A stretch of DNA of 63,995 nucleotides, the filler included, from Malassezia furfur (lineage: Eukaryota): the NCBI GenBank assembly GCA_052055015.1. It is 8 parts of 8 records of this genome, joined end to end, with 100 filler letters (N's around TTAATTAATTAA, not from the genome) between each part and the next. Parts side by side here need not be neighbours in the genome. Positions count along the whole stretch, not along the records: positions 58,541 to 63,995 come from JBQJIT010000599.1; 7 more parts are not named here. The stretch is one strand, 5' to 3'. Under the pieces are notes generated by a model, which made no database searches, was not told where the DNA came from, and saw nothing but the letters and a program-made list of their open reading frames with translations. Numbering within the stretch: position 1 is the first letter of the stretch; each line of letters opens with the position of its first letter. The translations under genes were made by a program, and so were the position numbers. Below are positions 1 through 63,995 of this stretch, one piece after another.

Positions 1-75
1 ACGCGAAGGCGCACGCGTGTTGGTTTCTGGACGGACGCCGACGGCTGTTTGGGGGGTCGCCAACGCGTTTCCAGC

Positions 76-2408
76 ATGGATGGTGATTTGATTCAAGTTG
101 TGAATAGGCTGCAAGAGACGTTTACTGCGATCGGCGGGCACAGTGTGGATTTGCCACAATGCGTCGTCGTCGGGTCGCAGTCGTCTGGCAAGTCCAGTGT
201 GCTGGAGACGTACGTGTGCGCTGTACTGACCGCAGGATCGTGGGCCGGGACTTTTTGCCGCGAGGCAGTGGGATTGTGACTCGCCGCCCGCTGGTGCTGC
301 AGTTGATCCATGTGCCGTCGACGGACGGCGCGCGCATGCAGCCGGAGGAATACGGCGAGTTTCTGCACCTCGATCGCCGCTTCACCGACTTCGCGTCGAT
401 TCGCAACGAGATTGAGAACGAGACGTTCCGTGTGGCGGGGCAGAACAAGGGCATTTCGAAGCAGCCCATCCACCTGAAGATCTACAGCCCCAATGTGATC
501 AACCTGACGCTTGTTGACCTGCCCGGTCTGACCAAGATCCCGGTGGGCGACCAGCCGTCGGACATTGAGCGCCAGATCCGCTCGCTGGTGACCGACTACA
601 TCTCGAAGCCGAACTGCATCATTATGGCCGTGAGCCCGGCAAACGTCGACCTGGCTAACTCGGACAGCCTGAAGCTCGCGCGCAGCGTCGACCCGCAGGG
701 GAAGCGAACGATTGGTGTGCTCACCAAGCTCGACCTGATGGACTCGGGCACGAACGCGCTCGACATTCTGACCGGGCGCATCTACCCGCTGAAGCTCGGG
801 TTCGTCGGCGTGGTGAACCGTTCGCAGCAGGACATCAACAGCAACGTGCCGCTCGACATGGCTCGGCGCAGCGAGGAGGAGTTCTTCCGGTCGCACCCCG
901 CGTACCGTAACATTGCGCACCGCTGCGGCACCAAGTTCCTGGCCAAGACGCTGAACCAGGTGCTCATGAGCCACATCCGCGACCGCCTGCCCGACATGAA
1001 GGCGCGGCTCAACACGCTCATGGGCCAGGCGCAGCAGGAGCTCGCGTCGTTCGGCGACGTGGCCTTCATGGGCCACGAGCACCGCGGCACGCTTATCCTG
1101 AAGCTCATGACGCAGTTTGCGCGCGACTTCGTGGCGTCGATCGAGGGCACCTCGTTCGACATCTCGACCAAGGAGTTGTGTGGTGGCGCGCGTGTCTACT
1201 ACATTTTCCAGGACGTGTTTGGCCAGGCGCTCGGCTCGATCAACCCCGTGCAGAACCTCACCGTGCAGGACATCCGCACGGCGATCCGCAACTCGACCGG
1301 CCCGCGCCCCAGCCTGTTTGTGCCCGAGGCTGCGTTCGAGCTGCTGATCAAGCCGCAGATCAAGCTGCTCGAGCCGCCGAGCCTGCGGTGTGTCGAGCTG
1401 GTGTACGAGGAGCTGATGAAGATCTGCCACAACTGCACCAGCACCGAGCTGCAGCGCTTCCCGCGCCTGCACGCCCAGCTCATCGAGGTCGTGTCGGATC
1501 TGCTCCGCGAGCGCCTCGGACCCACGTCCGAGTACGTGCAGAGCCTCATCGACATCCAGGCCGCGTACATCAACACGAACCACCCGACCTTTGTGCAGGA
1601 CTCGGCGTCGATCGCCATGCACATGCGCGGGGCGCCGGCCAAGCCGCTCGCGGCGCCCAACAAGCCGCCGCACCACGAGACGTCGGTTGACTCGGACGTG
1701 GACGTGAGCAATGCGCCGTCTGAGGACGAGTCGGAGCACGCGCGGAGCACGCGCACCGTTGCTGTGAACGGCGCGCACCGCGATGCGCCCGCGTCGCACT
1801 CGCGCCCTGGTGCTAGCCGCACGCGTCCCCACGAGGCGGGCGACGCCGGGGGCGATGCGCTCGGCCCCAACGGCCAGCGCGAGTCGTTCCTGAACTACTT
1901 CTTCGGCGGCCCGAGCAGCCTGCCGCTGCACGAGCCGAGCGGGAGCGCGTCGAGCTTTGGGCTGCACACGCGCCTCGGGGAGCAGAAGCCCAACCTGCTC
2001 GCGGGCCGGGGTGGCCTCGAGGGCAGCAGCGCCGCATTCGACATGAAGAGCCTGGACTACTACCTGCAGTCGGACTCGATCCCGGACGACGAGCGCGCGC
2101 TGTCGGAGCGTGAGGCGGTCGAGGTGAACCTGATCCGCCAGCTGATCACGTCCTACTTCAACATTGTGCGCCTCTCGATCCAGGATCTCGTGCCCAAGGC
2201 GGTGATGCACCTGCTCGTCAACTTCTCGCGCGACACGGTGCAGAACCGGCTGGTGATCAACCTGTACAAGGAGAACCTCTTCGAGTCGCTGCTGCACGAG
2301 AATGAGGCGCTCACCAAGGAGCGCCAGCGCGTCCAGGCGCTGCTCGACGCGTACAAGGAGGGATTCAACGTTTTGTCCGAAATCACATTCAAGCCTACGA
2401 GTACATAG
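76..2408 (+). CDS. DNM1: Dynamin-related GTPase for mitochondrial fission (intron 210-235)
   Basis: [10 protein letters not shown]-loop, [21 protein letters not shown] and a C-terminal GED; a 26-nt GTACGT..CTGAC..CAG intron joins the two ORFs in frame. Confidence 0.92.
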
Positions 2409-2446
2409 GGTATAGAATAGGCCCCGCATCGTGCCTCTGCACCCGC

Positions 2447-3544
2447 TCAGCGCGCCTTGCGCCGCTGCGACCGCATCGCTTTCTTGAAGCGGTGCGCCGA
2501 CGCCGAGCCGGACACGAGCTCGTCGCCCCGGCCGGCGTCGCTGCGACGCGCGACGCGTGGCTCGTTCCGCGGTGCCTTGGCCGCGCGCTTGGCGAGCAGA
2601 TCGTACGCGCCCTCGCCACGCTCGCGGCGGCGCGCATCACGCTCGCTGCCACGCAGCAAGTCGCCAAACTCTTCCTCGATGCCGCCGCCAATTCGGTCCT
2701 TGTGCGCCGAAAGCCCCAGGCCACCGAGCGCCACGTCCTGCTCGTCGCGGCGCCGGCGCTTGGCGTCCTTCTTGGACATGGACAGACGCTTGTAGTTGTC
2801 CTCCTCGAACTCTTGCATGCGCTGCAGCGCACGCGCACGCGACGAGCCTGCCGTACCAACGGCACCGCCGCCGACACCCGCCGTGGACGTCTCGTACGGG
2901 TTCGTCGACATGCCCGCGGTGAGATCCGCCAGAAGCGCCGCATTGCGCGACGGCTGGCGCTCGCGGTTGCGCGCATTGCGCGACGGGCGCGCATCGGGGT
3001 CGTACAGCACCGGCGCCACTTTGGGCGGCTTGTACGTCGCGCCCTCCTCCTGCTCCTCGTCCTCGTCATCGGCGGCGCGCCCGGGCGCGGCACCTGCGGA
3101 GGCGAGCGCCTCAGGGTTCGGCCGGAATGCCAGTGGGTCGATCTCATCGTCCTCCGGCAGCGCCTTGTCGGCGGCGCTCGCGGCCTGGAGCAGCTTCTCG
3201 ACCTGGTACTTGATGCGCGTCTCCATCGGCCGCATTTTTTCCAGGACCAAGCGCAGCTTCACGAGACGCTCAACATACTCGGTACCCACTTCGTCCGTCA
3301 GTGACTTGCCCGACACGCGATGCGCGCACAGGAGCGCCATGTGGTGCAGGTATGCGAGCAGCGCATCGACCTTGACGGTGAGCAGTGAAAGGCCCTCAGG
3401 AAACTCGAGCTGCTTGTTCTCCGAGCTGCGTGAGCGTGACACGTACGCGTCCTTAAGCTTATCGATCTGCGGCCGCACCTCCTGGAGGCTATTGCCGATC
3501 GCCGCGCCAAGCGCTGCGACTTCGCTGCCGAGCGTACTCGCCAT
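2447..3544 (-). CDS. LCP5: U3 snoRNP/SSU processome protein Lcp5/neuroguidin (Sas10/Utp3/C1D family)
   Basis: EGLSLL.VK..LL.YL, RLVLEKMRPME..IKYQVEKLL, DPLAFRPNP, YKPPK motifs. Confidence 0.88.
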   Translation of the reverse strand: MASTLGSEVAALGAAIGNSLQEVRPQIDKLKDAYVSRSRSSENKQLEFPEGLSLLTVKVDALLAYLHHMALLCAHRVSGKSLTDEVGTEYVERLVKLRLVLEKMRPMETRIKYQVEKLLQAASAADKALPEDDEIDPLAFRPNPEALASAGAAPGRAADDEDEEQEEGATYKPPKVAPVLYDPDARPSRNARNRERQPSRNAALLADLTAGMSTNPYETSTAGVGGGAVGTAGSSRARALQRMQEFEEDNYKRLSMSKKDAKRRRRDEQDVALGGLGLSAHKDRIGGGIEEEFGDLLRGSERDARRRERGEGAYDLLAKRAAKAPRNEPRVARRSDAGRGDELVSGSASAHRFKKAMRSQRRKAR

Positions 3545-3623
3545 GGAGATGAGCGAAACCACAAAAAAATAGACGGTGCGACACGTGATCTATGTATGGC
3601 GTGTCTCGCACGGACGCTCGGTA

Positions 3624-5427
3624 TTAGAAGACCAGGTAGGCAATGTTGAGCAGAGGGAAACCGATCATCAGTCCGATCCAAAAGAGCAAGTTCCCCAGCG
3701 AGCGGTGGGTTTTGATAAACTTGGTCTGTGCCAGCATGATCAGGGGGTACTGCGACATTTGCGCCATGAATAGATATCCGCGCACTTTGCCGCTCACAAT
3801 GATCATCACAATCTCGTGCAGGACAGACGAGAAAAAGAAGGTCACAAGCGCCGCATGGCGCTTCGAGAGACCCCAGTTAAAGATGAGCGTAACATAGACG
3901 TGCTGCAGCAGGAAATGGTGGACGGGCTGCGTGAGTGCGGGGACGTACCCTGTTCCACTTCCGCGAGAACTCGTCCATCGACGCCGAGTTCCACCAGTCC
4001 TGGTAAAATTCGCGGTCTGCAAAGCGCGTCAGCTCCGCAAAGCCGTTGCAGATACACTCAAACATGAGGTAGAAGATGAGCAAATACTGGCATCAGCGTC
4101 TCACGTACGCAAAGCATCATGGGCGGGCCGAGACGCAAAAAGACCGACAGGAAGTCGTTCTTGTCGTCGACCGTCACCGGCATAATGAGGTTCACCGTAA
4201 TCACGTAGAGTACGAAGAAGGTGCCAAACGTGGCAAACACGCGCTCCAGCACGTACTCGGGGCGCACGCGCTCCGTACGCGGGTACTGCAGCTGGTACAC
4301 CAGCGACGGCACCAGCTGGAAGTCCCAGAAGTTGGCGACCGACACGTTGTACGGCCACATCGGCCCGAGGCCCTGGTCGTCCAGGTTGTTGTAGAGCAGC
4401 TCGCGCAGCTGTGAAATCTCTGTCGCGAGACGCTTTGTGGTCGGGTCCGGGTGCCACATGAAGGGATGCGGATCGTGTACGTCGTGGTCCGGGCACCCGA
4501 TGTCCGACTTCTTGGGGTGATCTGACAGCTTCTCATTGTCGAGTGCCGAAACGAGGCGCTGGTGCTCGGGCATGGGCGAGCGTGCACGCGGAATCTGGTT
4601 GCGGAGACGAGGGAGCCATTGGTGGGCGCGTTCCATCGAGCTGCCGGTCTGCATCGAGCGCGAGGCCCACACCTCGAACGGGTCGTCCTGTGGTGCCTCT
4701 TCAAAGGATGCCAGCGTCGAGGGTGCCGAGCAAAGGTTCGTGTCGCGCACTGCACGAGTCCAGGCCTCATTGATGTCGGTGTTGTAAAACTCTGCGAGGC
4801 GCTGGTTAAGCTTTTTCTGGAGCACCTCCATATCGTTGTACGTGTCGGACATGATGCCGTTCAACATCAGGTAGCTGTGCACCTTCATCATCATGACGAA
4901 CGAGTGCATCACAAAGAAGCCCGACTGTACCCAGGGCCATTCACTGTGTGAGACTTGCGACGTACCGGACTCGAGTCCAGGTCACAACTGTGCCGATCAG
5001 CATGCAGTGCATCAGCCAGAGGAAGGCGACCAGGCGCCCCTGAAACCGGCAGCGGTACTTGTGCAGGATCTTAACGAACGGCACAGTGATAAAGGTAGAA
5101 CCCACGAGCACAGCGTCGCTCAATGCAAGGATCATCGCGTCGCGGCTCATGAGCGTTGCAAACGTCATACTGAGCAACTCGCCCGTGGACCGCCATGACT
5201 GCAGAAATAGGTTCAGCACAAACAGGGCCATGTATATCCAGAAGAGGGTGTAAAACCCGCGGAAGCTACAGTGAGTCGTGAGACACGTACGTGTCTTTGG
5301 ACGTGACCGCATTGTCACGATCCAGCAGCGAGACGCGGGGGACGTAAGTCACGGAGCGAAGCACCTTTTTGCCAAGGCGCTCCTCGTGCACAATTGGCAC
5401 GGTATTCACGGTAGGTGGTTGTGCCAT
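3624..5427 (-). CDS. Sterol O-acyltransferase, MBOAT family (introns 5266-5290, 4944-4965, 4087-4108, 3927-3948)
   Basis: MKVHSY, FADREFYQDWWNS, WNRPVHHFL, SSVLHE (ARE1/ARE2/ACAT signature); four introns restore one frame. Confidence 0.9.
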
Positions 5428-5612
5428 ACCAAGCCAGGTCAGGCTAGCTGCGGGAATTAGAGCTACGTTCCCGTTTCGGTATCCCACGGCCCGTCCGTCC
5501 GCGGTCCGCTGTGGACCTGCCGCCTCCACCCGCTAGGCCGTGCGGGCGGACCACCGATCGGCCCTCCACACCCACGCGCGGCCATTTCGCACGTCTTCGT
5601 CGCTCCACTTGC

Positions 5613-6677
5613 ATGACAGCTCCGCGGAGTCGACGAGTCCGCGCTGGGGGCCTGGCGCCGGACGTGGCGCGCACGGTGGTGTCTGAGTTCGGGCTGATCT
5701 TCGCGCTGATCTTTGGCGGGTGCTGCAGCAATGCGTGGGCGCTCGAGCTCACCACCAAGCTGCTCCCCACATCGGGCACGCTAATGACGCTCGTCCAGTT
5801 TGGCGCGACCGCGCTCGTCGCGCTCGTCGGCGAGCTGGAGTGGCGCACGGCGCGCAACATACCCTACCCCATGCTCAAGCGCCCCGCCGTGCCGTTGCGC
5901 CGATGGGCTGTGCAGGTGGTGCTGTACTTTGCCACCAGCCTGCTGAACAACACGGCGTTTGCGTACGACATCCCCATGTCGGTGCACATTGTGTTCCGGA
6001 GCGGCGGCATGGTGGTCAATATGCTACTCGGCTATGCCATCGACCGCAAACGGTATTCAATGCTGCAGGTGCTGAGCGTCGCGCTCGTGACCGCCGGCGT
6101 CGTCGTCGCGACGCTGTCGGCGGCGCACCCCGCGCACGCCGCGTCGCGCTCCACGGAGCAGTATGCGACAGGCGTGCTGCTGCTGAGCCTTGCGCTGCTT
6201 TCTTCGGGCGTGATGGGCATCTTCCAGGAGCACACCTACGCAAAGTACGGGCGCGAGCACTGGCACGAGGCGCTCTTCTACTCGCACCTGTTTGCGCTGC
6301 CGCTCTTTCTCCTACACGCGCGCGGCCTCGCGGCACAGGTGCACGAGGCGAATGCGACGCCGCCGCGGTGGGTAGGGATCGGTGGGCTCGGTGTGCGTGT
6401 GCCGTCCTACTACATTGTGCTCACGCTCAACGTCCTCACGCAGCTGCTGTGCGTCAACGGCGTGAACCGCCTGACCTCGCGCGTGTCGAGTTTGAGCGTG
6501 TCGCTCGTGCTCGTGGTACGCAAGGCCGCGAGCCTGGTCATCTCCGTGGTGGTGCTCAACGGGCACGCGGGGAATGTAGCATTATGGAGCGGCGCTGCGG
6601 CCGTCATGGTCGGCACCGTGGGATATACGTACGGCGGCCTGCAGCGCGCCCCCAAAATCCGCAGCAAGGAAGCGTGA
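5613..6677 (+). CDS. YEA4: UDP-GlcNAc/UDP-xylose transporter (SLC35B4 family)
   Basis: LIFGGCCSN, HIVFRSG, EALFYSH, TQLLCV.GV..L, RKAASL; multiple TM helices. Confidence 0.88.
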   Translation: MTAPRSRRVRAGGLAPDVARTVVSEFGLIFALIFGGCCSNAWALELTTKLLPTSGTLMTLVQFGATALVALVGELEWRTARNIPYPMLKRPAVPLRRWAVQVVLYFATSLLNNTAFAYDIPMSVHIVFRSGGMVVNMLLGYAIDRKRYSMLQVLSVALVTAGVVVATLSAAHPAHAASRSTEQYATGVLLLSLALLSSGVMGIFQEHTYAKYGREHWHEALFYSHLFALPLFLLHARGLAAQVHEANATPPRWVGIGGLGVRVPSYYIVLTLNVLTQLLCVNGVNRLTSRVSSLSVSLVLVVRKAASLVISVVVLNGHAGNVALWSGAAAVMVGTVGYTYGGLQRAPKIRSKEA

Positions 6678-6687
6678 AGGTAGACGT

Positions 6688-8337
6688 TTAGGTTTTCTGC
6701 GCGGTTTCTGCGCGTGCATTGTCCGCACACACGGCCTGCACCGTGTCGGGCGCCGCTTCGCCGAGCGCGGGGCGCGGCAGCGCCGCGGGCGCGGGCGCGC
6801 GGGTATACGCGAGGTGCACCACATCGCGGTGGTCGCTGCACACCGCCTCGAACGCCACGGGTGTCGCGGTGCCATGTTCGATCGCGTACCACTGCGTGTC
6901 ATCGAGCACGTAGGCGCCGTCGCCCGCGCCGCCCGCCACAAGCACGGCACACAGCGTGTACTGCGAGCGCGCGTCGTGCGTCTCGGGCATCGCGGCGACG
7001 AGCGCCCGGTGCGTCGTGCGCACCTCATCGTGCAGCGTGCGCAGCCGTGCATCGAGGGCATCGAGGTCGTTCGTAAGCGCTGCGTCGACGTCCGCGAGCC
7101 AGGTGGCGAGCGGCGCGTACGCCTCGCCCGCGTCCCGCACGCGCTGCGCGTCGCGCAACAGCGGGGCGAGGGGCGTGCCGCGCGGCGCGACGAGGTGCGC
7201 ACGCTGCTGCTCGAGCGCGCGCATTTCGGCCTCGGCGTCGCGCAGCTGCGCCCAGCGCGGGTCGGCGTCGATGCGCGCGCCGCGCTGCGTGTCCCACAGA
7301 AAGGGCGCGAGGTCGATCGTGGGCTCGATGCAGAACGGGACCAGTTCGCCCGAAGTGGCGTCGCGCTGCACGTTCAGCAGGAGGACGTCGGCGGCGTGCG
7401 TGATGAGCAGCGAGTCCATCTCGCTGTTCTCCCGCAGTTTCGATACGAGACACGCGTGCACGGTCGCATCTGTGTCGGTGTGCACGAGTGTGATGGTCGC
7501 CGTGGGCTGTGTGGCGCCGCTCGGCGGCACGCTGCCGTCCGCCGGGGCGCTCGGCAGCGCGACGGCCGCAAACGACTGGAAGAGCTGCGCGGCGCGCGCA
7601 TGGGCCTCGGCACGCACGGCCGCGGTCTCGGCGCGCGTCGTGCACACGATCTGCTCGTTGACCAAGTGCATCGCGTCGACGTAGGCGTGCACCAACGCCT
7701 CGAGCAGCGCCTCGAGCAGTGCATGCACATCCGCCTTGCGGCTCGCGCGCAGGATCACGTCGGACGGCACGTACTCCAGCACGTCGCCGAGCACGATAAC
7801 GGCGCGTGCCGTGTGCTGCATCGTGGTAAACAGAGTCTGGATGCGCTGCACCCACGCGAGCCGCGCCTGGCGCTCTGCGGGGACGGGCGCGTCGTCCGGC
7901 CGGAGCGCCGGCGCGCCACGCCAGTAGTCCTCGAGCGACAAGATGGTTTCCGCGCGCGGGAAGCGCAGGAAGGCGTCGCGTGCACGGGGCACGGCGTACA
8001 GCGCCTGCAGCGCCAACGCGACGGCGGTGTGTGCGGGGACTTTGGGGACCAGCACCACAGGGCTGTGTGAGTCACGCAACACGTACGCTCCGTCGGTCCG
8101 GCGGCGGTCGAGCGCGCGCACATCGTCCTCGTGCGCAGCGTCACGCTGCGTCTCGGACTGGACACTTTCGGCCAAAACGCGCATCAGTTCTTCGTCGTCC
8201 GACGCGCGGCGTCCGCCGGGCGCCGGCTGTTCGGCCATCGATGCGGCCATCGCCTTTTGCAGCTCGACGTCCTCGTCGTCGCGGTCCGTGTACGAGGGCG
8301 GCGCGGGCAGTGCCGCGGGCGCGGGCGTGGGCGCGGG
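6688..8337 (-). CDS. UIM-containing protein with a degenerate USP/UCH-like fold; 5' end cut by gap
   Basis: Two UIM-like motifs (EDVELQKAMAASM, DEELMRVLAES); Cys-box-like LALQALYAVPRARDAFL and His-box-like YTLCAVLV...QWY segments lacking catalytic residues. Confidence 0.6.
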   Translation of the reverse strand, partial: PAPTPAPAALPAPPSYTDRDDEDVELQKAMAASMAEQPAPGGRRASDDEELMRVLAESVQSETQRDAAHEDDVRALDRRRTDGAYVLRDSHSPVVLVPKVPAHTAVALALQALYAVPRARDAFLRFPRAETILSLEDYWRGAPALRPDDAPVPAERQARLAWVQRIQTLFTTMQHTARAVIVLGDVLEYVPSDVILRASRKADVHALLEALLEALVHAYVDAMHLVNEQIVCTTRAETAAVRAEAHARAAQLFQSFAAVALPSAPADGSVPPSGATQPTATITLVHTDTDATVHACLVSKLRENSEMDSLLITHAADVLLLNVQRDATSGELVPFCIEPTIDLAPFLWDTQRGARIDADPRWAQLRDAEAEMRALEQQRAHLVAPRGTPLAPLLRDAQRVRDAGEAYAPLATWLADVDAALTNDLDALDARLRTLHDEVRTTHRALVAAMPETHDARSQYTLCAVLVAGGAGDGAYVLDDTQWYAIEHGTATPVAFEAVCSDHRDVVHLAYTRAPAPAALPRPALGEAAPDTVQAVCADNARAETAQKT

Positions 8338-8437
8338 NNNNNNNNNNNNNNNNNNNNNNNNNNNNNNNNNNNNNNNNNNNNTTAATTAATTAANNNNNNN
8401 NNNNNNNNNNNNNNNNNNNNNNNNNNNNNNNNNNNNN
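8338..8437. other. Artificial contig spacer
   Basis: N44-TTAATTAATTAA-N44, a six-frame stop linker. Confidence 0.99.
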
Positions 8438-8525
8438 GGGCCGTGGGCGTGGTGGCCGTGGGCGTGGTGGTCGGGGCCGTGGGCGCGGCCGGGGCGGTGC
8501 GCGTCCCGAGTGGGCGGATGCGTAG
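8438..8525 (+). CDS. 3' end of a gene with an RG/RGG-repeat tail (probable RNA-binding protein)
   Basis: Translates GRGRGGRGRGGRGRGRGRGGARPEWADA*, followed by AT-richer 3' sequence. Confidence 0.6.
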
Positions 8526-8610
8526 CCATGTAGTACAAATTCGATGAATGACATGCAACTATAATGAAAACAAAGCAGACAGATGCGCTTGAGCTGCGCA
8601 GCCCACGGGG

Positions 8611-11349
8611 CTACGCGAGGGCATATTGCTGCAAGTGTCCCAAACAGGCTTGGTAGAGGACCCTGAGATTCAATGAGCTGGGCGTCGTCCAGGCGGCCAA
8701 GAACAGATCAGTGGTGGGGTGGGAGGGGGAGTGGATAATACACGGAGAATCGGACGCCCAGCGCGTGAGCTTTTCCTGGAACAGGACCGCGGCGGTGTGC
8801 AGTGCCGAGCCGGGCGCCTGTGGCGTCGGCTTGGACGCGAGCAGCCCCTGCGCCGCGGCCTCGCCAAGGATGTGCGCGAGGTTGATTTGGCTGCCAAAGA
8901 TGCGAATCGCGTCGGGCGTTACGCCCTCGTCCGCGACGCACCCCTCGAGCGGGATGTCGTGCAACAGTGCGGGCTGCTCGAGCGCGCCGATCGTCTGCGT
9001 AAAGAGCATACGCGTGTGCCCATTGCTCTCGACCTGGTTGAGACGATCCAAAATAAAGATCACCCATAGGTACCGCTTGAGCATCTCGCGGTGGAAAATG
9101 GCCGCGCCCAGCGTCGGCTCCGACGGCTGCAGCACCACCGGCTGCTCGCTGAGCGCCAGGCACGCGCGCACGGCACACGACAGCGCGAGCGAGGCCTCGT
9201 CGTACTGCTTGCATCGGTACAAGTACAGGTCGAGCACGATGAGCGACTCGACAAATTCCTGGGCCAGCTCCTCGACGGCCGGCTCGGCGGTGCGCGGCGT
9301 CAGCAGGCCGCGCGCCACGCGGTAGCACGCGAGTCCAAACGGCCACGGCGACGTCGGCGGCGCTGCGGCCGTCGCGATCGCGGGGTGCAGCGTCGTGGCG
9401 AGCGCGACGAGCAAAAGGAGCAGCGCCTGGCGCTGGCGCGCCTGGGTCGGCGTCCACTGCGGCGCGCCATGTTGGGTCGCGGAAGCCAGGTAGCGCTCGA
9501 TCAGGCCCCATTGCAGGAAGGGCAGCGTGCGCTGCAGATCGTCCTTCGCAAGGCGAAGCAAGGGGCGCACGGCGTCCTGGCTGAGCATGGCATCGGCCTG
9601 CGCCCGCAGCGCGTCGTAGTCGGCCTCGCCGCGCGCGCCGGGCGGGAAGAGCATGCGCGCGCTGGTGGCGCTGTCGGGTGCCGCGCCGGGGTACGGCGGC
9701 GACTGCGCCTGAGATTGGTACAGGCTCGCGAGGCTCTGTGGGTGTTCGGACGCGGGGACATGCGCCATGTGCCCATTCGCGTCGAGCACGCGCACATACA
9801 TTGATGCGGCGGCCGTGCACCCCTGCGCCTCTTCCTGGAGGAGATGCTCGCCGCCGGCGGCAGGCGATGCCTCGGTCAGGCGCCCTGGGCCATGCTGAGC
9901 ATAAAACTCGGTTAGCTGCCGTGTAGCAACGTTGCCGACGCTCTGCGACGTGAGAAAGTGGTCGAGCGCCGCCTGGCACTGGTCCCCCGCGCCTTCGGGC
10001 TCGCGTGCCGTAGGCGACGCCGACGCCACGGGCGCCGCGGGCGAGTCAGTGGCGATCGGCTTGGTCAACAGGGAGAGGTCCCTGGCCGCCGACTCGGGCT
10101 TCTTCCATGCCGGGTCGTCGGCGAGGGTGTCGCTTGTGGGCACGGGCGACGCAACGCTCGACGGCAGGCTCGATGCGCCCGCCGAGAGCTCCTGCTGCCC
10201 GAGGCCAAACAGTGACGAGGAAGGCAGACTGTACGGGGAGGCAAGCTGCTCCGTGCCGCCCGCCGCGCCGTACGACGGCGTGGGATTGGCAGACATGCCC
10301 GTCGCGTTCATCTGCAGCGCCTGGAGATGGGGCGGGAACGAGGGCCAGACGTTGGAGGGCAAATTGTTGAGCACGTCCATGGCGAGGCCTGCCGGCAGAC
10401 CGCTCGCCGTCCCCGCTCCCGCTTTTCCTGCCTCGCCGTACATGCCCGGCGCCGTGGCATCGCTGGAGCTGAGCCACAGGTTGGGCCCGTTCAAGCCGCT
10501 GGCACTTAGGCCGTCCAGCGATGCCTGAACCGGTGCGGTGCCATTGGCGGCCATGGCCGCCGTGGTCGTCGGCACGACAAAGCCCTGCGCGTCGAGGGGC
10601 GTCGCCTCGGCGGGGCGCGCGCCGGGCGCCGCGGACGCGTCTGACACCCTGTCGCCCACACCGCGCTTCGGGCCATACTTGGACTGGCGCGAGCTGCGGC
10701 TGCGGAATACGATCCCGGCGTTGTCCATCATCGCGCGTTCGCGTCTGGGGTAAGTCGGTGTCGACATACTTGCTCGGCGGCCCACGTTTGCGGAGCACGT
10801 CGTCCGATGTGCACACGCGTCCCGATTGCGCACAGTGTCCACACGTCGGCTTTTTGCGGTCGCACTGGGTGAGTGGCGTGAGCGACGTACCTTGATTTTG
10901 CGTTTCCGGCAGTAGTCGCACGCGGCTTGGCCCTCGGCAGAGTCAGGCATGCGCGCCCGAAACGCCTTGAGGAACTCGTGCGCATACAGCGTGTCGCGGT
11001 TGTTGCGCGCCGTGCTCCAGTCCATCGGGTTCGCGAGCCGTCGCTTGTGGGCGGGCTGCGATACGGAGCGATGCACGTCGTTGGCGGCGCCAAAGTTGGG
11101 CGATAGCATAAAGTTGCTCGTCTCGCCAAACGTGCTTTGTGAGTTCCACCCATTCAGGCTCTGATCCCAAGGGAGCGGCAGAGCGTCGATTGCGCCGTCG
11201 GGCGTGGGTGCGTACGTGGGCCCAAAGGGCAAGGTCGCGCCTGTCTCGCCGGCCTGCGGGCGAGTGAGAAGTACATCTGGCGTTGTCATGGCCGGCTGCA
11301 TGTCTAGCGTCGGCACCGGCTGGTTGGGCACAACATGGCTCCAGTCCAT
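8611..11349 (-). CDS. Zn(II)2Cys6 fungal transcription factor (introns 10865-10890, 10745-10769)
   Basis: Spliced ACDYCRKRKIKCDRKKPTCGHCAQSGRVC..RKRGPP; C-terminal fungal TF middle-homology-like region (KRYLWVIFILDR). Confidence 0.88.
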   Translation of the reverse strand: MDWSHVVPNQPVPTLDMQPAMTTPDVLLTRPQAGETGATLPFGPTYAPTPDGAIDALPLPWDQSLNGWNSQSTFGETSNFMLSPNFGAANDVHRSVSQPAHKRRLANPMDWSTARNNRDTLYAHEFLKAFRARMPDSAEGQAACDYCRKRKIKVRRSRHSPSATAKSRRVDTVRNRDACAHRTTCSANVGRRASMSTPTYPRRERAMMDNAGIVFRSRSSRQSKYGPKRGVGDRVSDASAAPGARPAEATPLDAQGFVVPTTTAAMAANGTAPVQASLDGLSASGLNGPNLWLSSSDATAPGMYGEAGKAGAGTASGLPAGLAMDVLNNLPSNVWPSFPPHLQALQMNATGMSANPTPSYGAAGGTEQLASPYSLPSSSLFGLGQQELSAGASSLPSSVASPVPTSDTLADDPAWKKPESAARDLSLLTKPIATDSPAAPVASASPTAREPEGAGDQCQAALDHFLTSQSVGNVATRQLTEFYAQHGPGRLTEASPAAGGEHLLQEEAQGCTAAASMYVRVLDANGHMAHVPASEHPQSLASLYQSQAQSPPYPGAAPDSATSARMLFPPGARGEADYDALRAQADAMLSQDAVRPLLRLAKDDLQRTLPFLQWGLIERYLASATQHGAPQWTPTQARQRQALLLLLVALATTLHPAIATAAAPPTSPWPFGLACYRVARGLLTPRTAEPAVEELAQEFVESLIVLDLYLYRCKQYDEASLALSCAVRACLALSEQPVVLQPSEPTLGAAIFHREMLKRYLWVIFILDRLNQVESNGHTRMLFTQTIGALEQPALLHDIPLEGCVADEGVTPDAIRIFGSQINLAHILGEAAAQGLLASKPTPQAPGSALHTAAVLFQEKLTRWASDSPCIIHSPSHPTTDLFLAAWTTPSSLNLRVLYQACLGHLQQYALA

Positions 11350-11741
11350 TGTGCGACAAGCGCCGTGTGCGACGAAGCAAGCACGGTGCACCGACCTGGC
11401 AAATTGGTCGCGCTTGCAATGCTTGCAAAGCCCCCGATCAAGCCGACGAGATCAGCAGCAGCGCATCTCGTGCGCCCAATCCGTTGGGTCAATCAATCAA
11501 TTCGATGCATTCCGCGTAGGCAATTTTCGCCAATGCGGCCACTCAACGCGTAGAGTGCCACGCGCCACGCCCACCGACCCCCGTTCCTGCGGCCACGTGG
11601 GGGGAGCAGGGGGATCGGCCCACGTTGCAGCTCGGGGACCACGCGTGCCTGCAGCCTCGCGCAGCAACGCCCCCACGTGTGCTTGCACGTGATGTGAGAC
11701 GAACGGCGCTGCGGCGGCGTGCGGAGAGGCGCGTGCGTGTC

Positions 11742-12548
11742 ATGCTGGTGCTGGTAATTGGTGCGTGCGCGCGACTGACGGCCAGGCGACCTGCTGCTTC
11801 CCTACCGCGCGCTGGATCTGCCGGCCAAGTTCCGGAAGCTGCTTGTTCCTGGAAAGATCCAGCAGGTGGTATGCACCGGCAATGTGTGCGACAAGCAGAC
11901 GTACGACTACCTCCGGTCGCTCGCCAACGAGATTCATATGGTCAAGGGCGACTATGACGAAGTGCGTGGTCTCGCTGACACAGAACCAGCGCCTGCCCTC
12001 GCAGCTCGTGCTGCAATATCCTCCCGTGCGAATTGGCGTCGTGCACGGCCACCAGGTTATTCCGGCTGGGGACAAGGCCGCCCTCGCGTCGCTCGCGCGG
12101 TCGATGAACGTCGACGTGCTCCTGAGCGGCTACACCCACCAGTTTGAGGCGTATGCATATGAAGGCCGCTTCTTTATTAACCCTGGGAGTGCGACGGGTG
12201 CCTGGACCACCGAAGTACCGCTCCCCGGCGCGCCTGCGCAGACGGCGCCGCCCGCGGGCAGCAAAGATACCCCTGACGCGGACAAAGCTGCGGCGGCAAG
12301 CAAGCCTTCCGCAGCTGCGCCGCACGAGCCAGTCACGTCCGCGCCGGACGAGGTGCTCGACGACGACGGCGAGGAGATGGGCACGACGCCGTCGTTTGCG
12401 TGTACGTGAGGAAGCTCACCCAGTGCTCGACATCCAAGGCGCCGTGGTGGTGATCTACATTTACCAACTGATCAACAACGAGGTCAAGGTCGAGAAGCTT
12501 GAGTATCGCAAGCCGGTCGAGGCCGCCGACCCCGCCGCGGGAGCCTAA
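11742..12548 (+). CDS. VPS29: Retromer subunit Vps29 (introns 11761-11785, 11962-11983, 12402-12423)
   Basis: [57 protein letters not shown]. Confidence 0.93.
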
Positions 12549-12742
12549 GCGCGTGGGCCTTGGCGCGCGCGGCGCGCGTGGGGAGCGGCCTCCACCCGCC
12601 AGGGCGGCGGCGCTTATCGATCGCGCGACCCTCCACATAGTCCGTGCTCACGCGGGGTGGCAATCCGCGCTGACGTGCTCTCCCAACCACTATGCCCCCT
12701 GTTTGTATGGTGTCGTTTTCGCGCGCTCCGCGCGGACATGCG

Positions 12743-14233
12743 ATGCGTCTCGTTCGTCCTGCCCTGCTGATGTCGCGCCGTGCGTACGCGGTGCCCGTCA
12801 ACCCCTCGACGTCGGTCGACCATATGCTCGGCACCGCCGTACCGGCGCCGCCGTCAGCCTCGACGCGCTCTGCGGACGACGGCGAGGACGCCGACATGTT
12901 CAACTATATGCTCGATGCAAGCACGTCGAACCGTGACCTCGCGGGCCACCGCGCGCGTGTCGAGAAGCTGCGCGGCCAGGCGACTGGCAGCTCGCGGCGG
13001 AGCACCAGTGTGCCCGGCTCCGAGAAGCTCTTTGCGCAGTCCGTGGAGGACGCGCAGGTGCGCTGGACAGACGAGAGCAAGTTTTTGCCGCCGCGCGCAA
13101 CCCCTGCCGTGAAGCCGGTGGCGGACCCCGAGGAGCCGCACCGCGTCAAGCACAGCGAGGAGGACCGCAGTGCGATTGAGCGCTATGTGATTGCCGCCGC
13201 ACGCGCGCTCGACCGGCAGCAGGGCCTGCGTGGCACACTGTCGCTTGTCGAGCTGGAAAAGGCGCTGGCAGAGCGTGCCAACGAGCAGCTGTCGATCGAG
13301 CTGCCGTACGAGCCGATGCCGAAGCAGGAGCGCCGTGTGAGCCTGATCAATGCCAACAGTGCGGACGACGAGGTGGCGGCCGCGATGGACGACGGCGTGC
13401 TGCTGCTGTGCTTTGTGGACGATGTCGGAAGCAGCAAAGAGCGCGTCAGCCTGTGTACCGGCTTTGCGGTGCAGGGTGGCGAGCGCCTCGCGGGCGCGAA
13501 CGACGCGGGCCGCGGCGCCCTGGTCATCTCGTGTGTGCACACGCTCGAGAGCGCCACCAGCAAGGCCGCAGAGCGCAAGAGCCGCGGGGTGGCGCTCGCT
13601 GTGACGCGCCAGGGACACATTTATCCCATCCGCACGCTGCTGAGTAACTTGCCCGACGCGGACCTCTCGCTGCTGCAGCTCGACGATACACCCGTGCAGG
13701 TCGATGCGGTGACCTCAACGCTCCACACGGTCGAGGCCAGCGCGCTGCGCACGCTGCCCGTGTCGCCGTACCCAGCGGTGGTCAACACGGAGCTGTCCAT
13801 CAGCTCGTTTGGCGGCTGGCTGCCGGCTGCGGCAAGCAGTGGCCACGGAACAGGCGCGTTCCCCGCGCTGACCGAGCACGACGTGGTGCGCAGCCGGTGG
13901 GCACGCGCGACGCTGACCGGCTACAAGGATCCGATCGGCCGCGTGGCCGAAACGGGCACCTACGACGAGCTGGCGCAGCTCAGTTTCAAGCTGCGTGACG
14001 ATACGCCCGAGACGCCCGCGGCGCTGCAAGGCGCCAACCTGCGCCGCACCATGTCCTACTTCCCCCTCCCCGGCTCCTCTGGTGGCCCCGTGGTCGATGT
14101 GGAGACCGGCAGCGTGGTGGGCATTGTGCGGGGGCACCGCACCAGCCAGCTGCATGGCAGCCGTGGCGACGCAGTGCCTGCCGAGAAGATTTTCGAGTTC
14201 TTTGCGCTGCCGGGCTTTGGGAAGCACCGCTAA
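12743..14233 (+). CDS. Trypsin-like serine peptidase domain protein, probably mitochondrial
   Basis: Triad motifs CVHT, ADLSLLQL, PGSSGGPV; Arg-rich presequence-like N-terminus. Confidence 0.7.
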   Translation: MRLVRPALLMSRRAYAVPVNPSTSVDHMLGTAVPAPPSASTRSADDGEDADMFNYMLDASTSNRDLAGHRARVEKLRGQATGSSRRSTSVPGSEKLFAQSVEDAQVRWTDESKFLPPRATPAVKPVADPEEPHRVKHSEEDRSAIERYVIAAARALDRQQGLRGTLSLVELEKALAERANEQLSIELPYEPMPKQERRVSLINANSADDEVAAAMDDGVLLLCFVDDVGSSKERVSLCTGFAVQGGERLAGANDAGRGALVISCVHTLESATSKAAERKSRGVALAVTRQGHIYPIRTLLSNLPDADLSLLQLDDTPVQVDAVTSTLHTVEASALRTLPVSPYPAVVNTELSISSFGGWLPAAASSGHGTGAFPALTEHDVVRSRWARATLTGYKDPIGRVAETGTYDELAQLSFKLRDDTPETPAALQGANLRRTMSYFPLPGSSGGPVVDVETGSVVGIVRGHRTSQLHGSRGDAVPAEKIFEFFALPGFGKHR

Positions 14234-14266
14234 ACGACGAGAATAGCACCACTGAGAACTATACCA

Positions 14267-14825
14267 CTAGATCAGCTTCTTGTTCATCGCCGGTGCCGCG
14301 ACGGGCACCACGACGGGCGCGGGCGTCGGCGCCACGGGCGCAGGCGCCGTGGGCGCGCGGTCGGGCACGAGGTGCGCGCCCGACTCGGCGCCCGTCGGCA
14401 CCACGTCGGGCGTCACAGGTGCCTCCGCGCGTGCGTCAGGGTCGTCGGGCAGCACGCGAATATTTTCAATGTCGGAAAAGTCGTCTTGTTCCACCTGGCG
14501 TTAGCTGCGCACATACCATCAGGATGGAGTAGGCGTACACACCACCCACAAAGGTGCACAAGGCCAGGAAGGTGAGCATGTTGCCGACAAAGTACGGCTT
14601 GCGGGCACGCTTGTACCCTGCCGAGTTGCCAAAACCGCGCGGGTGGTATGTGCTCTGCGCTGCGTTGATCTCGCGCATGAGCTCCTCGGCGCGGCACGGC
14701 GTCGCACGAAAGGCGCCCATGTGTACGTTACGAAGCGGCGGTACGGCGCACGGCACAACGCCAGCCCGTGCAGCGGCACGGCGCAGCGCCAGCGACGGTG
14801 CAGACGCCCACAGTGGTCGCAGCAT
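14267..14825 (-). CDS. COA3: Cytochrome c oxidase assembly factor 3-like (intron 14495-14516)
   Basis: RARKPYFVGN-TM-YAYSILMVEQDDFSD; presequence-like N-terminus. Confidence 0.8.
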
Positions 14826-15010
14826 GCTGGTGAGGAAATATGCTGCGGCGCGCCGCGGCCCGGCGGCCTCCACGCGGCCGGTGGGGGCGCACGGCGGCCG
14901 CACGGCACCAGCGCGGGGGAGGTGGACGTGGGACAATGTACAAATACTCTATGGCAACTAAATGCGCTCGGCCCAGCCGAGTCGTAAAAGTCGGTGGAGT
15001 GGCAAATGCG

Positions 15011-16767
15011 CTAGGCCGAGGTGGCTGCGCTTGAGGCCGCGGAGACGGACACTGAGCTTGCCCGTGTGCTCGAGGACGCTTTCGGCGCAACCCGGACCTT
15101 GGTACTGGTGGACGACGTGCTGCTGGCACGTGCACTGGCGGCACTTGCCGACGAGGCCGCAACTTTGCCTGCAGCAGAGTTCGTACTGCAGTCCGCCGTG
15201 TGAATGAGCGAAAGTGGGAGCTTCTCGAGCGCACAGACCACTTGCTTCCACTTGGATTGTGCAAGCTGCAGAATGCCCTCGGTGCCGAGCTTGGCAAATC
15301 CGTCGGTGACCTTTTCTAGCTCGTTGGCCGCCAGCTTCGGTAGGGCGCCCAGGATGCCCTCAATCATGTCTTCAATTGTGGTGATATTCGCAATGACCGT
15401 GTCGCCGATGGCCAACGAGTAGGTGGTAAGGACGTCTTCTTCATTGAAGTGGAAGCCAGGGTTCACATAGCCATTGTCATCCAGCATGACCTGCACGAGG
15501 TTGCGCACATTGAGATTCTTGCCGATCGTGGGAAGGGCGCCCAGCAAACCTTGCACACCAAGGACGTGGTAGATGCGGTCGCACTTGTGGAACTGCGGGT
15601 TGACCTTGGTGGCGGATGCCGACGGAATGCGACAGTTGGTGACGTGGTTCTCGGTGAAGGATGCCTGAACCGGCCCATCCACACCATACTGGTAAGCATC
15701 ACACTGGATGCGCTGGAACGTCTGCGAAACAGGGAAGTCGTTTCGGAATGTGAGCGCAATGTAGATGTAGGGTCGGAGACCGGGCGCGGAAAACAGGGTC
15801 AGCACGTCAAAGTACGAGTCGATTTGGTTCAGCACGCGCACTGCAATACCCGGCAGTGTGCTAGTGAGATACAGTCGCTCCAGACCCGGCGTGAGCGACG
15901 CAAATGGCGATAGCGGCGGGTCGGCATTGGCGAGACCCTTGATCACGACCGGCGTTTCGTACGGAATGCTGACCGGCCCGTGACCTTCCTGCGGCTGTGC
16001 ATAGCGCTGCAAGAGTTCTTGCGCGGTTGTGTCGTTCGGGTTGTTGGGCTGGTACCGTACAATTGCCTCATAGTGGTTGTCGCCAGGGGCAATGATTTTC
16101 TCGCCCAAGAGCGCACGCCCGATGTAGGTGTTTTTGTAAAAGTTGGGCAGCGAAATGCCGGTCGTGTGCACGGTGATGTTGCTCGGGTTTGTCAAAACAA
16201 GCTGTGCTTTGTTGTCCAAGTATTCCGACGTGCCGCGATAAATGTCGAGTCGCTTCAGCGTCGTCTTGCCCGTGAGAGAGTTGAGGCCAGCCAGGCTGGT
16301 GCTCACATTGAAGGGGATGCCCTCGATGGGAATGTTACCAATCACCATCTTTGCCACCAGACCTGCACTGCCGGTCAAACCGAGCGTCGCGCGCGGAGTA
16401 TCGAGGATCTTGGCGAGCATGGCCATGTACGCAGTCCGGTCTTCGGCAACCATCCGCTCGCTTTTCCACGACATGATGAGTGGGCGGTGCTCGTTAGGTC
16501 CATGCGACGTGCCCGCCTGCACGGTCCGTAGCGGTAGGTTCAGACTTGCGGCCACAGCGTTGTTAAAGAGCAGCTTCGACGTGAGCGACGCTTTCAGGGG
16601 CGTCAATGTAAAGTGCAGTGGGTTCGCGTACACGGCGACTGACTGGTTCGACCCCGTACGCGGTGCCCATGTGTCGGCCTGCTCCATGAAGGTGATAAAC
16701 AGATCCGAAATCGTCACCGAGTACACAATCTTGTAAATGTGACCCGGCAGGACAAGATCGAGCGTAA
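15011..16767 (-). CDS. C-terminal part of a large DUF3712/LEA-2-like repeat protein; 5' end cut by gap
   Basis: Repeated beta-rich units (YANPLHFTL, SLAGLNSL, LTNPSNITV); Ser/Ala-rich tail. Confidence 0.6.
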
Positions 16768-16867
16768 NNNNNNNNNNNNNNNNNNNNNNNNNNNNNNNNN
16801 NNNNNNNNNNNTTAATTAATTAANNNNNNNNNNNNNNNNNNNNNNNNNNNNNNNNNNNNNNNNNNNN
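16768..16867. other. Artificial contig spacer
   Basis: N44-TTAATTAATTAA-N44. Confidence 0.99.
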
Positions 16868-17332
16868 CACCCCAACTCGAGCACGTCCAGCACCTGCACG
16901 AGGCGGGCCACGTCCGGCGCATTGCGCGGCAGGTCGGCAAGCGTAGCAAGAATGCGAGGGATGGTGCGGCGCACCACGGTCGGTGGTGCGTCGTGCAGCG
17001 CGTCGAGGGCGTCCAGCACCTCGGCGCGCGTGTCTTCGAACGGCGTGTGCGCACACAGCGGCGCACAGAGCGCTGCGACCACCTCGGCGGCGCTGCTCGG
17101 TGTGTGCGCCGGGCGCTACGCGCCATGCGTCGGTGCGTAGCACGCCCGGTGCTGCGGCGATCGGCGGCACCGCCGACCGCCGTGGCGCGCGGCGCTCGCA
17201 CGCGGCGCGCCGGGCGAACAGCATGGGCGGCAGCTCCAGCGTGTACAGCCACAGCCAGCGCAGCGCATGCGGCGCGAGGCGTGCGGCCGTGTCATCGATG
17301 CCGCGCCGCAGCGCGACGCCCAGCGATCCCAT
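16868..17332 (-). CDS. 5' part of an unidentified helical protein; 3' end cut by gap (possible intron 17116-17143)
   Basis: ATG divergent from YAF9; two protein-like frames that a 28-nt GT..TAG intron would join. Confidence 0.4.
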
Positions 17333-17388
17333 CCGCCGTCGCGCCCGAAGCGAAGAGAAGGGCGCTGACTAAGCACCGCGCCGCGACC

Positions 17389-18396
17389 ATGGCGAAGCGC
17401 ATGCGGGTGCGTCGGCGCGACTCACACAGGGCCTCGCGATCTCGCGCCCCATCTTGATTGGGTCGACCGCGACGCCGCTCACACCGACGGAGCGGCTGAC
17501 CGCGCCACCGGACCACACGCACCGCTGGACGGTCGCCGTGCGCAGCGCCGCAACGGCGCCGCTCGCGGCGTTTGCCGCGGACCGCGGCACGGACGACGCG
17601 TCCGCAGCGATTGGCACACGCCTGCGCGACAGTGAGGTCGACCTGCACAAGGCTGTGGGCGGCAAGGACGACCTGTCGTACTTTATCAAGCGCGTCCAGT
17701 TCCGGCTGCACGACACCTACGCGCAGCCCACTCGCAGTACGTCGCCTCCGTGCTCACCCAGACGTGGACCGCGCGCCGTTCAGCGTCACCGAGACGGGGT
17801 GGGGCGAGTTCGAGATCCAGATCAAGATCTTCTTTGTGCCCGAGGCGGGCGAGAAGCCGCTCACGGTGCTCCACCACCTCAAGCTGCATCCGTGGCCCAG
17901 CGCCCCGGTCGGCACGTCGGTGCCCCCGGCGGCGCCGGCGGCGCCCGCGCCCACGGACGGCACACCCGCGCCGCCGCTGCCGCCCGCCGTGCACTCGTGG
18001 CAGTACGAGGAGATTGTGTTCCCGGAGCCTTTGGAGCCGTTCTACGAGCTGCTTCTGGCGCACCCACCGACGCCCTGGCCCGCGACGTCCGCGCAGGCGT
18101 TTGCCGACGCCGGCGACTACGAGGCGTACCGCCGTGCGCGCGATGCCAACGAGCCTGCCGCGCCGCCTCACCCGGTGCACACGCCGACGGGGCACCTGTT
18201 CGAGGCGCTCTCGCTCGAGGCCCAGCGCGCCGAGGCGGACCGCATCGACCTCGCGCGCGCCAACGCCGTGCACCAGCTCGACGCGGACCGCGCGCGGCTC
18301 ATCCACACCGAGAAACTGCTGCGCGACACACGCGCGCGCATCGCGGCGCTCGAGCCACCGGCCGCAGAGGCTCCGTCGGCGCCGCGCGCTGCCTAA
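17389..18396 (+). CDS. YAF9: YEATS-domain NuA4/SWR1 subunit (introns 17407-17429, 17737-17761)
   Basis: [46 protein letters not shown]. Confidence 0.93.
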
Positions 18397-18399
18397 GCC

Positions 18400-21030
18400 C
18401 TACGAGGCTACGTTCGTCTCGGCGCCCGCGCGCTGCCGCGCCTCGTCGGAGAGACGCAGCGTGAGCTTCTTGTCGTCCGCGAGGCGCGTCCGCCGCGACG
18501 GCGAGGGGCGCCGCTTGGCGGCGTGCTGGAGGAGATCGTCGTCGTCGTCCTCGTCGTCGTCCTCCTCTCCCTCCTGCTCGCCCTCGCCCGCGTCCCGCTC
18601 GTCGCTGGTGCGTTTCCGGCGGCGGTGCATCCGCGCGACGGATGCACTGAGCTCCGCGGCCGCCTCGTCGTCCTCGGCGTCGTCGCCGTACGGGACGAGC
18701 GGCTCGGCGTCGTCGGTCGCAAAGTAGGCTTCCTCGGACGCGGCCTCTTCCGCTGCGACATCCGCAGCGGCCGCCGCGGGGTCCTCGGGCGCCGGCGCCG
18801 CGGCCGTCTCCGCGCCTACTTCGGGCTCCATGCGGAGCGCCGTCAGGCACGGCTGCAGCGTCGCCACCTGCTCGAGACGCTCGAGCTGCGCAGCGTGGGT
18901 GTGCAGCAGGTGCTCGCGCACGCAGTGCACCTGGTCGCGGCGCACCTGCTCAAAGAAGCCGAGGCATGCGCTGCTCACGAGGTTGTCGCGCGGCGCTTCG
19001 TGCTCGAGCAGCGTCAGCAGCTCGCCGACGACGCCGATGTCGACGAGGTGGCGGTGCAGAAACTGGCTCGGCGCCGCGAGGCACGTCCGGAACACGTGCA
19101 CGGCCGCGAGGCGCATCGGCTTCTCGCGCGCACGCAGCAGCGCGCCGACGTGGCGCGCGACGCCCGCGTTCAGCACGTAGTACTGGCTCCGGAACCCATG
19201 CTCTGTAATCACGTGACACAGAAGGTGCGCGAGGTGGCCGAGGCGCGTCGCGTCCGCCGGCGGCAGGCGCGGCAGGCGCGGCGCGTCGGCGGCGAGGCGC
19301 GGCAGGCGCAGCAGCGGCGCAAAGAGCTGCTCGATCTCGCCCTTGTACAGCCACGCGAGGAAGCGCTCGGGGTCGCTCGCGGCGCGCAGCATGCTGCCCT
19401 GCGCCGCGGGCGAATTCGAAATGCCCTCCTGGCTCACGTCGAGCAGCACGCGCAGCGTCTCGGCAATCTGCCCCTGGAACCCCGCGGGGTACGCGCCGAG
19501 CAGCACGTCGCGCAGCAGCGCGAGCAGCGGGCGCTCGTTGCGGGCGACCTGCGCGAGGATGTACGCCCGCACGCTGCTCGAGTCGTACTCGATCGTCGAC
19601 GCGAGGATCTCGGCGCCGGCGTTGCGGATCATGGGCGCACGCTGCGTCAGCGCAAACTCCACGACCTGCAGCAAATTGCGATCGACCAGGCTGCGGAAGA
19701 GCGTCATGCGCCCGGACAGCTGGATCTGCTTGGCCATGGTGCACAGCTGGTGCAGAAAGAGCACCGCTTCGTGCTTACGGGCAGGCACTTCGGTGCGCTG
19801 TACAATGTCGAGCACCTGCTCCAAGCACCGCTTGTGCCCCACGCAGTAGTTTACAATGTCGCTCTGGTAGAAGAACACGAGCGACGACAAAATCGAGAGC
19901 GTCGCGTCGTCAAACAGCCGCGCAAGAATCACGTCGCGCAGGTAGACGAGACGGTAGGTATCGTAGATCTTGGTGACCATGTTGGGGTCGTCGAACTCGA
20001 CCACGGGGTGGAAGTGCGCCTGGCGCTGCAGATAGTCGCGGTACGACGCCTTGAGCGTCGGAAACTCGGGGCTGTACTCGAGCATGCCGACCGCCGCAAA
20101 GAACACGTCGTCCTCGAGCAAGTACTCAATGAGCACGTTGTCGTTCATGGTCAGCACCAGCTTGACAATGTCGTACAGCGTGTGCAGCACCGCCAGGTCC
20201 GCGTGCGCCTCGGCCGCGTGGAACAGAGGAATGAGCTTCCGGATATAGTCCTCGTTCAGCAGCCACTCGACCACCTTTTCGCGCCGCACCGGGCCGTGTT
20301 GGCACGCGTCGCGCAGCTCGTGCGCAATCTGCGCCACGTTGTCGGCGTCGGGCGCCGGCAGGCGGAAGTCGGACGCATCGTCGTGCGCCTCGGCGTACGC
20401 GGCACGCAGGCGCTCGCGGTCCGCGGCCGAGTAGGTCGGATCCTTGTTGAGCATAAAGTGCAGCTGCACCTCGGTGAGAAAGTCCCACACCTCGTTGCAC
20501 CCCTCGGGCTCCTGGAACGACAGCGCCAAGTCGCTGCCGTCTGGCTCGGTCCACACCACCAGCGTGTCCTGCTGCCGCTGGTACACGTCGTCCTTCACCA
20601 CCGGCGAGCTCAGCAAATAGTCGTCCGTGTCGAGCCGCTCATCGATCACCAGCATGTACTTGGACGGCGCCGCAGCGTCGTCGTCGTCTTCGCCCGCATC
20701 CAGGACGTCGCCCAGCGCCTCGCAGTGCTCCTCCTTGCGCGTGACCAGCAGCGCCTCGTCCTTCGCCTCGTTGTACACGCCCGCACAGTACCCCGTGCCC
20801 CGGTCCGTCCACGCCTGGCCCTCCAAAATGTACAGTTTGACGCGCCGCCCGGTGCCACACTGGTGGTACGTGCCGCGCGTGACCGTGGACGAAAAGTGCA
20901 GCGCGCCCGGTCGCTCTTCGGCGTCCTCGGCAGGCGCCGCATGCGCACGCGTCTCGGTCGCGGGGGGTATCGCCGCGTGCGCAGGCCCCTCGTCGGGGGT
21001 CGTGGGAGTGGACCCCGCGGTATCATCCAT
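18400..21030 (-). CDS. PSY2: PP4 regulatory subunit 3 (Psy2/SMEK)
   Basis: RRVKLY...WTDRGTGYC, YQRQQDTLVVWTE, DLALSFQE..GC, YRLVYLRDVIL, RDNLVSSACL. Confidence 0.92.
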   Translation of the reverse strand: MDDTAGSTPTTPDEGPAHAAIPPATETRAHAAPAEDAEERPGALHFSSTVTRGTYHQCGTGRRVKLYILEGQAWTDRGTGYCAGVYNEAKDEALLVTRKEEHCEALGDVLDAGEDDDDAAAPSKYMLVIDERLDTDDYLLSSPVVKDDVYQRQQDTLVVWTEPDGSDLALSFQEPEGCNEVWDFLTEVQLHFMLNKDPTYSAADRERLRAAYAEAHDDASDFRLPAPDADNVAQIAHELRDACQHGPVRREKVVEWLLNEDYIRKLIPLFHAAEAHADLAVLHTLYDIVKLVLTMNDNVLIEYLLEDDVFFAAVGMLEYSPEFPTLKASYRDYLQRQAHFHPVVEFDDPNMVTKIYDTYRLVYLRDVILARLFDDATLSILSSLVFFYQSDIVNYCVGHKRCLEQVLDIVQRTEVPARKHEAVLFLHQLCTMAKQIQLSGRMTLFRSLVDRNLLQVVEFALTQRAPMIRNAGAEILASTIEYDSSSVRAYILAQVARNERPLLALLRDVLLGAYPAGFQGQIAETLRVLLDVSQEGISNSPAAQGSMLRAASDPERFLAWLYKGEIEQLFAPLLRLPRLAADAPRLPRLPPADATRLGHLAHLLCHVITEHGFRSQYYVLNAGVARHVGALLRAREKPMRLAAVHVFRTCLAAPSQFLHRHLVDIGVVGELLTLLEHEAPRDNLVSSACLGFFEQVRRDQVHCVREHLLHTHAAQLERLEQVATLQPCLTALRMEPEVGAETAAAPAPEDPAAAAADVAAEEAASEEAYFATDDAEPLVPYGDDAEDDEAAAELSASVARMHRRRKRTSDERDAGEGEQEGEEDDDEDDDDDLLQHAAKRRPSPSRRTRLADDKKLTLRLSDEARQRAGAETNVAS

Positions 21031-21597
21031 GGCGCGGGTCACACTCTTGCTCCGTATCGCCTCTTGCGTGGAGAAGCGGTGCTGCACGCGCCAATTTTGG
21101 GCCGGTGCGCCGCGCGTGCTGTGGGTTGGATCGCGTCGCCCCAACGTGACGGGTGGCGCACGCGTCGCGACCCGAGCCGATCGTAGCCGATCGTCCACGC
21201 CGAAGCCCCCCGCCAGCCACGTGGGTGGGGCACCCGTGGCACACGGTCGGGGGAGGGCAGCGCGCCAATCCGGACGGGGCGCTGACCGGTACGATGCACC
21301 CACGTGGCGATACCGAGTCACCTGGATAGACGGACCAGCCGGGTGCCAATCAGCGCTGGCAGGGGCATCTTATCTACTGCACGGTGGCATGCACGCAAAT
21401 TTCCTGCAGTCGTCCGACCCCCTCGCGCGCTGCTGGCTGGCCGATGCGCGCGTTCCTCGCCGCGCCCCCTTGGCCGGATTGGCCACGGTATTTCCCATAC
21501 CGATACAGATAAGCCTGCACCACCGGGGGTTGCCGGCCGCCGCGCAGGCGATAAAAGTGCCACTCTATCGGACCACGTCTTCCCATCCCCACTCACC
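21031..21597. promoter_or_regulatory. PSY2/GLN1 divergent promoter with GATA, CCAAT and CACGTG elements
   Basis: GATAAG at 21508 and at 21369 (reverse), GATAAA at 21550; CACGTG at 21218 and 21301; several CCAAT. Confidence 0.55.
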
Positions 21598-22711
21598 ATG
21601 GTGTCCGTCGTGAAGAAGCCTGGTACGTGTGCTCACACGCTGCGCCGTGGAACAGCTATACTAACACCACACAGAACTGCTTGCCCCTTACCTCACCCTC
21701 CCCCAGGACGGTCGCGTCGCTGCCGAGTACGTCTGGCTCGACGCGGCGGGCATGCCCCGTGCCAAGACGACCACGCTCGACGGCCCCGTCAAGTCGCTTG
21801 CCGACCTGAAGGAGTGGAACTTTGACGGTTCGTCGACCGGCCAGGCGCCGGGCGGCAACTCGGACGTGTACCTGCGCCCCGTGGCCTACTACCCGGACCC
21901 GTTCCGTGGCGGTGACAACGTCCTGGTCCTCGCCGAGTGCTACAACAACGACGGCACCCCCAACAAGGCCAACTACCGCCACAACGCCGTCAAGATCTTT
22001 GACCAGTGCCCCGACCAGAAGCCCTGGTTCGGTATCGAGCAGGAGTACTCGCTCCTCGGCGAGGACGGCCGCCCCTACGGCTGGCCCAAGAACGGTTTCC
22101 CCGGTCCCCAGGGCCCCTACTACTGCGGTGTCGGCTCGGGCCGCGTCGTGGGCCGTGACCTGGTCGAGGCGCACTACCGTGCGTGCCTGTACGCCGGCAT
22201 CAAGCACTCGGGTATCAACGCCGAGGTGATGCCGTCGCAGTGGGAGTTCCAGGTGGGCCCTTGCGAGGGCATTGAGATGGGCGACCACCTCACCATGGCG
22301 CGCTACCTCCTGTTCCGCGTGGCGGAGGAGTGGGGCGTCGGTGTCTCGTTCCACCCCAAGGCCGTGCCGGGCGACTGGAACGGTGCGGGCTGCCACACCA
22401 ACTTCTCGACGCTGGCCATGCGCGAGGAGGGCGGCATGAAGGCGATCGAGGCCGCGATCGAAAAGCTCGGCAAGCGCCACAAGGAGCACATTGCCGTCTA
22501 CGGCGAGGACAACGAGATGCGCCTCACCGGCCGGCACGAGACGGGTCACATTGGCGAGTTCTCGGCTGGCGTGGCGAACCGTGGTGCCAGCATCCGTATC
22601 CCGCGCACGGTCGCTGCGCAGGGCAAGGGCTACCTCGAGGACCGCCGCCCCGCGTCGAACATCGACCCGTACCGCGTCACGGCGATCATTGCCGAGACCG
22701 TGTGCCTGTAA
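21598..22711 (+). CDS. GLN1: Glutamine synthetase type II (intron 21623-21674)
   Basis: [49 protein letters not shown]. Confidence 0.97.
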
Positions 22712-23018
22712 AGTGCCGCGGTCCAATGATCGTCGCAACTGTTCCTCCCCCTTTAATTCCTCGTATAGTAGAATACTGCGTAGCCTATTCCAAGGCACGA
22801 TGTGCGCTCGCGTGTGCCCAAGAGGGGGTGTGCAATCTGCTGCGCCCCCCCGCAATGCCCGGGTTGGCAGCGGTGCCTGAATCGGCCCGGCCGCCCCGTC
22901 ACCACGTGCATGCCATGTGGCGCATGGTCTGCGGCCGTGCGGGGGACGCGTGCGTGGCGCGCGGTGCTGGGTGGAGCGGCGGGGCCAAATTTTCTGCCCA
23001 GCGCGCAGCACCCGCGGC

Positions 23019-25136
23019 ATGGACGCAGCCGAGGTGACGGACCCCGCGCCGGTGTTTCAGCTGTTTGGCGGCATCGTAGGCATCGCATTTGCGCTGATTC
23101 GCATCGGCAAATGGGTGCTGACGTTCTTCTCCATCACGCTGCCCGGCGTCGTGTACCGCGTGCTGCACTACAGCCTGACGTTCCAGCTGAGCTTCCCCAT
23201 CCTGGTGCTGGGTGTGCTGGGTGTGCTGGCGAGCGTGGTGATCTGGCTGCGCTACCGCTACTGGAACCGGTATGAAAAGTTCCGTGAGGAGCCTATCCGG
23301 AAGGACGAGGGCGCCTACCACCTGGACCCCGACGAGGCGCCGGGGACGGCGGACGACGACCGGGGCAGCTTCCACTTTTACCTCGACGAGTTTCTGCAGG
23401 CGATCCGCATCTTTGGCTTTCTGGAGCGCCCCGTGTTCCACGAGCTGGCGCGGCACCTGCAGACGCGCCGGCTCGTTGCGGGCGATGTGCTGTCGCTCGA
23501 CGCCGACACCTCCTTCTACATTGTCGTCGAGGGCCATGTGCAGGTCTTTGCGCCGATCAGCGGCAACGCGACGGCCAGCGCGCTGCACACGAGCGAGCCG
23601 AATAGCGACTACCAGCTGATCAACGAGGTGGAGAGCGGCGGGACGCTGAGCAGCCTGTTTACCATCCTGCGCCTCTTTACCGAGAACGTCCAGCTGGGCT
23701 TCACCTTCCAGGGCACCGGGGATACGGACAGCGAGGCTGCCTCGGATGTGCCGCCGCTGCGCTCCGCGCCGTCGGAGCTGCCGCGCTCGGCGTTGTCGAC
23801 GCTGCGTCACCCACCGCCGTCGCGTGCGAGTCCCTCGACGGTGCTGAGCGGCATTGGGACGCGCAGTGCGTCCAACGCGAGCTCGTACGGCACGTCGCCG
23901 CGCATCGTGCCGAGCGACGTGTCCGAGACGCACTCGGTGCCGGACACGTCGCACGCCAGCGTGCCCATTTCGCCGCTGCTCGGCGCGAGCAGCCCCGGGA
24001 TCGGGCCGAGCGTGACGTCGTCGGCGGCGTCGCCCGGCGTGCATGACCATTTCCACCGCCCGGGCACCATGGCGCGCGTCACGGTGGACACGACGCTCGC
24101 GGTGCTCCCCGCGGAGGCGTTCCGCCGGCTCACGGCCAAGTACCCCAGCGCCGTCGCGCACATTGTGCAGGTGATTCTAACGCGCCTGGCGCGCGTCACC
24201 TTCCACACCGCGCACCAGTACCTCGGGCTGACGCGCGAGGTGATGCAGATGGAGCAGGCGATCAACGAGTACGCCAAGGTGTTCCTCCCGCCGGCGTTCT
24301 ACGAAAAGTCGGCCGTCGAGGCACTGTGGCGCCGCTTTGCGCCGGTCGTGCCGCCCGTCGCGCCGCCCGTGCGCCCTGCGCCGCACGGCGAGGAGCGCGC
24401 GGCGCCGGCCCCGACGTCGCCTGCGATGCACGGCGGCACGCGCGTCGTCGACGGCGCGCCGAGCAGCCCGGACGAGACGCTGCACTCGCCGCGCTCCGCG
24501 AGCCACCAGGTGGTGGCGCCCGGCGACCTGCTCAGCATGGTCGAGAGCACCATGGAGGACCTCCCGCTCGAGTCCGGCCTGCAGACGCTCACGCGGCGCA
24601 GCTCGAGTGTGCGCGTGCCCGAGGTGCGTGCGGACGACGAGCCGCTCGATTTGCGCGGCGAGGTGATGAACTGCATCGCGAGCAGCATCGGCCTCACGCA
24701 CGCCGTGATCCAGGACATGCCCCCGGGCCTCGCGAGCCCGTCGCTGGCGTCGCAGGACTCGAGCACGCACCGCGGCTCGTACGCCGGCGCGTTTTCGAGC
24801 CTGTCGAAGCTCGATGCCACCATCGCCGGCAGCGAGGACAGCGAGAGCATGTCGCAGTCGGCGAGCGTGGCAGGGGGCAGCGTGGTGGACCCGGCGGAGA
24901 ACGGCGTGGAGATCCGCCACTTCCGCGCGGGCACGACGCTTGTGCACGCCGACGAGCAGAATGCGGGCCTGTTTTACGTGATCGACGGCTTCCTCGACGT
25001 GATGCTGCCGGCCGACGAGGCGAACGGGGCGTCCGATGCGCCGGGCAGTGCGCCGCCGCGCGACGGGGCGCCGCGTGCCGGCGTGCGTGCGTCTTGCGCG
25101 GCACCGCTCGAAGGCCAAGCAGCGCGCCACCGCGGC
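23019..25136 (+). CDS. NTE1: Lysophospholipase Nte1, N-terminal part; 3' end cut by gap
   Basis: YLDEFLQAIRIFGFLERPVFHELARHLQTRRL; cNMP-like domains; GLFYVIDGFL. Confidence 0.9.
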
Positions 25137-25236
25137 NNNNNNNNNNNNNNNNNNNNNNNNNNNNNNNNNNNNNNNNNNNNTTAATTAATTAANNNNNNNN
25201 NNNNNNNNNNNNNNNNNNNNNNNNNNNNNNNNNNNN
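25137..25236. other. Artificial contig spacer
   Basis: N44-TTAATTAATTAA-N44. Confidence 0.99.
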
Positions 25237-25244
25237 GGGGGCAG

Positions 25245-26178
25245 CTACAGATCCATAGGCGTTGCAATCTCTTCTTGTTGCGGTGTAGGTAGCACAGGTG
25301 TGCCGCCCGATTCCGACGGCGAAAGATTAGCGCTGGAGGCCATCGCAGCGGACGGCGTTGGCGACCATTCGTGCGACGCTTCCTTTTTGGCAGGGGCTGG
25401 TGGCAGTGGAGACGGCGACGGTGCATCTTCGGCGTCCATATCCGCATCGCTCTCCGGCTCGTGTGCATCGACAGGCTTGCTGGACTCGGTGGGACTTGCG
25501 TCAAGTGCCTCTTGCTCTTCTCCGGCCTGGGCCATTTGCGCGCGTTGCTGCATGGCAACAGACAGCGGCACGGGCATTGGCACAACGTCACGCAGGAAAT
25601 CGAGATACTCGTTTTGCTGTGCGGCTTTGGCTGCATTAGCTAGGAAAAACAATACACACCCATATCATCGTAGCGGACCATCTTACGCTTGTCCATGCGC
25701 GCATTAATGCAACCTTCTTCGACAAACTTTTTAACGAACAATTCCTGTGTCACTTCCAGCACGTACGGTCGCAGCGCTGATCAAAAAAATCGCCTCCTTG
25801 CTGCAAATATCCACAGCGCTGTCGGCCTGGGATTAGTGGTGGTGGACCTACCTTGACGATCTTGGCAATACGTGCCAAGGGGAATACCGTGGTCCCCTTT
25901 TGCGGCGGCAAGCTCGGGCGTGGCGCACGCTTCTGGGCCTGCGGTGCACTCGGAGCAGGTCCTCCTCCTGCCTCTTCGCTGGCAGGCTCCGCTTCCTCGA
26001 CTGGCTCCAAAAGGGCAGCGTCGGCCACTTGCGAAGCGGTCAGTCCGGCATCGGCTTCTGTAGGAGCGGCCGGCACCGAAGGATGCACAGGTTCCGACTC
26101 TTGCGCCGTCGCATTATGGTTAAACACATCCGACTGCGCGTACGCAGCGGATGCTTCGTGCTGCGGCGGGAATTCCAT
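25245..26178 (-). CDS. Histone-fold protein, Dpb3/CHRAC-like (introns 25827-25851, 25745-25766, 25631-25659)
   Basis: Spliced FPLARIAKIVKAD..CSKEAIFLISAATELFV..RKMVRYDDMAKAAQQNEYLDFLRDVVP. Confidence 0.8.
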
Positions 26179-26269
26179 CGTGCACGAACGGTCGGTGGAG
26201 CGCGACGTGCGACGCGCCGGAATTGTCGCGTGGCGCGTCGATCCTCCACCGCAGGGACCTCCACGCGAC

Positions 26270-28356
26270 ATGGAGGCCGGGGCGGGGGACGAGGCACATG
26301 CGGTGCCTTGGGAGGTGTGTGGCGCGACTAATCCAGAATTATGCGCATCGCGATGTGGTGTTATTCGCCATTGACTGTGGTGCTACGATGCATGATGCAG
26401 CGGGCGAAGACGAGGTGCCTTTGCTGGTCGCCCTTCGTGCAGCTGTGCGTCTGATGGAGATGAAGCTGGTGAGTTCGCCCAAGGACCACGTCGGTGTGCT
26501 CCTTTGGAACACGGTACGTGCCCTGCTTATCTTAGGCGGAATCACGCATGGTCACGGAAACACGCTCAGGCTTTAAGCCACATACGGTCGAGTACATCAA
26601 GGCCCAACAGGTCAACGTTCCCAACACCTACGAGCTGCAGCAGGTCGTTGCAGGTACGTGTTGTACTTATGCAGCCGCGGAAAAGGATCCTAGTACGCTC
26701 ACTACGCGCTTTGCACCCGCATCGACGCAGATTCCCATCGAGTATGTCTTTTCCAATGCGCTCCACCTGTTGAGTTCTGCGTACGTCGACGCCATTAACG
26801 CAGTGCCAAAGCGGGTTCGCGCCGAGTCTTTTATATTACCAACCAGGACGATCCTCAGCCTGGTAGGGAGAAGCAGCTCGCACAGAAAGCATGCATCGAT
26901 CGCATGAAAGATATGTATCGCCGCGGCGTGGATTTGGAGCCGTTCTTTATGTCGTCTCAGCAGCACACCTTCCGCGTGAATATGTTTTATGCCGAGATCG
27001 TCGGCGCCTATGACGATGGGCTCGTGGATGATGCATTACGACCGTGGCGCTTGCGTCAAATGCAGGACCAAAATGGTTCAAAGCGCCGTGCATGGGACTC
27101 GACGCTAAAATTCCAGGAACTCGACGAGCAGATGGGCGGCCGCGAGATGCCCAAGCGCGTGATTTTTGACCTGATGATGGACTTGGGTCCCCTCTCCAAA
27201 CCAAGCGAAGACAAGCATGCCAAGGCACAACGTGCGTCACATTGGCGCATCCATGTCAAAGGGTACGTCCTCATCTCCGAGGCGACCAAAGACATGCCCG
27301 TGCGCGTATCGTCCTATGGCCAGGAGAACCCTGACGATCTGCACGAGATAATGGCTTATCAACACTTTTATGATGCGCAGACAGGCGAGCGTGTGGCGCC
27401 GGCCGACATTGTGAATGCATATCCCATCAGCGAAGGGCCGACCGATCAGGCGCAGGTGGTCCTGTCCGACGAGGAGGTCAAAAAGCTGCGCACATTTGGG
27501 TGCGTTCCCGGGATTAAACTCCTCGGATTCAAGGACCGGTCGACGCTGCATTTTCTCGAAAACATCAAGCACGCCTACTTTTTGTATCCATCCGACTTGG
27601 ATCAACCAGGGAGCAAACGCGTCTTTGCCGCGTTGCTCCAGTCGATGTTGTCCAAGAACAAGTATGCGCTTGGGCTGTATATGCCGCGTGAGAACGTTAT
27701 CCCGTCCTTCGTTGCCATCCTTCCGCAAGCGGAAGAGGTAGACGAGGAAGGAAACCAACTCGTACCGCCAGGCATGAACATGATCGTCTTGCCGTATGCA
27801 GACGATATTCGGGATGCGCCTCAGGTCAAGACAGAAAGTGGTACGTGCCCAAGACTGATTAAGCGAATGCCGAGGAAGTCGAGGCCGCCGGTCGGATCAT
27901 TGACAGCTTCCTGCGCAAGGCGCCGTTGAACCCAGACGCGTTTACAAATCCTGCACTGCACCATCACTACAGTCTACTGATGGCTCTGGCCTTTGGATGG
28001 CCAGTGCCGTCTTACCAAGATACCATTCTCCCAGACTATCCGCTTATTGACGAGGTACGTCAACCATACGCTTACCACAGCGCTCTGGCACCCAAATTCA
28101 GACCTGGAACGAGGTCGTGGAGGCCGACATGCGTACTGCCCCAACACCCGTCCAGTCGGTGCGCAAGTCCGAGCCCAAGACACAGCCCTTTGATCCTGCA
28201 CGAGACAAGGAGTTACGCGAAATGCACAAAGATGGCATCCTCGGCCGTCTTCTGGTCGCCGACCTTCGCGCCGCCTGTGCGCACTACGGCCTACCGACAA
28301 GTGGAAAAAAGAGCGAGTTGCTTGGAAAGCTAGGCGCTTACTTTTCCACGAACTAA
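26270..28356 (+). CDS. KU70: Ku70 (introns 26315-26336, 26514-26535, probably 26654-26674, 26781-26803, 27841-27863, 28055-28080)
   Basis: vWA DVVLFAIDC, RRVFYITNQDDP, IKLLGFK, LPYADDIR, NPALHHHY, C-terminal SAP domain. Confidence 0.92.
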
Positions 28357-29238
28357 TTACATTTTGGAACCAGGGAACAAACTCTTGAACGATTGGGTGT
28401 CCATCACTGCGTCGGGGTAGGGCAAGTAGGGGCCCCGGAAGTGCACAGATCCGCCGTCGACCACGAGAATTTGACCGGTGATCCAGCTGGCCGCATCGCT
28501 AAAGAGGAACACGGCCGCATTGGCGATGTCGTCTTTTTGTCCAATCCGCTGCATGGGCATGAACCCCTGCACCATTTCTTCCTGGCCCTGCGGCACGAGA
28601 CGGTCGGCACCTTCGGTGCCGGCGATAAGGCCAGGTGCAATACAGTTGCTGCGCACGCCAAAGGGACCCAACTCGACGGCCAATGCAGCAGACAATGCGT
28701 CGATGCCGGCCTTAGCCGCAGAGGGTGCGGACTGCCACGGCAGGCCCGAGTAGTGCAGCGTCGCCGAGATATGGATGTAGGATCCGTGATTTTTCTTCAC
28801 CTCATTCATTGTAGCACGCACCGTGTTGAACGTGCCGAGCAGGTCAATCTCGACCACCGTACGGAATGCATTCGATGAGAGGCCCTCGACGGGTGCCATA
28901 AAGTTGCCCGCCGCGCCGCAAACCACAAAGTCGATCTTGCCGAAGGCGTCGAGCGTCTGCTTCACCGCGTGCTGGATCGTCTCAATTTTGCGCACATCAC
29001 CAGGCGTTGCAATTGCCTTCGACTTGGTGTCACGCTCGAGCTGCTCCGCCGCAGCACGCAGGCGTTCGGCCTTGCGTCCAACAATGGCCGCCTTGGCACC
29101 GAACCTCATCAGCGTCTCGGTTACGCCGTAGCAGATACCCGAGCCGCCACCCGTCACAAACACCACTTTGTCCTTGAACAAGTCCGGCTTGAAGACATTA
29201 AGAGCAGGAACAGCTTTGTGTTTGTAGGATTCGGTCAT
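28357..29238 (-). CDS. SPS19: Peroxisomal 2,4-dienoyl-CoA reductase
   Basis: TGGGSGI, GAAGNF, IDLLGTFN, SAAKAG; PTS1-like C-terminus SKM. Confidence 0.9.
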   Translation of the reverse strand: MTESYKHKAVPALNVFKPDLFKDKVVFVTGGGSGICYGVTETLMRFGAKAAIVGRKAERLRAAAEQLERDTKSKAIATPGDVRKIETIQHAVKQTLDAFGKIDFVVCGAAGNFMAPVEGLSSNAFRTVVEIDLLGTFNTVRATMNEVKKNHGSYIHISATLHYSGLPWQSAPSAAKAGIDALSAALAVELGPFGVRSNCIAPGLIAGTEGADRLVPQGQEEMVQGFMPMQRIGQKDDIANAAVFLFSDAASWITGQILVVDGGSVHFRGPYLPYPDAVMDTQSFKSLFPGSKM

Positions 29239-29467
29239 TTTGGCTGCACGGTTAAAAAAAAAACCGTGGGGGAGCCGGTGCGGGGGCTGTCCTCGGTCCG
29301 GAGCGCACAGGCCAGGTCACCTGAGAAAAATGTGAAGGGATTCCTCGCTTCGCGTAGACACGCCGGGTCCACTCACGTGATATACTAGTTTGTCACGTGT
29401 AATGGAAAGAAGCGACACCACCGGCGGGTGCCACCGCTTCTCCCTACACACTTGGAGTACTGTCAAC

Positions 29468-29691
29468 ATGGTGTGTATGCCGATGCGGCACTGTGCTTAC
29501 ACTGCAGCCCTCCAACAAGTCTCTCCGCACGAAGCTTAAGCTTGCGAAGGCTCAGCGCCAGAACCGGTATGTTGCGCACGTCCGACTGACCGTTTAGCCC
29601 CATCCCCAACTGGTTCCGCATGAAGACCGACAACAAGATCCAGTACAACAAGAACCGCCGTCACTGGCGCCGCACCAAGCTTAACATCTAA
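29468..29691 (+). CDS. RPL39: 60S ribosomal protein L39 (introns 29471-29507, 29567-29597)
   Basis: Spliced [51 protein letters not shown]; absent from the ORF track. Confidence 0.96.
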
Positions 29692-29849
29692 GCTTTTGGC
29701 CATTCTTGCTGTACTTTCGTCATGTCGTATTGCGGCGCTAATGCCGTCTCATTAGATGGATGATGCAGTTGATTGTGCAGCGCCCTGTACAAGTCACCCA
29801 AAAAAATGCTGGATTACAGTGAAATGATTGACTATTGTGTGTATGCAAC

Positions 29850-30874
29850 CTATGGCGTGGGAAGATGCAGATCGGTGTGCAGCATCGTGACGATCTCTGC
29901 GTAATGTGTCTCGTTCTCTGCAGTGAGGTACCCATGCCGAATGAAAAAGTCGGCCAAAACTGCAAGTCAGCGCGCAGTCCGACCTACCCAAGCAGCAGTT
30001 TGCCTTGAACTCGCCTTTGTGCATGCGCTGCAGCACGTTGGGCACGTCGAGCAGCTCGAACGACTCGGCCTCACCGTCCTCCGGGCGCAGTTGGATTTCG
30101 TCCGAGGGCAAGGCCAGGTCGTACGTGTACTGCATCTCGGGCTGCCGCCAGCCGAGCGACGTCTTGTAGAAGTAGGTGATGTGGCCGGTTTGCTGCATCG
30201 TGTCAGTGGTTGTGCGCGGCGTACCTTGAGGTACGGCTCGACCTGGTGGCGGGAGAGGCCAGCCTCCTCAAAACACTCGCGCACCATTGATGCACGCGGC
30301 GAGTCGCCCGCGGTGATCCCGCCGGCGACCGAGTTGTCCAAGTAGCCCGGCCACGTCTGCTTGGTCCGCGAGCGGCGCGGTACCCAGATACGGCCATCGG
30401 GTGTGTATGCCTTGCGTGAGCTGATGAGAACATACGGTGAGGTGCACGCCGAACGTCGCGATGCCAAACAGGGCGCACGCTGCGCGCTCCAGCGTGAACA
30501 CGACGGTGCTGGGCTTCTCGCCGTCGCCAGCGCCGTACACGGCGTACTGCTCGTCGCGCCAACCTGGTGTGAGCTGCCTAGCACTTACCGTCGAGCGGGT
30601 CAGGGAACTTTTTCGTGTCGCGCATCCACACGGCCAGCTGGTTCATATCATCGGTACGCTGCGCGGGGGTTGCCACGGGAGCAAACGTCAGTGCGCCGTC
30701 CTCGATACGGAGGACGGTGTGTGGATGCTCCGCCAGATACGCCTGGACGACCTCCATCACGCTCGACGGGATGAACCCGATCTGGGTGCCGTCGACGCGC
30801 AGTGCATGCAGCGTTGCGTCGTCCCACGGGTTGTCGTTGTGCGCCTGGCGCAGTACCGGAAGCAAGCTCGTCAT
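29850..30874 (-). CDS. Nudix hydrolase, YJR142W-like (introns 30564-30588, 30411-30435, 30193-30224, 29960-29987)
   Basis: [50 protein letters not shown] Nudix box. Confidence 0.88.
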
Positions 30875-30915
30875 CGTCGTTGCACGTGGGGCCGCGCACA
30901 GTCCACGCCTCCACC

Positions 30916-32757
30916 ATGTCGTTGCAGCCGACGGCTGTGTATGCCGCGAACCCGAGCGTGACGCGCGGGTCAAGCACCAAGCTCGACGCGAGCCCGGATG
31001 GGAAGAAGCTTGTGTACGCCCAGGGCCGCACCGTATTTTTCCGTGATCTTGACGTACGTGTGGGATAGCGCACTGACCGACAGGATCCGCGCGCAACACT
31101 CGTATACGCAGAGCACACGTACCCCGTGACCGTGGCGCGCATCAGCCCCAGCGGCTACTATGCTGCGAGCGCCGACACCTCGGGCTCGGTGCGCGTGTGG
31201 GATTTGGCGTCGGGTGAGCGCATCCTCAAGCTGCAGACGCAGGCGCTGAATGGAAAAGTGAGCGACCTCGCCTGGGACGGCGAGAGCAAGCGGATCATTG
31301 TGGTCGGTGAGGGCCGCGAGCGGTTTGCGCACGCATTCATGTTTGACTCGGGCTCGAGTGTGGGTGAGATCAGCGGGCACAGCAAGCCGATGAACGCCGT
31401 CGCGATCCGGCATCACCGCCCCTTCCGAGCGGTGACGGCCGGCGACGACACGCACCTCGTCTTCTTTACCGGGGTCCCGTTCAAGTTTAACAAGACGCTC
31501 TCTGGTCACACGCGATTTGTGCAGGACGTTGCGTATGCCAAAGACGGATCAACCTTTGCATCCGTCGGGTCGGACGGGCAGCTGCTGCTGTACGACGGCA
31601 CGTCGGGCGACACCAAGCAGACGGTGGCCAACGCGCACGTGGGCACGGCGTATGCGGTGCGTTTTGCCCCGGACAGTGCGCACGTCGTCACGGCGGGTGC
31701 CGACGGCCTCGTCAAGGTGTGGCGCGTCGCGGACGCCGAGCTCGTCGCCTCGTTCGACGCCAAAGCGCACGCGGCTAACAAGGTGGACGCGCAGCAGGTG
31801 GGTGTCGTGTGGGCGCAGCCTGGCATCGTGGCCAGCATTGGCCTCGAGGGTGTGCTGTATGTGCTGGACGTCGATCCCGCTGCCGGTACGCTGCAGCTCC
31901 GTGCGCCGCTCGTTGGCCCCACCAAGGGGGTGTCGAGTCTGGTGTATGCCGCGCAGACGGACATGGTCGGCGTTGGGTCGTACGATGGCCGCGTGTACAC
32001 CTACCGCCGCGATGGCGGTGCGAGTTCGCTGCCGCAGGCGAGTGGCGCGCCGAGCGTCGTGGGTGTGGGCGCCGAGCGCGACGACGGCGAGTTTTATGCG
32101 ATTGCGCTGGACGATACGGTCGGTCGCGTCGCGCGTGATGCACCGCGTGTTGCGCTCACCGCGCAACCCCGTGGTCTGGCGGTGTGTGGTGCGGCGCAGT
32201 TTATCGTGAGCGAGCGGGGCGTCGATGTGGTCGAGGGCACCACCGTCACGCACCGCTCTGCGGCGCAGCTTGGCGCTCACGACCCGACGGCGATCGCGGC
32301 GACGAGCGCAGGAGACGCGCTGGTGGCCGTCGGCACTGCGGATGCGCAGGTGCGCCTGTACACGCGCAACTGGGACGAGGTCACGACACTGACCAACGGA
32401 CGGAGCCCCATTACGGCGTTGGCGTTTTCGCCCGACGGCACGCTGCTGGCGGCGGGCGAGTCGTCCGGCAAGATTCTGGTGTATGATGTGGCGCAGCTTG
32501 CGGTGCGCCTCACGCAGTGGGTCTTCCACTCGGCGCGCATCGCGGCGCTGGCGTGGTCTGCGTCCGGAGAGCACTGTGCGAGTGCGTCCCTGGACACGCA
32601 CGTCTATGTGTGGTCGGTCTCACGTCCTATGAAACAGGCGGCGTTCAAGAACGCGCACGCCGGGGGCGCGTCGGGTGTCGCGTGGCTCAACGGTACGACG
32701 CTCGCGTCGTCCGGCGCGGACGGCGTCGTGCGTCAATTTGCCGTGACCTTGCCGTAG
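30916..32757 (+). CDS. AIP1: Actin-interacting protein 1 / WDR1 (intron 31054-31083)
   Basis: NPSVTRG, SPSGYYAASAD, RIIVVGEGRE, RPFR, WVFHSARI; WD40 repeats. Confidence 0.92.
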
Positions 32758-32815
32758 ACCCCCCTGGGTCAACTTTATAGCCTTACGTCAGCGAGCGTGG
32801 GGTTGCCACCCAACC

Positions 32816-33488
32816 ATGTCGTTTCCGGAGATGCTAGGCGGGGGGGCCGAGTGTGGCCCCGTGAATCCGCTGCAGCAGCTTGGCAAGCGGTTCGGACAGG
32901 ACCGCGGCACCCAGTTTGACGGGCATAGCGCGGTCGGTGGCGACGCACGGCACGGCGGCTTCCGTACGGCGCGTCCGGCCCCCGCGCAGGACCCGGCGTT
33001 CTTCGCGCGCGAGGCGCCGGACGCCGCTGCGCCGTTCGACGTGCACCAGCTGCGCAGCGCGCTCCCGGCGATGGAAAAGGGCGCAGCGTATGCGCGCGGC
33101 GCGCACGCTGCGCCCGTAGGCGCGCCCGCGAGCACTGCGACGCCCGCGTGGGCGCGCGACTTTTTGCACCACCACCCGGCGTCGGCGTCGGCGGCGCCCG
33201 CCACCGCGCATGCGCCGCAGAGCGCGGGACCCGCGACCAAGGGCCCTGCGCCGTTTGCGCCGCACTACGGCATGCAGCCTGGCGCGTTCCGCCCGCCGCA
33301 CTGGTACGGCGCGGCGCCCATGTCCATGGCGCCGGCGCCGCAGCACAGCGCGGCGCAGTCGGCGAGTGCGGAGACGTCCACGAGTGTGTCGTCGTCGTGG
33401 GACACGGCGTTCACCGCGGTCGATGCGCAGCAGCGTGCGGCGCAGGCCGCGCAGGCCGCGCCGCTCGAGACGCTGCCGAGCGAGGCGG
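32816..33488 (+). CDS. PEX5: Peroxisomal import receptor Pex5, N-terminus; 3' end cut by gap
   Basis: GAECGPVNPL ubiquitination-Cys motif; WxxxF motifs (WARDF, WDTAF). Confidence 0.78.
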
Positions 33489-33588
33489 NNNNNNNNNNNN
33501 NNNNNNNNNNNNNNNNNNNNNNNNNNNNNNNNTTAATTAATTAANNNNNNNNNNNNNNNNNNNNNNNNNNNNNNNNNNNNNNNNNNNN
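33489..33588. other. Artificial contig spacer
   Basis: N44-TTAATTAATTAA-N44. Confidence 0.99.
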
Positions 33589-33683
33589 TCACCTTGGCCA
33601 GGCCCTTCATGGTGGATCAATCGTTCCGTGCGGGCGGGGCTGAGTCAGCGGCACGTGGTGGCGCACGCCCCAGGCACCGCACC

Positions 33684-35030
33684 ATGGCGCGCCAAGCGCG
33701 CGCGCTGCGACAGAGCACGCTCTGGGGCGCTCCTGAAGTGGTGCAGGTGCAGGTGCGCAAGAGCGCACGGGTCGCACGTCGGAGTGCCTGTGCCTCAGTT
33801 GCACACACGCGCGAACAGTCGACGCGCGCGTCGCCGCCACGCAAACGCACCTGGCGGCCACCCACGCCGCCACGCTCTATCACAGACCATATCGAGCGCA
33901 AGCGTGTGCTCTCAGTCACGGATCTCGTATCGCCATCATGGTGCGAGTATGCTTACTTGTACAACATCCTGGCGCAGTCGCACCTGCCCCTCTTGCAGCG
34001 CCCCACGTCGATTACCACACCACAGGGCAACGTTCTGACCCCGAGCTGGGCGCAGCTCGTGGCGCGCGACGAGATCCTTGCGCAGGGCATCAAGGTGCAC
34101 GAGGCCATCGAGCGCGAAGTGCAGCCAGTGGAGCTCACGTTCCGTTTCGTTGCGCCGGCCGACCGGTGGGCGCTGTTCCTTCTCCAGTTCGCCGCCGGCG
34201 TCCATGCAGCGCGAACGACGGGCCGCGCACGCGAGGTACCTGTGCTGGGCTACGTGCATGGCCGCCTTGTGCGTGGCATCATCGATGAACTGCGCCGCGA
34301 GGGATCCGCCGTGCTCGTGTCCGACACCAAAACACGCCGCTCGATGCGTCTGCCGCCGGAATTGGACCAGCTGCAGGCGCGGCTGCAGGTAATGCTGTAC
34401 AAGCGGCTCGTTGATAGCCTGTATTCCGGCATCACAGGCACGAGCGCAGGCGCCGATGATGCCTACGCTGAGCCCGTGTCAATCCCGGCTGTGTGTGACA
34501 CACTCCAGCTCGATCTGGACGCGCCGCTCTCCGACGAACTGCACGAAGACCTCGAGACAATGGTGCGCACATCGGCGACACCCTGGACTTTGGACGAGAT
34601 GACGGGCTTGACGATGCGCGCCGCGCTCCAGCTCGCACGCAGTGCCCTGAAGGAACGCAGCGAGGTGCGTATCTCGCGACAGCTCGAGCTCGTCTACGTC
34701 CACCGAGATACCCAAGACGCCCCGCTGGGGGTGTCGCACTTTGACACAAACCCCGAGCTTCTGCAAAACTACCTCGACCGCGTGTTTCTGCTGCTCGATG
34801 GCGACCGCGCCCCGGAAGGCGTCGGTGTGCAGGCGACGCGGCGGTGCGAGAGCTGTGCGTGGCGCGAGGGATGCGAGTGGCGCGAAGCCCAAGCCCGGGC
34901 AGCAGCGGCCAAGGCCGCCGACCGGTGCAAGTTGAAGGACAGCACCGCGCACCTCGCGGCGACGGCCGACGACGCACTGTGGAACGAGTTCGATATACCC
35001 GAGCATCATTTGCATCTATTGGAATGGTAG
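33684..35030 (+). CDS. EXO5: Exonuclease V (Fe-S cluster nuclease); start uncertain
   Basis: LSVTDLVSPSWCE, REVPVLG, GIIDEL, DTKTR, QVMLYK, CxxCxWxxxCxW. Confidence 0.88.
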   Translation: MARQARALRQSTLWGAPEVVQVQVRKSARVARRSACASVAHTREQSTRASPPRKRTWRPPTPPRSITDHIERKRVLSVTDLVSPSWCEYAYLYNILAQSHLPLLQRPTSITTPQGNVLTPSWAQLVARDEILAQGIKVHEAIEREVQPVELTFRFVAPADRWALFLLQFAAGVHAARTTGRAREVPVLGYVHGRLVRGIIDELRREGSAVLVSDTKTRRSMRLPPELDQLQARLQVMLYKRLVDSLYSGITGTSAGADDAYAEPVSIPAVCDTLQLDLDAPLSDELHEDLETMVRTSATPWTLDEMTGLTMRAALQLARSALKERSEVRISRQLELVYVHRDTQDAPLGVSHFDTNPELLQNYLDRVFLLLDGDRAPEGVGVQATRRCESCAWREGCEWREAQARAAAAKAADRCKLKDSTAHLAATADDALWNEFDIPEHHLHLLEW

Positions 35031-46841: not shown

Positions 46842-47909
46842 ATGGCGCACGACCCGCCGAGGACGCGAAGCCGCGCGAACACGTCGCGGGCCCTCGCCGT
46901 GTCCTTCGACGCGGGACAGGCGCGCGCGCGTGCAGCAGACACGCGCGCGTCTTTCCAGGACGTCGTGCGCCAGACTGGGTGGCTCTTGCGCCAACGCACC
47001 CAGATGATCCGCCAGGGCCGCGCAGGCCGCGAATGCATGCCCGTCTTATACCCGCTCGCACACGCGTGCAAGCAGTACTTAACCCATACTGAGGCATTGC
47101 GTGACCAGCTCGTAGGTCGTCCGACTCACCCCCAGCTTTGTGCACAGGTGCTCCTCGAACATGCCTTGGAAAAGACGCACGGCTCCGCTGCGCCGGTCGC
47201 CGAGGACCTCGAGCCCGCCCCGATCACCGCCGACTCGTCGCTCTCGCAGCTTGATCCGGAGCTCTACCGCGTCATTTCCTCGATGCCGCTCGACTGGAGC
47301 GGCGAGCAGGGCGCCGCCAACGCGGCGCTGCCGGCAGTGCCCGACATGGGCGCACTGGCGGCGGTGACGGCCGCTGCACCGGCGCCTGCGACCATCGCCG
47401 TACCTGCACAGGTACCTGGCGCAGATGCGAGCTCGGCGATTGCGATCGACAGCGACGACGACGAGCCGACCGCGACTTCGGCGCCGGCGCGGAGAGAAGG
47501 CGAGGCGCTCAGCAATGGGCAGCCGACCAAGAAGCGCAAGGTGGATGCCGCAGGGCCGGCGCAGGATCAGGCCGCCGACTTTATGTCCATCTTCCTCTCG
47601 AACCAACTTGGCGGTGCCGAGGCATCGAAAAAGGACGCCGCGGCCGCCGCCAGTGCTGCCCCGGCCGCACAGGCTGCATCAAGCAGCACCGCCGCTCCGG
47701 GCCTCGACTCGCTGATGGGCGAGCAGATGTCCGGCATGTCCGACCTCAATTGGCTCGATTTCGGCGCGCTCGGTGGCCAAGATGGCGGCGAGGGTGGCCA
47801 GTTTTCGAGCCTGTTTGGCGGCGCGTCGAGCACGGACCTCGATGGCCTCTCGTCGCTCGACTTTTCCACACCGCTGCCATCGCTGGATGCGGAGAAAAAG
47901 AATGGCTAG
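46842..47909 (+). CDS. Uncharacterised nuclear protein, possibly a Mediator tail (Med2/Med29-like) subunit; probable in-frame intron 47112-47135
   Basis: Helical N-terminus, NLS PTKKRKV, acidic/hydrophobic tail (DLNWLDF, LDFS). Confidence 0.55.
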   Translation: MAHDPPRTRSRANTSRALAVSFDAGQARARAADTRASFQDVVRQTGWLLRQRTQMIRQGRAGRECMPVLYPLAHACKQYLTHTEALRDQLVGRPTHPQLCAQVLLEHALEKTHGSAAPVAEDLEPAPITADSSLSQLDPELYRVISSMPLDWSGEQGAANAALPAVPDMGALAAVTAAAPAPATIAVPAQVPGADASSAIAIDSDDDEPTATSAPARREGEALSNGQPTKKRKVDAAGPAQDQAADFMSIFLSNQLGGAEASKKDAAAAASAAPAAQAASSSTAAPGLDSLMGEQMSGMSDLNWLDFGALGGQDGGEGGQFSSLFGGASSTDLDGLSSLDFSTPLPSLDAEKKNG

Positions 47910-50027
47910 CTAGGTACTACACAGGAGTGCCAGCAGATCGCGCTGCATGTACCGCAGCAGCGCCGCACTAGGGCTCGGTGTGCCCGACACGAGGGCGCCG
48001 CGGCGCCCTTCGCGCGGTGTGCCCTGGGTGCTGCGGAGGATCGCGGCGCAGGCGGGTGCGTCAGGGCTCAGGAGCGTAGCAAGGTCGAGCTGCTGGATAA
48101 TCCGCATGATCGTCTGCTCGCTGGGTGCGCGGCTCGTCGAGCCGCGCAGGAAGAAGTAGGACGCCGCAGTGCTCTGCGTGCGCCACGTGGCGATTTGGCC
48201 CTCGATCGCGGCGAGCAGATCGTGCAACAGGGTCCAGTGCATCTGCGCGAGCTGCGCGCCGCCGCGCGCAGACTTCTTTGTGGGGAGCAGCGCCGCAACG
48301 CGCTGCAGTGCTTCCGCGTTGCGCGCCAGCTCGTACACGAGCAGGTGCGTTTCAGCGGGGGTCTGCAAAAACTTGTCCGAGTACACCAGAAGAATCGCGA
48401 GCGTCTCGAGCAGGCTCGGCGCGAGGAGGTGCACGTCGCCCGCCGGGAGCTCGTCGTGGCGTTGTGCAAGGAAGGTGGCCACGCCGAGCATCGCGCGCCA
48501 GAGCTCGAGCCAGTCGTACTCCAACAAGATGTTTTGCTGGGCACACGCGACGGCCGTGCGGTGCACGGCGGTGAACGCGGTGACGAACGCGGGCGCGTCG
48601 GGGTGCTTGCTGCGGTTGTACTTGAAAAAGATCGCTGCGCTGTCCAGGACAAGGACAATGATGCGCCGCCGCCGCTTGGTGCCGTCCTGCGGCGGGACCG
48701 GCAGCGGATTCGCTTTTTGGCGGCACAGGTCCACGCGGTCGACGAGCACGCCAGGGTCGGCCTTGCCGCGCTCGACGGCATCCTCGTTGCGCTGCACCTC
48801 GTCGCACAGGAGGCGCTCGCGCACCGCACTGTTCTCGGTGCCATCCGTAGACCCGAGGAATGCGACAATGATTTGCAGCACCGTCTGGGCGTACGTGGCG
48901 GCACGTGCGCTGCTCGACGCGTGCGTAAGGACGTAGGAAGCGAGCGAGAAGAAGGTCACCACGAGTGGCTCGCCGCTTGTTGGTGCCAACATGCTGAGCG
49001 CAAACGTGTCCGATGTGTGCACCAGCAGCCACACGCACAACAGAAAGAGGGCACGCGGCGGCGGCAGTGACGCCAGCGACGGTGCGTCGTGCGCCTTTTC
49101 GCCAGACCAGAGGCCGAGCGACCACGAGGAGGCGGATGCGAGCTCGGGCGCCGTGTGGTACGCTTGGAGCGTGCGCGCAAACTGCACCGAGAGCGCGTGG
49201 GCGATGCGCGCCATGTCGACCGAGTCGGCATAGTCGCGCAGCTTCCGCTGGTATGGCTGGAATCCCGCGTTGCTGACGACCGCCGAGGAGATCGGGTCGA
49301 GCGCGAGGCCCGCGGCGTCCGCGACGCCGTGCGCCTGGCCTGCCGTGGACAGCATGCTGAGGAAGAGCGCGGCCTCGGAAATCACATCCACCGACGTGTT
49401 GGTGTGCACGACGTGCATCGCGCTCTCAAACATGTCGCGGTGCAGAAAGTAAGTTGCGAGCGAGGTATTGCCCATGTATGCGATGCACACCAGTGCCAGC
49501 TGTACCGTCTCGCGCTGGATCTGCGGCGCGGAAAGCATCGCGTCATGCAGCGCGTTGACCAGGGCGAAAAACATCTCGTCAGCCTCTGACATGCGCCCCG
49601 CAAGCACTGTGATCACGTCCAACGTGTAGTTTGCGTAGGGCTTGGGCAACAGCGCGCACGCTAGAGCGAGTAGGGTTTCGGCGGCGTGTTTTCGGCGCAG
49701 CGCGTCGTCGACATCCTCGGCGAGTGTGCGCAGCGACTCGCGCCAAAGCCCCGTGATGTTCTCGCGCGCCTGCGACATGCGCTCGCTCAGCAAGTCCGCC
49801 GGGGTGAGCGGCTCAAACAGTTCCAGCACCACGCCGCGCTCGACGGGTAGGCACAGCAGGTCCATGTAGAATTCCGACCGCGGCGCGGCGTTGGCCTTAC
49901 CGAGCGCCTTGGCGCTCCCTGGCTGCCCCGCGCCCATGCCGCCGTTGGGCATGCCCGCGGCGTCCCATGGGCGCTCGCCCGCGAGCAGGCGCTCATAGCA
50001 CGCGCGGAATTTCGTCTTGGGCCGCAT
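47910..50027 (-). CDS. Armadillo-like helical domain protein 3 (ARMH3/DUF1741-like)
   Basis: KF...YE.L N-terminus, LEYDWLELWRAML, D.FL..P.E...LVYEL. Confidence 0.75.
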   Translation of the reverse strand: MRPKTKFRACYERLLAGERPWDAAGMPNGGMGAGQPGSAKALGKANAAPRSEFYMDLLCLPVERGVVLELFEPLTPADLLSERMSQARENITGLWRESLRTLAEDVDDALRRKHAAETLLALACALLPKPYANYTLDVITVLAGRMSEADEMFFALVNALHDAMLSAPQIQRETVQLALVCIAYMGNTSLATYFLHRDMFESAMHVVHTNTSVDVISEAALFLSMLSTAGQAHGVADAAGLALDPISSAVVSNAGFQPYQRKLRDYADSVDMARIAHALSVQFARTLQAYHTAPELASASSWSLGLWSGEKAHDAPSLASLPPPRALFLLCVWLLVHTSDTFALSMLAPTSGEPLVVTFFSLASYVLTHASSSARAATYAQTVLQIIVAFLGSTDGTENSAVRERLLCDEVQRNEDAVERGKADPGVLVDRVDLCRQKANPLPVPPQDGTKRRRRIIVLVLDSAAIFFKYNRSKHPDAPAFVTAFTAVHRTAVACAQQNILLEYDWLELWRAMLGVATFLAQRHDELPAGDVHLLAPSLLETLAILLVYSDKFLQTPAETHLLVYELARNAEALQRVAALLPTKKSARGGAQLAQMHWTLLHDLLAAIEGQIATWRTQSTAASYFFLRGSTSRAPSEQTIMRIIQQLDLATLLSPDAPACAAILRSTQGTPREGRRGALVSGTPSPSAALLRYMQRDLLALLCST

Positions 50028-50134
50028 GCACACACTGTCCAGGCCAACAACTGTAAAATCGGTGCGTTTCTGCCGAATTGGTGCAGCTGCATGCCCGCAA
50101 TCCGCTGCGCACGCCGCTCGACGTGTCGGACCTT

Positions 50135-50234
50135 NNNNNNNNNNNNNNNNNNNNNNNNNNNNNNNNNNNNNNNNNNNNTTAATTAATTAANNNNNNNNNN
50201 NNNNNNNNNNNNNNNNNNNNNNNNNNNNNNNNNN
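50135..50234. other. Artificial contig spacer
   Basis: N44-TTAATTAATTAA-N44. Confidence 0.99.
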
Positions 50235-50389
50235 CGCACATCATCCCGAGCGACCGCGAGGCAGGCCTCGCGTACATCGCTGATACCTCGCTCGTCGACT
50301 CGCCCGTGCGCCTGCCGTTGCAGCGCCGCGAAAACGGCGTGCAGCCCATAGCGTCGGCGCCTGTGCCCCCGCGGAAGCGGTCTACCTAG
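50235..50389 (+). CDS. 3' end of an unidentified gene
   Basis: Open frame HIIPSDREAGLAYIAD...PPRKRST*, ending directly against the ADE1 stop. Confidence 0.5.
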
Positions 50390-51346
50390 CTACGCAAACG
50401 GATGCCCCGTGATCCGCTGGAACGCCTCGCGGTACTTCTCGCCGGTCTTGTCGACGATGTCGTCGGGCAGCGTCACGGGCGTGCCCGACTTGGCCGCCGT
50501 GTCGAGGCCCTCGCGCTTCATCCAGTCGCGGATGTACTGCTTGTCAAAGCTGCCCTGGCTCTGCCCGGGCTTGTAGTCCTCCGCGGACCAGAAGCGCGAC
50601 GAGTCGGGCGTGAGCACCTCGTCCACGAGGATCATCTCGCCGCTGTAGCCTTCGCCGTCGGCCGGCACGAGCCCAAACTCAAACTTGGTGTCGGCAAGGA
50701 TGATGCCGTGCTCGCGCGCGTGCTCGGCGGCCTTGGTGTACAGCGCACACGCAGCGTCCGCCAGATTCTTGGCCAGCTCCGCACCCAGCATGTCCGTCAC
50801 CTTGTCGGGGTGGATGTTTTCGTCGTGCGCGCCCTGCTCGGCCTTGGTGCTGGGCGTAAAGAGGGGGCCGTTGGGGATCTCCTGGCTCTCGACCAGGCCC
50901 TCGGGCAGCTTGATCCCATGCACCGTGCCCGACTTCTTGTATTCGGCCCATCCACTGCCGGTGATGTAGCCACGCACGATCGCCTCGATGGGGATCACAC
51001 GCGCACGACGCACCAGCATCGAGCGGCCCTCGACCTGGTCACGCACATCGGCGAGGCGCGTACGCAGCGACTCGGGGAAGTCGTCCCAGCGCGTCGCAAG
51101 GACATGCGTCGGGATGATGCCAGGCGCAATCTTGTCGAACCAGAACGTCGACATGCCGGTCAGGATGCGGCCCTTGTCAGGGATGCCGTTCTGCAGGATC
51201 ACATCGAATGCAGAGATGCGATCGGTCGCAACAAACAGCAGGGCGCCATCAAACTCGCCCTCTGTCAGCTGCGAGTCGTACACGTCGCGCACTTTGCCGC
51301 GCGCGACCATCGGGAGCGGCAGGTGCGTGTCCGTAAGCGGTGCCAT
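50390..51346 (-). CDS. ADE1: SAICAR synthetase
   Basis: GKVRDVY, TDRISAFD, TPSTKA, ADTKFEFG, DEVLTPDSSRFW. Confidence 0.97.
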   Translation of the reverse strand: MAPLTDTHLPLPMVARGKVRDVYDSQLTEGEFDGALLFVATDRISAFDVILQNGIPDKGRILTGMSTFWFDKIAPGIIPTHVLATRWDDFPESLRTRLADVRDQVEGRSMLVRRARVIPIEAIVRGYITGSGWAEYKKSGTVHGIKLPEGLVESQEIPNGPLFTPSTKAEQGAHDENIHPDKVTDMLGAELAKNLADAACALYTKAAEHAREHGIILADTKFEFGLVPADGEGYSGEMILVDEVLTPDSSRFWSAEDYKPGQSQGSFDKQYIRDWMKREGLDTAAKSGTPVTLPDDIVDKTGEKYREAFQRITGHPFA

Positions 51347-51572
51347 GGTGCGGTGTCTAGAGCGAAGCCGCGCCTCCACATCCCCCCGCACGCCGTGCGC
51401 ACGAGGGCCTACTCTACCAAGCGAGCGCCGGCCGGCCCAGGACGCCCACCAGAAACCCCACCACCTCAGATACCGCACCGCACTGAGCGCCGCGTCGCAC
51501 ATGGCCAAAACGCAAGCGGTGTCTATGTAGCTACAGCAGGCACCCACCCCCACCGTCGCCGACGTCGCCCAC

Positions 51573-52328
51573 CTAGTACTTGGCCTTGTTAATGCGCTCC
51601 TCCAAGAACTTTTGCCAGTCCTCCTTGGAGAAGGACGAAGAAATCGACGGCTCTACCACGCCGTTCCACACTGCGTCAGTCGTCGTTGTACGTACGCGCC
51701 GTCGGCGTCACATGGATCCCATTCTGGCGGCCAATCTTGGTCACGTACTTGAGGTCCGGCACAATCTTGGAGCCGGTGTTGCCCTCGTCCGACACACGCG
51801 TCCAGGAGCGCACCGCCTGGCCAAGTGGTTGGCCATCGAGCTCGACAATGGGCGTCTTCTTCGCCTTGCGCACGTCCTCACCGAGCACATTCACCACCAG
51901 CGTCGCGAGCTCGGCGCGGATCTGGTCCGGGTTCTTGGATCGGGCAGGCGCATCGTACCACCGCTCGCTCTCCTTCATGAGCGCCTGCGAGAACACCCAG
52001 AATGCGTTGCGCTCAGGGTCCTGCAGTGCAAGTTGGTCGTGCAGCGAGATGCGCGCCACGGCCAGCGCCGTCTCATGCAGCAGCGGCGAGGACGCATGCC
52101 ACGTCTGCGGGTATGGGCGTACAACCACACGCAGCTGGTCCTTAAACGGCGCCTGCTCGCCAAAGAGCAGCGGCACGACGTTGGTGTGGAAATTGGTCAA
52201 CATCTTCGCCGAGAATGGGCCTGGGGTCAGCAGAACCACATACACAGGTAGTCCACATAGAGTTCAAGGACGTGTGAGGCCGAGACGGAGCCAATCGCGA
52301 GCGCCTGCAGTTCCTTCGGCAGCGCCAT
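51573..52328 (-). CDS. Thioredoxin/DsbA-like fold protein (introns 52221-52243, 51671-51695)
   Basis: Spliced ELYVDYLCPFSAK (one Cys), QTWH, RQNGIHVTPTALWNG. Confidence 0.8.
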
Positions 52329-52407
52329 GGTGAATACGAATACGGGGAAGCGGCCCGTGCCTGGTCCCACGTGGCCTGGTGCACTCCACCATCACAAATT
52401 TTGGGTC

Positions 52408-53937
52408 ATGCGCGTGCCGCGAAGAACGCCGTTTTACGCGCCGGCGAGCGAAGAGCTCGCGTACGTGCACGACCTGTTCTACGCAGACCCAAGCAATACC
52501 GAATCGGTCCAGACCGCATTGCAGATCGTGCGGCTCTGGATGAACCGCGCCACGTGCCCACAGGCCATCGAGGTTACGGCGCTGCTGGCGCAGGCGCAAC
52601 TGCTGGACCTCGCCCTCGGCGCACACGAAGCGAGTCGCGCGGCCTATGCGATGAGTATTGTGCGGTTCGTCAACTCGATCGTTGATGCCTTCCAAACCGG
52701 CTTGTACGCCCAGTCAATCGGTGCCATTGCCGAGCGCATTGGACTGCCGCAGTGGTTGGTTCAGGTGCGTCACTCGGCGACCCACGAAGAGCTGCCGAGT
52801 CTCGTCGTGTGTCGGGATGCATGTGCCATGTCACTGCAGTGGCTCGATGCACACTACTGGCAGCCTACACTACAGCCCGCGCCCGTCGAAGACCTCGACG
52901 AGGACGACGACGATACGGCCCGGCGCGACGCTGCCGCGGCGGCCGCCCAGCTGCTCCATACCTACCGGCTGCAGGCAATCGCGCTTGCACGCGACCGCAG
53001 CCTGGCGCTCCGTGGATCGCCGCCACTCGTCAAGACCATGGCTGAGTTGGAGCAGTGGGTACAAACGGAGACGGCGCGTCGTTTGGCGTCCGCATCCGAG
53101 CATGGACAGGCGCCCCTGCTTGCAGGAGGTGCGCCGCGCCCGGACGAGTACGAGGTGAACGACACTGCACTCTTGTGCACGGCATCGACACTCATGCTGC
53201 TTGCGACGCAGCTGCTCCTTCCGGGCGCGCTTATTCCTGCGTCCAAAGAACGCACCTTGGCGATGCGCACCGACGCGCCGTTCGAGGCGCTCGCCGAGGA
53301 GCACCTTGAGCTCTGGGACCCACTTATACGTGCACTGCATGCAGCATTCCCCATCTTTTTGCCAGTTCTGATCCAGGCGCTGGCACACATCGCCGCGGGC
53401 GGCGAAAAGGCCAAGGAGCAGTCGTATGCAGCAGTTGCCCGCGCGTGGCTCGCACACCTGAGCTTGGATGCCCCTTATGATACCATGCAAGCGACGCTCG
53501 ACGTGCCACGCTGGCGGCAGCCGCCCACGGCGACGCACATCCCAGCGGCGCCCGAAGACGCCGACGCTGTGCCGCTCTGGGAACCGACCCAAAGCACGGC
53601 GCCGCTGCGTCGGCTGGTCATTCAGTATGCACTGGAGACGCGCGCAGAGCCGGCATGGTCGCTAGCGCAACACCTTTCGGACGGAGAGCTGGCCGAGCGC
53701 GTCGAGGCGCTCATTGCACTGCACCGTGTGGACCCCAGCAAAGTCGACCCGCCCTCACTGGACGAGATGGAGATGCGCAGCCGTCTGCTCCGTGGCCTCG
53801 AGCCTCGTCCGGCGCCTGTCTTGACGGGCGACGCAGAGCCAGAGACGAGCGCTTTGGAGGGCTGGCGCCGTCCGGCCAACTGGCAGCCGACGCCGATTGG
53901 GTGCTTAGACGGCCAGCGCCCCCCGCTAACGATCTAG
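52408..53937 (+). CDS. LAS1: Las1 HEPN pre-rRNA endonuclease
   Basis: YAMSIVRFVN, IGLPQWLVQVRHSATHEELPSL (RxxxxH), WQPTPIG. Confidence 0.92.
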   Translation: MRVPRRTPFYAPASEELAYVHDLFYADPSNTESVQTALQIVRLWMNRATCPQAIEVTALLAQAQLLDLALGAHEASRAAYAMSIVRFVNSIVDAFQTGLYAQSIGAIAERIGLPQWLVQVRHSATHEELPSLVVCRDACAMSLQWLDAHYWQPTLQPAPVEDLDEDDDDTARRDAAAAAAQLLHTYRLQAIALARDRSLALRGSPPLVKTMAELEQWVQTETARRLASASEHGQAPLLAGGAPRPDEYEVNDTALLCTASTLMLLATQLLLPGALIPASKERTLAMRTDAPFEALAEEHLELWDPLIRALHAAFPIFLPVLIQALAHIAAGGEKAKEQSYAAVARAWLAHLSLDAPYDTMQATLDVPRWRQPPTATHIPAAPEDADAVPLWEPTQSTAPLRRLVIQYALETRAEPAWSLAQHLSDGELAERVEALIALHRVDPSKVDPPSLDEMEMRSRLLRGLEPRPAPVLTGDAEPETSALEGWRRPANWQPTPIGCLDGQRPPLTI

Positions 53938-53951
53938 CCTACGTGCTATAG

Positions 53952-55940
53952 TCATAATACCCGTATGGTCCATACCGAGCCGGGTGGCAGCTCGTCTGCC
54001 CCTGCGGCTGCGCCGAGACCCACCTGGAGCTTCTTCAGGGCGTCGGCGGCGCGGTGGTCGCCCGCGGCGCGCACAACAGCGACAAGGTCCTGACACAGGA
54101 TCTGTCGCCCCGAGTGGTATATTGCTCCATCACTCGATCGCACAAATAGCAACGGCAGACTAAGCTGCGACTGACTCGCAGTGTCGCTCTCGCCGCCCTG
54201 TTCGAGGATGCGCCGGAGTGGTGGCAGGTCCACGACCACTTCGGCCTCGTCGGGGCGCTCAGGAACAGGGGCCACAAGCGTGGTGAGGGGGCCGAGAGGC
54301 CCGAGCCATATCTCCTTCGTTGGCGCCTGGGTGCCCGGGCGGCCATCGTCGATTAGCTCGGTCATGTGTTGCACGCACATAGCGAGCTTATGGGTTTGTG
54401 TGTCATAAAAGGGCATACTCGTAACGATTGGGAACGGCGTCAGGACAAGGCCTGCGTCGGGCGGCGCATGGGGCACATCCAACAAGTCGGTGTCGATGAA
54501 CGAATAGGCAAAGTGTGAAATGCCTACCAGCGTCCAGCAAAAGGCGTCTTCTGCATCGTCCAGGACAACGCTGTCGGCCCACGCGGTGGCCTTGGATGCC
54601 GCGTAGGTCAGTGGTAGCACCTGCGCATCGCCGGTGAGCCCGGCGGGGCTGGTTCGGTCGAATGGCGACGAGGGGTCCGAAGGTATAGATGCCATGCCGG
54701 CACATAGATACATCCGCGGTGTATGTACGTCCATTTCCCATTCTCCTGCACCCTGGTGAGCGCTCGCGACATGGCGCAGCAGCGCAATTTTTTGCATCTG
54801 GCTCACGGCGCCGTACAGGTACGACTCGTCGGCTACAGTGCCGTCATCGAGCGTGATCCGCGTAGTGCCATAGGGCGGCAGAATGCGCCCGCGATCGACC
54901 TTACACACGACCAGAGGATCCGTCGTGACGCCCGAAGCCTCGTCCACCAGCACAATCGTCGACCCGTATGTGAGCACATCCGGGTCAATGTCGAGCGTCT
55001 GCGCCTCGGCGGGACGTGCGAGTGGCACCAGCCGGAACGCGGTCCATGCGCGACTCTGGGCTGAGAGTCGTGCACCATGTGCTGAGAGGTATTTGGTACG
55101 GTAAGTCTGTGAGTTGATCCGGTTGAACAGCGACACGGACGCATTGGACGTGATGTGGGCGGATGCATGCCGTGCTTTGGCCGACTTTTTGGACGGCTTT
55201 GAGATGATGCCAATGGGCGCTGACTCAAAGTTGGCCCATGCATGCTCGGGGGCCTCGGTGAGAAGCCGCGCGCGTTTTGCTTCGCGTGCAGCTGCGTCGT
55301 TTCGTGACGCAAGGTGCAGCTGGAGCCGGAAACTCTTGGCTTTGCCAGTTCCAGTGACATGCAGCTCATTGAAACGCGCCTGCCGCGTCTCGTCCAGAGG
55401 AATACGCTGCTCACCCGTTACGTGCTCGCCGTCCTCGCTGTGGATGTGCATAGAGAACACCGGCGAGGCATCTGAACAGTACCGCAGCGGCCCCGTCACT
55501 TCAACGGTGGGCGGCGGGCACAGAAATCGTTTCTCTGTACCGTATGACTTCTGTGCGACGGACGCATGCAGGCAACGAACGGTGGTGAGGGGGCCGTCGT
55601 GCCGTTGTGAGGTGGAGCGGAGCAGACGCCGAATCGCCTGCTGTACGTGAGTCCGCCGCTCGTCCTCGGACCACTTGTGCCACCTCTCGCGCACTACACT
55701 GGAATGCTCCGCTGTCGCAGACGAAGGAAGCTGGAGGTGCGCCTTGAGGCTCGCCATAAACGTTTCGAGGCTCGCGGCCGTGGTAGAATCGAGTTCGTCT
55801 CCATTCCGCTCTGATTCCGCACTGGCGAGCTGCTGCGCCTGCGCAATGAGGCGCGCTGTGAGCTCTTCCATGTGCCGCGGAACAGACGTGGACGGACTGG
55901 GTGGGGAGTCCAAGGGTGTGCCGTGGTTTAGCTCCTCCAT
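53952..55940 (-). CDS. CSL (CBF1/Su(H)/LAG-1) family transcription factor
   Basis: [53 protein letters not shown]. Confidence 0.92.
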
Positions 55941-56000
55941 CCAGACCGCATCGCGCCGGTCGTAGGGACCAAATTCGCAACCTCCACCCGTTCGTCCGCG

Positions 56001-56688
56001 ATGACGCAGGATCCCAGGGCTGCCGCCGGCGCGGCCGTTGGCGCGGAGCTGGACAAGCGTGGCGTGATGTTCTGCGTGGTGTGCGCCAGCAACCAGAACC
56101 GCTCCATGTTTGGGCACAACGCATTGCTGTACGTGGCGCGGCGTATGCGTTTCTCACACAGAAAAGCCGGCATGCAGGTGTGCTCTGCCGGTACAGGCTC
56201 CGCAGTGCGGCTGCCAGGCCCTGCAATCGACAAGCCCAACATCTATACATTCGGTACACCGTATGACTACATGTACCAGGACCTGATGAAAAAAGACCCG
56301 CGGCTGTACGAGGCGAATGGGCTGCTGTCGATGCTCGACCGGAACCGGCGCATCAAGACGGCGCCGGAACGCTGGCACGACTCGCGGCGGGTCGCCGACA
56401 TTGTTATTACGTGCGAGGAGCGGTGCTTTGACAGCGTGTGCGAGGATCTGCTGAGCCGGCGCTCGGAGCTCAACCGCGCGGTGCACGTCATCAATGTCGA
56501 AATCAAAGACAATCACGAAGAAGCCGACATTGCGTCGCGCGCCATTCTCGCGTTAGCCCGAAAGGTAAGTGGCATGCTCACACCAGATTGAGGCTGCTCA
56601 GGACATTGACGAAGAGATTGACGGGATTCTCGAGGAGCAGCAGCAGTCCTTCCCTTACCCTCTATTGCACACCGTAGCATATTACTAG
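56001..56688 (+). CDS. SSU72: RNA polymerase II CTD phosphatase (introns 56129-56161, 56565-56586)
   Basis: [36 protein letters not shown]. Confidence 0.95.
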
Positions 56689-56885
56689 TGTGTGGGTATT
56701 CTAGCAGGGTTACGCGCAATATGAAACGTCAGCAACGAGTGGTCTCCTAGCTCTGTTCGTCGATAGAGCCCCGCGAACTTGCCGCTGCACCAGGCGGCCA
56801 AAGCGCGCAGCGTGGCGTTTGCCCTCCACCCACGTTGGCCACCATCCAAAAGTTTGCGCTTCGGCAGTGGACTGCAGCGACGCGA

Positions 56886-58440
56886 ATGACGGATACGCGC
56901 CGACTATGGCACGCGTCCCTAAGCACGCCGCTGTATGTGTGTGCATTGCCTAAGTCGATTGTCGACACGGTACAGCTACGGAGTGCAGACGCCGCTGAGG
57001 AAGAGGCCAAGGAGGCGAAGAAACCTTTGCCTTCCGAAGCGCCGGCCGCTGCGCGCCCTGCCGAGGCTCGCCGCGGCGCAGGCATCCCCGCCTGCACCGT
57101 ATGCCCAGGGTGTGAGCCGTTTGCGTCGCTAGGCGAGCAGCGCGCACACTTTCGCAGCCTGTGGCACCGGTACAACCTGGTGCTCAAGCAGCGCGGCGGC
57201 GCTGCTGCACTTGTGACGCAATCCGAGCTCGATCGGCAGTGTGCCGAGATCGAGGAGGAGGACGAGCTGGAAGATACCGATACGCTGACGGCGCTCCTGG
57301 ATCGCCTGGACCTGCACTCGGCGCCGCCCGGCCAAGCCGACGAGCCGGGCCAGAGCCGCGCGCAGGCGGTTCAAGACGCGCTGCGCTCGCCGCTCGTGTG
57401 GTTCGAGAGCCGTGCGGATGCGCCGGAAGATGCGCGGCTCGAGCAGACCCAGCTTGGCGTGTACCGTGATGTGCTGACCTCTGCGACGGCGACGCCGGCG
57501 ACCGACGCTGCGTCGGCGGTTGCGGCGCTGAAGGCGCTCCAAGCCCCTGTCCTCACCATGCAGCCCACAAAGCAAGGTTGGACGGGCAAACGGCTGCAAG
57601 GCACCAAGCATGTTGGCCGCGCGATGCAGCTTGACATTCTGGACGGTGCCAGTCTGCTTCCCATGCTTCTGGGCCATGCGGATCTGTACGACGATGCATC
57701 GACCGACGAGACGACGAGCGAGTCGGACACTTCGTCCGACAACGAAGGTGAAGGCGAGGTGGCGCCCAGCGCGCGCACTAGCGCGCCGCCCGAGCCGCCC
57801 ATCGCACTCCCCCCGCTGCGTCTGTGGACCTTTATCATGATGGGCGGCGGCCACTTTGCCGCGGCGGTCGTGGCGCTGAATGCGTATTCGCCGCCGCTCT
57901 CGGAGCGCGCCCAGAACCGCGGCACAAAGCAGCAGCGTGGCATCGTGGTGCTGGCGCACAAGACCTTCCACCGGTACACGACGCGGCGCAAGCAGGGCGG
58001 GGCACAGTCCGCGCACGACACGTCTGGGCGCCATGCCAAGAGCGCGGGTGCGAATCTGCGTCGCTACGGCGAGGCGCAGCTGCGCAACGACATCCACAAG
58101 CTCCTGGGCCGCTCGGGGTGGCGGTCGCTGATCGAGCGCTCGGAGCACGTGTGGGTGCGTACCAGCATGCGTGCCGCCAGCGGCGTGCTGTGGCACTGGC
58201 CGAACGCCACGAGTCCGCTGGATGCCCCGTACGAAAACGGCACGCTTTCGCACATTCCCATCCCGACACAGCGCCCCGCGATTGGCGAGATCATGCGGTG
58301 CTTCTTGGAGCTGACGCGCGTCAAAGTCGCGCACCTTACCGCCGAGCAGCTCGCGGCGCAGGACGACGCACAGCGCGAGGCGATTGCTGCAGCGCTGCGT
58401 GCGGATGCGGCACCGGCGCCGGCGGCGCACCCTCCGCGCA
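56886..58440 (+). CDS. VMS1: Vms1/ANKZF1 ribosome-quality-control factor; 3' end cut by gap
   Basis: C2H2 finger (HFRSLWHRYNL), GGHFAA, HKTFHRYTTRRKQGGAQS, SAGANLRRY. Confidence 0.9.
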
Positions 58441-58540
58441 NNNNNNNNNNNNNNNNNNNNNNNNNNNNNNNNNNNNNNNNNNNNTTAATTAATTAANNNN
58501 NNNNNNNNNNNNNNNNNNNNNNNNNNNNNNNNNNNNNNNN
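58441..58540. other. Artificial contig spacer
   Basis: N44-TTAATTAATTAA-N44. Confidence 0.99.
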
Positions 58541-61373
58541 CCAAGAAGGGAGGTTCGCAGCTCGCGCAGCTCCGCTCGGGGCTGCGCGACGCCGGGGTCA
58601 CCACCAGCAAACCAAAGAAGGGCAGGAAGGAGGACAGGGACGACCGCGTGGGGCAGTACCGCCGCGAGCAGCGCAAAAAGCGGCTCGACGCCCTCATGTC
58701 CTCCCTGAACGCATTCGACGAGCGCACCGCGCGCGCCAAGAACGACGTACTCGGGCGCAAGGTCAAGGGCACGACGGGGCGCCCGGGTGCATCCAAGTCG
58801 GACGCGATCCAGCTGCGCCGCGAAAAGCTCCTCCCGGAGCTCGACGCGCGGCACCGCTCGTCGTCGTTCGTCGACCGCCGCTTTGGCGAATACAACCCGC
58901 ACCTCTCGGTGGAAGACAAGATGCTGCAGCGTTTCACGCACGAGCGGCAGAACCGCACAGGCAAGGCGTCGCTCTTTGACCTGAACGACGACGACGAAGA
59001 GGCGGGTCTGACGCACTATGGCCAGAGCCTCAGCGGCCTCGACGAGATGCCCGATGTCATGCACGAGGACGACGAAGAGCACGGTACGTATGCCCGCACC
59101 CGGGGCGCGCCAAGGATGATCCGACGAAACAACGTCTATACCGAAGGAGCCGACAGGCTATGCCGGGTAAAAGTTCTACTGGAGATTGCTGAGGCGTCGC
59201 CCGTGCGGCTGGGAACTGGCTGACCACAGGCAACATGGACGCCTACGAGACGCAGGGGCACTTTGCGGGCTTTGCCGAGGGCGAGGGCGAGCGCAGCAAG
59301 AACGAGGTCATGAAGGAGATCATCGCCAAGTCGAAACTCGCCAAGGCCGAGCGCCAAAAGGTCAAGGACGCCGACGACGAAATGCGTATGGAGCTCGACG
59401 AGGAGCTCGGCGATATCCGCTCGCTGCTCTTCTCGCAGAAGCGCGAGGAGCAGGAGGAGGAGGCGCCCAAGGCGCCCGCGCCGGACGACAAGAGCGAGGC
59501 GTACGATGCGTTTGTGCGGGAAATGGCGTTTGAGCGCCGCGCACGGCCACAGGACCGGCTCAAGACCGCCGAGGAGATCGAGGAGGAGCAGGCCAAGCGC
59601 CTGCGTGATGCCGAGGCCGCGCGCCTGCGGCGTATGCTTGGCGAGCCGGACGAGGAGGAGCAAGATACCCACGAGGAGGAAGAGGTGACGGGGCGCATGC
59701 GCTTTGGCCTGGGCGAGGGATTGGAGGCCCGGGGGGCGAGGGCGATGCGGGACGACGACGAGGAGGGGGATGAGGAGGGCGACGAGGACGACGAGGACGA
59801 GGACGAGGAAGACGATGAGGACGATGAGGACGACGAGGAAGAGGAGGAGGAGGAGGAAGGGGAGGAGTCCGACTCCGACTCCGACGCGTCGCTCTCGCGC
59901 TTTGAGCGCCACCTCGACGCGGCCGAAGAGACCGCCCCCGGCCGGCACCGCGCGCTGCCGAAGCGCGCCGAGGTCCCGACGCTGCCCTTCACCTTCCCGT
60001 GCCCCAGCACGCACGACGAGCTGCTGGACCTGCTCGAGGAGCATGCCGTGCAGCCGTCGCAGCTCCACACGGTGGTGAGCCGCATCCGCACGCTGCATGC
60101 GCCGCACCTCGACGAAAAGAACCCCGAGCGGCTGCAGCGGCTGCTGGGCGTGCTGATCGACCACCTGCTGTACCGCGCGAGCCAAGCGGCGGGCGGCGAC
60201 GATGTAGCCGACGTCGTGGTGATGAACGACCTCCTGCTGCACATTGCCGAGCTCTCGAAAACATACCCCGCGCGCAGCGCCGAGCACTTTGTCGCGAAGC
60301 TCGCCATGATGCAGCGCAACCTCACGCGCGGGCTGAGCCGCGGCCCACTGGAGCGCACCTCGCACACCTGGCCGGCCCTGCCCGAGCTGTGCCTGCTGCG
60401 CGCCGCCGGGATCGTGTGGCCGACGAGCGACCGCTGGCACCCGGTCGCAACGCCGCTTGCGCTGCTTATGGCGCAGTACCTCGCGCACGCACGCATCCGC
60501 TCGCTGGAGGATGTGGCCGCGGCGCTCTACCTCGTCTCGCTGCTGGCGTCCGACCAGCGCACGAGCCGCCGGCTGGTGCCCGAGGCGCTCAACGTGCTCT
60601 ACTCGGTCGTCGCGATCCTGCTCCCGCCGCTGCGCGCCAAGGGCACGGCGCCGGCCAAGGCGCTCGCCGAGGCGTTTGGCATCCCGACGCCGGACGTCGG
60701 TGCGCCGCACACCGCCGCCCTGGCGCTGCGGGAGGACGCGGCGCCGGCGACGCCCGTGCACCTCGTGCCGCTGCTCGCGCACGCGCCCGACACGGCGCAG
60801 ACGCGTGCAGACTTGCTCGGCGTCGCGGTGCAGCTCCTGGCGACCTGGGCGCAGCTCTACGCGCCGAGCCCGGCGTTTGTGGAGCTCTTCACCCCCGCGG
60901 CCTTTTTGCTCGAGGTCGGTGCGGCGCACGTGCGGGGCCCGCAGCCGCGCATCGGTGCGTACCTGGGCGACGCGGCGCACGCGCTGCGCGCGCAGCTCGA
61001 GCGCGCGGTGCGCGACCGGCGTGCGCTGCGGCTGCAGGCGCACCGTGCGCTGTCGATTGCGTCGTACGCGCCCAAGTTCGACCAGCAGGGCTTCGACCCG
61101 AAGCGCGCGACCGATCCCGTCGCGGAGCGTGCGCAGAACGCCAAGCTGCGTGCGCTGCTCAAGAAGGAGCGCAAGGGCGCCATCCGCGAGCTCCGCAAGG
61201 ACGCGCAGTTCGTCGCCGAGGCGCGCGAGCAGCGCCGCGCCGAGGAGGACGCGGCGTACAAGCGCAAGATCGACAAGATCACCCATGGGCTCCAAGAGGA
61301 GCGCTCCGAGGAGAAGCAGCTCGACCGCGCCAAGGCGACGCTGCGCAAGCGCGCGGGCAAGCGCGCGACATAG
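58541..61373 (+). CDS. NOP14: Nucleolar protein Nop14; 5' end cut by gap (intron 59084-59229)
   Basis: DRRFGE, LTHYGQSL, RSKNEVMKEIIAKSK, KTAEE, TSDRWHPV, KKERKGAIRELRKD. Confidence 0.93.
59108..59206 (+). ncRNA. Candidate intronic box C/D snoRNA guiding 25S rRNA 2'-O-methylation
   Basis: Box C-like AGGATGA (59113-59119), box D CTGA (59199-59202), terminal stem, 15-nt guide GTTCTACTGGAGATT complementary to the LSU rRNA segment AAUCUCCAGUAGAAC (recalled). Confidence 0.8.
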
Positions 61374-61435
61374 CCTGTACCATAGACGCCGCAGCGCGCC
61401 GCGCCCTCTCGCTGGCCCTCGACCTCCACTTCCGA

Positions 61436-62375
61436 ATGGTGCGCCGACGCCGCTCACGCAGGTGACCAAGCCGTCGAAGACCGCCGTCGCGCAGCGGTTC
61501 GTCGCCGTGACGGGCGCGAGCGCCACAGAGGCGCAGCAGTACCTGCGCGAATCCAACTACCGCCTCGAGGCGGCCGTCGACGCCTACTTTGCGCGGCAGA
61601 GCGCCGCGCCACGGCTCTCGGCGACGCAGGAGCGCGAGGCGACCGCCGCACTCCACGCCGTGTTCGACGCGTACCAGGGTACGTCGCTGGCTCACACCCA
61701 GACCCGGACGGGGAACCCGACACCATCACCGCCGAGGGCGCGCTCCGCCTGTTTGGCGACCTCGGCGTGGACGTCGCAAGTGTGTCGGTGCTGCCGCTGT
61801 CGTACTACCTCGACGCGCCGTCGCTCGGGCACTTTACGCGCACAGGCTTCACCGAGGGCTGGCTGCGCCTCGGCCTGGGCCCCGCGCTCGTGGGGCGCCC
61901 GCCGCCCGCCGAGGTACTCGCCGAGATGCGGCGCGCCGTGCCGCCGATCGACGACGCCTTCCGCACCAACGGCCCGGTGCTCCCGCCGCGCGCACCGGGG
62001 CAGGCGGCGAGCAAAAAGGGGCTGTATACCACCGTGTACGAGTACACGTTTGTGTTCGCGCGCGGCGAGGGCCAAAAGAACCTGCCCGTGGACGTGGCCC
62101 TGACGTTCTGGGACCTGCTCATCCCCTACGCGCCCGCGTACGACGCCGAGGGCACGCGCGGTGCGGCGCCGAGCTTTTCGGCGCGCCAGTATGCGCTATG
62201 GAAACAGTTTCTGACCGAGGCCGCAAACGTGCGCATCATCTCCAAGGACACCTGGACGCAGTTCCTCGAATTCACGCAAGAGATCGACCCGCACTTTGCA
62301 ACGCACGATTTCGACGCCGCATGGCCGTCGCTCATCGACGAGTTTGTCGAGTGGGCACGCAAGCAGGAGACATAG
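61436..62375 (+). CDS. DCN1: Defective in cullin neddylation protein 1 (introns 61439-61461, 61679-61701)
   Basis: UBA-like N-terminus; YEYTFVFAR..GQKNL, ISKDTWTQ, AAWPSLIDEFVEW. Confidence 0.92.
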
Positions 62376-62442
62376 AGCTTTTACACGATGGTATACAACA
62401 GTGGGTATTCGGCACGGCAAACCAACTCCATCCCCGCGCCGC

Positions 62443-62738
62443 TCACGCCTCCGCCTCGGCGAGCTCGCGCACGTACAGCACGTTGTTGCATCTGCGTCAG
62501 CGCGCACACCTACCGGATGAACACCTCGCCGAGCGTGCCGTTCGACTTGCCGTCTTGGAGCTCTTCGGTGTTGGCGAGCTGGAAGTTCATGTAGTTGTCG
62601 GTGCTCACCAAGAACCCCTTGTACTCCAGGCCCCACTTGAGGCGCACAAGCACCTTCTTTCCGATCTGCTGCTGGAGGAACGGCTTGGGGTTCACGGGAT
62701 AGTCCTGCATCAGCGCGCGCTCATCCACCTACCGGCAT
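62443..62738 (-). CDS. SMX3: Small nuclear ribonucleoprotein F (introns 62705-62732, 62492-62513)
   Basis: [40 protein letters not shown]. Confidence 0.95.
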
Positions 62739-62849
62739 GGTCGTCGCCAAACGCAGACGCGGCGCACGTGGCGGCACGTGGCCCTCGCCGCGACACGATC
62801 GCGAAGGCTTCGTGCGGGGGGACCGAGCGCAGCGCGCTCCGCACTCGCG

Positions 62850-63995
62850 ATGTCCGCGCGCGAGGAAGAGGCGGCGGCGCCCATGACGCGCGCCGCTCAC
62901 ATCCGCGGGCCGCCGTGGCTGCGCTCGCCCATCCTCACCCTCGGCCACTGGGGGTCGCACTTTGTCTGGTCGATCCTCAACGCGCGCGCGGCGCTCTTTC
63001 TCATGCGACTCGGCATCCCCAAGAGCGTCACGTCCGTGGTGCTGATGGCGGGACCACTCAGTGGGCTGTTTGTCCAGCCCATCGTCGGCATCCTGTCGGA
63101 CCACTGTGCCAGCCGTTGGGGACGCCGCCGCCCCTACATTCTCGGCGGCCTGCTGCTGTGCCTTGCGGCGCTGCTGTGCCTCGCCGTGGCCAGCAACATT
63201 GCGCGCATCCACAGCACGGTGTCGTCGCTGCTTGCGATCGTGCTCGCAGTCATCGGCATCGTGAGCATCGACGTGTCGGTCAACACGCTCTCGGCGGCGC
63301 ACCGTGCGCTCCTGCTCGACATGCTGCCCGCCGACGAGCAGGATTGGGCGAACGCGTGGGCGACGCGCTTCAGCAGCCTGGGATCCGTGTCCGGCTACCT
63401 GCTGGGCGACATGGACCTGTCGAACGGTTTGGACCTCGACCAGCTCAGCGTGCTGACCCTGTCGGCGGCGGTGCTGCTCGTCCTGACCCACCTCGGGCTG
63501 TTTGTGCTGATGGACGAGCCGGTGGGCCACGAAATGCCGCCAGATGCACCGACATCGCTGTACGGCCGCGTACGCGACCTCGTCCTGCACTTTGTCGAGA
63601 CGAGCCGCGTGCTGCCGCCGGCGGTATGGGACCTGTTCCGCATCCAGTTCTTTGCGTGGCTCGCATGGTTCCCCGTGCTGTACTATAGCTCGGCGTGGGT
63701 CGCCGAGATCTACCGCGCGGCGCACCACCTTCCCAGTACCAAGCTGACCGAGGCCGCGCGCCGCGAGGGCAGCTTTGCACTGCTGTGCCATGCGCTCATG
63801 GCGCTCGTCGCCTCCATTGTCCTGCCGTTTTGCCTGCACGGAGTGCTGCCAGGTGCCCACGGCGGCGCGCACCGCTATACGCGCGCGCCCACGACCGTGT
63901 GGTCTGCGGAGGACGACGAGGCGCCCAACGGCAAGGTGCCCGACGACGAGGCGCGCGCTGCACGGCTCGTGCGCCTCGGCCGGCGGCGCGTCGCC
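62850..63995 (+). CDS. SUT1/SLC45-like (GPH family) glycoside transporter; runs off the window
   Basis: AGPLSGLFVQPIVGILSD..SRWGRRRPYI, IQFFAWLAWFP; not in the ORF track. Confidence 0.85.
   Translation, partial: MSAREEEAAAPMTRAAHIRGPPWLRSPILTLGHWGSHFVWSILNARAALFLMRLGIPKSVTSVVLMAGPLSGLFVQPIVGILSDHCASRWGRRRPYILGGLLLCLAALLCLAVASNIARIHSTVSSLLAIVLAVIGIVSIDVSVNTLSAAHRALLLDMLPADEQDWANAWATRFSSLGSVSGYLLGDMDLSNGLDLDQLSVLTLSAAVLLVLTHLGLFVLMDEPVGHEMPPDAPTSLYGRVRDLVLHFVETSRVLPPAVWDLFRIQFFAWLAWFPVLYYSSAWVAEIYRAAHHLPSTKLTEAARREGSFALLCHALMALVASIVLPFCLHGVLPGAHGGAHRYTRAPTTVWSAEDDEAPNGKVPDDEARAARLVRLGRRRVA

Follow-up and report, generated by a model that had tools for sequence, protein, structure and literature searches.

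How short can a spliceosomal intron become, and which part of it resists further shortening? Introns of 30 nt or less are known from ciliates, microsporidia, Trichomonas and myxozoans, as described in the available portions of these sources (PMC9505925, PMC12862383, PMC13644364, PMC2483917, PMC6349667, PMC12316389), with sizes of ~24–25 nt in Paramecium, 15–16 nt in Stentor and medians of 22–27 nt in myxobolid myxozoans (PMC9505925, PMC12862383, PMC13644364, PMC2483917). Short introns were also, as the original prediction for the present sequence had noted, already known in Malassezia: the available text on M. sympodialis gives 5350 curated introns with a mean of 30 bp, 99% of them RNA-seq-supported (Zhu et al. 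2017, PMC5389616 Table 2; review PMC7426719), the mean having fallen from 65 to 30 bp on RNA-seq curation (PMC5389616). The accessible parts of these reports give the mean and 'very short introns', without a mode, floor, branch geometry or mechanism; Figure S8 (cumulative lengths) may show the mode. Here we analysed a window of 63,995 nt from Malassezia furfur, consisting of 8 unlinked pieces, each up to ~8.3 kb, joined by N-flanked spacers, in which spliceosomal micro-introns with a floor and mode at 22 nt had been proposed. Sequence comparison places the source in Malassezia, with M. brasiliensis as the nearest species.

A curated set of micro-introns

Curation yielded 51 introns in 63 kb (50 entering the statistics, plus 30193-30224, added late), a density of 0.79 per kb at 58% GC. 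The sample represents ~1% of a genome, so that rarer shorter introns would escape it, and in-frame introns with weak signals could escape in genes without fetched homologues. Frame or motif is the sole basis for 24–25 of the 51. The introns are listed below with their evidence (P, homologous proteins; L, related loci); the gene at 29471-29597 is taken to be RPL39, the name given in the original prediction.

210..235, +, 26-nt intron, dynamin/VPS1-like gene; frame, motif
3426..3446, −, likely 21-nt in-frame intron, LCP5-like gene; 7-aa gap versus P0022, strong motif, no spliced-aligner call
3927..3948, −, 22-nt intron, sterol O-acyltransferase ARE2; homologues, spliced aligner 6/6
4087..4108, −, 22-nt intron, ARE2; homologues, spliced aligner 6/6
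4944..4965, −, 22-nt intron, ARE2; homologues, spliced aligner 6/6
5266..5290, −, 25-nt intron, ARE2; homologues, spliced aligner 6/6
8063..8086, −, 24-nt in-frame intron candidate, ubiquitin hydrolase-like gene; motif only
10745..10769, −, 25-nt intron; frame, motif
10865..10890, −, 26-nt intron; frame, motif
11761..11785, +, 25-nt intron, VPS29; spliced aligner with P0089, P0090, P0093
11962..11983, +, 22-nt intron, VPS29; spliced aligner with P0093, other bounds from P0089, P0090
12402..12423, +, 22-nt intron, VPS29; spliced aligner with P0093, longer bounds from P0089, P0090
14495..14516, −, 22-nt intron, COA3-like gene; frame and motif only
17407..17429, +, 23-nt intron, YEATS (YAF9-like) gene; frame, motif
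17737..17761, +, 25-nt intron, YEATS gene; Pfam 1-41 / 39-80 in two frames
21623..21674, +, 52-nt intron, glutamine synthetase GLN1; frame, motif
25631..25659, −, 29-nt intron, Ku70-neighbour gene; same position in L002, L004, L008, reciprocal alignment 3/3
25745..25766, −, 22-nt intron, Ku70-neighbour gene; same position in L002 (24), L004 (27), L008 (37), reciprocal 3/3
25827..25851, −, 25-nt intron, Ku70-neighbour gene; same position in L002, L008, reciprocal 3/3
26315..26336, +, 22-nt intron, Ku70; spliced aligner 5/5, L008 46 nt
26514..26535, +, 22-nt intron, Ku70; spliced aligner 5/5, L002 22 nt, L008 46
26654..26674, +, 21-nt in-frame intron, Ku70; homologue gaps, spliced aligner 4/5
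26781..26803, +, 23-nt intron, Ku70; spliced aligner 5/5
27841..27863, +, 23-nt AAG-ending intron, Ku70; spliced aligner 3/5, start 3 nt earlier in other two
28055..28080, +, 26-nt intron, Ku70; spliced aligner 5/5, L002 24 nt
29471..29507, +, 37-nt intron, RPL39; frame, same position in L002, L004, L008
29567..29597, +, 31-nt intron, RPL39; same position in L002, L004, L006, L008
29960..29987, −, 28-nt intron, NUDIX gene; same position in L002, L004, L008
30193..30224, −, 32-nt intron, NUDIX gene; alignment with relatives, outside the 50-intron statistics
30411..30435, −, 25-nt AAG-ending intron; reciprocal 3/3, same position in L002, L008
30564..30588, −, 25-nt intron, NUDIX gene; reciprocal alignment 3/3
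31054..31083, +, 30-nt intron, WD40 gene; reciprocal alignment 3/3
35774..35795, +, 22-nt intron, TBC-domain gene; spliced aligner 3/3 homologues reaching the site (5 tried)
35955..35976, +, 22-nt intron, TBC-domain gene; spliced aligner 3/4 reaching the site, P0095 giving 10 nt up to the same acceptor
37604..37627, −, 24-nt intron, SSR4-like gene; frame, motif
37724..37749, −, 26-nt intron, SSR4-like gene; frame, motif
38149..38181, +, 33-nt in-frame intron, DnaJ gene; motif, 63 Pfam positions over 76 residues
39250..39273, +, 24-nt intron, importin-beta-like gene; frame, motif
43453..43481, +, 29-nt intron, RAI1; Pfam 1-48 / 50-307 in two frames
46075..46104, −, 30-nt intron, zinc transporter; frame, motif
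46197..46222, −, 26-nt intron, zinc transporter; frame, motif
47112..47135, +, 24-nt in-frame intron candidate; motif only
51671..51695, −, 25-nt intron; frame, motif
52221..52243, −, 23-nt intron; frame, motif
56129..56161, +, 33-nt intron, SSU72; motif, frame
56565..56586, +, 22-nt intron, SSU72; flanking exons contiguous versus chain 3o2q_B
59084..59229, +, 146-nt intron, NOP14; Pfam in two frames
61439..61461, +, 23-nt intron, DCN1-like gene; frame, motif
61679..61701, +, 23-nt intron, DCN1-like gene; frame, motif
62492..62513, −, 22-nt intron, Sm protein F (SmF) gene; upstream exon matching SmF as far as the junction
62705..62732, −, 28-nt intron, Sm protein F gene; frame, motif

Protein homology fixes the boundaries of the best-supported introns. 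Spliced alignment with a flat penalty, a 10-nt minimum and neither a branch term nor a length prior returned the same bounds for the four ARE2 introns with 6 of 6 homologues, Ustilaginomycotina outgroups among them, and for the six Ku70 introns with 3–5 of 5; spliced or reciprocal alignment did likewise in the TBC, Ku70-neighbour, NUDIX and WD40 genes. All 13 of the 22-nt introns originally listed are GT…YAG segments (7 on the plus strand, 6 on the minus strand), and for 11 there is support from homologous proteins or from introns that other species carry at the same position. The other two are the SmF intron, which is partly supported and whose downstream exon carries the expected Sm2 motif, and the COA3 intron, placed by reading frame only. 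At the SSU72 junction (56565), the upstream exon reaches residue 176 of 3o2q_B with 5 residues over, and the downstream exon aligns from residue 182/183 (E 0.44, weak). A splice-signal scan, with matrices trained on 20 introns from two other species, found 13 matches with a length of 22 nt, where 0.7 would be expected and none of 20 Markov simulations gave more than 2 (threshold 17). A regular-expression scan built on the original description gave 10 at 22 nt against 0.3 with the branch filter on, and 13 against 3.6 with it off (30 simulations).

Splice signals

The ends are GT…AG in 51 of 51 introns, as the scans required. The donor has G at +5 in 50 of 50 and T at +6 in 47 of 50, does not follow the U12 pattern, and carries 5.75 bits over +3 to +6 (23 homology- or position-backed introns, without small-sample correction). 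The proposed GTRYGT consensus describes 38 of 50 donors, and GTAGGT occurs in 7; similarly, most acceptors are YAG as proposed, with AAG at two introns (27841, 30411). A CTNAY branch motif, which is complementary to U2, is present in 47 of 50 introns, in excess over simulation, with its A 5–10 nt from the intron end. This motif adjoins the acceptor without a polypyrimidine tract, as had been described; the gap between the pentamer and YAG, put at 2–5 nt, is usually 1–2 nt. The first AG at a permitted distance from the branch A serves as acceptor in 50 of 50 introns, so that a polypyrimidine tract would play no part. The intron at 30411-30435 skips a CAG, which would make it 15 nt long, in favour of the AAG at 25 nt.

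The donor, the branch motif, the restored frames and the positions common with orthologous introns together bear out a U2-type identity. Introner-type mobile introns, which are near-identical repeats at positions specific to a lineage, were rejected, as 38 of 38 spacers differ and positions are common to several species. HAC1/XBP1 and tRNA introns have ends defined by stem-loops and lack a GT–AG or branch consensus; such a non-spliceosomal type was rejected by the GT–AG ends, the branch motif and the orthology to longer spliceosomal introns.

Length distribution

The 51 introns comprise two of 21 nt, 13 of 22, six of 23, four of 24, eight of 25, five of 26, two each of 28, 29 and 30, and single or paired longer ones of 31, 32, 33 (two), 37, 52 and 146 nt; 44 are at most 30 nt long, the median is 24.5 nt (50 introns) and the mean 28. 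The mode at 22 nt (13 of 51) is confirmed. The floor at 22 nt is not, in view of two in-frame 21-nt introns, one firm (26654) and one likely (3426), which restoring frames cannot reveal because they are in frame. The former is a 7-residue insertion in Ku70, missing from 11 of the 12 homologues displayed, the twelfth (P0004) having its gap on the opposite side of the junction; spliced alignment without a length prior calls it with 4 of 5 homologues, and its position also holds introns in L002 (26 nt) and L008 (108 nt). The latter is a 7-residue insertion relative to P0022, the sole available LCP5 homologue, with a strong motif and no call by the spliced aligner. Lengths of 3n are under-represented (10 of 50, p 0.028), a deficit absent in the L002 and L004 introns (9 of 20).

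The longer introns had been assigned to highly expressed or RNA-hosting genes (RPL39, GLN1 and NOP14), and the top three indeed lie in NOP14 (146 nt), GLN1 (52 nt) and RPL39 (37 nt), but those of DnaJ and SSU72 (33 nt each) and NUDIX (32 nt) exceed the second RPL39 intron (31 nt). The NOP14 intron contains a box C/D snoRNA look-alike (~59092-59209) with a terminal stem in the fold (z −1.56) and no Rfam match.

Two edges in the predicted branch position

Branch points here are motif predictions. The predicted branch A never lies before position 16, which revises the proposed donor–branch distance of 14–17 nt, and leaves a tail of 5 nt or more in every intron. With other-species matrices, it falls at position 16 in 7 introns (0.5 expected) and at 17 in 15 (0.6 expected), with none at 12–15. 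A donor-anchored count that ignores the acceptor gave 7 at position 16 against 0.4 and 8 at 17 against 0.2, with 0 at positions 14 and 15; a small excess at 11–13 (5 versus 0.9) takes in second branch-like motifs within 25–52-nt introns. The loop minimum is 16 at tails of 5, 6 and 7 nt alike (50 introns), and loop and tail lengths are uncorrelated (rho 0.09). The sharp edge is therefore better described as a branch A at 16 or beyond plus a tail of at least 5 nt than as a 22-nt floor. The minimum length is 21 because these two minima add up to it, as in the shortest firm intron (26654-26674; branch A 16, tail 5). The mode lies at 22 because both 17+5 (n=9) and 16+6 (n=4) give 22, whereas 21 requires both minima together (16+5, n=2) and would moreover preserve the frame; 17+6 occurs once.

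A limit on total intron length instead (~21–22 nt, such as an intron-definition footprint), with branch position following from the tail, appears unlikely. The two routes to 22, and the rarity of 16+5 and 17+6, hint at such a limit, but tails of 6–10 nt (25 of 50 introns) would then permit loops of 15 nt or less, and none is seen: shuffling tails at fixed length produced a mean of 4.6 loops below 16, and zero in only 0.0004 of 10,000 shuffles. In human extract, too, the distance from 5′ splice site to branch is decisive and total length is not (PMC6692369).

Same-position introns in related loci

Intron positions are conserved. Eleven window introns share positions with L008, a relative nested inside the genus with introns of 35–117 nt, and the L008 GT–AG introns are longer in 11 of 11 cases (35–108 nt). 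In L002, a caprae-like locus with a mean intron of 26 nt, the donor-to-branch distance peaks at 18 (8 versus 0.2 expected), and in L004 it is longer. In one 27-nt L004 intron the branch motif that scores best lies at 13, and a second at 21.

This variation by lineage would fit an edge that is evolutionary rather than mechanical, with a spliceosome able to cope with shorter loops and deletion bias balanced by efficiency loss and selection against 3n introns, as would the 15–16-nt introns that Stentor splices with loops of 10–11 nt (PMC9505925) and the scarcity of 3n introns, mild here and reported for ciliates in the available text of PMC5014332. We nevertheless give this account little weight, given how abruptly the count drops below position 16 (7 introns there, none at 15 or 14), and a Trichomonas branch A at 17–18 by arithmetic on the accessible part of PMC12316389. 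It is very improbable that the shortest introns splice poorly and are largely retained, as in microsporidia, or that their bounds are wrong and they leave as the longer introns of some deposited annotations. Such a reading could draw on the deposited Vps29 proteins of M. furfur and M. brasiliensis, which imply 37–43-nt introns at 22-nt sites, on residues flanking these junctions that are missing from several deposited ARE2 and Ku70 proteins, and on a splicing level of <20% for short introns of E. cuniculi (PMC6349667). However, the longer bounds remove residues conserved in other Malassezia and outgroups where the 22-nt bounds align gap-free, most such introns disrupt the reading frame of a conserved gene (SmF, SSU72 and VPS29, for example), and RNA-seq curation shortened the M. 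sympodialis mean. The introns described here are genuine.

Discussion

These are probably ordinary U2-type introns, compacted by genome reduction against two separate limits, a loop of at least 16 nt and a tail of at least 5 nt. Provided that branching takes place at the predicted A, the lariat loop from first G to branch A would consist of the 6-nt donor, 6 nt or more of free spacer and CTNA, and the acceptor would be the first AG at least 5 nt past the branch A. The loop limit may be steric, arising from fitting short U6–donor and U2–branch helices on one strand. The human B complex requires ~52 nt from the 5′ splice site to the branch site (PMC6692369), and a 16-nt loop is about one third of that spacing. 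Because the human arrangement cannot hold 16 nt, we infer an altered passage through the pre-catalytic B stage, in which the helices would be shortened and the U2 domain repositioned or, alternatively, U1, U2 and U6 would engage in succession. Modified spliceosome assembly in Malassezia, judged from human B-complex geometry, is plausible. U1 pairs with bases +1 to +6/+8 and U2 with ~+11 to +17; these registers do not overlap in sequence, and U1 and U2 may bind simultaneously. More tentatively, a loop of 16–18 nt could be the physical minimum for any lariat in which U6 still pairs with the donor and U2 with the branch site. Malassezia might have reached this minimum with thousands of introns through a spliceosome in which the extended A/B-complex geometry is skipped or remodelled (by sequential U1, U2 and U6 engagement or a shortened U2–tri-snRNP bridge).

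Among the closest likenesses is M. sympodialis, of the same genus, with thousands of very short GT–AG introns (mean 30 bp versus 28 here) in the accessible text. E. cuniculi and T. vaginalis type B introns (23–25 nt) are, in the available portions of PMC2483917, PMC6349667 and PMC12316389, similarly tiny, with a recognizable 5′ site and a branch motif near the AG, which Trichomonas short introns keep; this strong 5′ and branch consensus in ~23–35-nt introns recurs here. However, introns number only in the tens in each of those genomes, in contrast to 51 in 63 kb of a culturable dikaryan fungus and 5350 in M. sympodialis. Ciliates, myxobolid myxozoans, dicyemids and the Bigelowiella nucleomorph also have many introns of at most 30 nt, spliced by the major spliceosome without a polypyrimidine tract, and Stentor (introns 76% AU) shares the 5-nt tail past the branch A, with a shorter loop (PMC9505925). 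Their signals, however, have shrunk to GTa…AG without a clear branch consensus (PMC2483917, PMC13644364), whereas the donor and branch motifs here are strong; membership in this degenerate-signal class (Paramecium, nucleomorph, dicyemid, myxozoan) was accordingly rejected, size agreeing and signals not. Our literature search found neither the 16+5 limit, nor full-strength signals in an intron-rich tiny-intron genome, nor a nested relative with a longer intron at every shared position.

If this reading is true, the long-intron relative nested in the genus would be a natural revertant for tracing the responsible protein changes. This Malassezia, which can be grown, could serve to test the lower size limit of introns.

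Intron lengths in the window

Of the 51 introns in the curated set, 44 do not exceed 30 nt. The statistics refer to 50 of the 51; the remaining one, found later, is 32 nt long and leaves both mode and minimum unaffected. The original prediction had placed both a mode and a floor at 22 nt. All 13 introns that it named at this length are present as GT…YAG segments of 22 nt, and the class is strongly over-represented. A regular expression built from the original description yielded 10 segments of 22 nt with a branch filter, against 0.3 expected from 30 Markov simulations, and 13 against 3.6 without the filter. To avoid circularity, a second scan, covering lengths of 10–45 nt, used donor, branch and acceptor matrices trained on 20 introns from two other species, represented by L002 and L004, metagenome loci syntenic with the Ku70 region of the window. 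At its stricter threshold, this matrix scan gave 13 matches at 22 nt against 0.7 expected (maximum of 2 in 20 simulations), with observed and expected counts of 8 and 0.8 at 25 nt, 2 and 0.9 at 21 nt, 2 and 0.2 at 20 nt, and 1 and 0.1 at 15 nt, and zero matches at 10–14 or 16–19 nt.

The floor at 22 nt did not hold, because 21-nt introns are present. One lies in Ku70 (26654–26674), where it is in frame, stop-free and missing in homologous proteins, at a position matching introns in L002 (26 nt) and in a further syntenic locus, L008 (108 nt). The segment at 3426–3446 in LCP5, where the spliced aligner gave no call, is likely the second. The short-intron feature is real and partly known, and the claimed floor was one base too high. 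Multiples of three are slightly under-represented among the intron lengths of the window (10/50, p 0.028), which is not the case in L002 and L004 (9/20).

Our own gene finder fused neighbouring genes and served solely to supply candidates; 52 candidates were scored and two dropped. Several short matches, among them those of 15 and 20 nt from the matrix scan, were rejected individually. Homology demands 25 nt rather than the 15 nt of 30421–30435, and the true intron at 46197–46213 (17 nt) is 26 nt long. The segment at 44324–44343 (20 nt) is antisense to RAI1, those at 51262–51281 (20 nt) and 1532–1559 lie within continuous SAICAR synthetase and dynamin domains, respectively, and 15123–15148 has no branch motif. 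A possible 5′ UTR intron at 29321–29376 (56 nt) was left out for its weak branch score. Calls of 16 nt (protein P0090) and 10 nt (P0095) were read as artefacts of deposited proteins extending into the intron. Outside the window, 19- and 21-nt matches in L004 and L005 are sub-matches of one 25-nt intron, and 13- and 16-nt calls in NUDIX orthologues disappeared under a corrected gene model.

Support of intron boundaries by homology

Boundaries were examined with a protein-to-genome aligner that applies a flat intron penalty and a 10-nt minimum, without any branch or length term. In ARE2, four introns (25, 22, 22 and 22 nt) were identical with all 6 homologues used of 72, including two outgroups. 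In Ku70, for which 5 of 15 homologues were used, the aligner returned introns of 22, 22, 21, 23, 23 and 26 nt. Four of the five homologues gave the 21-nt intron, and three gave the exact bounds of the AAG-ended 23-nt intron. Each of the two 22-nt introns of TBC was called with three of the five homologues tried. For VPS29, the M. cuniculi protein gives both 22-nt introns, four fragmentary proteins yielded no intron call, and according to the deposited proteins of M. furfur and M. brasiliensis the introns would be longer, at the cost of conserved residues. The SSU72 exons align gap-free with a 214-residue solved chain, the second of the two matches being weak; the SmF exon matches its homologue right up to the junction; and the intron at 25745 was recovered from three of three other species by reciprocal alignment. 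Direct backing thus exists for 11 of the thirteen 22-nt introns; SmF is partly supported, and for COA3 the support is solely the reading frame.

In the homologous proteins P0001, P0004, P0016, P0017, P0018, P0020, P0089 and P0090, residues are missing or altered exactly at short-intron junctions, which suggests that the shortest introns are frequently mis-annotated in deposited Malassezia proteins. Given these faults, gene prediction in Malassezia should set the minimum intron length no higher than 20. Another deposited Malassezia protein, P0022, is a fusion of ARE2 with LCP5.

Splicing signals and loop–tail geometry

Judged by their motifs, the introns carry U2-type signals. The donor has A or G at +3, C at +4 (31/50), G at +5 (50/50) and T at +6 (47/50). 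Position +4 is usually A or T in model organisms, and the prevalent C could be linked to the way U6 pairs or is modified. A CTNAY branch pentamer is found in 47 of the 50 introns, the acceptors are CAG (45), TAG (3) and AAG (2), and the first AG at a permitted distance is the acceptor in every case. At 30411–30435, a CAG at +15 is skipped for the AAG at +25, as homology requires.

We divided each intron into a loop, from its first G to the predicted branch A, and a tail, the bases after that A. By prediction, the branch A is base 16 in 7 introns, base 17 in 11, base 18 in 6, base 19 in 7 and base 20 in 6, and comes later in the others; it precedes base 16 in none of the 50, in a search that permitted earlier positions. 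Tails measure 5 nt (25 introns), 6 nt (15) or 7–10 nt (10). The 22-nt class is composed of 17 + 5 (9) and 16 + 6 (4) and the 21-nt class of 16 + 5, and the floor is better described as a loop of 16 plus a tail of 5. The matrix scan placed 7 branch adenosines at 16 (0.5 expected), 15 at 17 (0.6 expected) and none at 12–15; a donor-anchored count ignoring acceptors found 7 at 16 (0.4 expected), 8 at 17 (0.2 expected) and none at 14–15; and a tail permutation test on the loops gave p 0.0004. Together, these three results point to a limit on the loop, not on total intron length.

The donor-anchored count also found 5 matches at 11–13 against 0.9 expected. Several longer introns contain a further motif that resembles a branch site and has its A at 11–13 (5266, 10865, 21623 and 30411 in the window; 13038 in L004). 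These motifs violate the 16-nt rule, and may be decoys, remnants of duplication or genuine alternative branch points.

One intron contains a snoRNA-like feature:

59084–59229, plus strand: box C/D snoRNA look-alike in the NOP14 intron, recognized by motifs and a terminal stem

Its C-box-like motif lies near 59111 and a CTGA at about 59190; an Rfam search gave no match. The putative guide would presumably pair with large-subunit rRNA close to a position that is methylated in yeast; against viral contigs it gave 117 matches of at most 19 matching bases, with no target identified.

Affiliation of the window and intron length in relatives

The window (GC content 64%) is made up of eight unlinked pieces, each up to about 8.3 kb, and its joints (8338–8437 and six more, about every 8.3 kb) read N44, a 12-base stop spacer and N44. 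As it is a concatenation from a fragmented assembly, genes across joints are not linked neighbours. Most genes could be named by Pfam, and no tRNA genes were found in the window. A CSL-family (LAG1/BTD) transcription factor gene (53952–56153, minus strand) lies head to head with SSU72, and the gene for SmF, a core spliceosome protein, is itself interrupted by 22- and 28-nt introns (62492–62732, minus strand). A 300-residue piece of Ku70 shares 96% identity with M. brasiliensis, and a 280-residue piece of ARE2 shares 94% with M. brasiliensis and 77% with M. furfur. A Ku70 tree pairs the window with M. brasiliensis as sisters (100/100; M. furfur Ku70 was absent from the matches). By these comparisons, the window represents a Malassezia near, yet not identical to, the deposited M. 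brasiliensis.

One metagenome scan revealed eight syntenic Ku70 loci in three groups (L001–3 with L007, L004–6, and L008), of which L002, L004, L006 and L008 were analysed. For L002, placed with M. caprae, 14 introns of 22–32 nt were curated, and the donor-to-branch distance peaks at 18; in L004, Ku70 is intronless and there are six introns of 25–38 nt; and L008 has nine curated introns of 35–117 nt. Eleven window introns have an L008 intron at the same position, and the L008 copy is longer in 11/11 (window/L008, nt: 25/35, 22/37, 29/51, 22/46, 22/46, 21/108, 37/67, 31/64, 25/50, 25/47 and 28/55). Between L008 8300–14500 and window 25245–30900, introns at identical positions are 1.4 to 5 times longer in L008, where the branch-to-AG tails are also longer (10–16 nt). 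The Ku70 tree places L008 within a 100/100 clade of L002 and L004, with the window outside. The simplest reading of this one gene tree at one locus is that short introns would be ancestral and were re-lengthened on the branch leading to L008; introns may also have shrunk several times independently. Long-intron Malassezia are already known, given the mean intron of 76–79 bp stated for M. globosa in the available text of PMC4634964.

Ku70 contains no introns in L004 and L006 (9300–11700), six in the window and five in L002, two of the latter at positions unused in the window. Intron loss or gain may be fast between groups.

Discussion

Short introns in Malassezia are already known. In the portions of text available, M. 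sympodialis has 5350 curated introns averaging 30 bp, 99% of them RNA-seq-supported, after an earlier automated set averaging 65 bp (PMC5389616); a review mentions ‘very short introns’ (PMC7426719); the M. restricta annotation used minimum intron lengths of 20 and 15 (PMC6473144); and the corresponding portions of PMC8476143, PMC4634964, PMC3560662 and PMC11347168 do not discuss them. Our literature search, which covered the text of openly accessible papers, found no account of a mode, floor or splicing mechanism in Malassezia; Figure S8 of PMC5389616 may already display the length distribution.

Elsewhere, again from partial texts except for the myxozoans, Stentor has 15–16-nt introns with a 10–11-nt loop and a 5-nt tail (PMC9505925), myxozoan medians are 22–27, with only GTa and AG left of the signals (PMC13644364), the Paramecium bursaria median is 24 (PMC12862383), Trichomonas introns measure 23–25 (PMC12316389), the short introns of E. 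cuniculi are spliced at under 20% (PMC6349667), and ciliates avoid 3n lengths (PMC5014332). A 2026 paper lists ciliates, Microsporidia and Dicyemida as lineages with introns under 30 nt, with Malassezia unlisted. Irimia and Roy described signals as degenerate in short-intron lineages other than those that also have few introns (PMC2483917, available text), whereas the window breaks this pattern, with many tiny introns bearing strong signals.

The original prediction also proposed a modified route of spliceosome assembly. In the human B complex, a 17-nt U6/5′SS helix is separated by 15 nm from a 14-nt U2/branch helix, an arrangement requiring about 52 nt, and human assembly is abolished at about 35 nt (PMC6692369). 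This form is impossible with a 16-nt loop, and the Malassezia spliceosome would therefore have to work with shortened helices and with another layout or sequence of events at the B stage. The acceptor would be picked by its spacing from the branch point, with no pyrimidine tract involved. The core pairings cover +1 to +6 at the donor and roughly +11 to +17 at the branch; they could fit end to end with 4–6 free bases between them, the point at which the distribution stops. For this reason, we favour steric constraint in the activated or catalytic spliceosome as the cause; the U1/U2 clash of the original prediction may be one version of it.

Among spliceosomes that handle introns far below the human donor-to-branch span (about 50 nt), the known extremes are those of ciliates, nucleomorphs and parasites that are uncultured or intracellular, for the most part lacking branch signals that can be read. 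Because the signals are readable in the window, the donor-to-branch distance is countable with single-base precision, and because Malassezia can be grown and transformed, according to the available text of PMC7426719, the question of the minimal loop is directly testable, with a long-intron relative usable as a control. The main interest of these introns lies in this combination of a countable limit, a tractable fungus and a long-intron relative.

Follow-up and report, generated by a model that had tools for sequence, protein, structure and literature searches.

We propose, with a probability of roughly 0.8, that the intron interrupting NOP14 in the analysed DNA of Malassezia furfur encodes a box C/D snoRNA of about 90-100 nt, extending roughly from 59103 to 59202. 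Judged from its sequence features, the intronic element is understood as a genuine, evolutionarily conserved intronic box C/D snoRNA, a gene of a fairly ordinary kind. The snoRNA is probably uncatalogued, and it most likely directs, as its guide complementarity suggests, the methylation of one cytidine in the large-subunit (LSU) rRNA. The initial annotation of this DNA had suggested that the intron hosts a box C/D snoRNA carrying a 25S rRNA guide, and the suggestion receives support from eight homologues residing in the same intron and from a terminal stem that covaries among them.

Host intron and anatomy of the element

The window, by which we mean the whole stretch of 63,995 nucleotides analysed, is composed of eight pieces of about 8.3 kb separated by 100-nt spacers (N44-TTAATTAATTAA-N44) and does not represent contiguous genome. 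The piece carrying NOP14 starts at 58541, and the spacer at 58441-58540 truncates the 5' end of the gene. NOP14 is a small-subunit biogenesis factor, whereas the guide harboured by its intron is aimed at the large-subunit rRNA. The intron is real: Pfam Nop14 matches lie on both of its flanks and the exon frames join in phase 1 via a Gly codon, with an open reading frame at 59193-61373 spanning the downstream exon (Table 1). A crude and noisy scan of the window for splice signals and open reading frames returned 32 intron candidates, the short ones of 22-53 nt accompanied by many long ones; two long candidates with a GTACGT donor were inspected and resembled coding sequence or involved a mis-assigned donor.

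Table 1. Features of the NOP14 locus and its intronic element (window coordinates)
Feature	Position	Strand	Basis or remark
NOP14 upstream exon	58541..59083	+	Pfam PF04147 Nop14, E 4.2e-50, profile positions 4-133
Spliceosomal intron, 146 nt, phase 1	59084..59229	+	GTACGT donor, branch-like GCTGAC 59219-59224, CACAG acceptor
Outer stem, 5' strand CCGCAC	59094..59099	+	pairs with 59203-59208; window only
Terminal stem, 5' strand GGGCGCGCC	59103..59111	+	minimum-free-energy fold and covariation; five pairs common to homologues involve 59107-59111
Box C variant AGGATGA	59113..59119	+	sequence
Region from box C to internal motif, including CCGA 59141-59144	59120..59155	+	not conserved in alignment; no target in LSU 2247-3396
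Internal motif GGCTATGCCGG	59156..59166	+	GGC[C/T]ATGCC[A/G]G in all homologues; 3' strand of internal hairpin
Guide GTTCTACTGGAGATT	59173..59187	+	complement of LSU rRNA 2679-2693, yeast numbering
Box D CTGA	59189..59192	+	G 59184, five bases upstream, pairs with target C
Terminal stem, 3' strand GGCGTCGCCC	59193..59202	+	minimum-free-energy fold, covariation
Outer stem, 3' strand GTGCGG	59203..59208	+	minimum-free-energy fold, sequence
NOP14 downstream exon, to stop codon	59230..61373	+	Pfam PF04147, E 1.2e-193, positions 149-862

Four features of the box C/D class are found in the intron, namely a box C (in variant form), a box D, a terminal stem and an antisense element one base from box D. 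Most of them had been described correctly in the initial annotation: the intron with its length and its GTACGT...GCTGAC-CACAG signals, the box C variant, CCGCAC, the 5' strand of the terminal stem and the CCGA all lie where they had been placed, and the 15-nt guide does end one nucleotide 5' of CTGA, with the single base G 59188 in between. Box D and the two 3' stem strands exist as elements, their positions having been set 10 nt too high (box D at 59199, GGCGTCGCCC at 59203-59212 and GTGCGG at 59213, in place of those in Table 1). The closing stem is present in the minimum-free-energy fold of the intron; the energy of the whole-intron fold is unexceptional for its G+C content (z -0.48).

Inside the element, a hairpin and the internal motif are present, and no UGAUGA-like C' or CUGA-like D' box is conserved among the aligned homologues. 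The internal motif may represent a degenerate C' region. A second guide, ACAACGTCTATA before the CCGA, had also been put forward; it matched nothing in the 1150 nt of LSU rRNA tested (no complementarity of at least 8 nt within 2247-3396), is not conserved in the homologues and is unsupported as a D' guide. Because no recognisable, conserved second guide exists on the box C side, the element is read as a single-guide snoRNA. Other internal complementarities were considered and rejected. The best of these, AGGAGCCGACA against 2873-2883 (11 bp, one G-U), is followed by no D'-like box, lacks conservation and is estimated to be at about chance level. An 11-bp match of homologue L049 to 2811-2821 (around G2815), overlapping a sub-threshold match to snoR38 (E 1.3), is treated as chance because the putative D' letters are themselves part of the pairing and no other lineage shows it. 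Complementarity of the box C side to rRNA immediately upstream of the target, perceived by eye in three homologues, is too weak, the computed scan giving only 9-nt runs with G-U pairs.

Recurrence in the same NOP14 intron

Homologues were sought in metagenomes with a 19-nt pattern of guide, any base and CTGA, which prescribes all guide bases but one (14 of 15) together with box D. Eight of the 40 matching loci proved to be full-length homologues, scoring 105-113 bits compared to 18-21 bits for the other 32, and they represent three further lineages; this count covers carriers of the pattern, so that NOP14 orthologues without the element or with a changed guide fall outside it. All eight are flanked by the two NOP14 exons seen in the window (tblastn identities of 68-73% and 55-58%), and the intron interrupts the same Gly codon in phase 1 in each orthologue locus.

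Conservation of the guide and box D columns in the alignment is by construction, since the search pattern fixed them, and the one-base gap that separates the guide from box D, found in 5/5 aligned sequences, is likewise pattern-fixed. Other conserved positions lie outside the pattern. G59173 is kept in all five aligned sequences and the internal motif in all homologues; the GATGA core of box C is invariant (5/5). Position 2 of box C is G, A or C in the window and the homologues, never the canonical U. For the 5-bp terminal stem, 25/25 cells are paired and four of the five pairs show changes on both sides, hence compensatory ones, compared to 8-44% of cells paired in controls with the stem slid along the alignment.

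No known Rfam family reached threshold in the window: with Rfam 15 there was no match at the gathering threshold in the window and none at E<=10 in the intron, and the homologues L029 and L049 gave only sub-threshold matches to generic C/D families (10-19 bits, against cut-offs of 39-60). Our search of a limited literature collection found no paper describing this snoRNA.

Predicted rRNA target and rival readings

The guide is an exact 15-nt complement of LSU 2679-2693, a match made against fungal-type LSU fragments. Each of the six fragments that extend to the 3' end contains its reverse complement a single time. All 17 contigs fetched with a 24-nt motif are eukaryotic LSU rRNA (RF02543), which bears out the LSU motif given in the initial annotation. 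Yeast-type numbering was secured through fragments L016 and L017, which fit 12/12 known yeast Nm positions, compared to 2-5/12 in shifted registers. With this numbered alignment the D+5 rule leads to C2682 (context cagaaatC in L016), in agreement with the earlier choice of the C of AAUC. The stretch 2679-2693 lies within the 3' strand of a domain V hairpin, which we take to be helix 84, near the central protuberance. Several positions of the stem vary among eukaryotes, as lower-case letters in the Rfam LSU consensus indicate, and for this reason a complement in the rRNA of the organism itself is an inference.

If it behaves as intronic C/D snoRNAs generally do, the RNA would be transcribed within the NOP14 pre-mRNA, Snu13, Nop56, Nop58 and fibrillarin/Nop1 would assemble on the kink-turn of box C, box D and terminal stem, and splicing, debranching and exonucleolytic trimming would set it free. 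The guide could then pair with the 25S rRNA at 2679-2693, as its complementarity to fungal-type LSU fragments suggests, and fibrillarin would, by the D+5 rule, 2'-O-methylate C2682. The resulting prediction is a Cm at the equivalent of yeast C2682 that depends on the intron.

C2682 is the cytidine known in Arabidopsis as Cm2683, the offset of +1 to yeast being the same as at flanking sites; its context in the 25S rRNA is AACAGAAAU-Cm-UCGUGUGGA (Table S1 of PMC8583080). The Arabidopsis modification was mapped by RiboMethSeq and cryo-EM saw its equivalent in tomato and tobacco; the listed counterparts of the cytidine are Cm2686 (tomato), Cm2685 (tobacco) and Cm2429 (P. abyssi). The initial annotation had not counted it among the standard S. 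cerevisiae sites, rightly so, for it is missing from the yeast column in Table 2 of PMC11542601; it is not a human site either. The list of N. crassa snoRNAs contains no guide for the equivalent C2640, and our literature search found no fungal methylation map with the site.

Three other readings of the element have to be weighed. Box-like motifs and an rRNA complement might resemble a snoRNA by chance in a G+C-rich intron, as the missing Rfam match, the variant box C and the unexceptional fold energy would allow. The 32 of 40 pattern matches that are unrelated sequences fit in as well, and the 19-mer alone therefore does occur by chance. Against this stands the entire element, found at the same NOP14 intron position in three other lineages and with compensatory changes in its stem. 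Its features exceed chance by virtue of this recurrence of the complete element in other organisms, and chance resemblance is considered effectively refuted. A splicing aid presents a different case: the conserved stem would serve mainly to draw together the donor and branch sites of an unusually long intron, and no stable guide RNA would result. In the window, the helix formed by 59094-59111 and 59193-59208 indeed ends within about 10 nt of the donor at 59084 and of the branch-like GCTGAC at 59219. However, a splicing stem has no need of the invariant GATGA/CTGA pair, of a 15-nt exact rRNA complement one base 5' of CTGA or of the conserved internal motif, and the spacing between stem and branch site differs among the homologues. 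We regard a mere splicing role as quite improbable.

In the remaining reading, a genuine box C/D snoRNP pairs with the same 25S hairpin and acts mainly as a folding chaperone, or methylates a nucleotide neighbouring C2682. Since the snoRNA would bind the 3' strand of a hairpin, its pairing must open the target stem, and in one lineage (L019) the rRNA complementarity extends past the guide into the spacer base and box D (CTG). The fungal record for C2682 (no methylation map found with the site, an empty yeast column, no N. crassa guide) would also be in keeping with this reading. Yet the pattern-fixed spacing of one base in the aligned sequences, the methylation of the identical cytidine in three plants and an archaeon and the very general validity of the D+5 rule all speak for C2682, thus leaving a chaperone or a neighbouring target unlikely. 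The snoRNA guiding methylation of C2682 is the reading we prefer. Its widest form is one to which we give even odds: a basidiomycete-like lineage, made up of the window and the three metagenomic lineages, would possess an uncatalogued C/D snoRNA locked to the NOP14 intron and with a box C never carrying U at position 2, and this snoRNA would install a Cm of plant and archaeal type in a 25S domain V hairpin, at a site that budding yeast and human leave unmodified and for which the N. crassa list has no guide.

Relation to known snoRNAs and methylation sites

Our findings leave the understanding of box C/D guide action unchanged. What the NOP14-intron snoRNA would add, in a fungal group whose snoRNAs are poorly charted, is a conserved gene that is probably unannotated, together with a single predicted rRNA methylation site. 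Surveys seeded by homology, such as The fungal snoRNAome, would miss such families because their seeds are ascomycete snoRNAs. The snoRNA cargo would also account for one intron remaining long where the others in the genome are very short.

In genomic setting, the closest likeness is to snR59/snR39 and snR191; the RPL7 and NOG2 introns that host them keep their positions in 82% and 72% of fungi, respectively (PMC8476143). These snoRNAs share with the one described here a conserved intron position, a host gene for ribosome synthesis and an intron-poor fungus with short introns, and differ from it in host gene and target. By this likeness, the intron bearing the snoRNA may stay long because of its cargo. 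NOP14 has no occurrence in the main text of PMC8476143.

The nearest known yeast 25S sites in the 3' direction, Um2724 and Um2729, belong to the same part of domain V and are served by snR67 (CD_26) and snR51 (CD_6). The target at 2724 shifts between snoRNA families across fungal lineages (The fungal snoRNAome, PMC5824354), and a relative of snR67 targeting near Um2724 was considered for the NOP14 intron. It is rejected because the L016/L017 numbering puts the D target at 2682, 42 nt upstream of 2724; the internal region also lacks complementarity of at least 8 nt to the G2619 and U2724 regions.

For the target itself, the counterpart is At5gCDbox136.1 (AtsnoTAIRsnoRNA40) of Arabidopsis, a box C/D guide assigned to 25S Cm2683 and hence to the same cytidine after AACAGAAAU (PMC8583080). 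The target stem 3' of the C reads UCGUGUGGA in plants and TCCAGTAGA in the fungal fragments, and because of this difference the plant and fungal guide sequences must differ. If the two guides are non-homologous, the cytidine would have been recruited for methylation independently in plants, in these fungi and in Pyrococcus. The overlap with a plant and archaeal site provides a small, clean data point on the recurrence of methylation sites across kingdoms.

Architecture of the NOP14 intron

A single NOP14 gene spans both flanks of the intron, its upstream frame matching Pfam Nop14 over profile positions 4-133 (E 4e-50) and its downstream frame over positions 149-862 (E 1e-193), with a phase-1 junction through a glycine codon. 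Of the candidates from a crude, noisy intron scan of the window, the two long GTACGT ones examined did not resemble genuine long introns. The window is a concatenation: eight pieces of ~8.3 kb each are joined through seven identical 100-nt spacers (N44-TTAATTAATTAA-N44), and genes across a spacer are not necessarily genomic neighbours. Since the NOP14 piece begins at 58541, the first codons and the true upstream neighbour lie out of view. A long open frame at 56751-58440 (+), its 3' end lost at the spacer, matches Pfam bVLRF1 (PF18826, E 4.6e-45), a Vms1/ANKZF1-like release-factor domain; the 725-aa open frame downstream of NOP14 (61511-63685, +) has no Pfam match at E<=0.001.

The intron holds an element with full box C/D guide RNA architecture, conserved in position and structure. 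The sequences quoted for it in the initial annotation are all correct, and three of the 3'-half coordinates given there were 10 too high. The minimum-free-energy fold of the intron includes the stem; the whole-intron energy is ordinary for the base composition (z -0.48), and folding statistics by themselves are therefore no proof.

Features of the NOP14 intron and of the window, with positions along the window
Feature	Position	Strand	Remark
Intron, 146 nt	59084-59229	+	donor GTACGT; ends CACAG
Outer stem, CCGCAC with GTGCGG	59094-59099 with 59203-59208	+	
Inner stem, GGGCGCGCC with GGCGTCGCCC	59103-59111 with 59193-59202	+	
Box C, AGGATGA	59113-59119	+	read in intron sequence
Guide element, GTTCTACTGGAGATT	59173-59187	+	one base between guide and box D
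Box D, CTGA	59189-59192	+	read in intron sequence
Branch-like GCTGAC	59219-59224	+	inside NOP14 intron
Spacers	8338-8437, 16768-16867, 25137-25236, 33489-33588, 41822-41921, 50135-50234, 58441-58540		

Homologues and covariation

A pattern of 19 letters (14 guide bases, N, CTGA) matched 40 loci in one metagenome scan, and these were scored with a covariance model built from aligned candidates. Eight scored over their full length (105-113 bits; window, 92 bits); the other 32 matched in the 19 pattern letters only (18-21 bits) and are unrelated; many look bacterial or are AT-rich repeated genes. The eight homologues fall into three lineages: L019, L026 and L036, identical in the region shown; L027, L029 and L042 with the close variant L039; and L049. 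All are flanked by tblastn matches to the two NOP14 exons of the window (68-73% and 55-58% identity), and in all the intron starts GTACGT and interrupts, in phase 1, the same glycine codon after the acidic stretch. Outside the pattern columns, the five distinct aligned sequences keep the GATGA core of box C (AGGATGA, AAGATGA, ACGATGA), a G extending the guide on its 5' side and an internal motif, GGC[C/T]ATGCC[A/G]G. No lineage has a U, the usual base, at box C position 2. The single base before box D varies (G, T, A, G), and in the alignment the box-C-side region of the window shows no relation to its counterpart in the other lineages.

For the five base pairs adjoining the boxes, 25 of 25 cells are paired, and in four of these pairs both partners change (C-G/G-C, G-C/A-U, and C-G/U-A/U-G/G-U). 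A score as high came from one of 500 column shuffles; sliding the structure by 1-3 columns left just 8-44% of cells paired. Despite a small sample of four lineages, and a structure drawn from the same sequences, the pattern is as would be predicted for a functional terminal stem.

The predicted rRNA target and methylation of its equivalents

An Rfam search of the window found no rRNA. The target was sought in a prokaryote genome collection, where eukaryotic contaminants were expected, using a 24-nt LSU motif from the initial annotation; 17 contigs matched, all eukaryotic LSU rRNA (Rfam RF02543) with several differing expansion-segment flanks. These short fungal-type contigs, from 17 prokaryote assemblies, are evidently contaminants; L004 carries a 5S rRNA gene downstream of the LSU on the opposite strand, and L008, like the metagenome contig L027, has sequencing-adapter-like tails. 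Each of the six LSU fragments reaching the 3' end contains a single exact copy of the guide's reverse complement; the element is exactly complementary to fungal-type 25S rRNA over 15 nt.

With a 25S length of 3396 nt, the contigs L016 and L017 fit S. cerevisiae numbering, showing the right base at 12 of 12 known yeast ribose-methylated positions (2-5 in shifted registers); 11 of the 12 are confirmed in the consulted part of Table 2 of PMC11542601. The guide pairs with LSU 2679-2693, placing G 59184, the fifth base upstream of box D, opposite C2682 (cagaaatCtcc); a first guess that the target adjoined Um2724 was wrong by this numbering. The equivalent of C2682 in the Rfam consensus is conserved (upper-case), on the 3' strand of a hairpin beside its 7-nt loop. 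From arithmetic on E. coli helix limits, this hairpin would probably be helix 84 of domain V. Several stem positions near the target vary among eukaryotes in the consensus; we therefore infer a match in the rRNA of the organism itself, and the conserved guide supports this. The CTG of box D is also complementary to rRNA just 5' of the target (window 59184-59192, and homologues), and in L019 the spacer base pairs too, giving 19 contiguous positions; this may hint at the guide's origin or else be coincidence.

C2682 is methylated in neither yeast nor human in the consulted part of Table 2 of PMC11542601, in keeping with the initial annotation, which did not take it for a standard S. cerevisiae site. 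The same part lists this cytidine as Cm2683 in Arabidopsis, Cm2686 in tomato, Cm2685 in tobacco and Cm2429 in Pyrococcus abyssi, and gives Arabidopsis numbering as yeast +1 at flanking sites (2620/2619, 2641/2640, 2792/2791). The Arabidopsis context, AACAGAAAU-Cm-UCGUGUGGA (Supplementary Table S1, PMC8583080), identifies Cm2683, by sequence, as the cytidine of the fungal-type target, following the same loop; the Arabidopsis site was a new one from RiboMethSeq mapping, with At5gCDbox136.1 as its assigned guide (PMC8583080). The Neurospora crassa catalogue (PMC2780460, Table 1, as consulted) has guides for Um2682 and Um2687, equivalents of U2724 and U2729 (offset -42), and none for C2640, the C2682 equivalent; the position goes unmentioned in the consulted main text of The fungal snoRNAome (PMC5824354).

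Identity of the element and relation to known snoRNAs

By each sequence criterion tested, the element classes as a box C/D snoRNA. Identity with snR67/CD_26 or snR51 is rejected because the target differs, and no Rfam family reached threshold for the window or two homologues. A second guide, proposed before a CCGA at 59141, gained no support, with no match in LSU 2247-3396; other internal segments gave a few unconserved 11-bp matches at about chance level, and the complementarity scan of this region supported no second guide. In L049 alone, the box-C-side region (2059-2111, -) has 11-bp complementarity to LSU 2811-2821, around G2815, and a sub-threshold Rfam snoR38 match (18.7 bits, E 1.3); the G2815 match is probably chance, though it could be a lineage-specific second guide.

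The original call of an intronic box C/D snoRNA with a 25S guide is upheld by architecture, exact complement and same-intron homologues. From established snoRNA biology we infer that the snoRNA would be co-transcribed with NOP14, that Snu13, Nop56, Nop58 and fibrillarin would assemble on it, that splicing, debranching and trimming would release the RNA, and that it would direct 2'-O-methylation at C2682, the nucleotide paired with the fifth base upstream of box D. To this explanation as a whole we assign a probability of about 0.8, holding the C/D snoRNA identity more firmly and the predicted methylation of C2682 less so. The element is a real, conserved gene, probably missing from annotation; no description of it was found within the literature searched, and the consulted main text of PMC8476143 does not mention NOP14. 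The snoRNA predicts a fungal rRNA methylation site shared with plants, and the plant Cm2683 guide, likened here by target, is its nearest relative by function. Its setting, with a snoRNA keeping a conserved intron open in a gene for ribosome biogenesis of a fungus poor in introns, parallels snR59 in RPL7 and snR191 in NOG2 (PMC8476143, as consulted).
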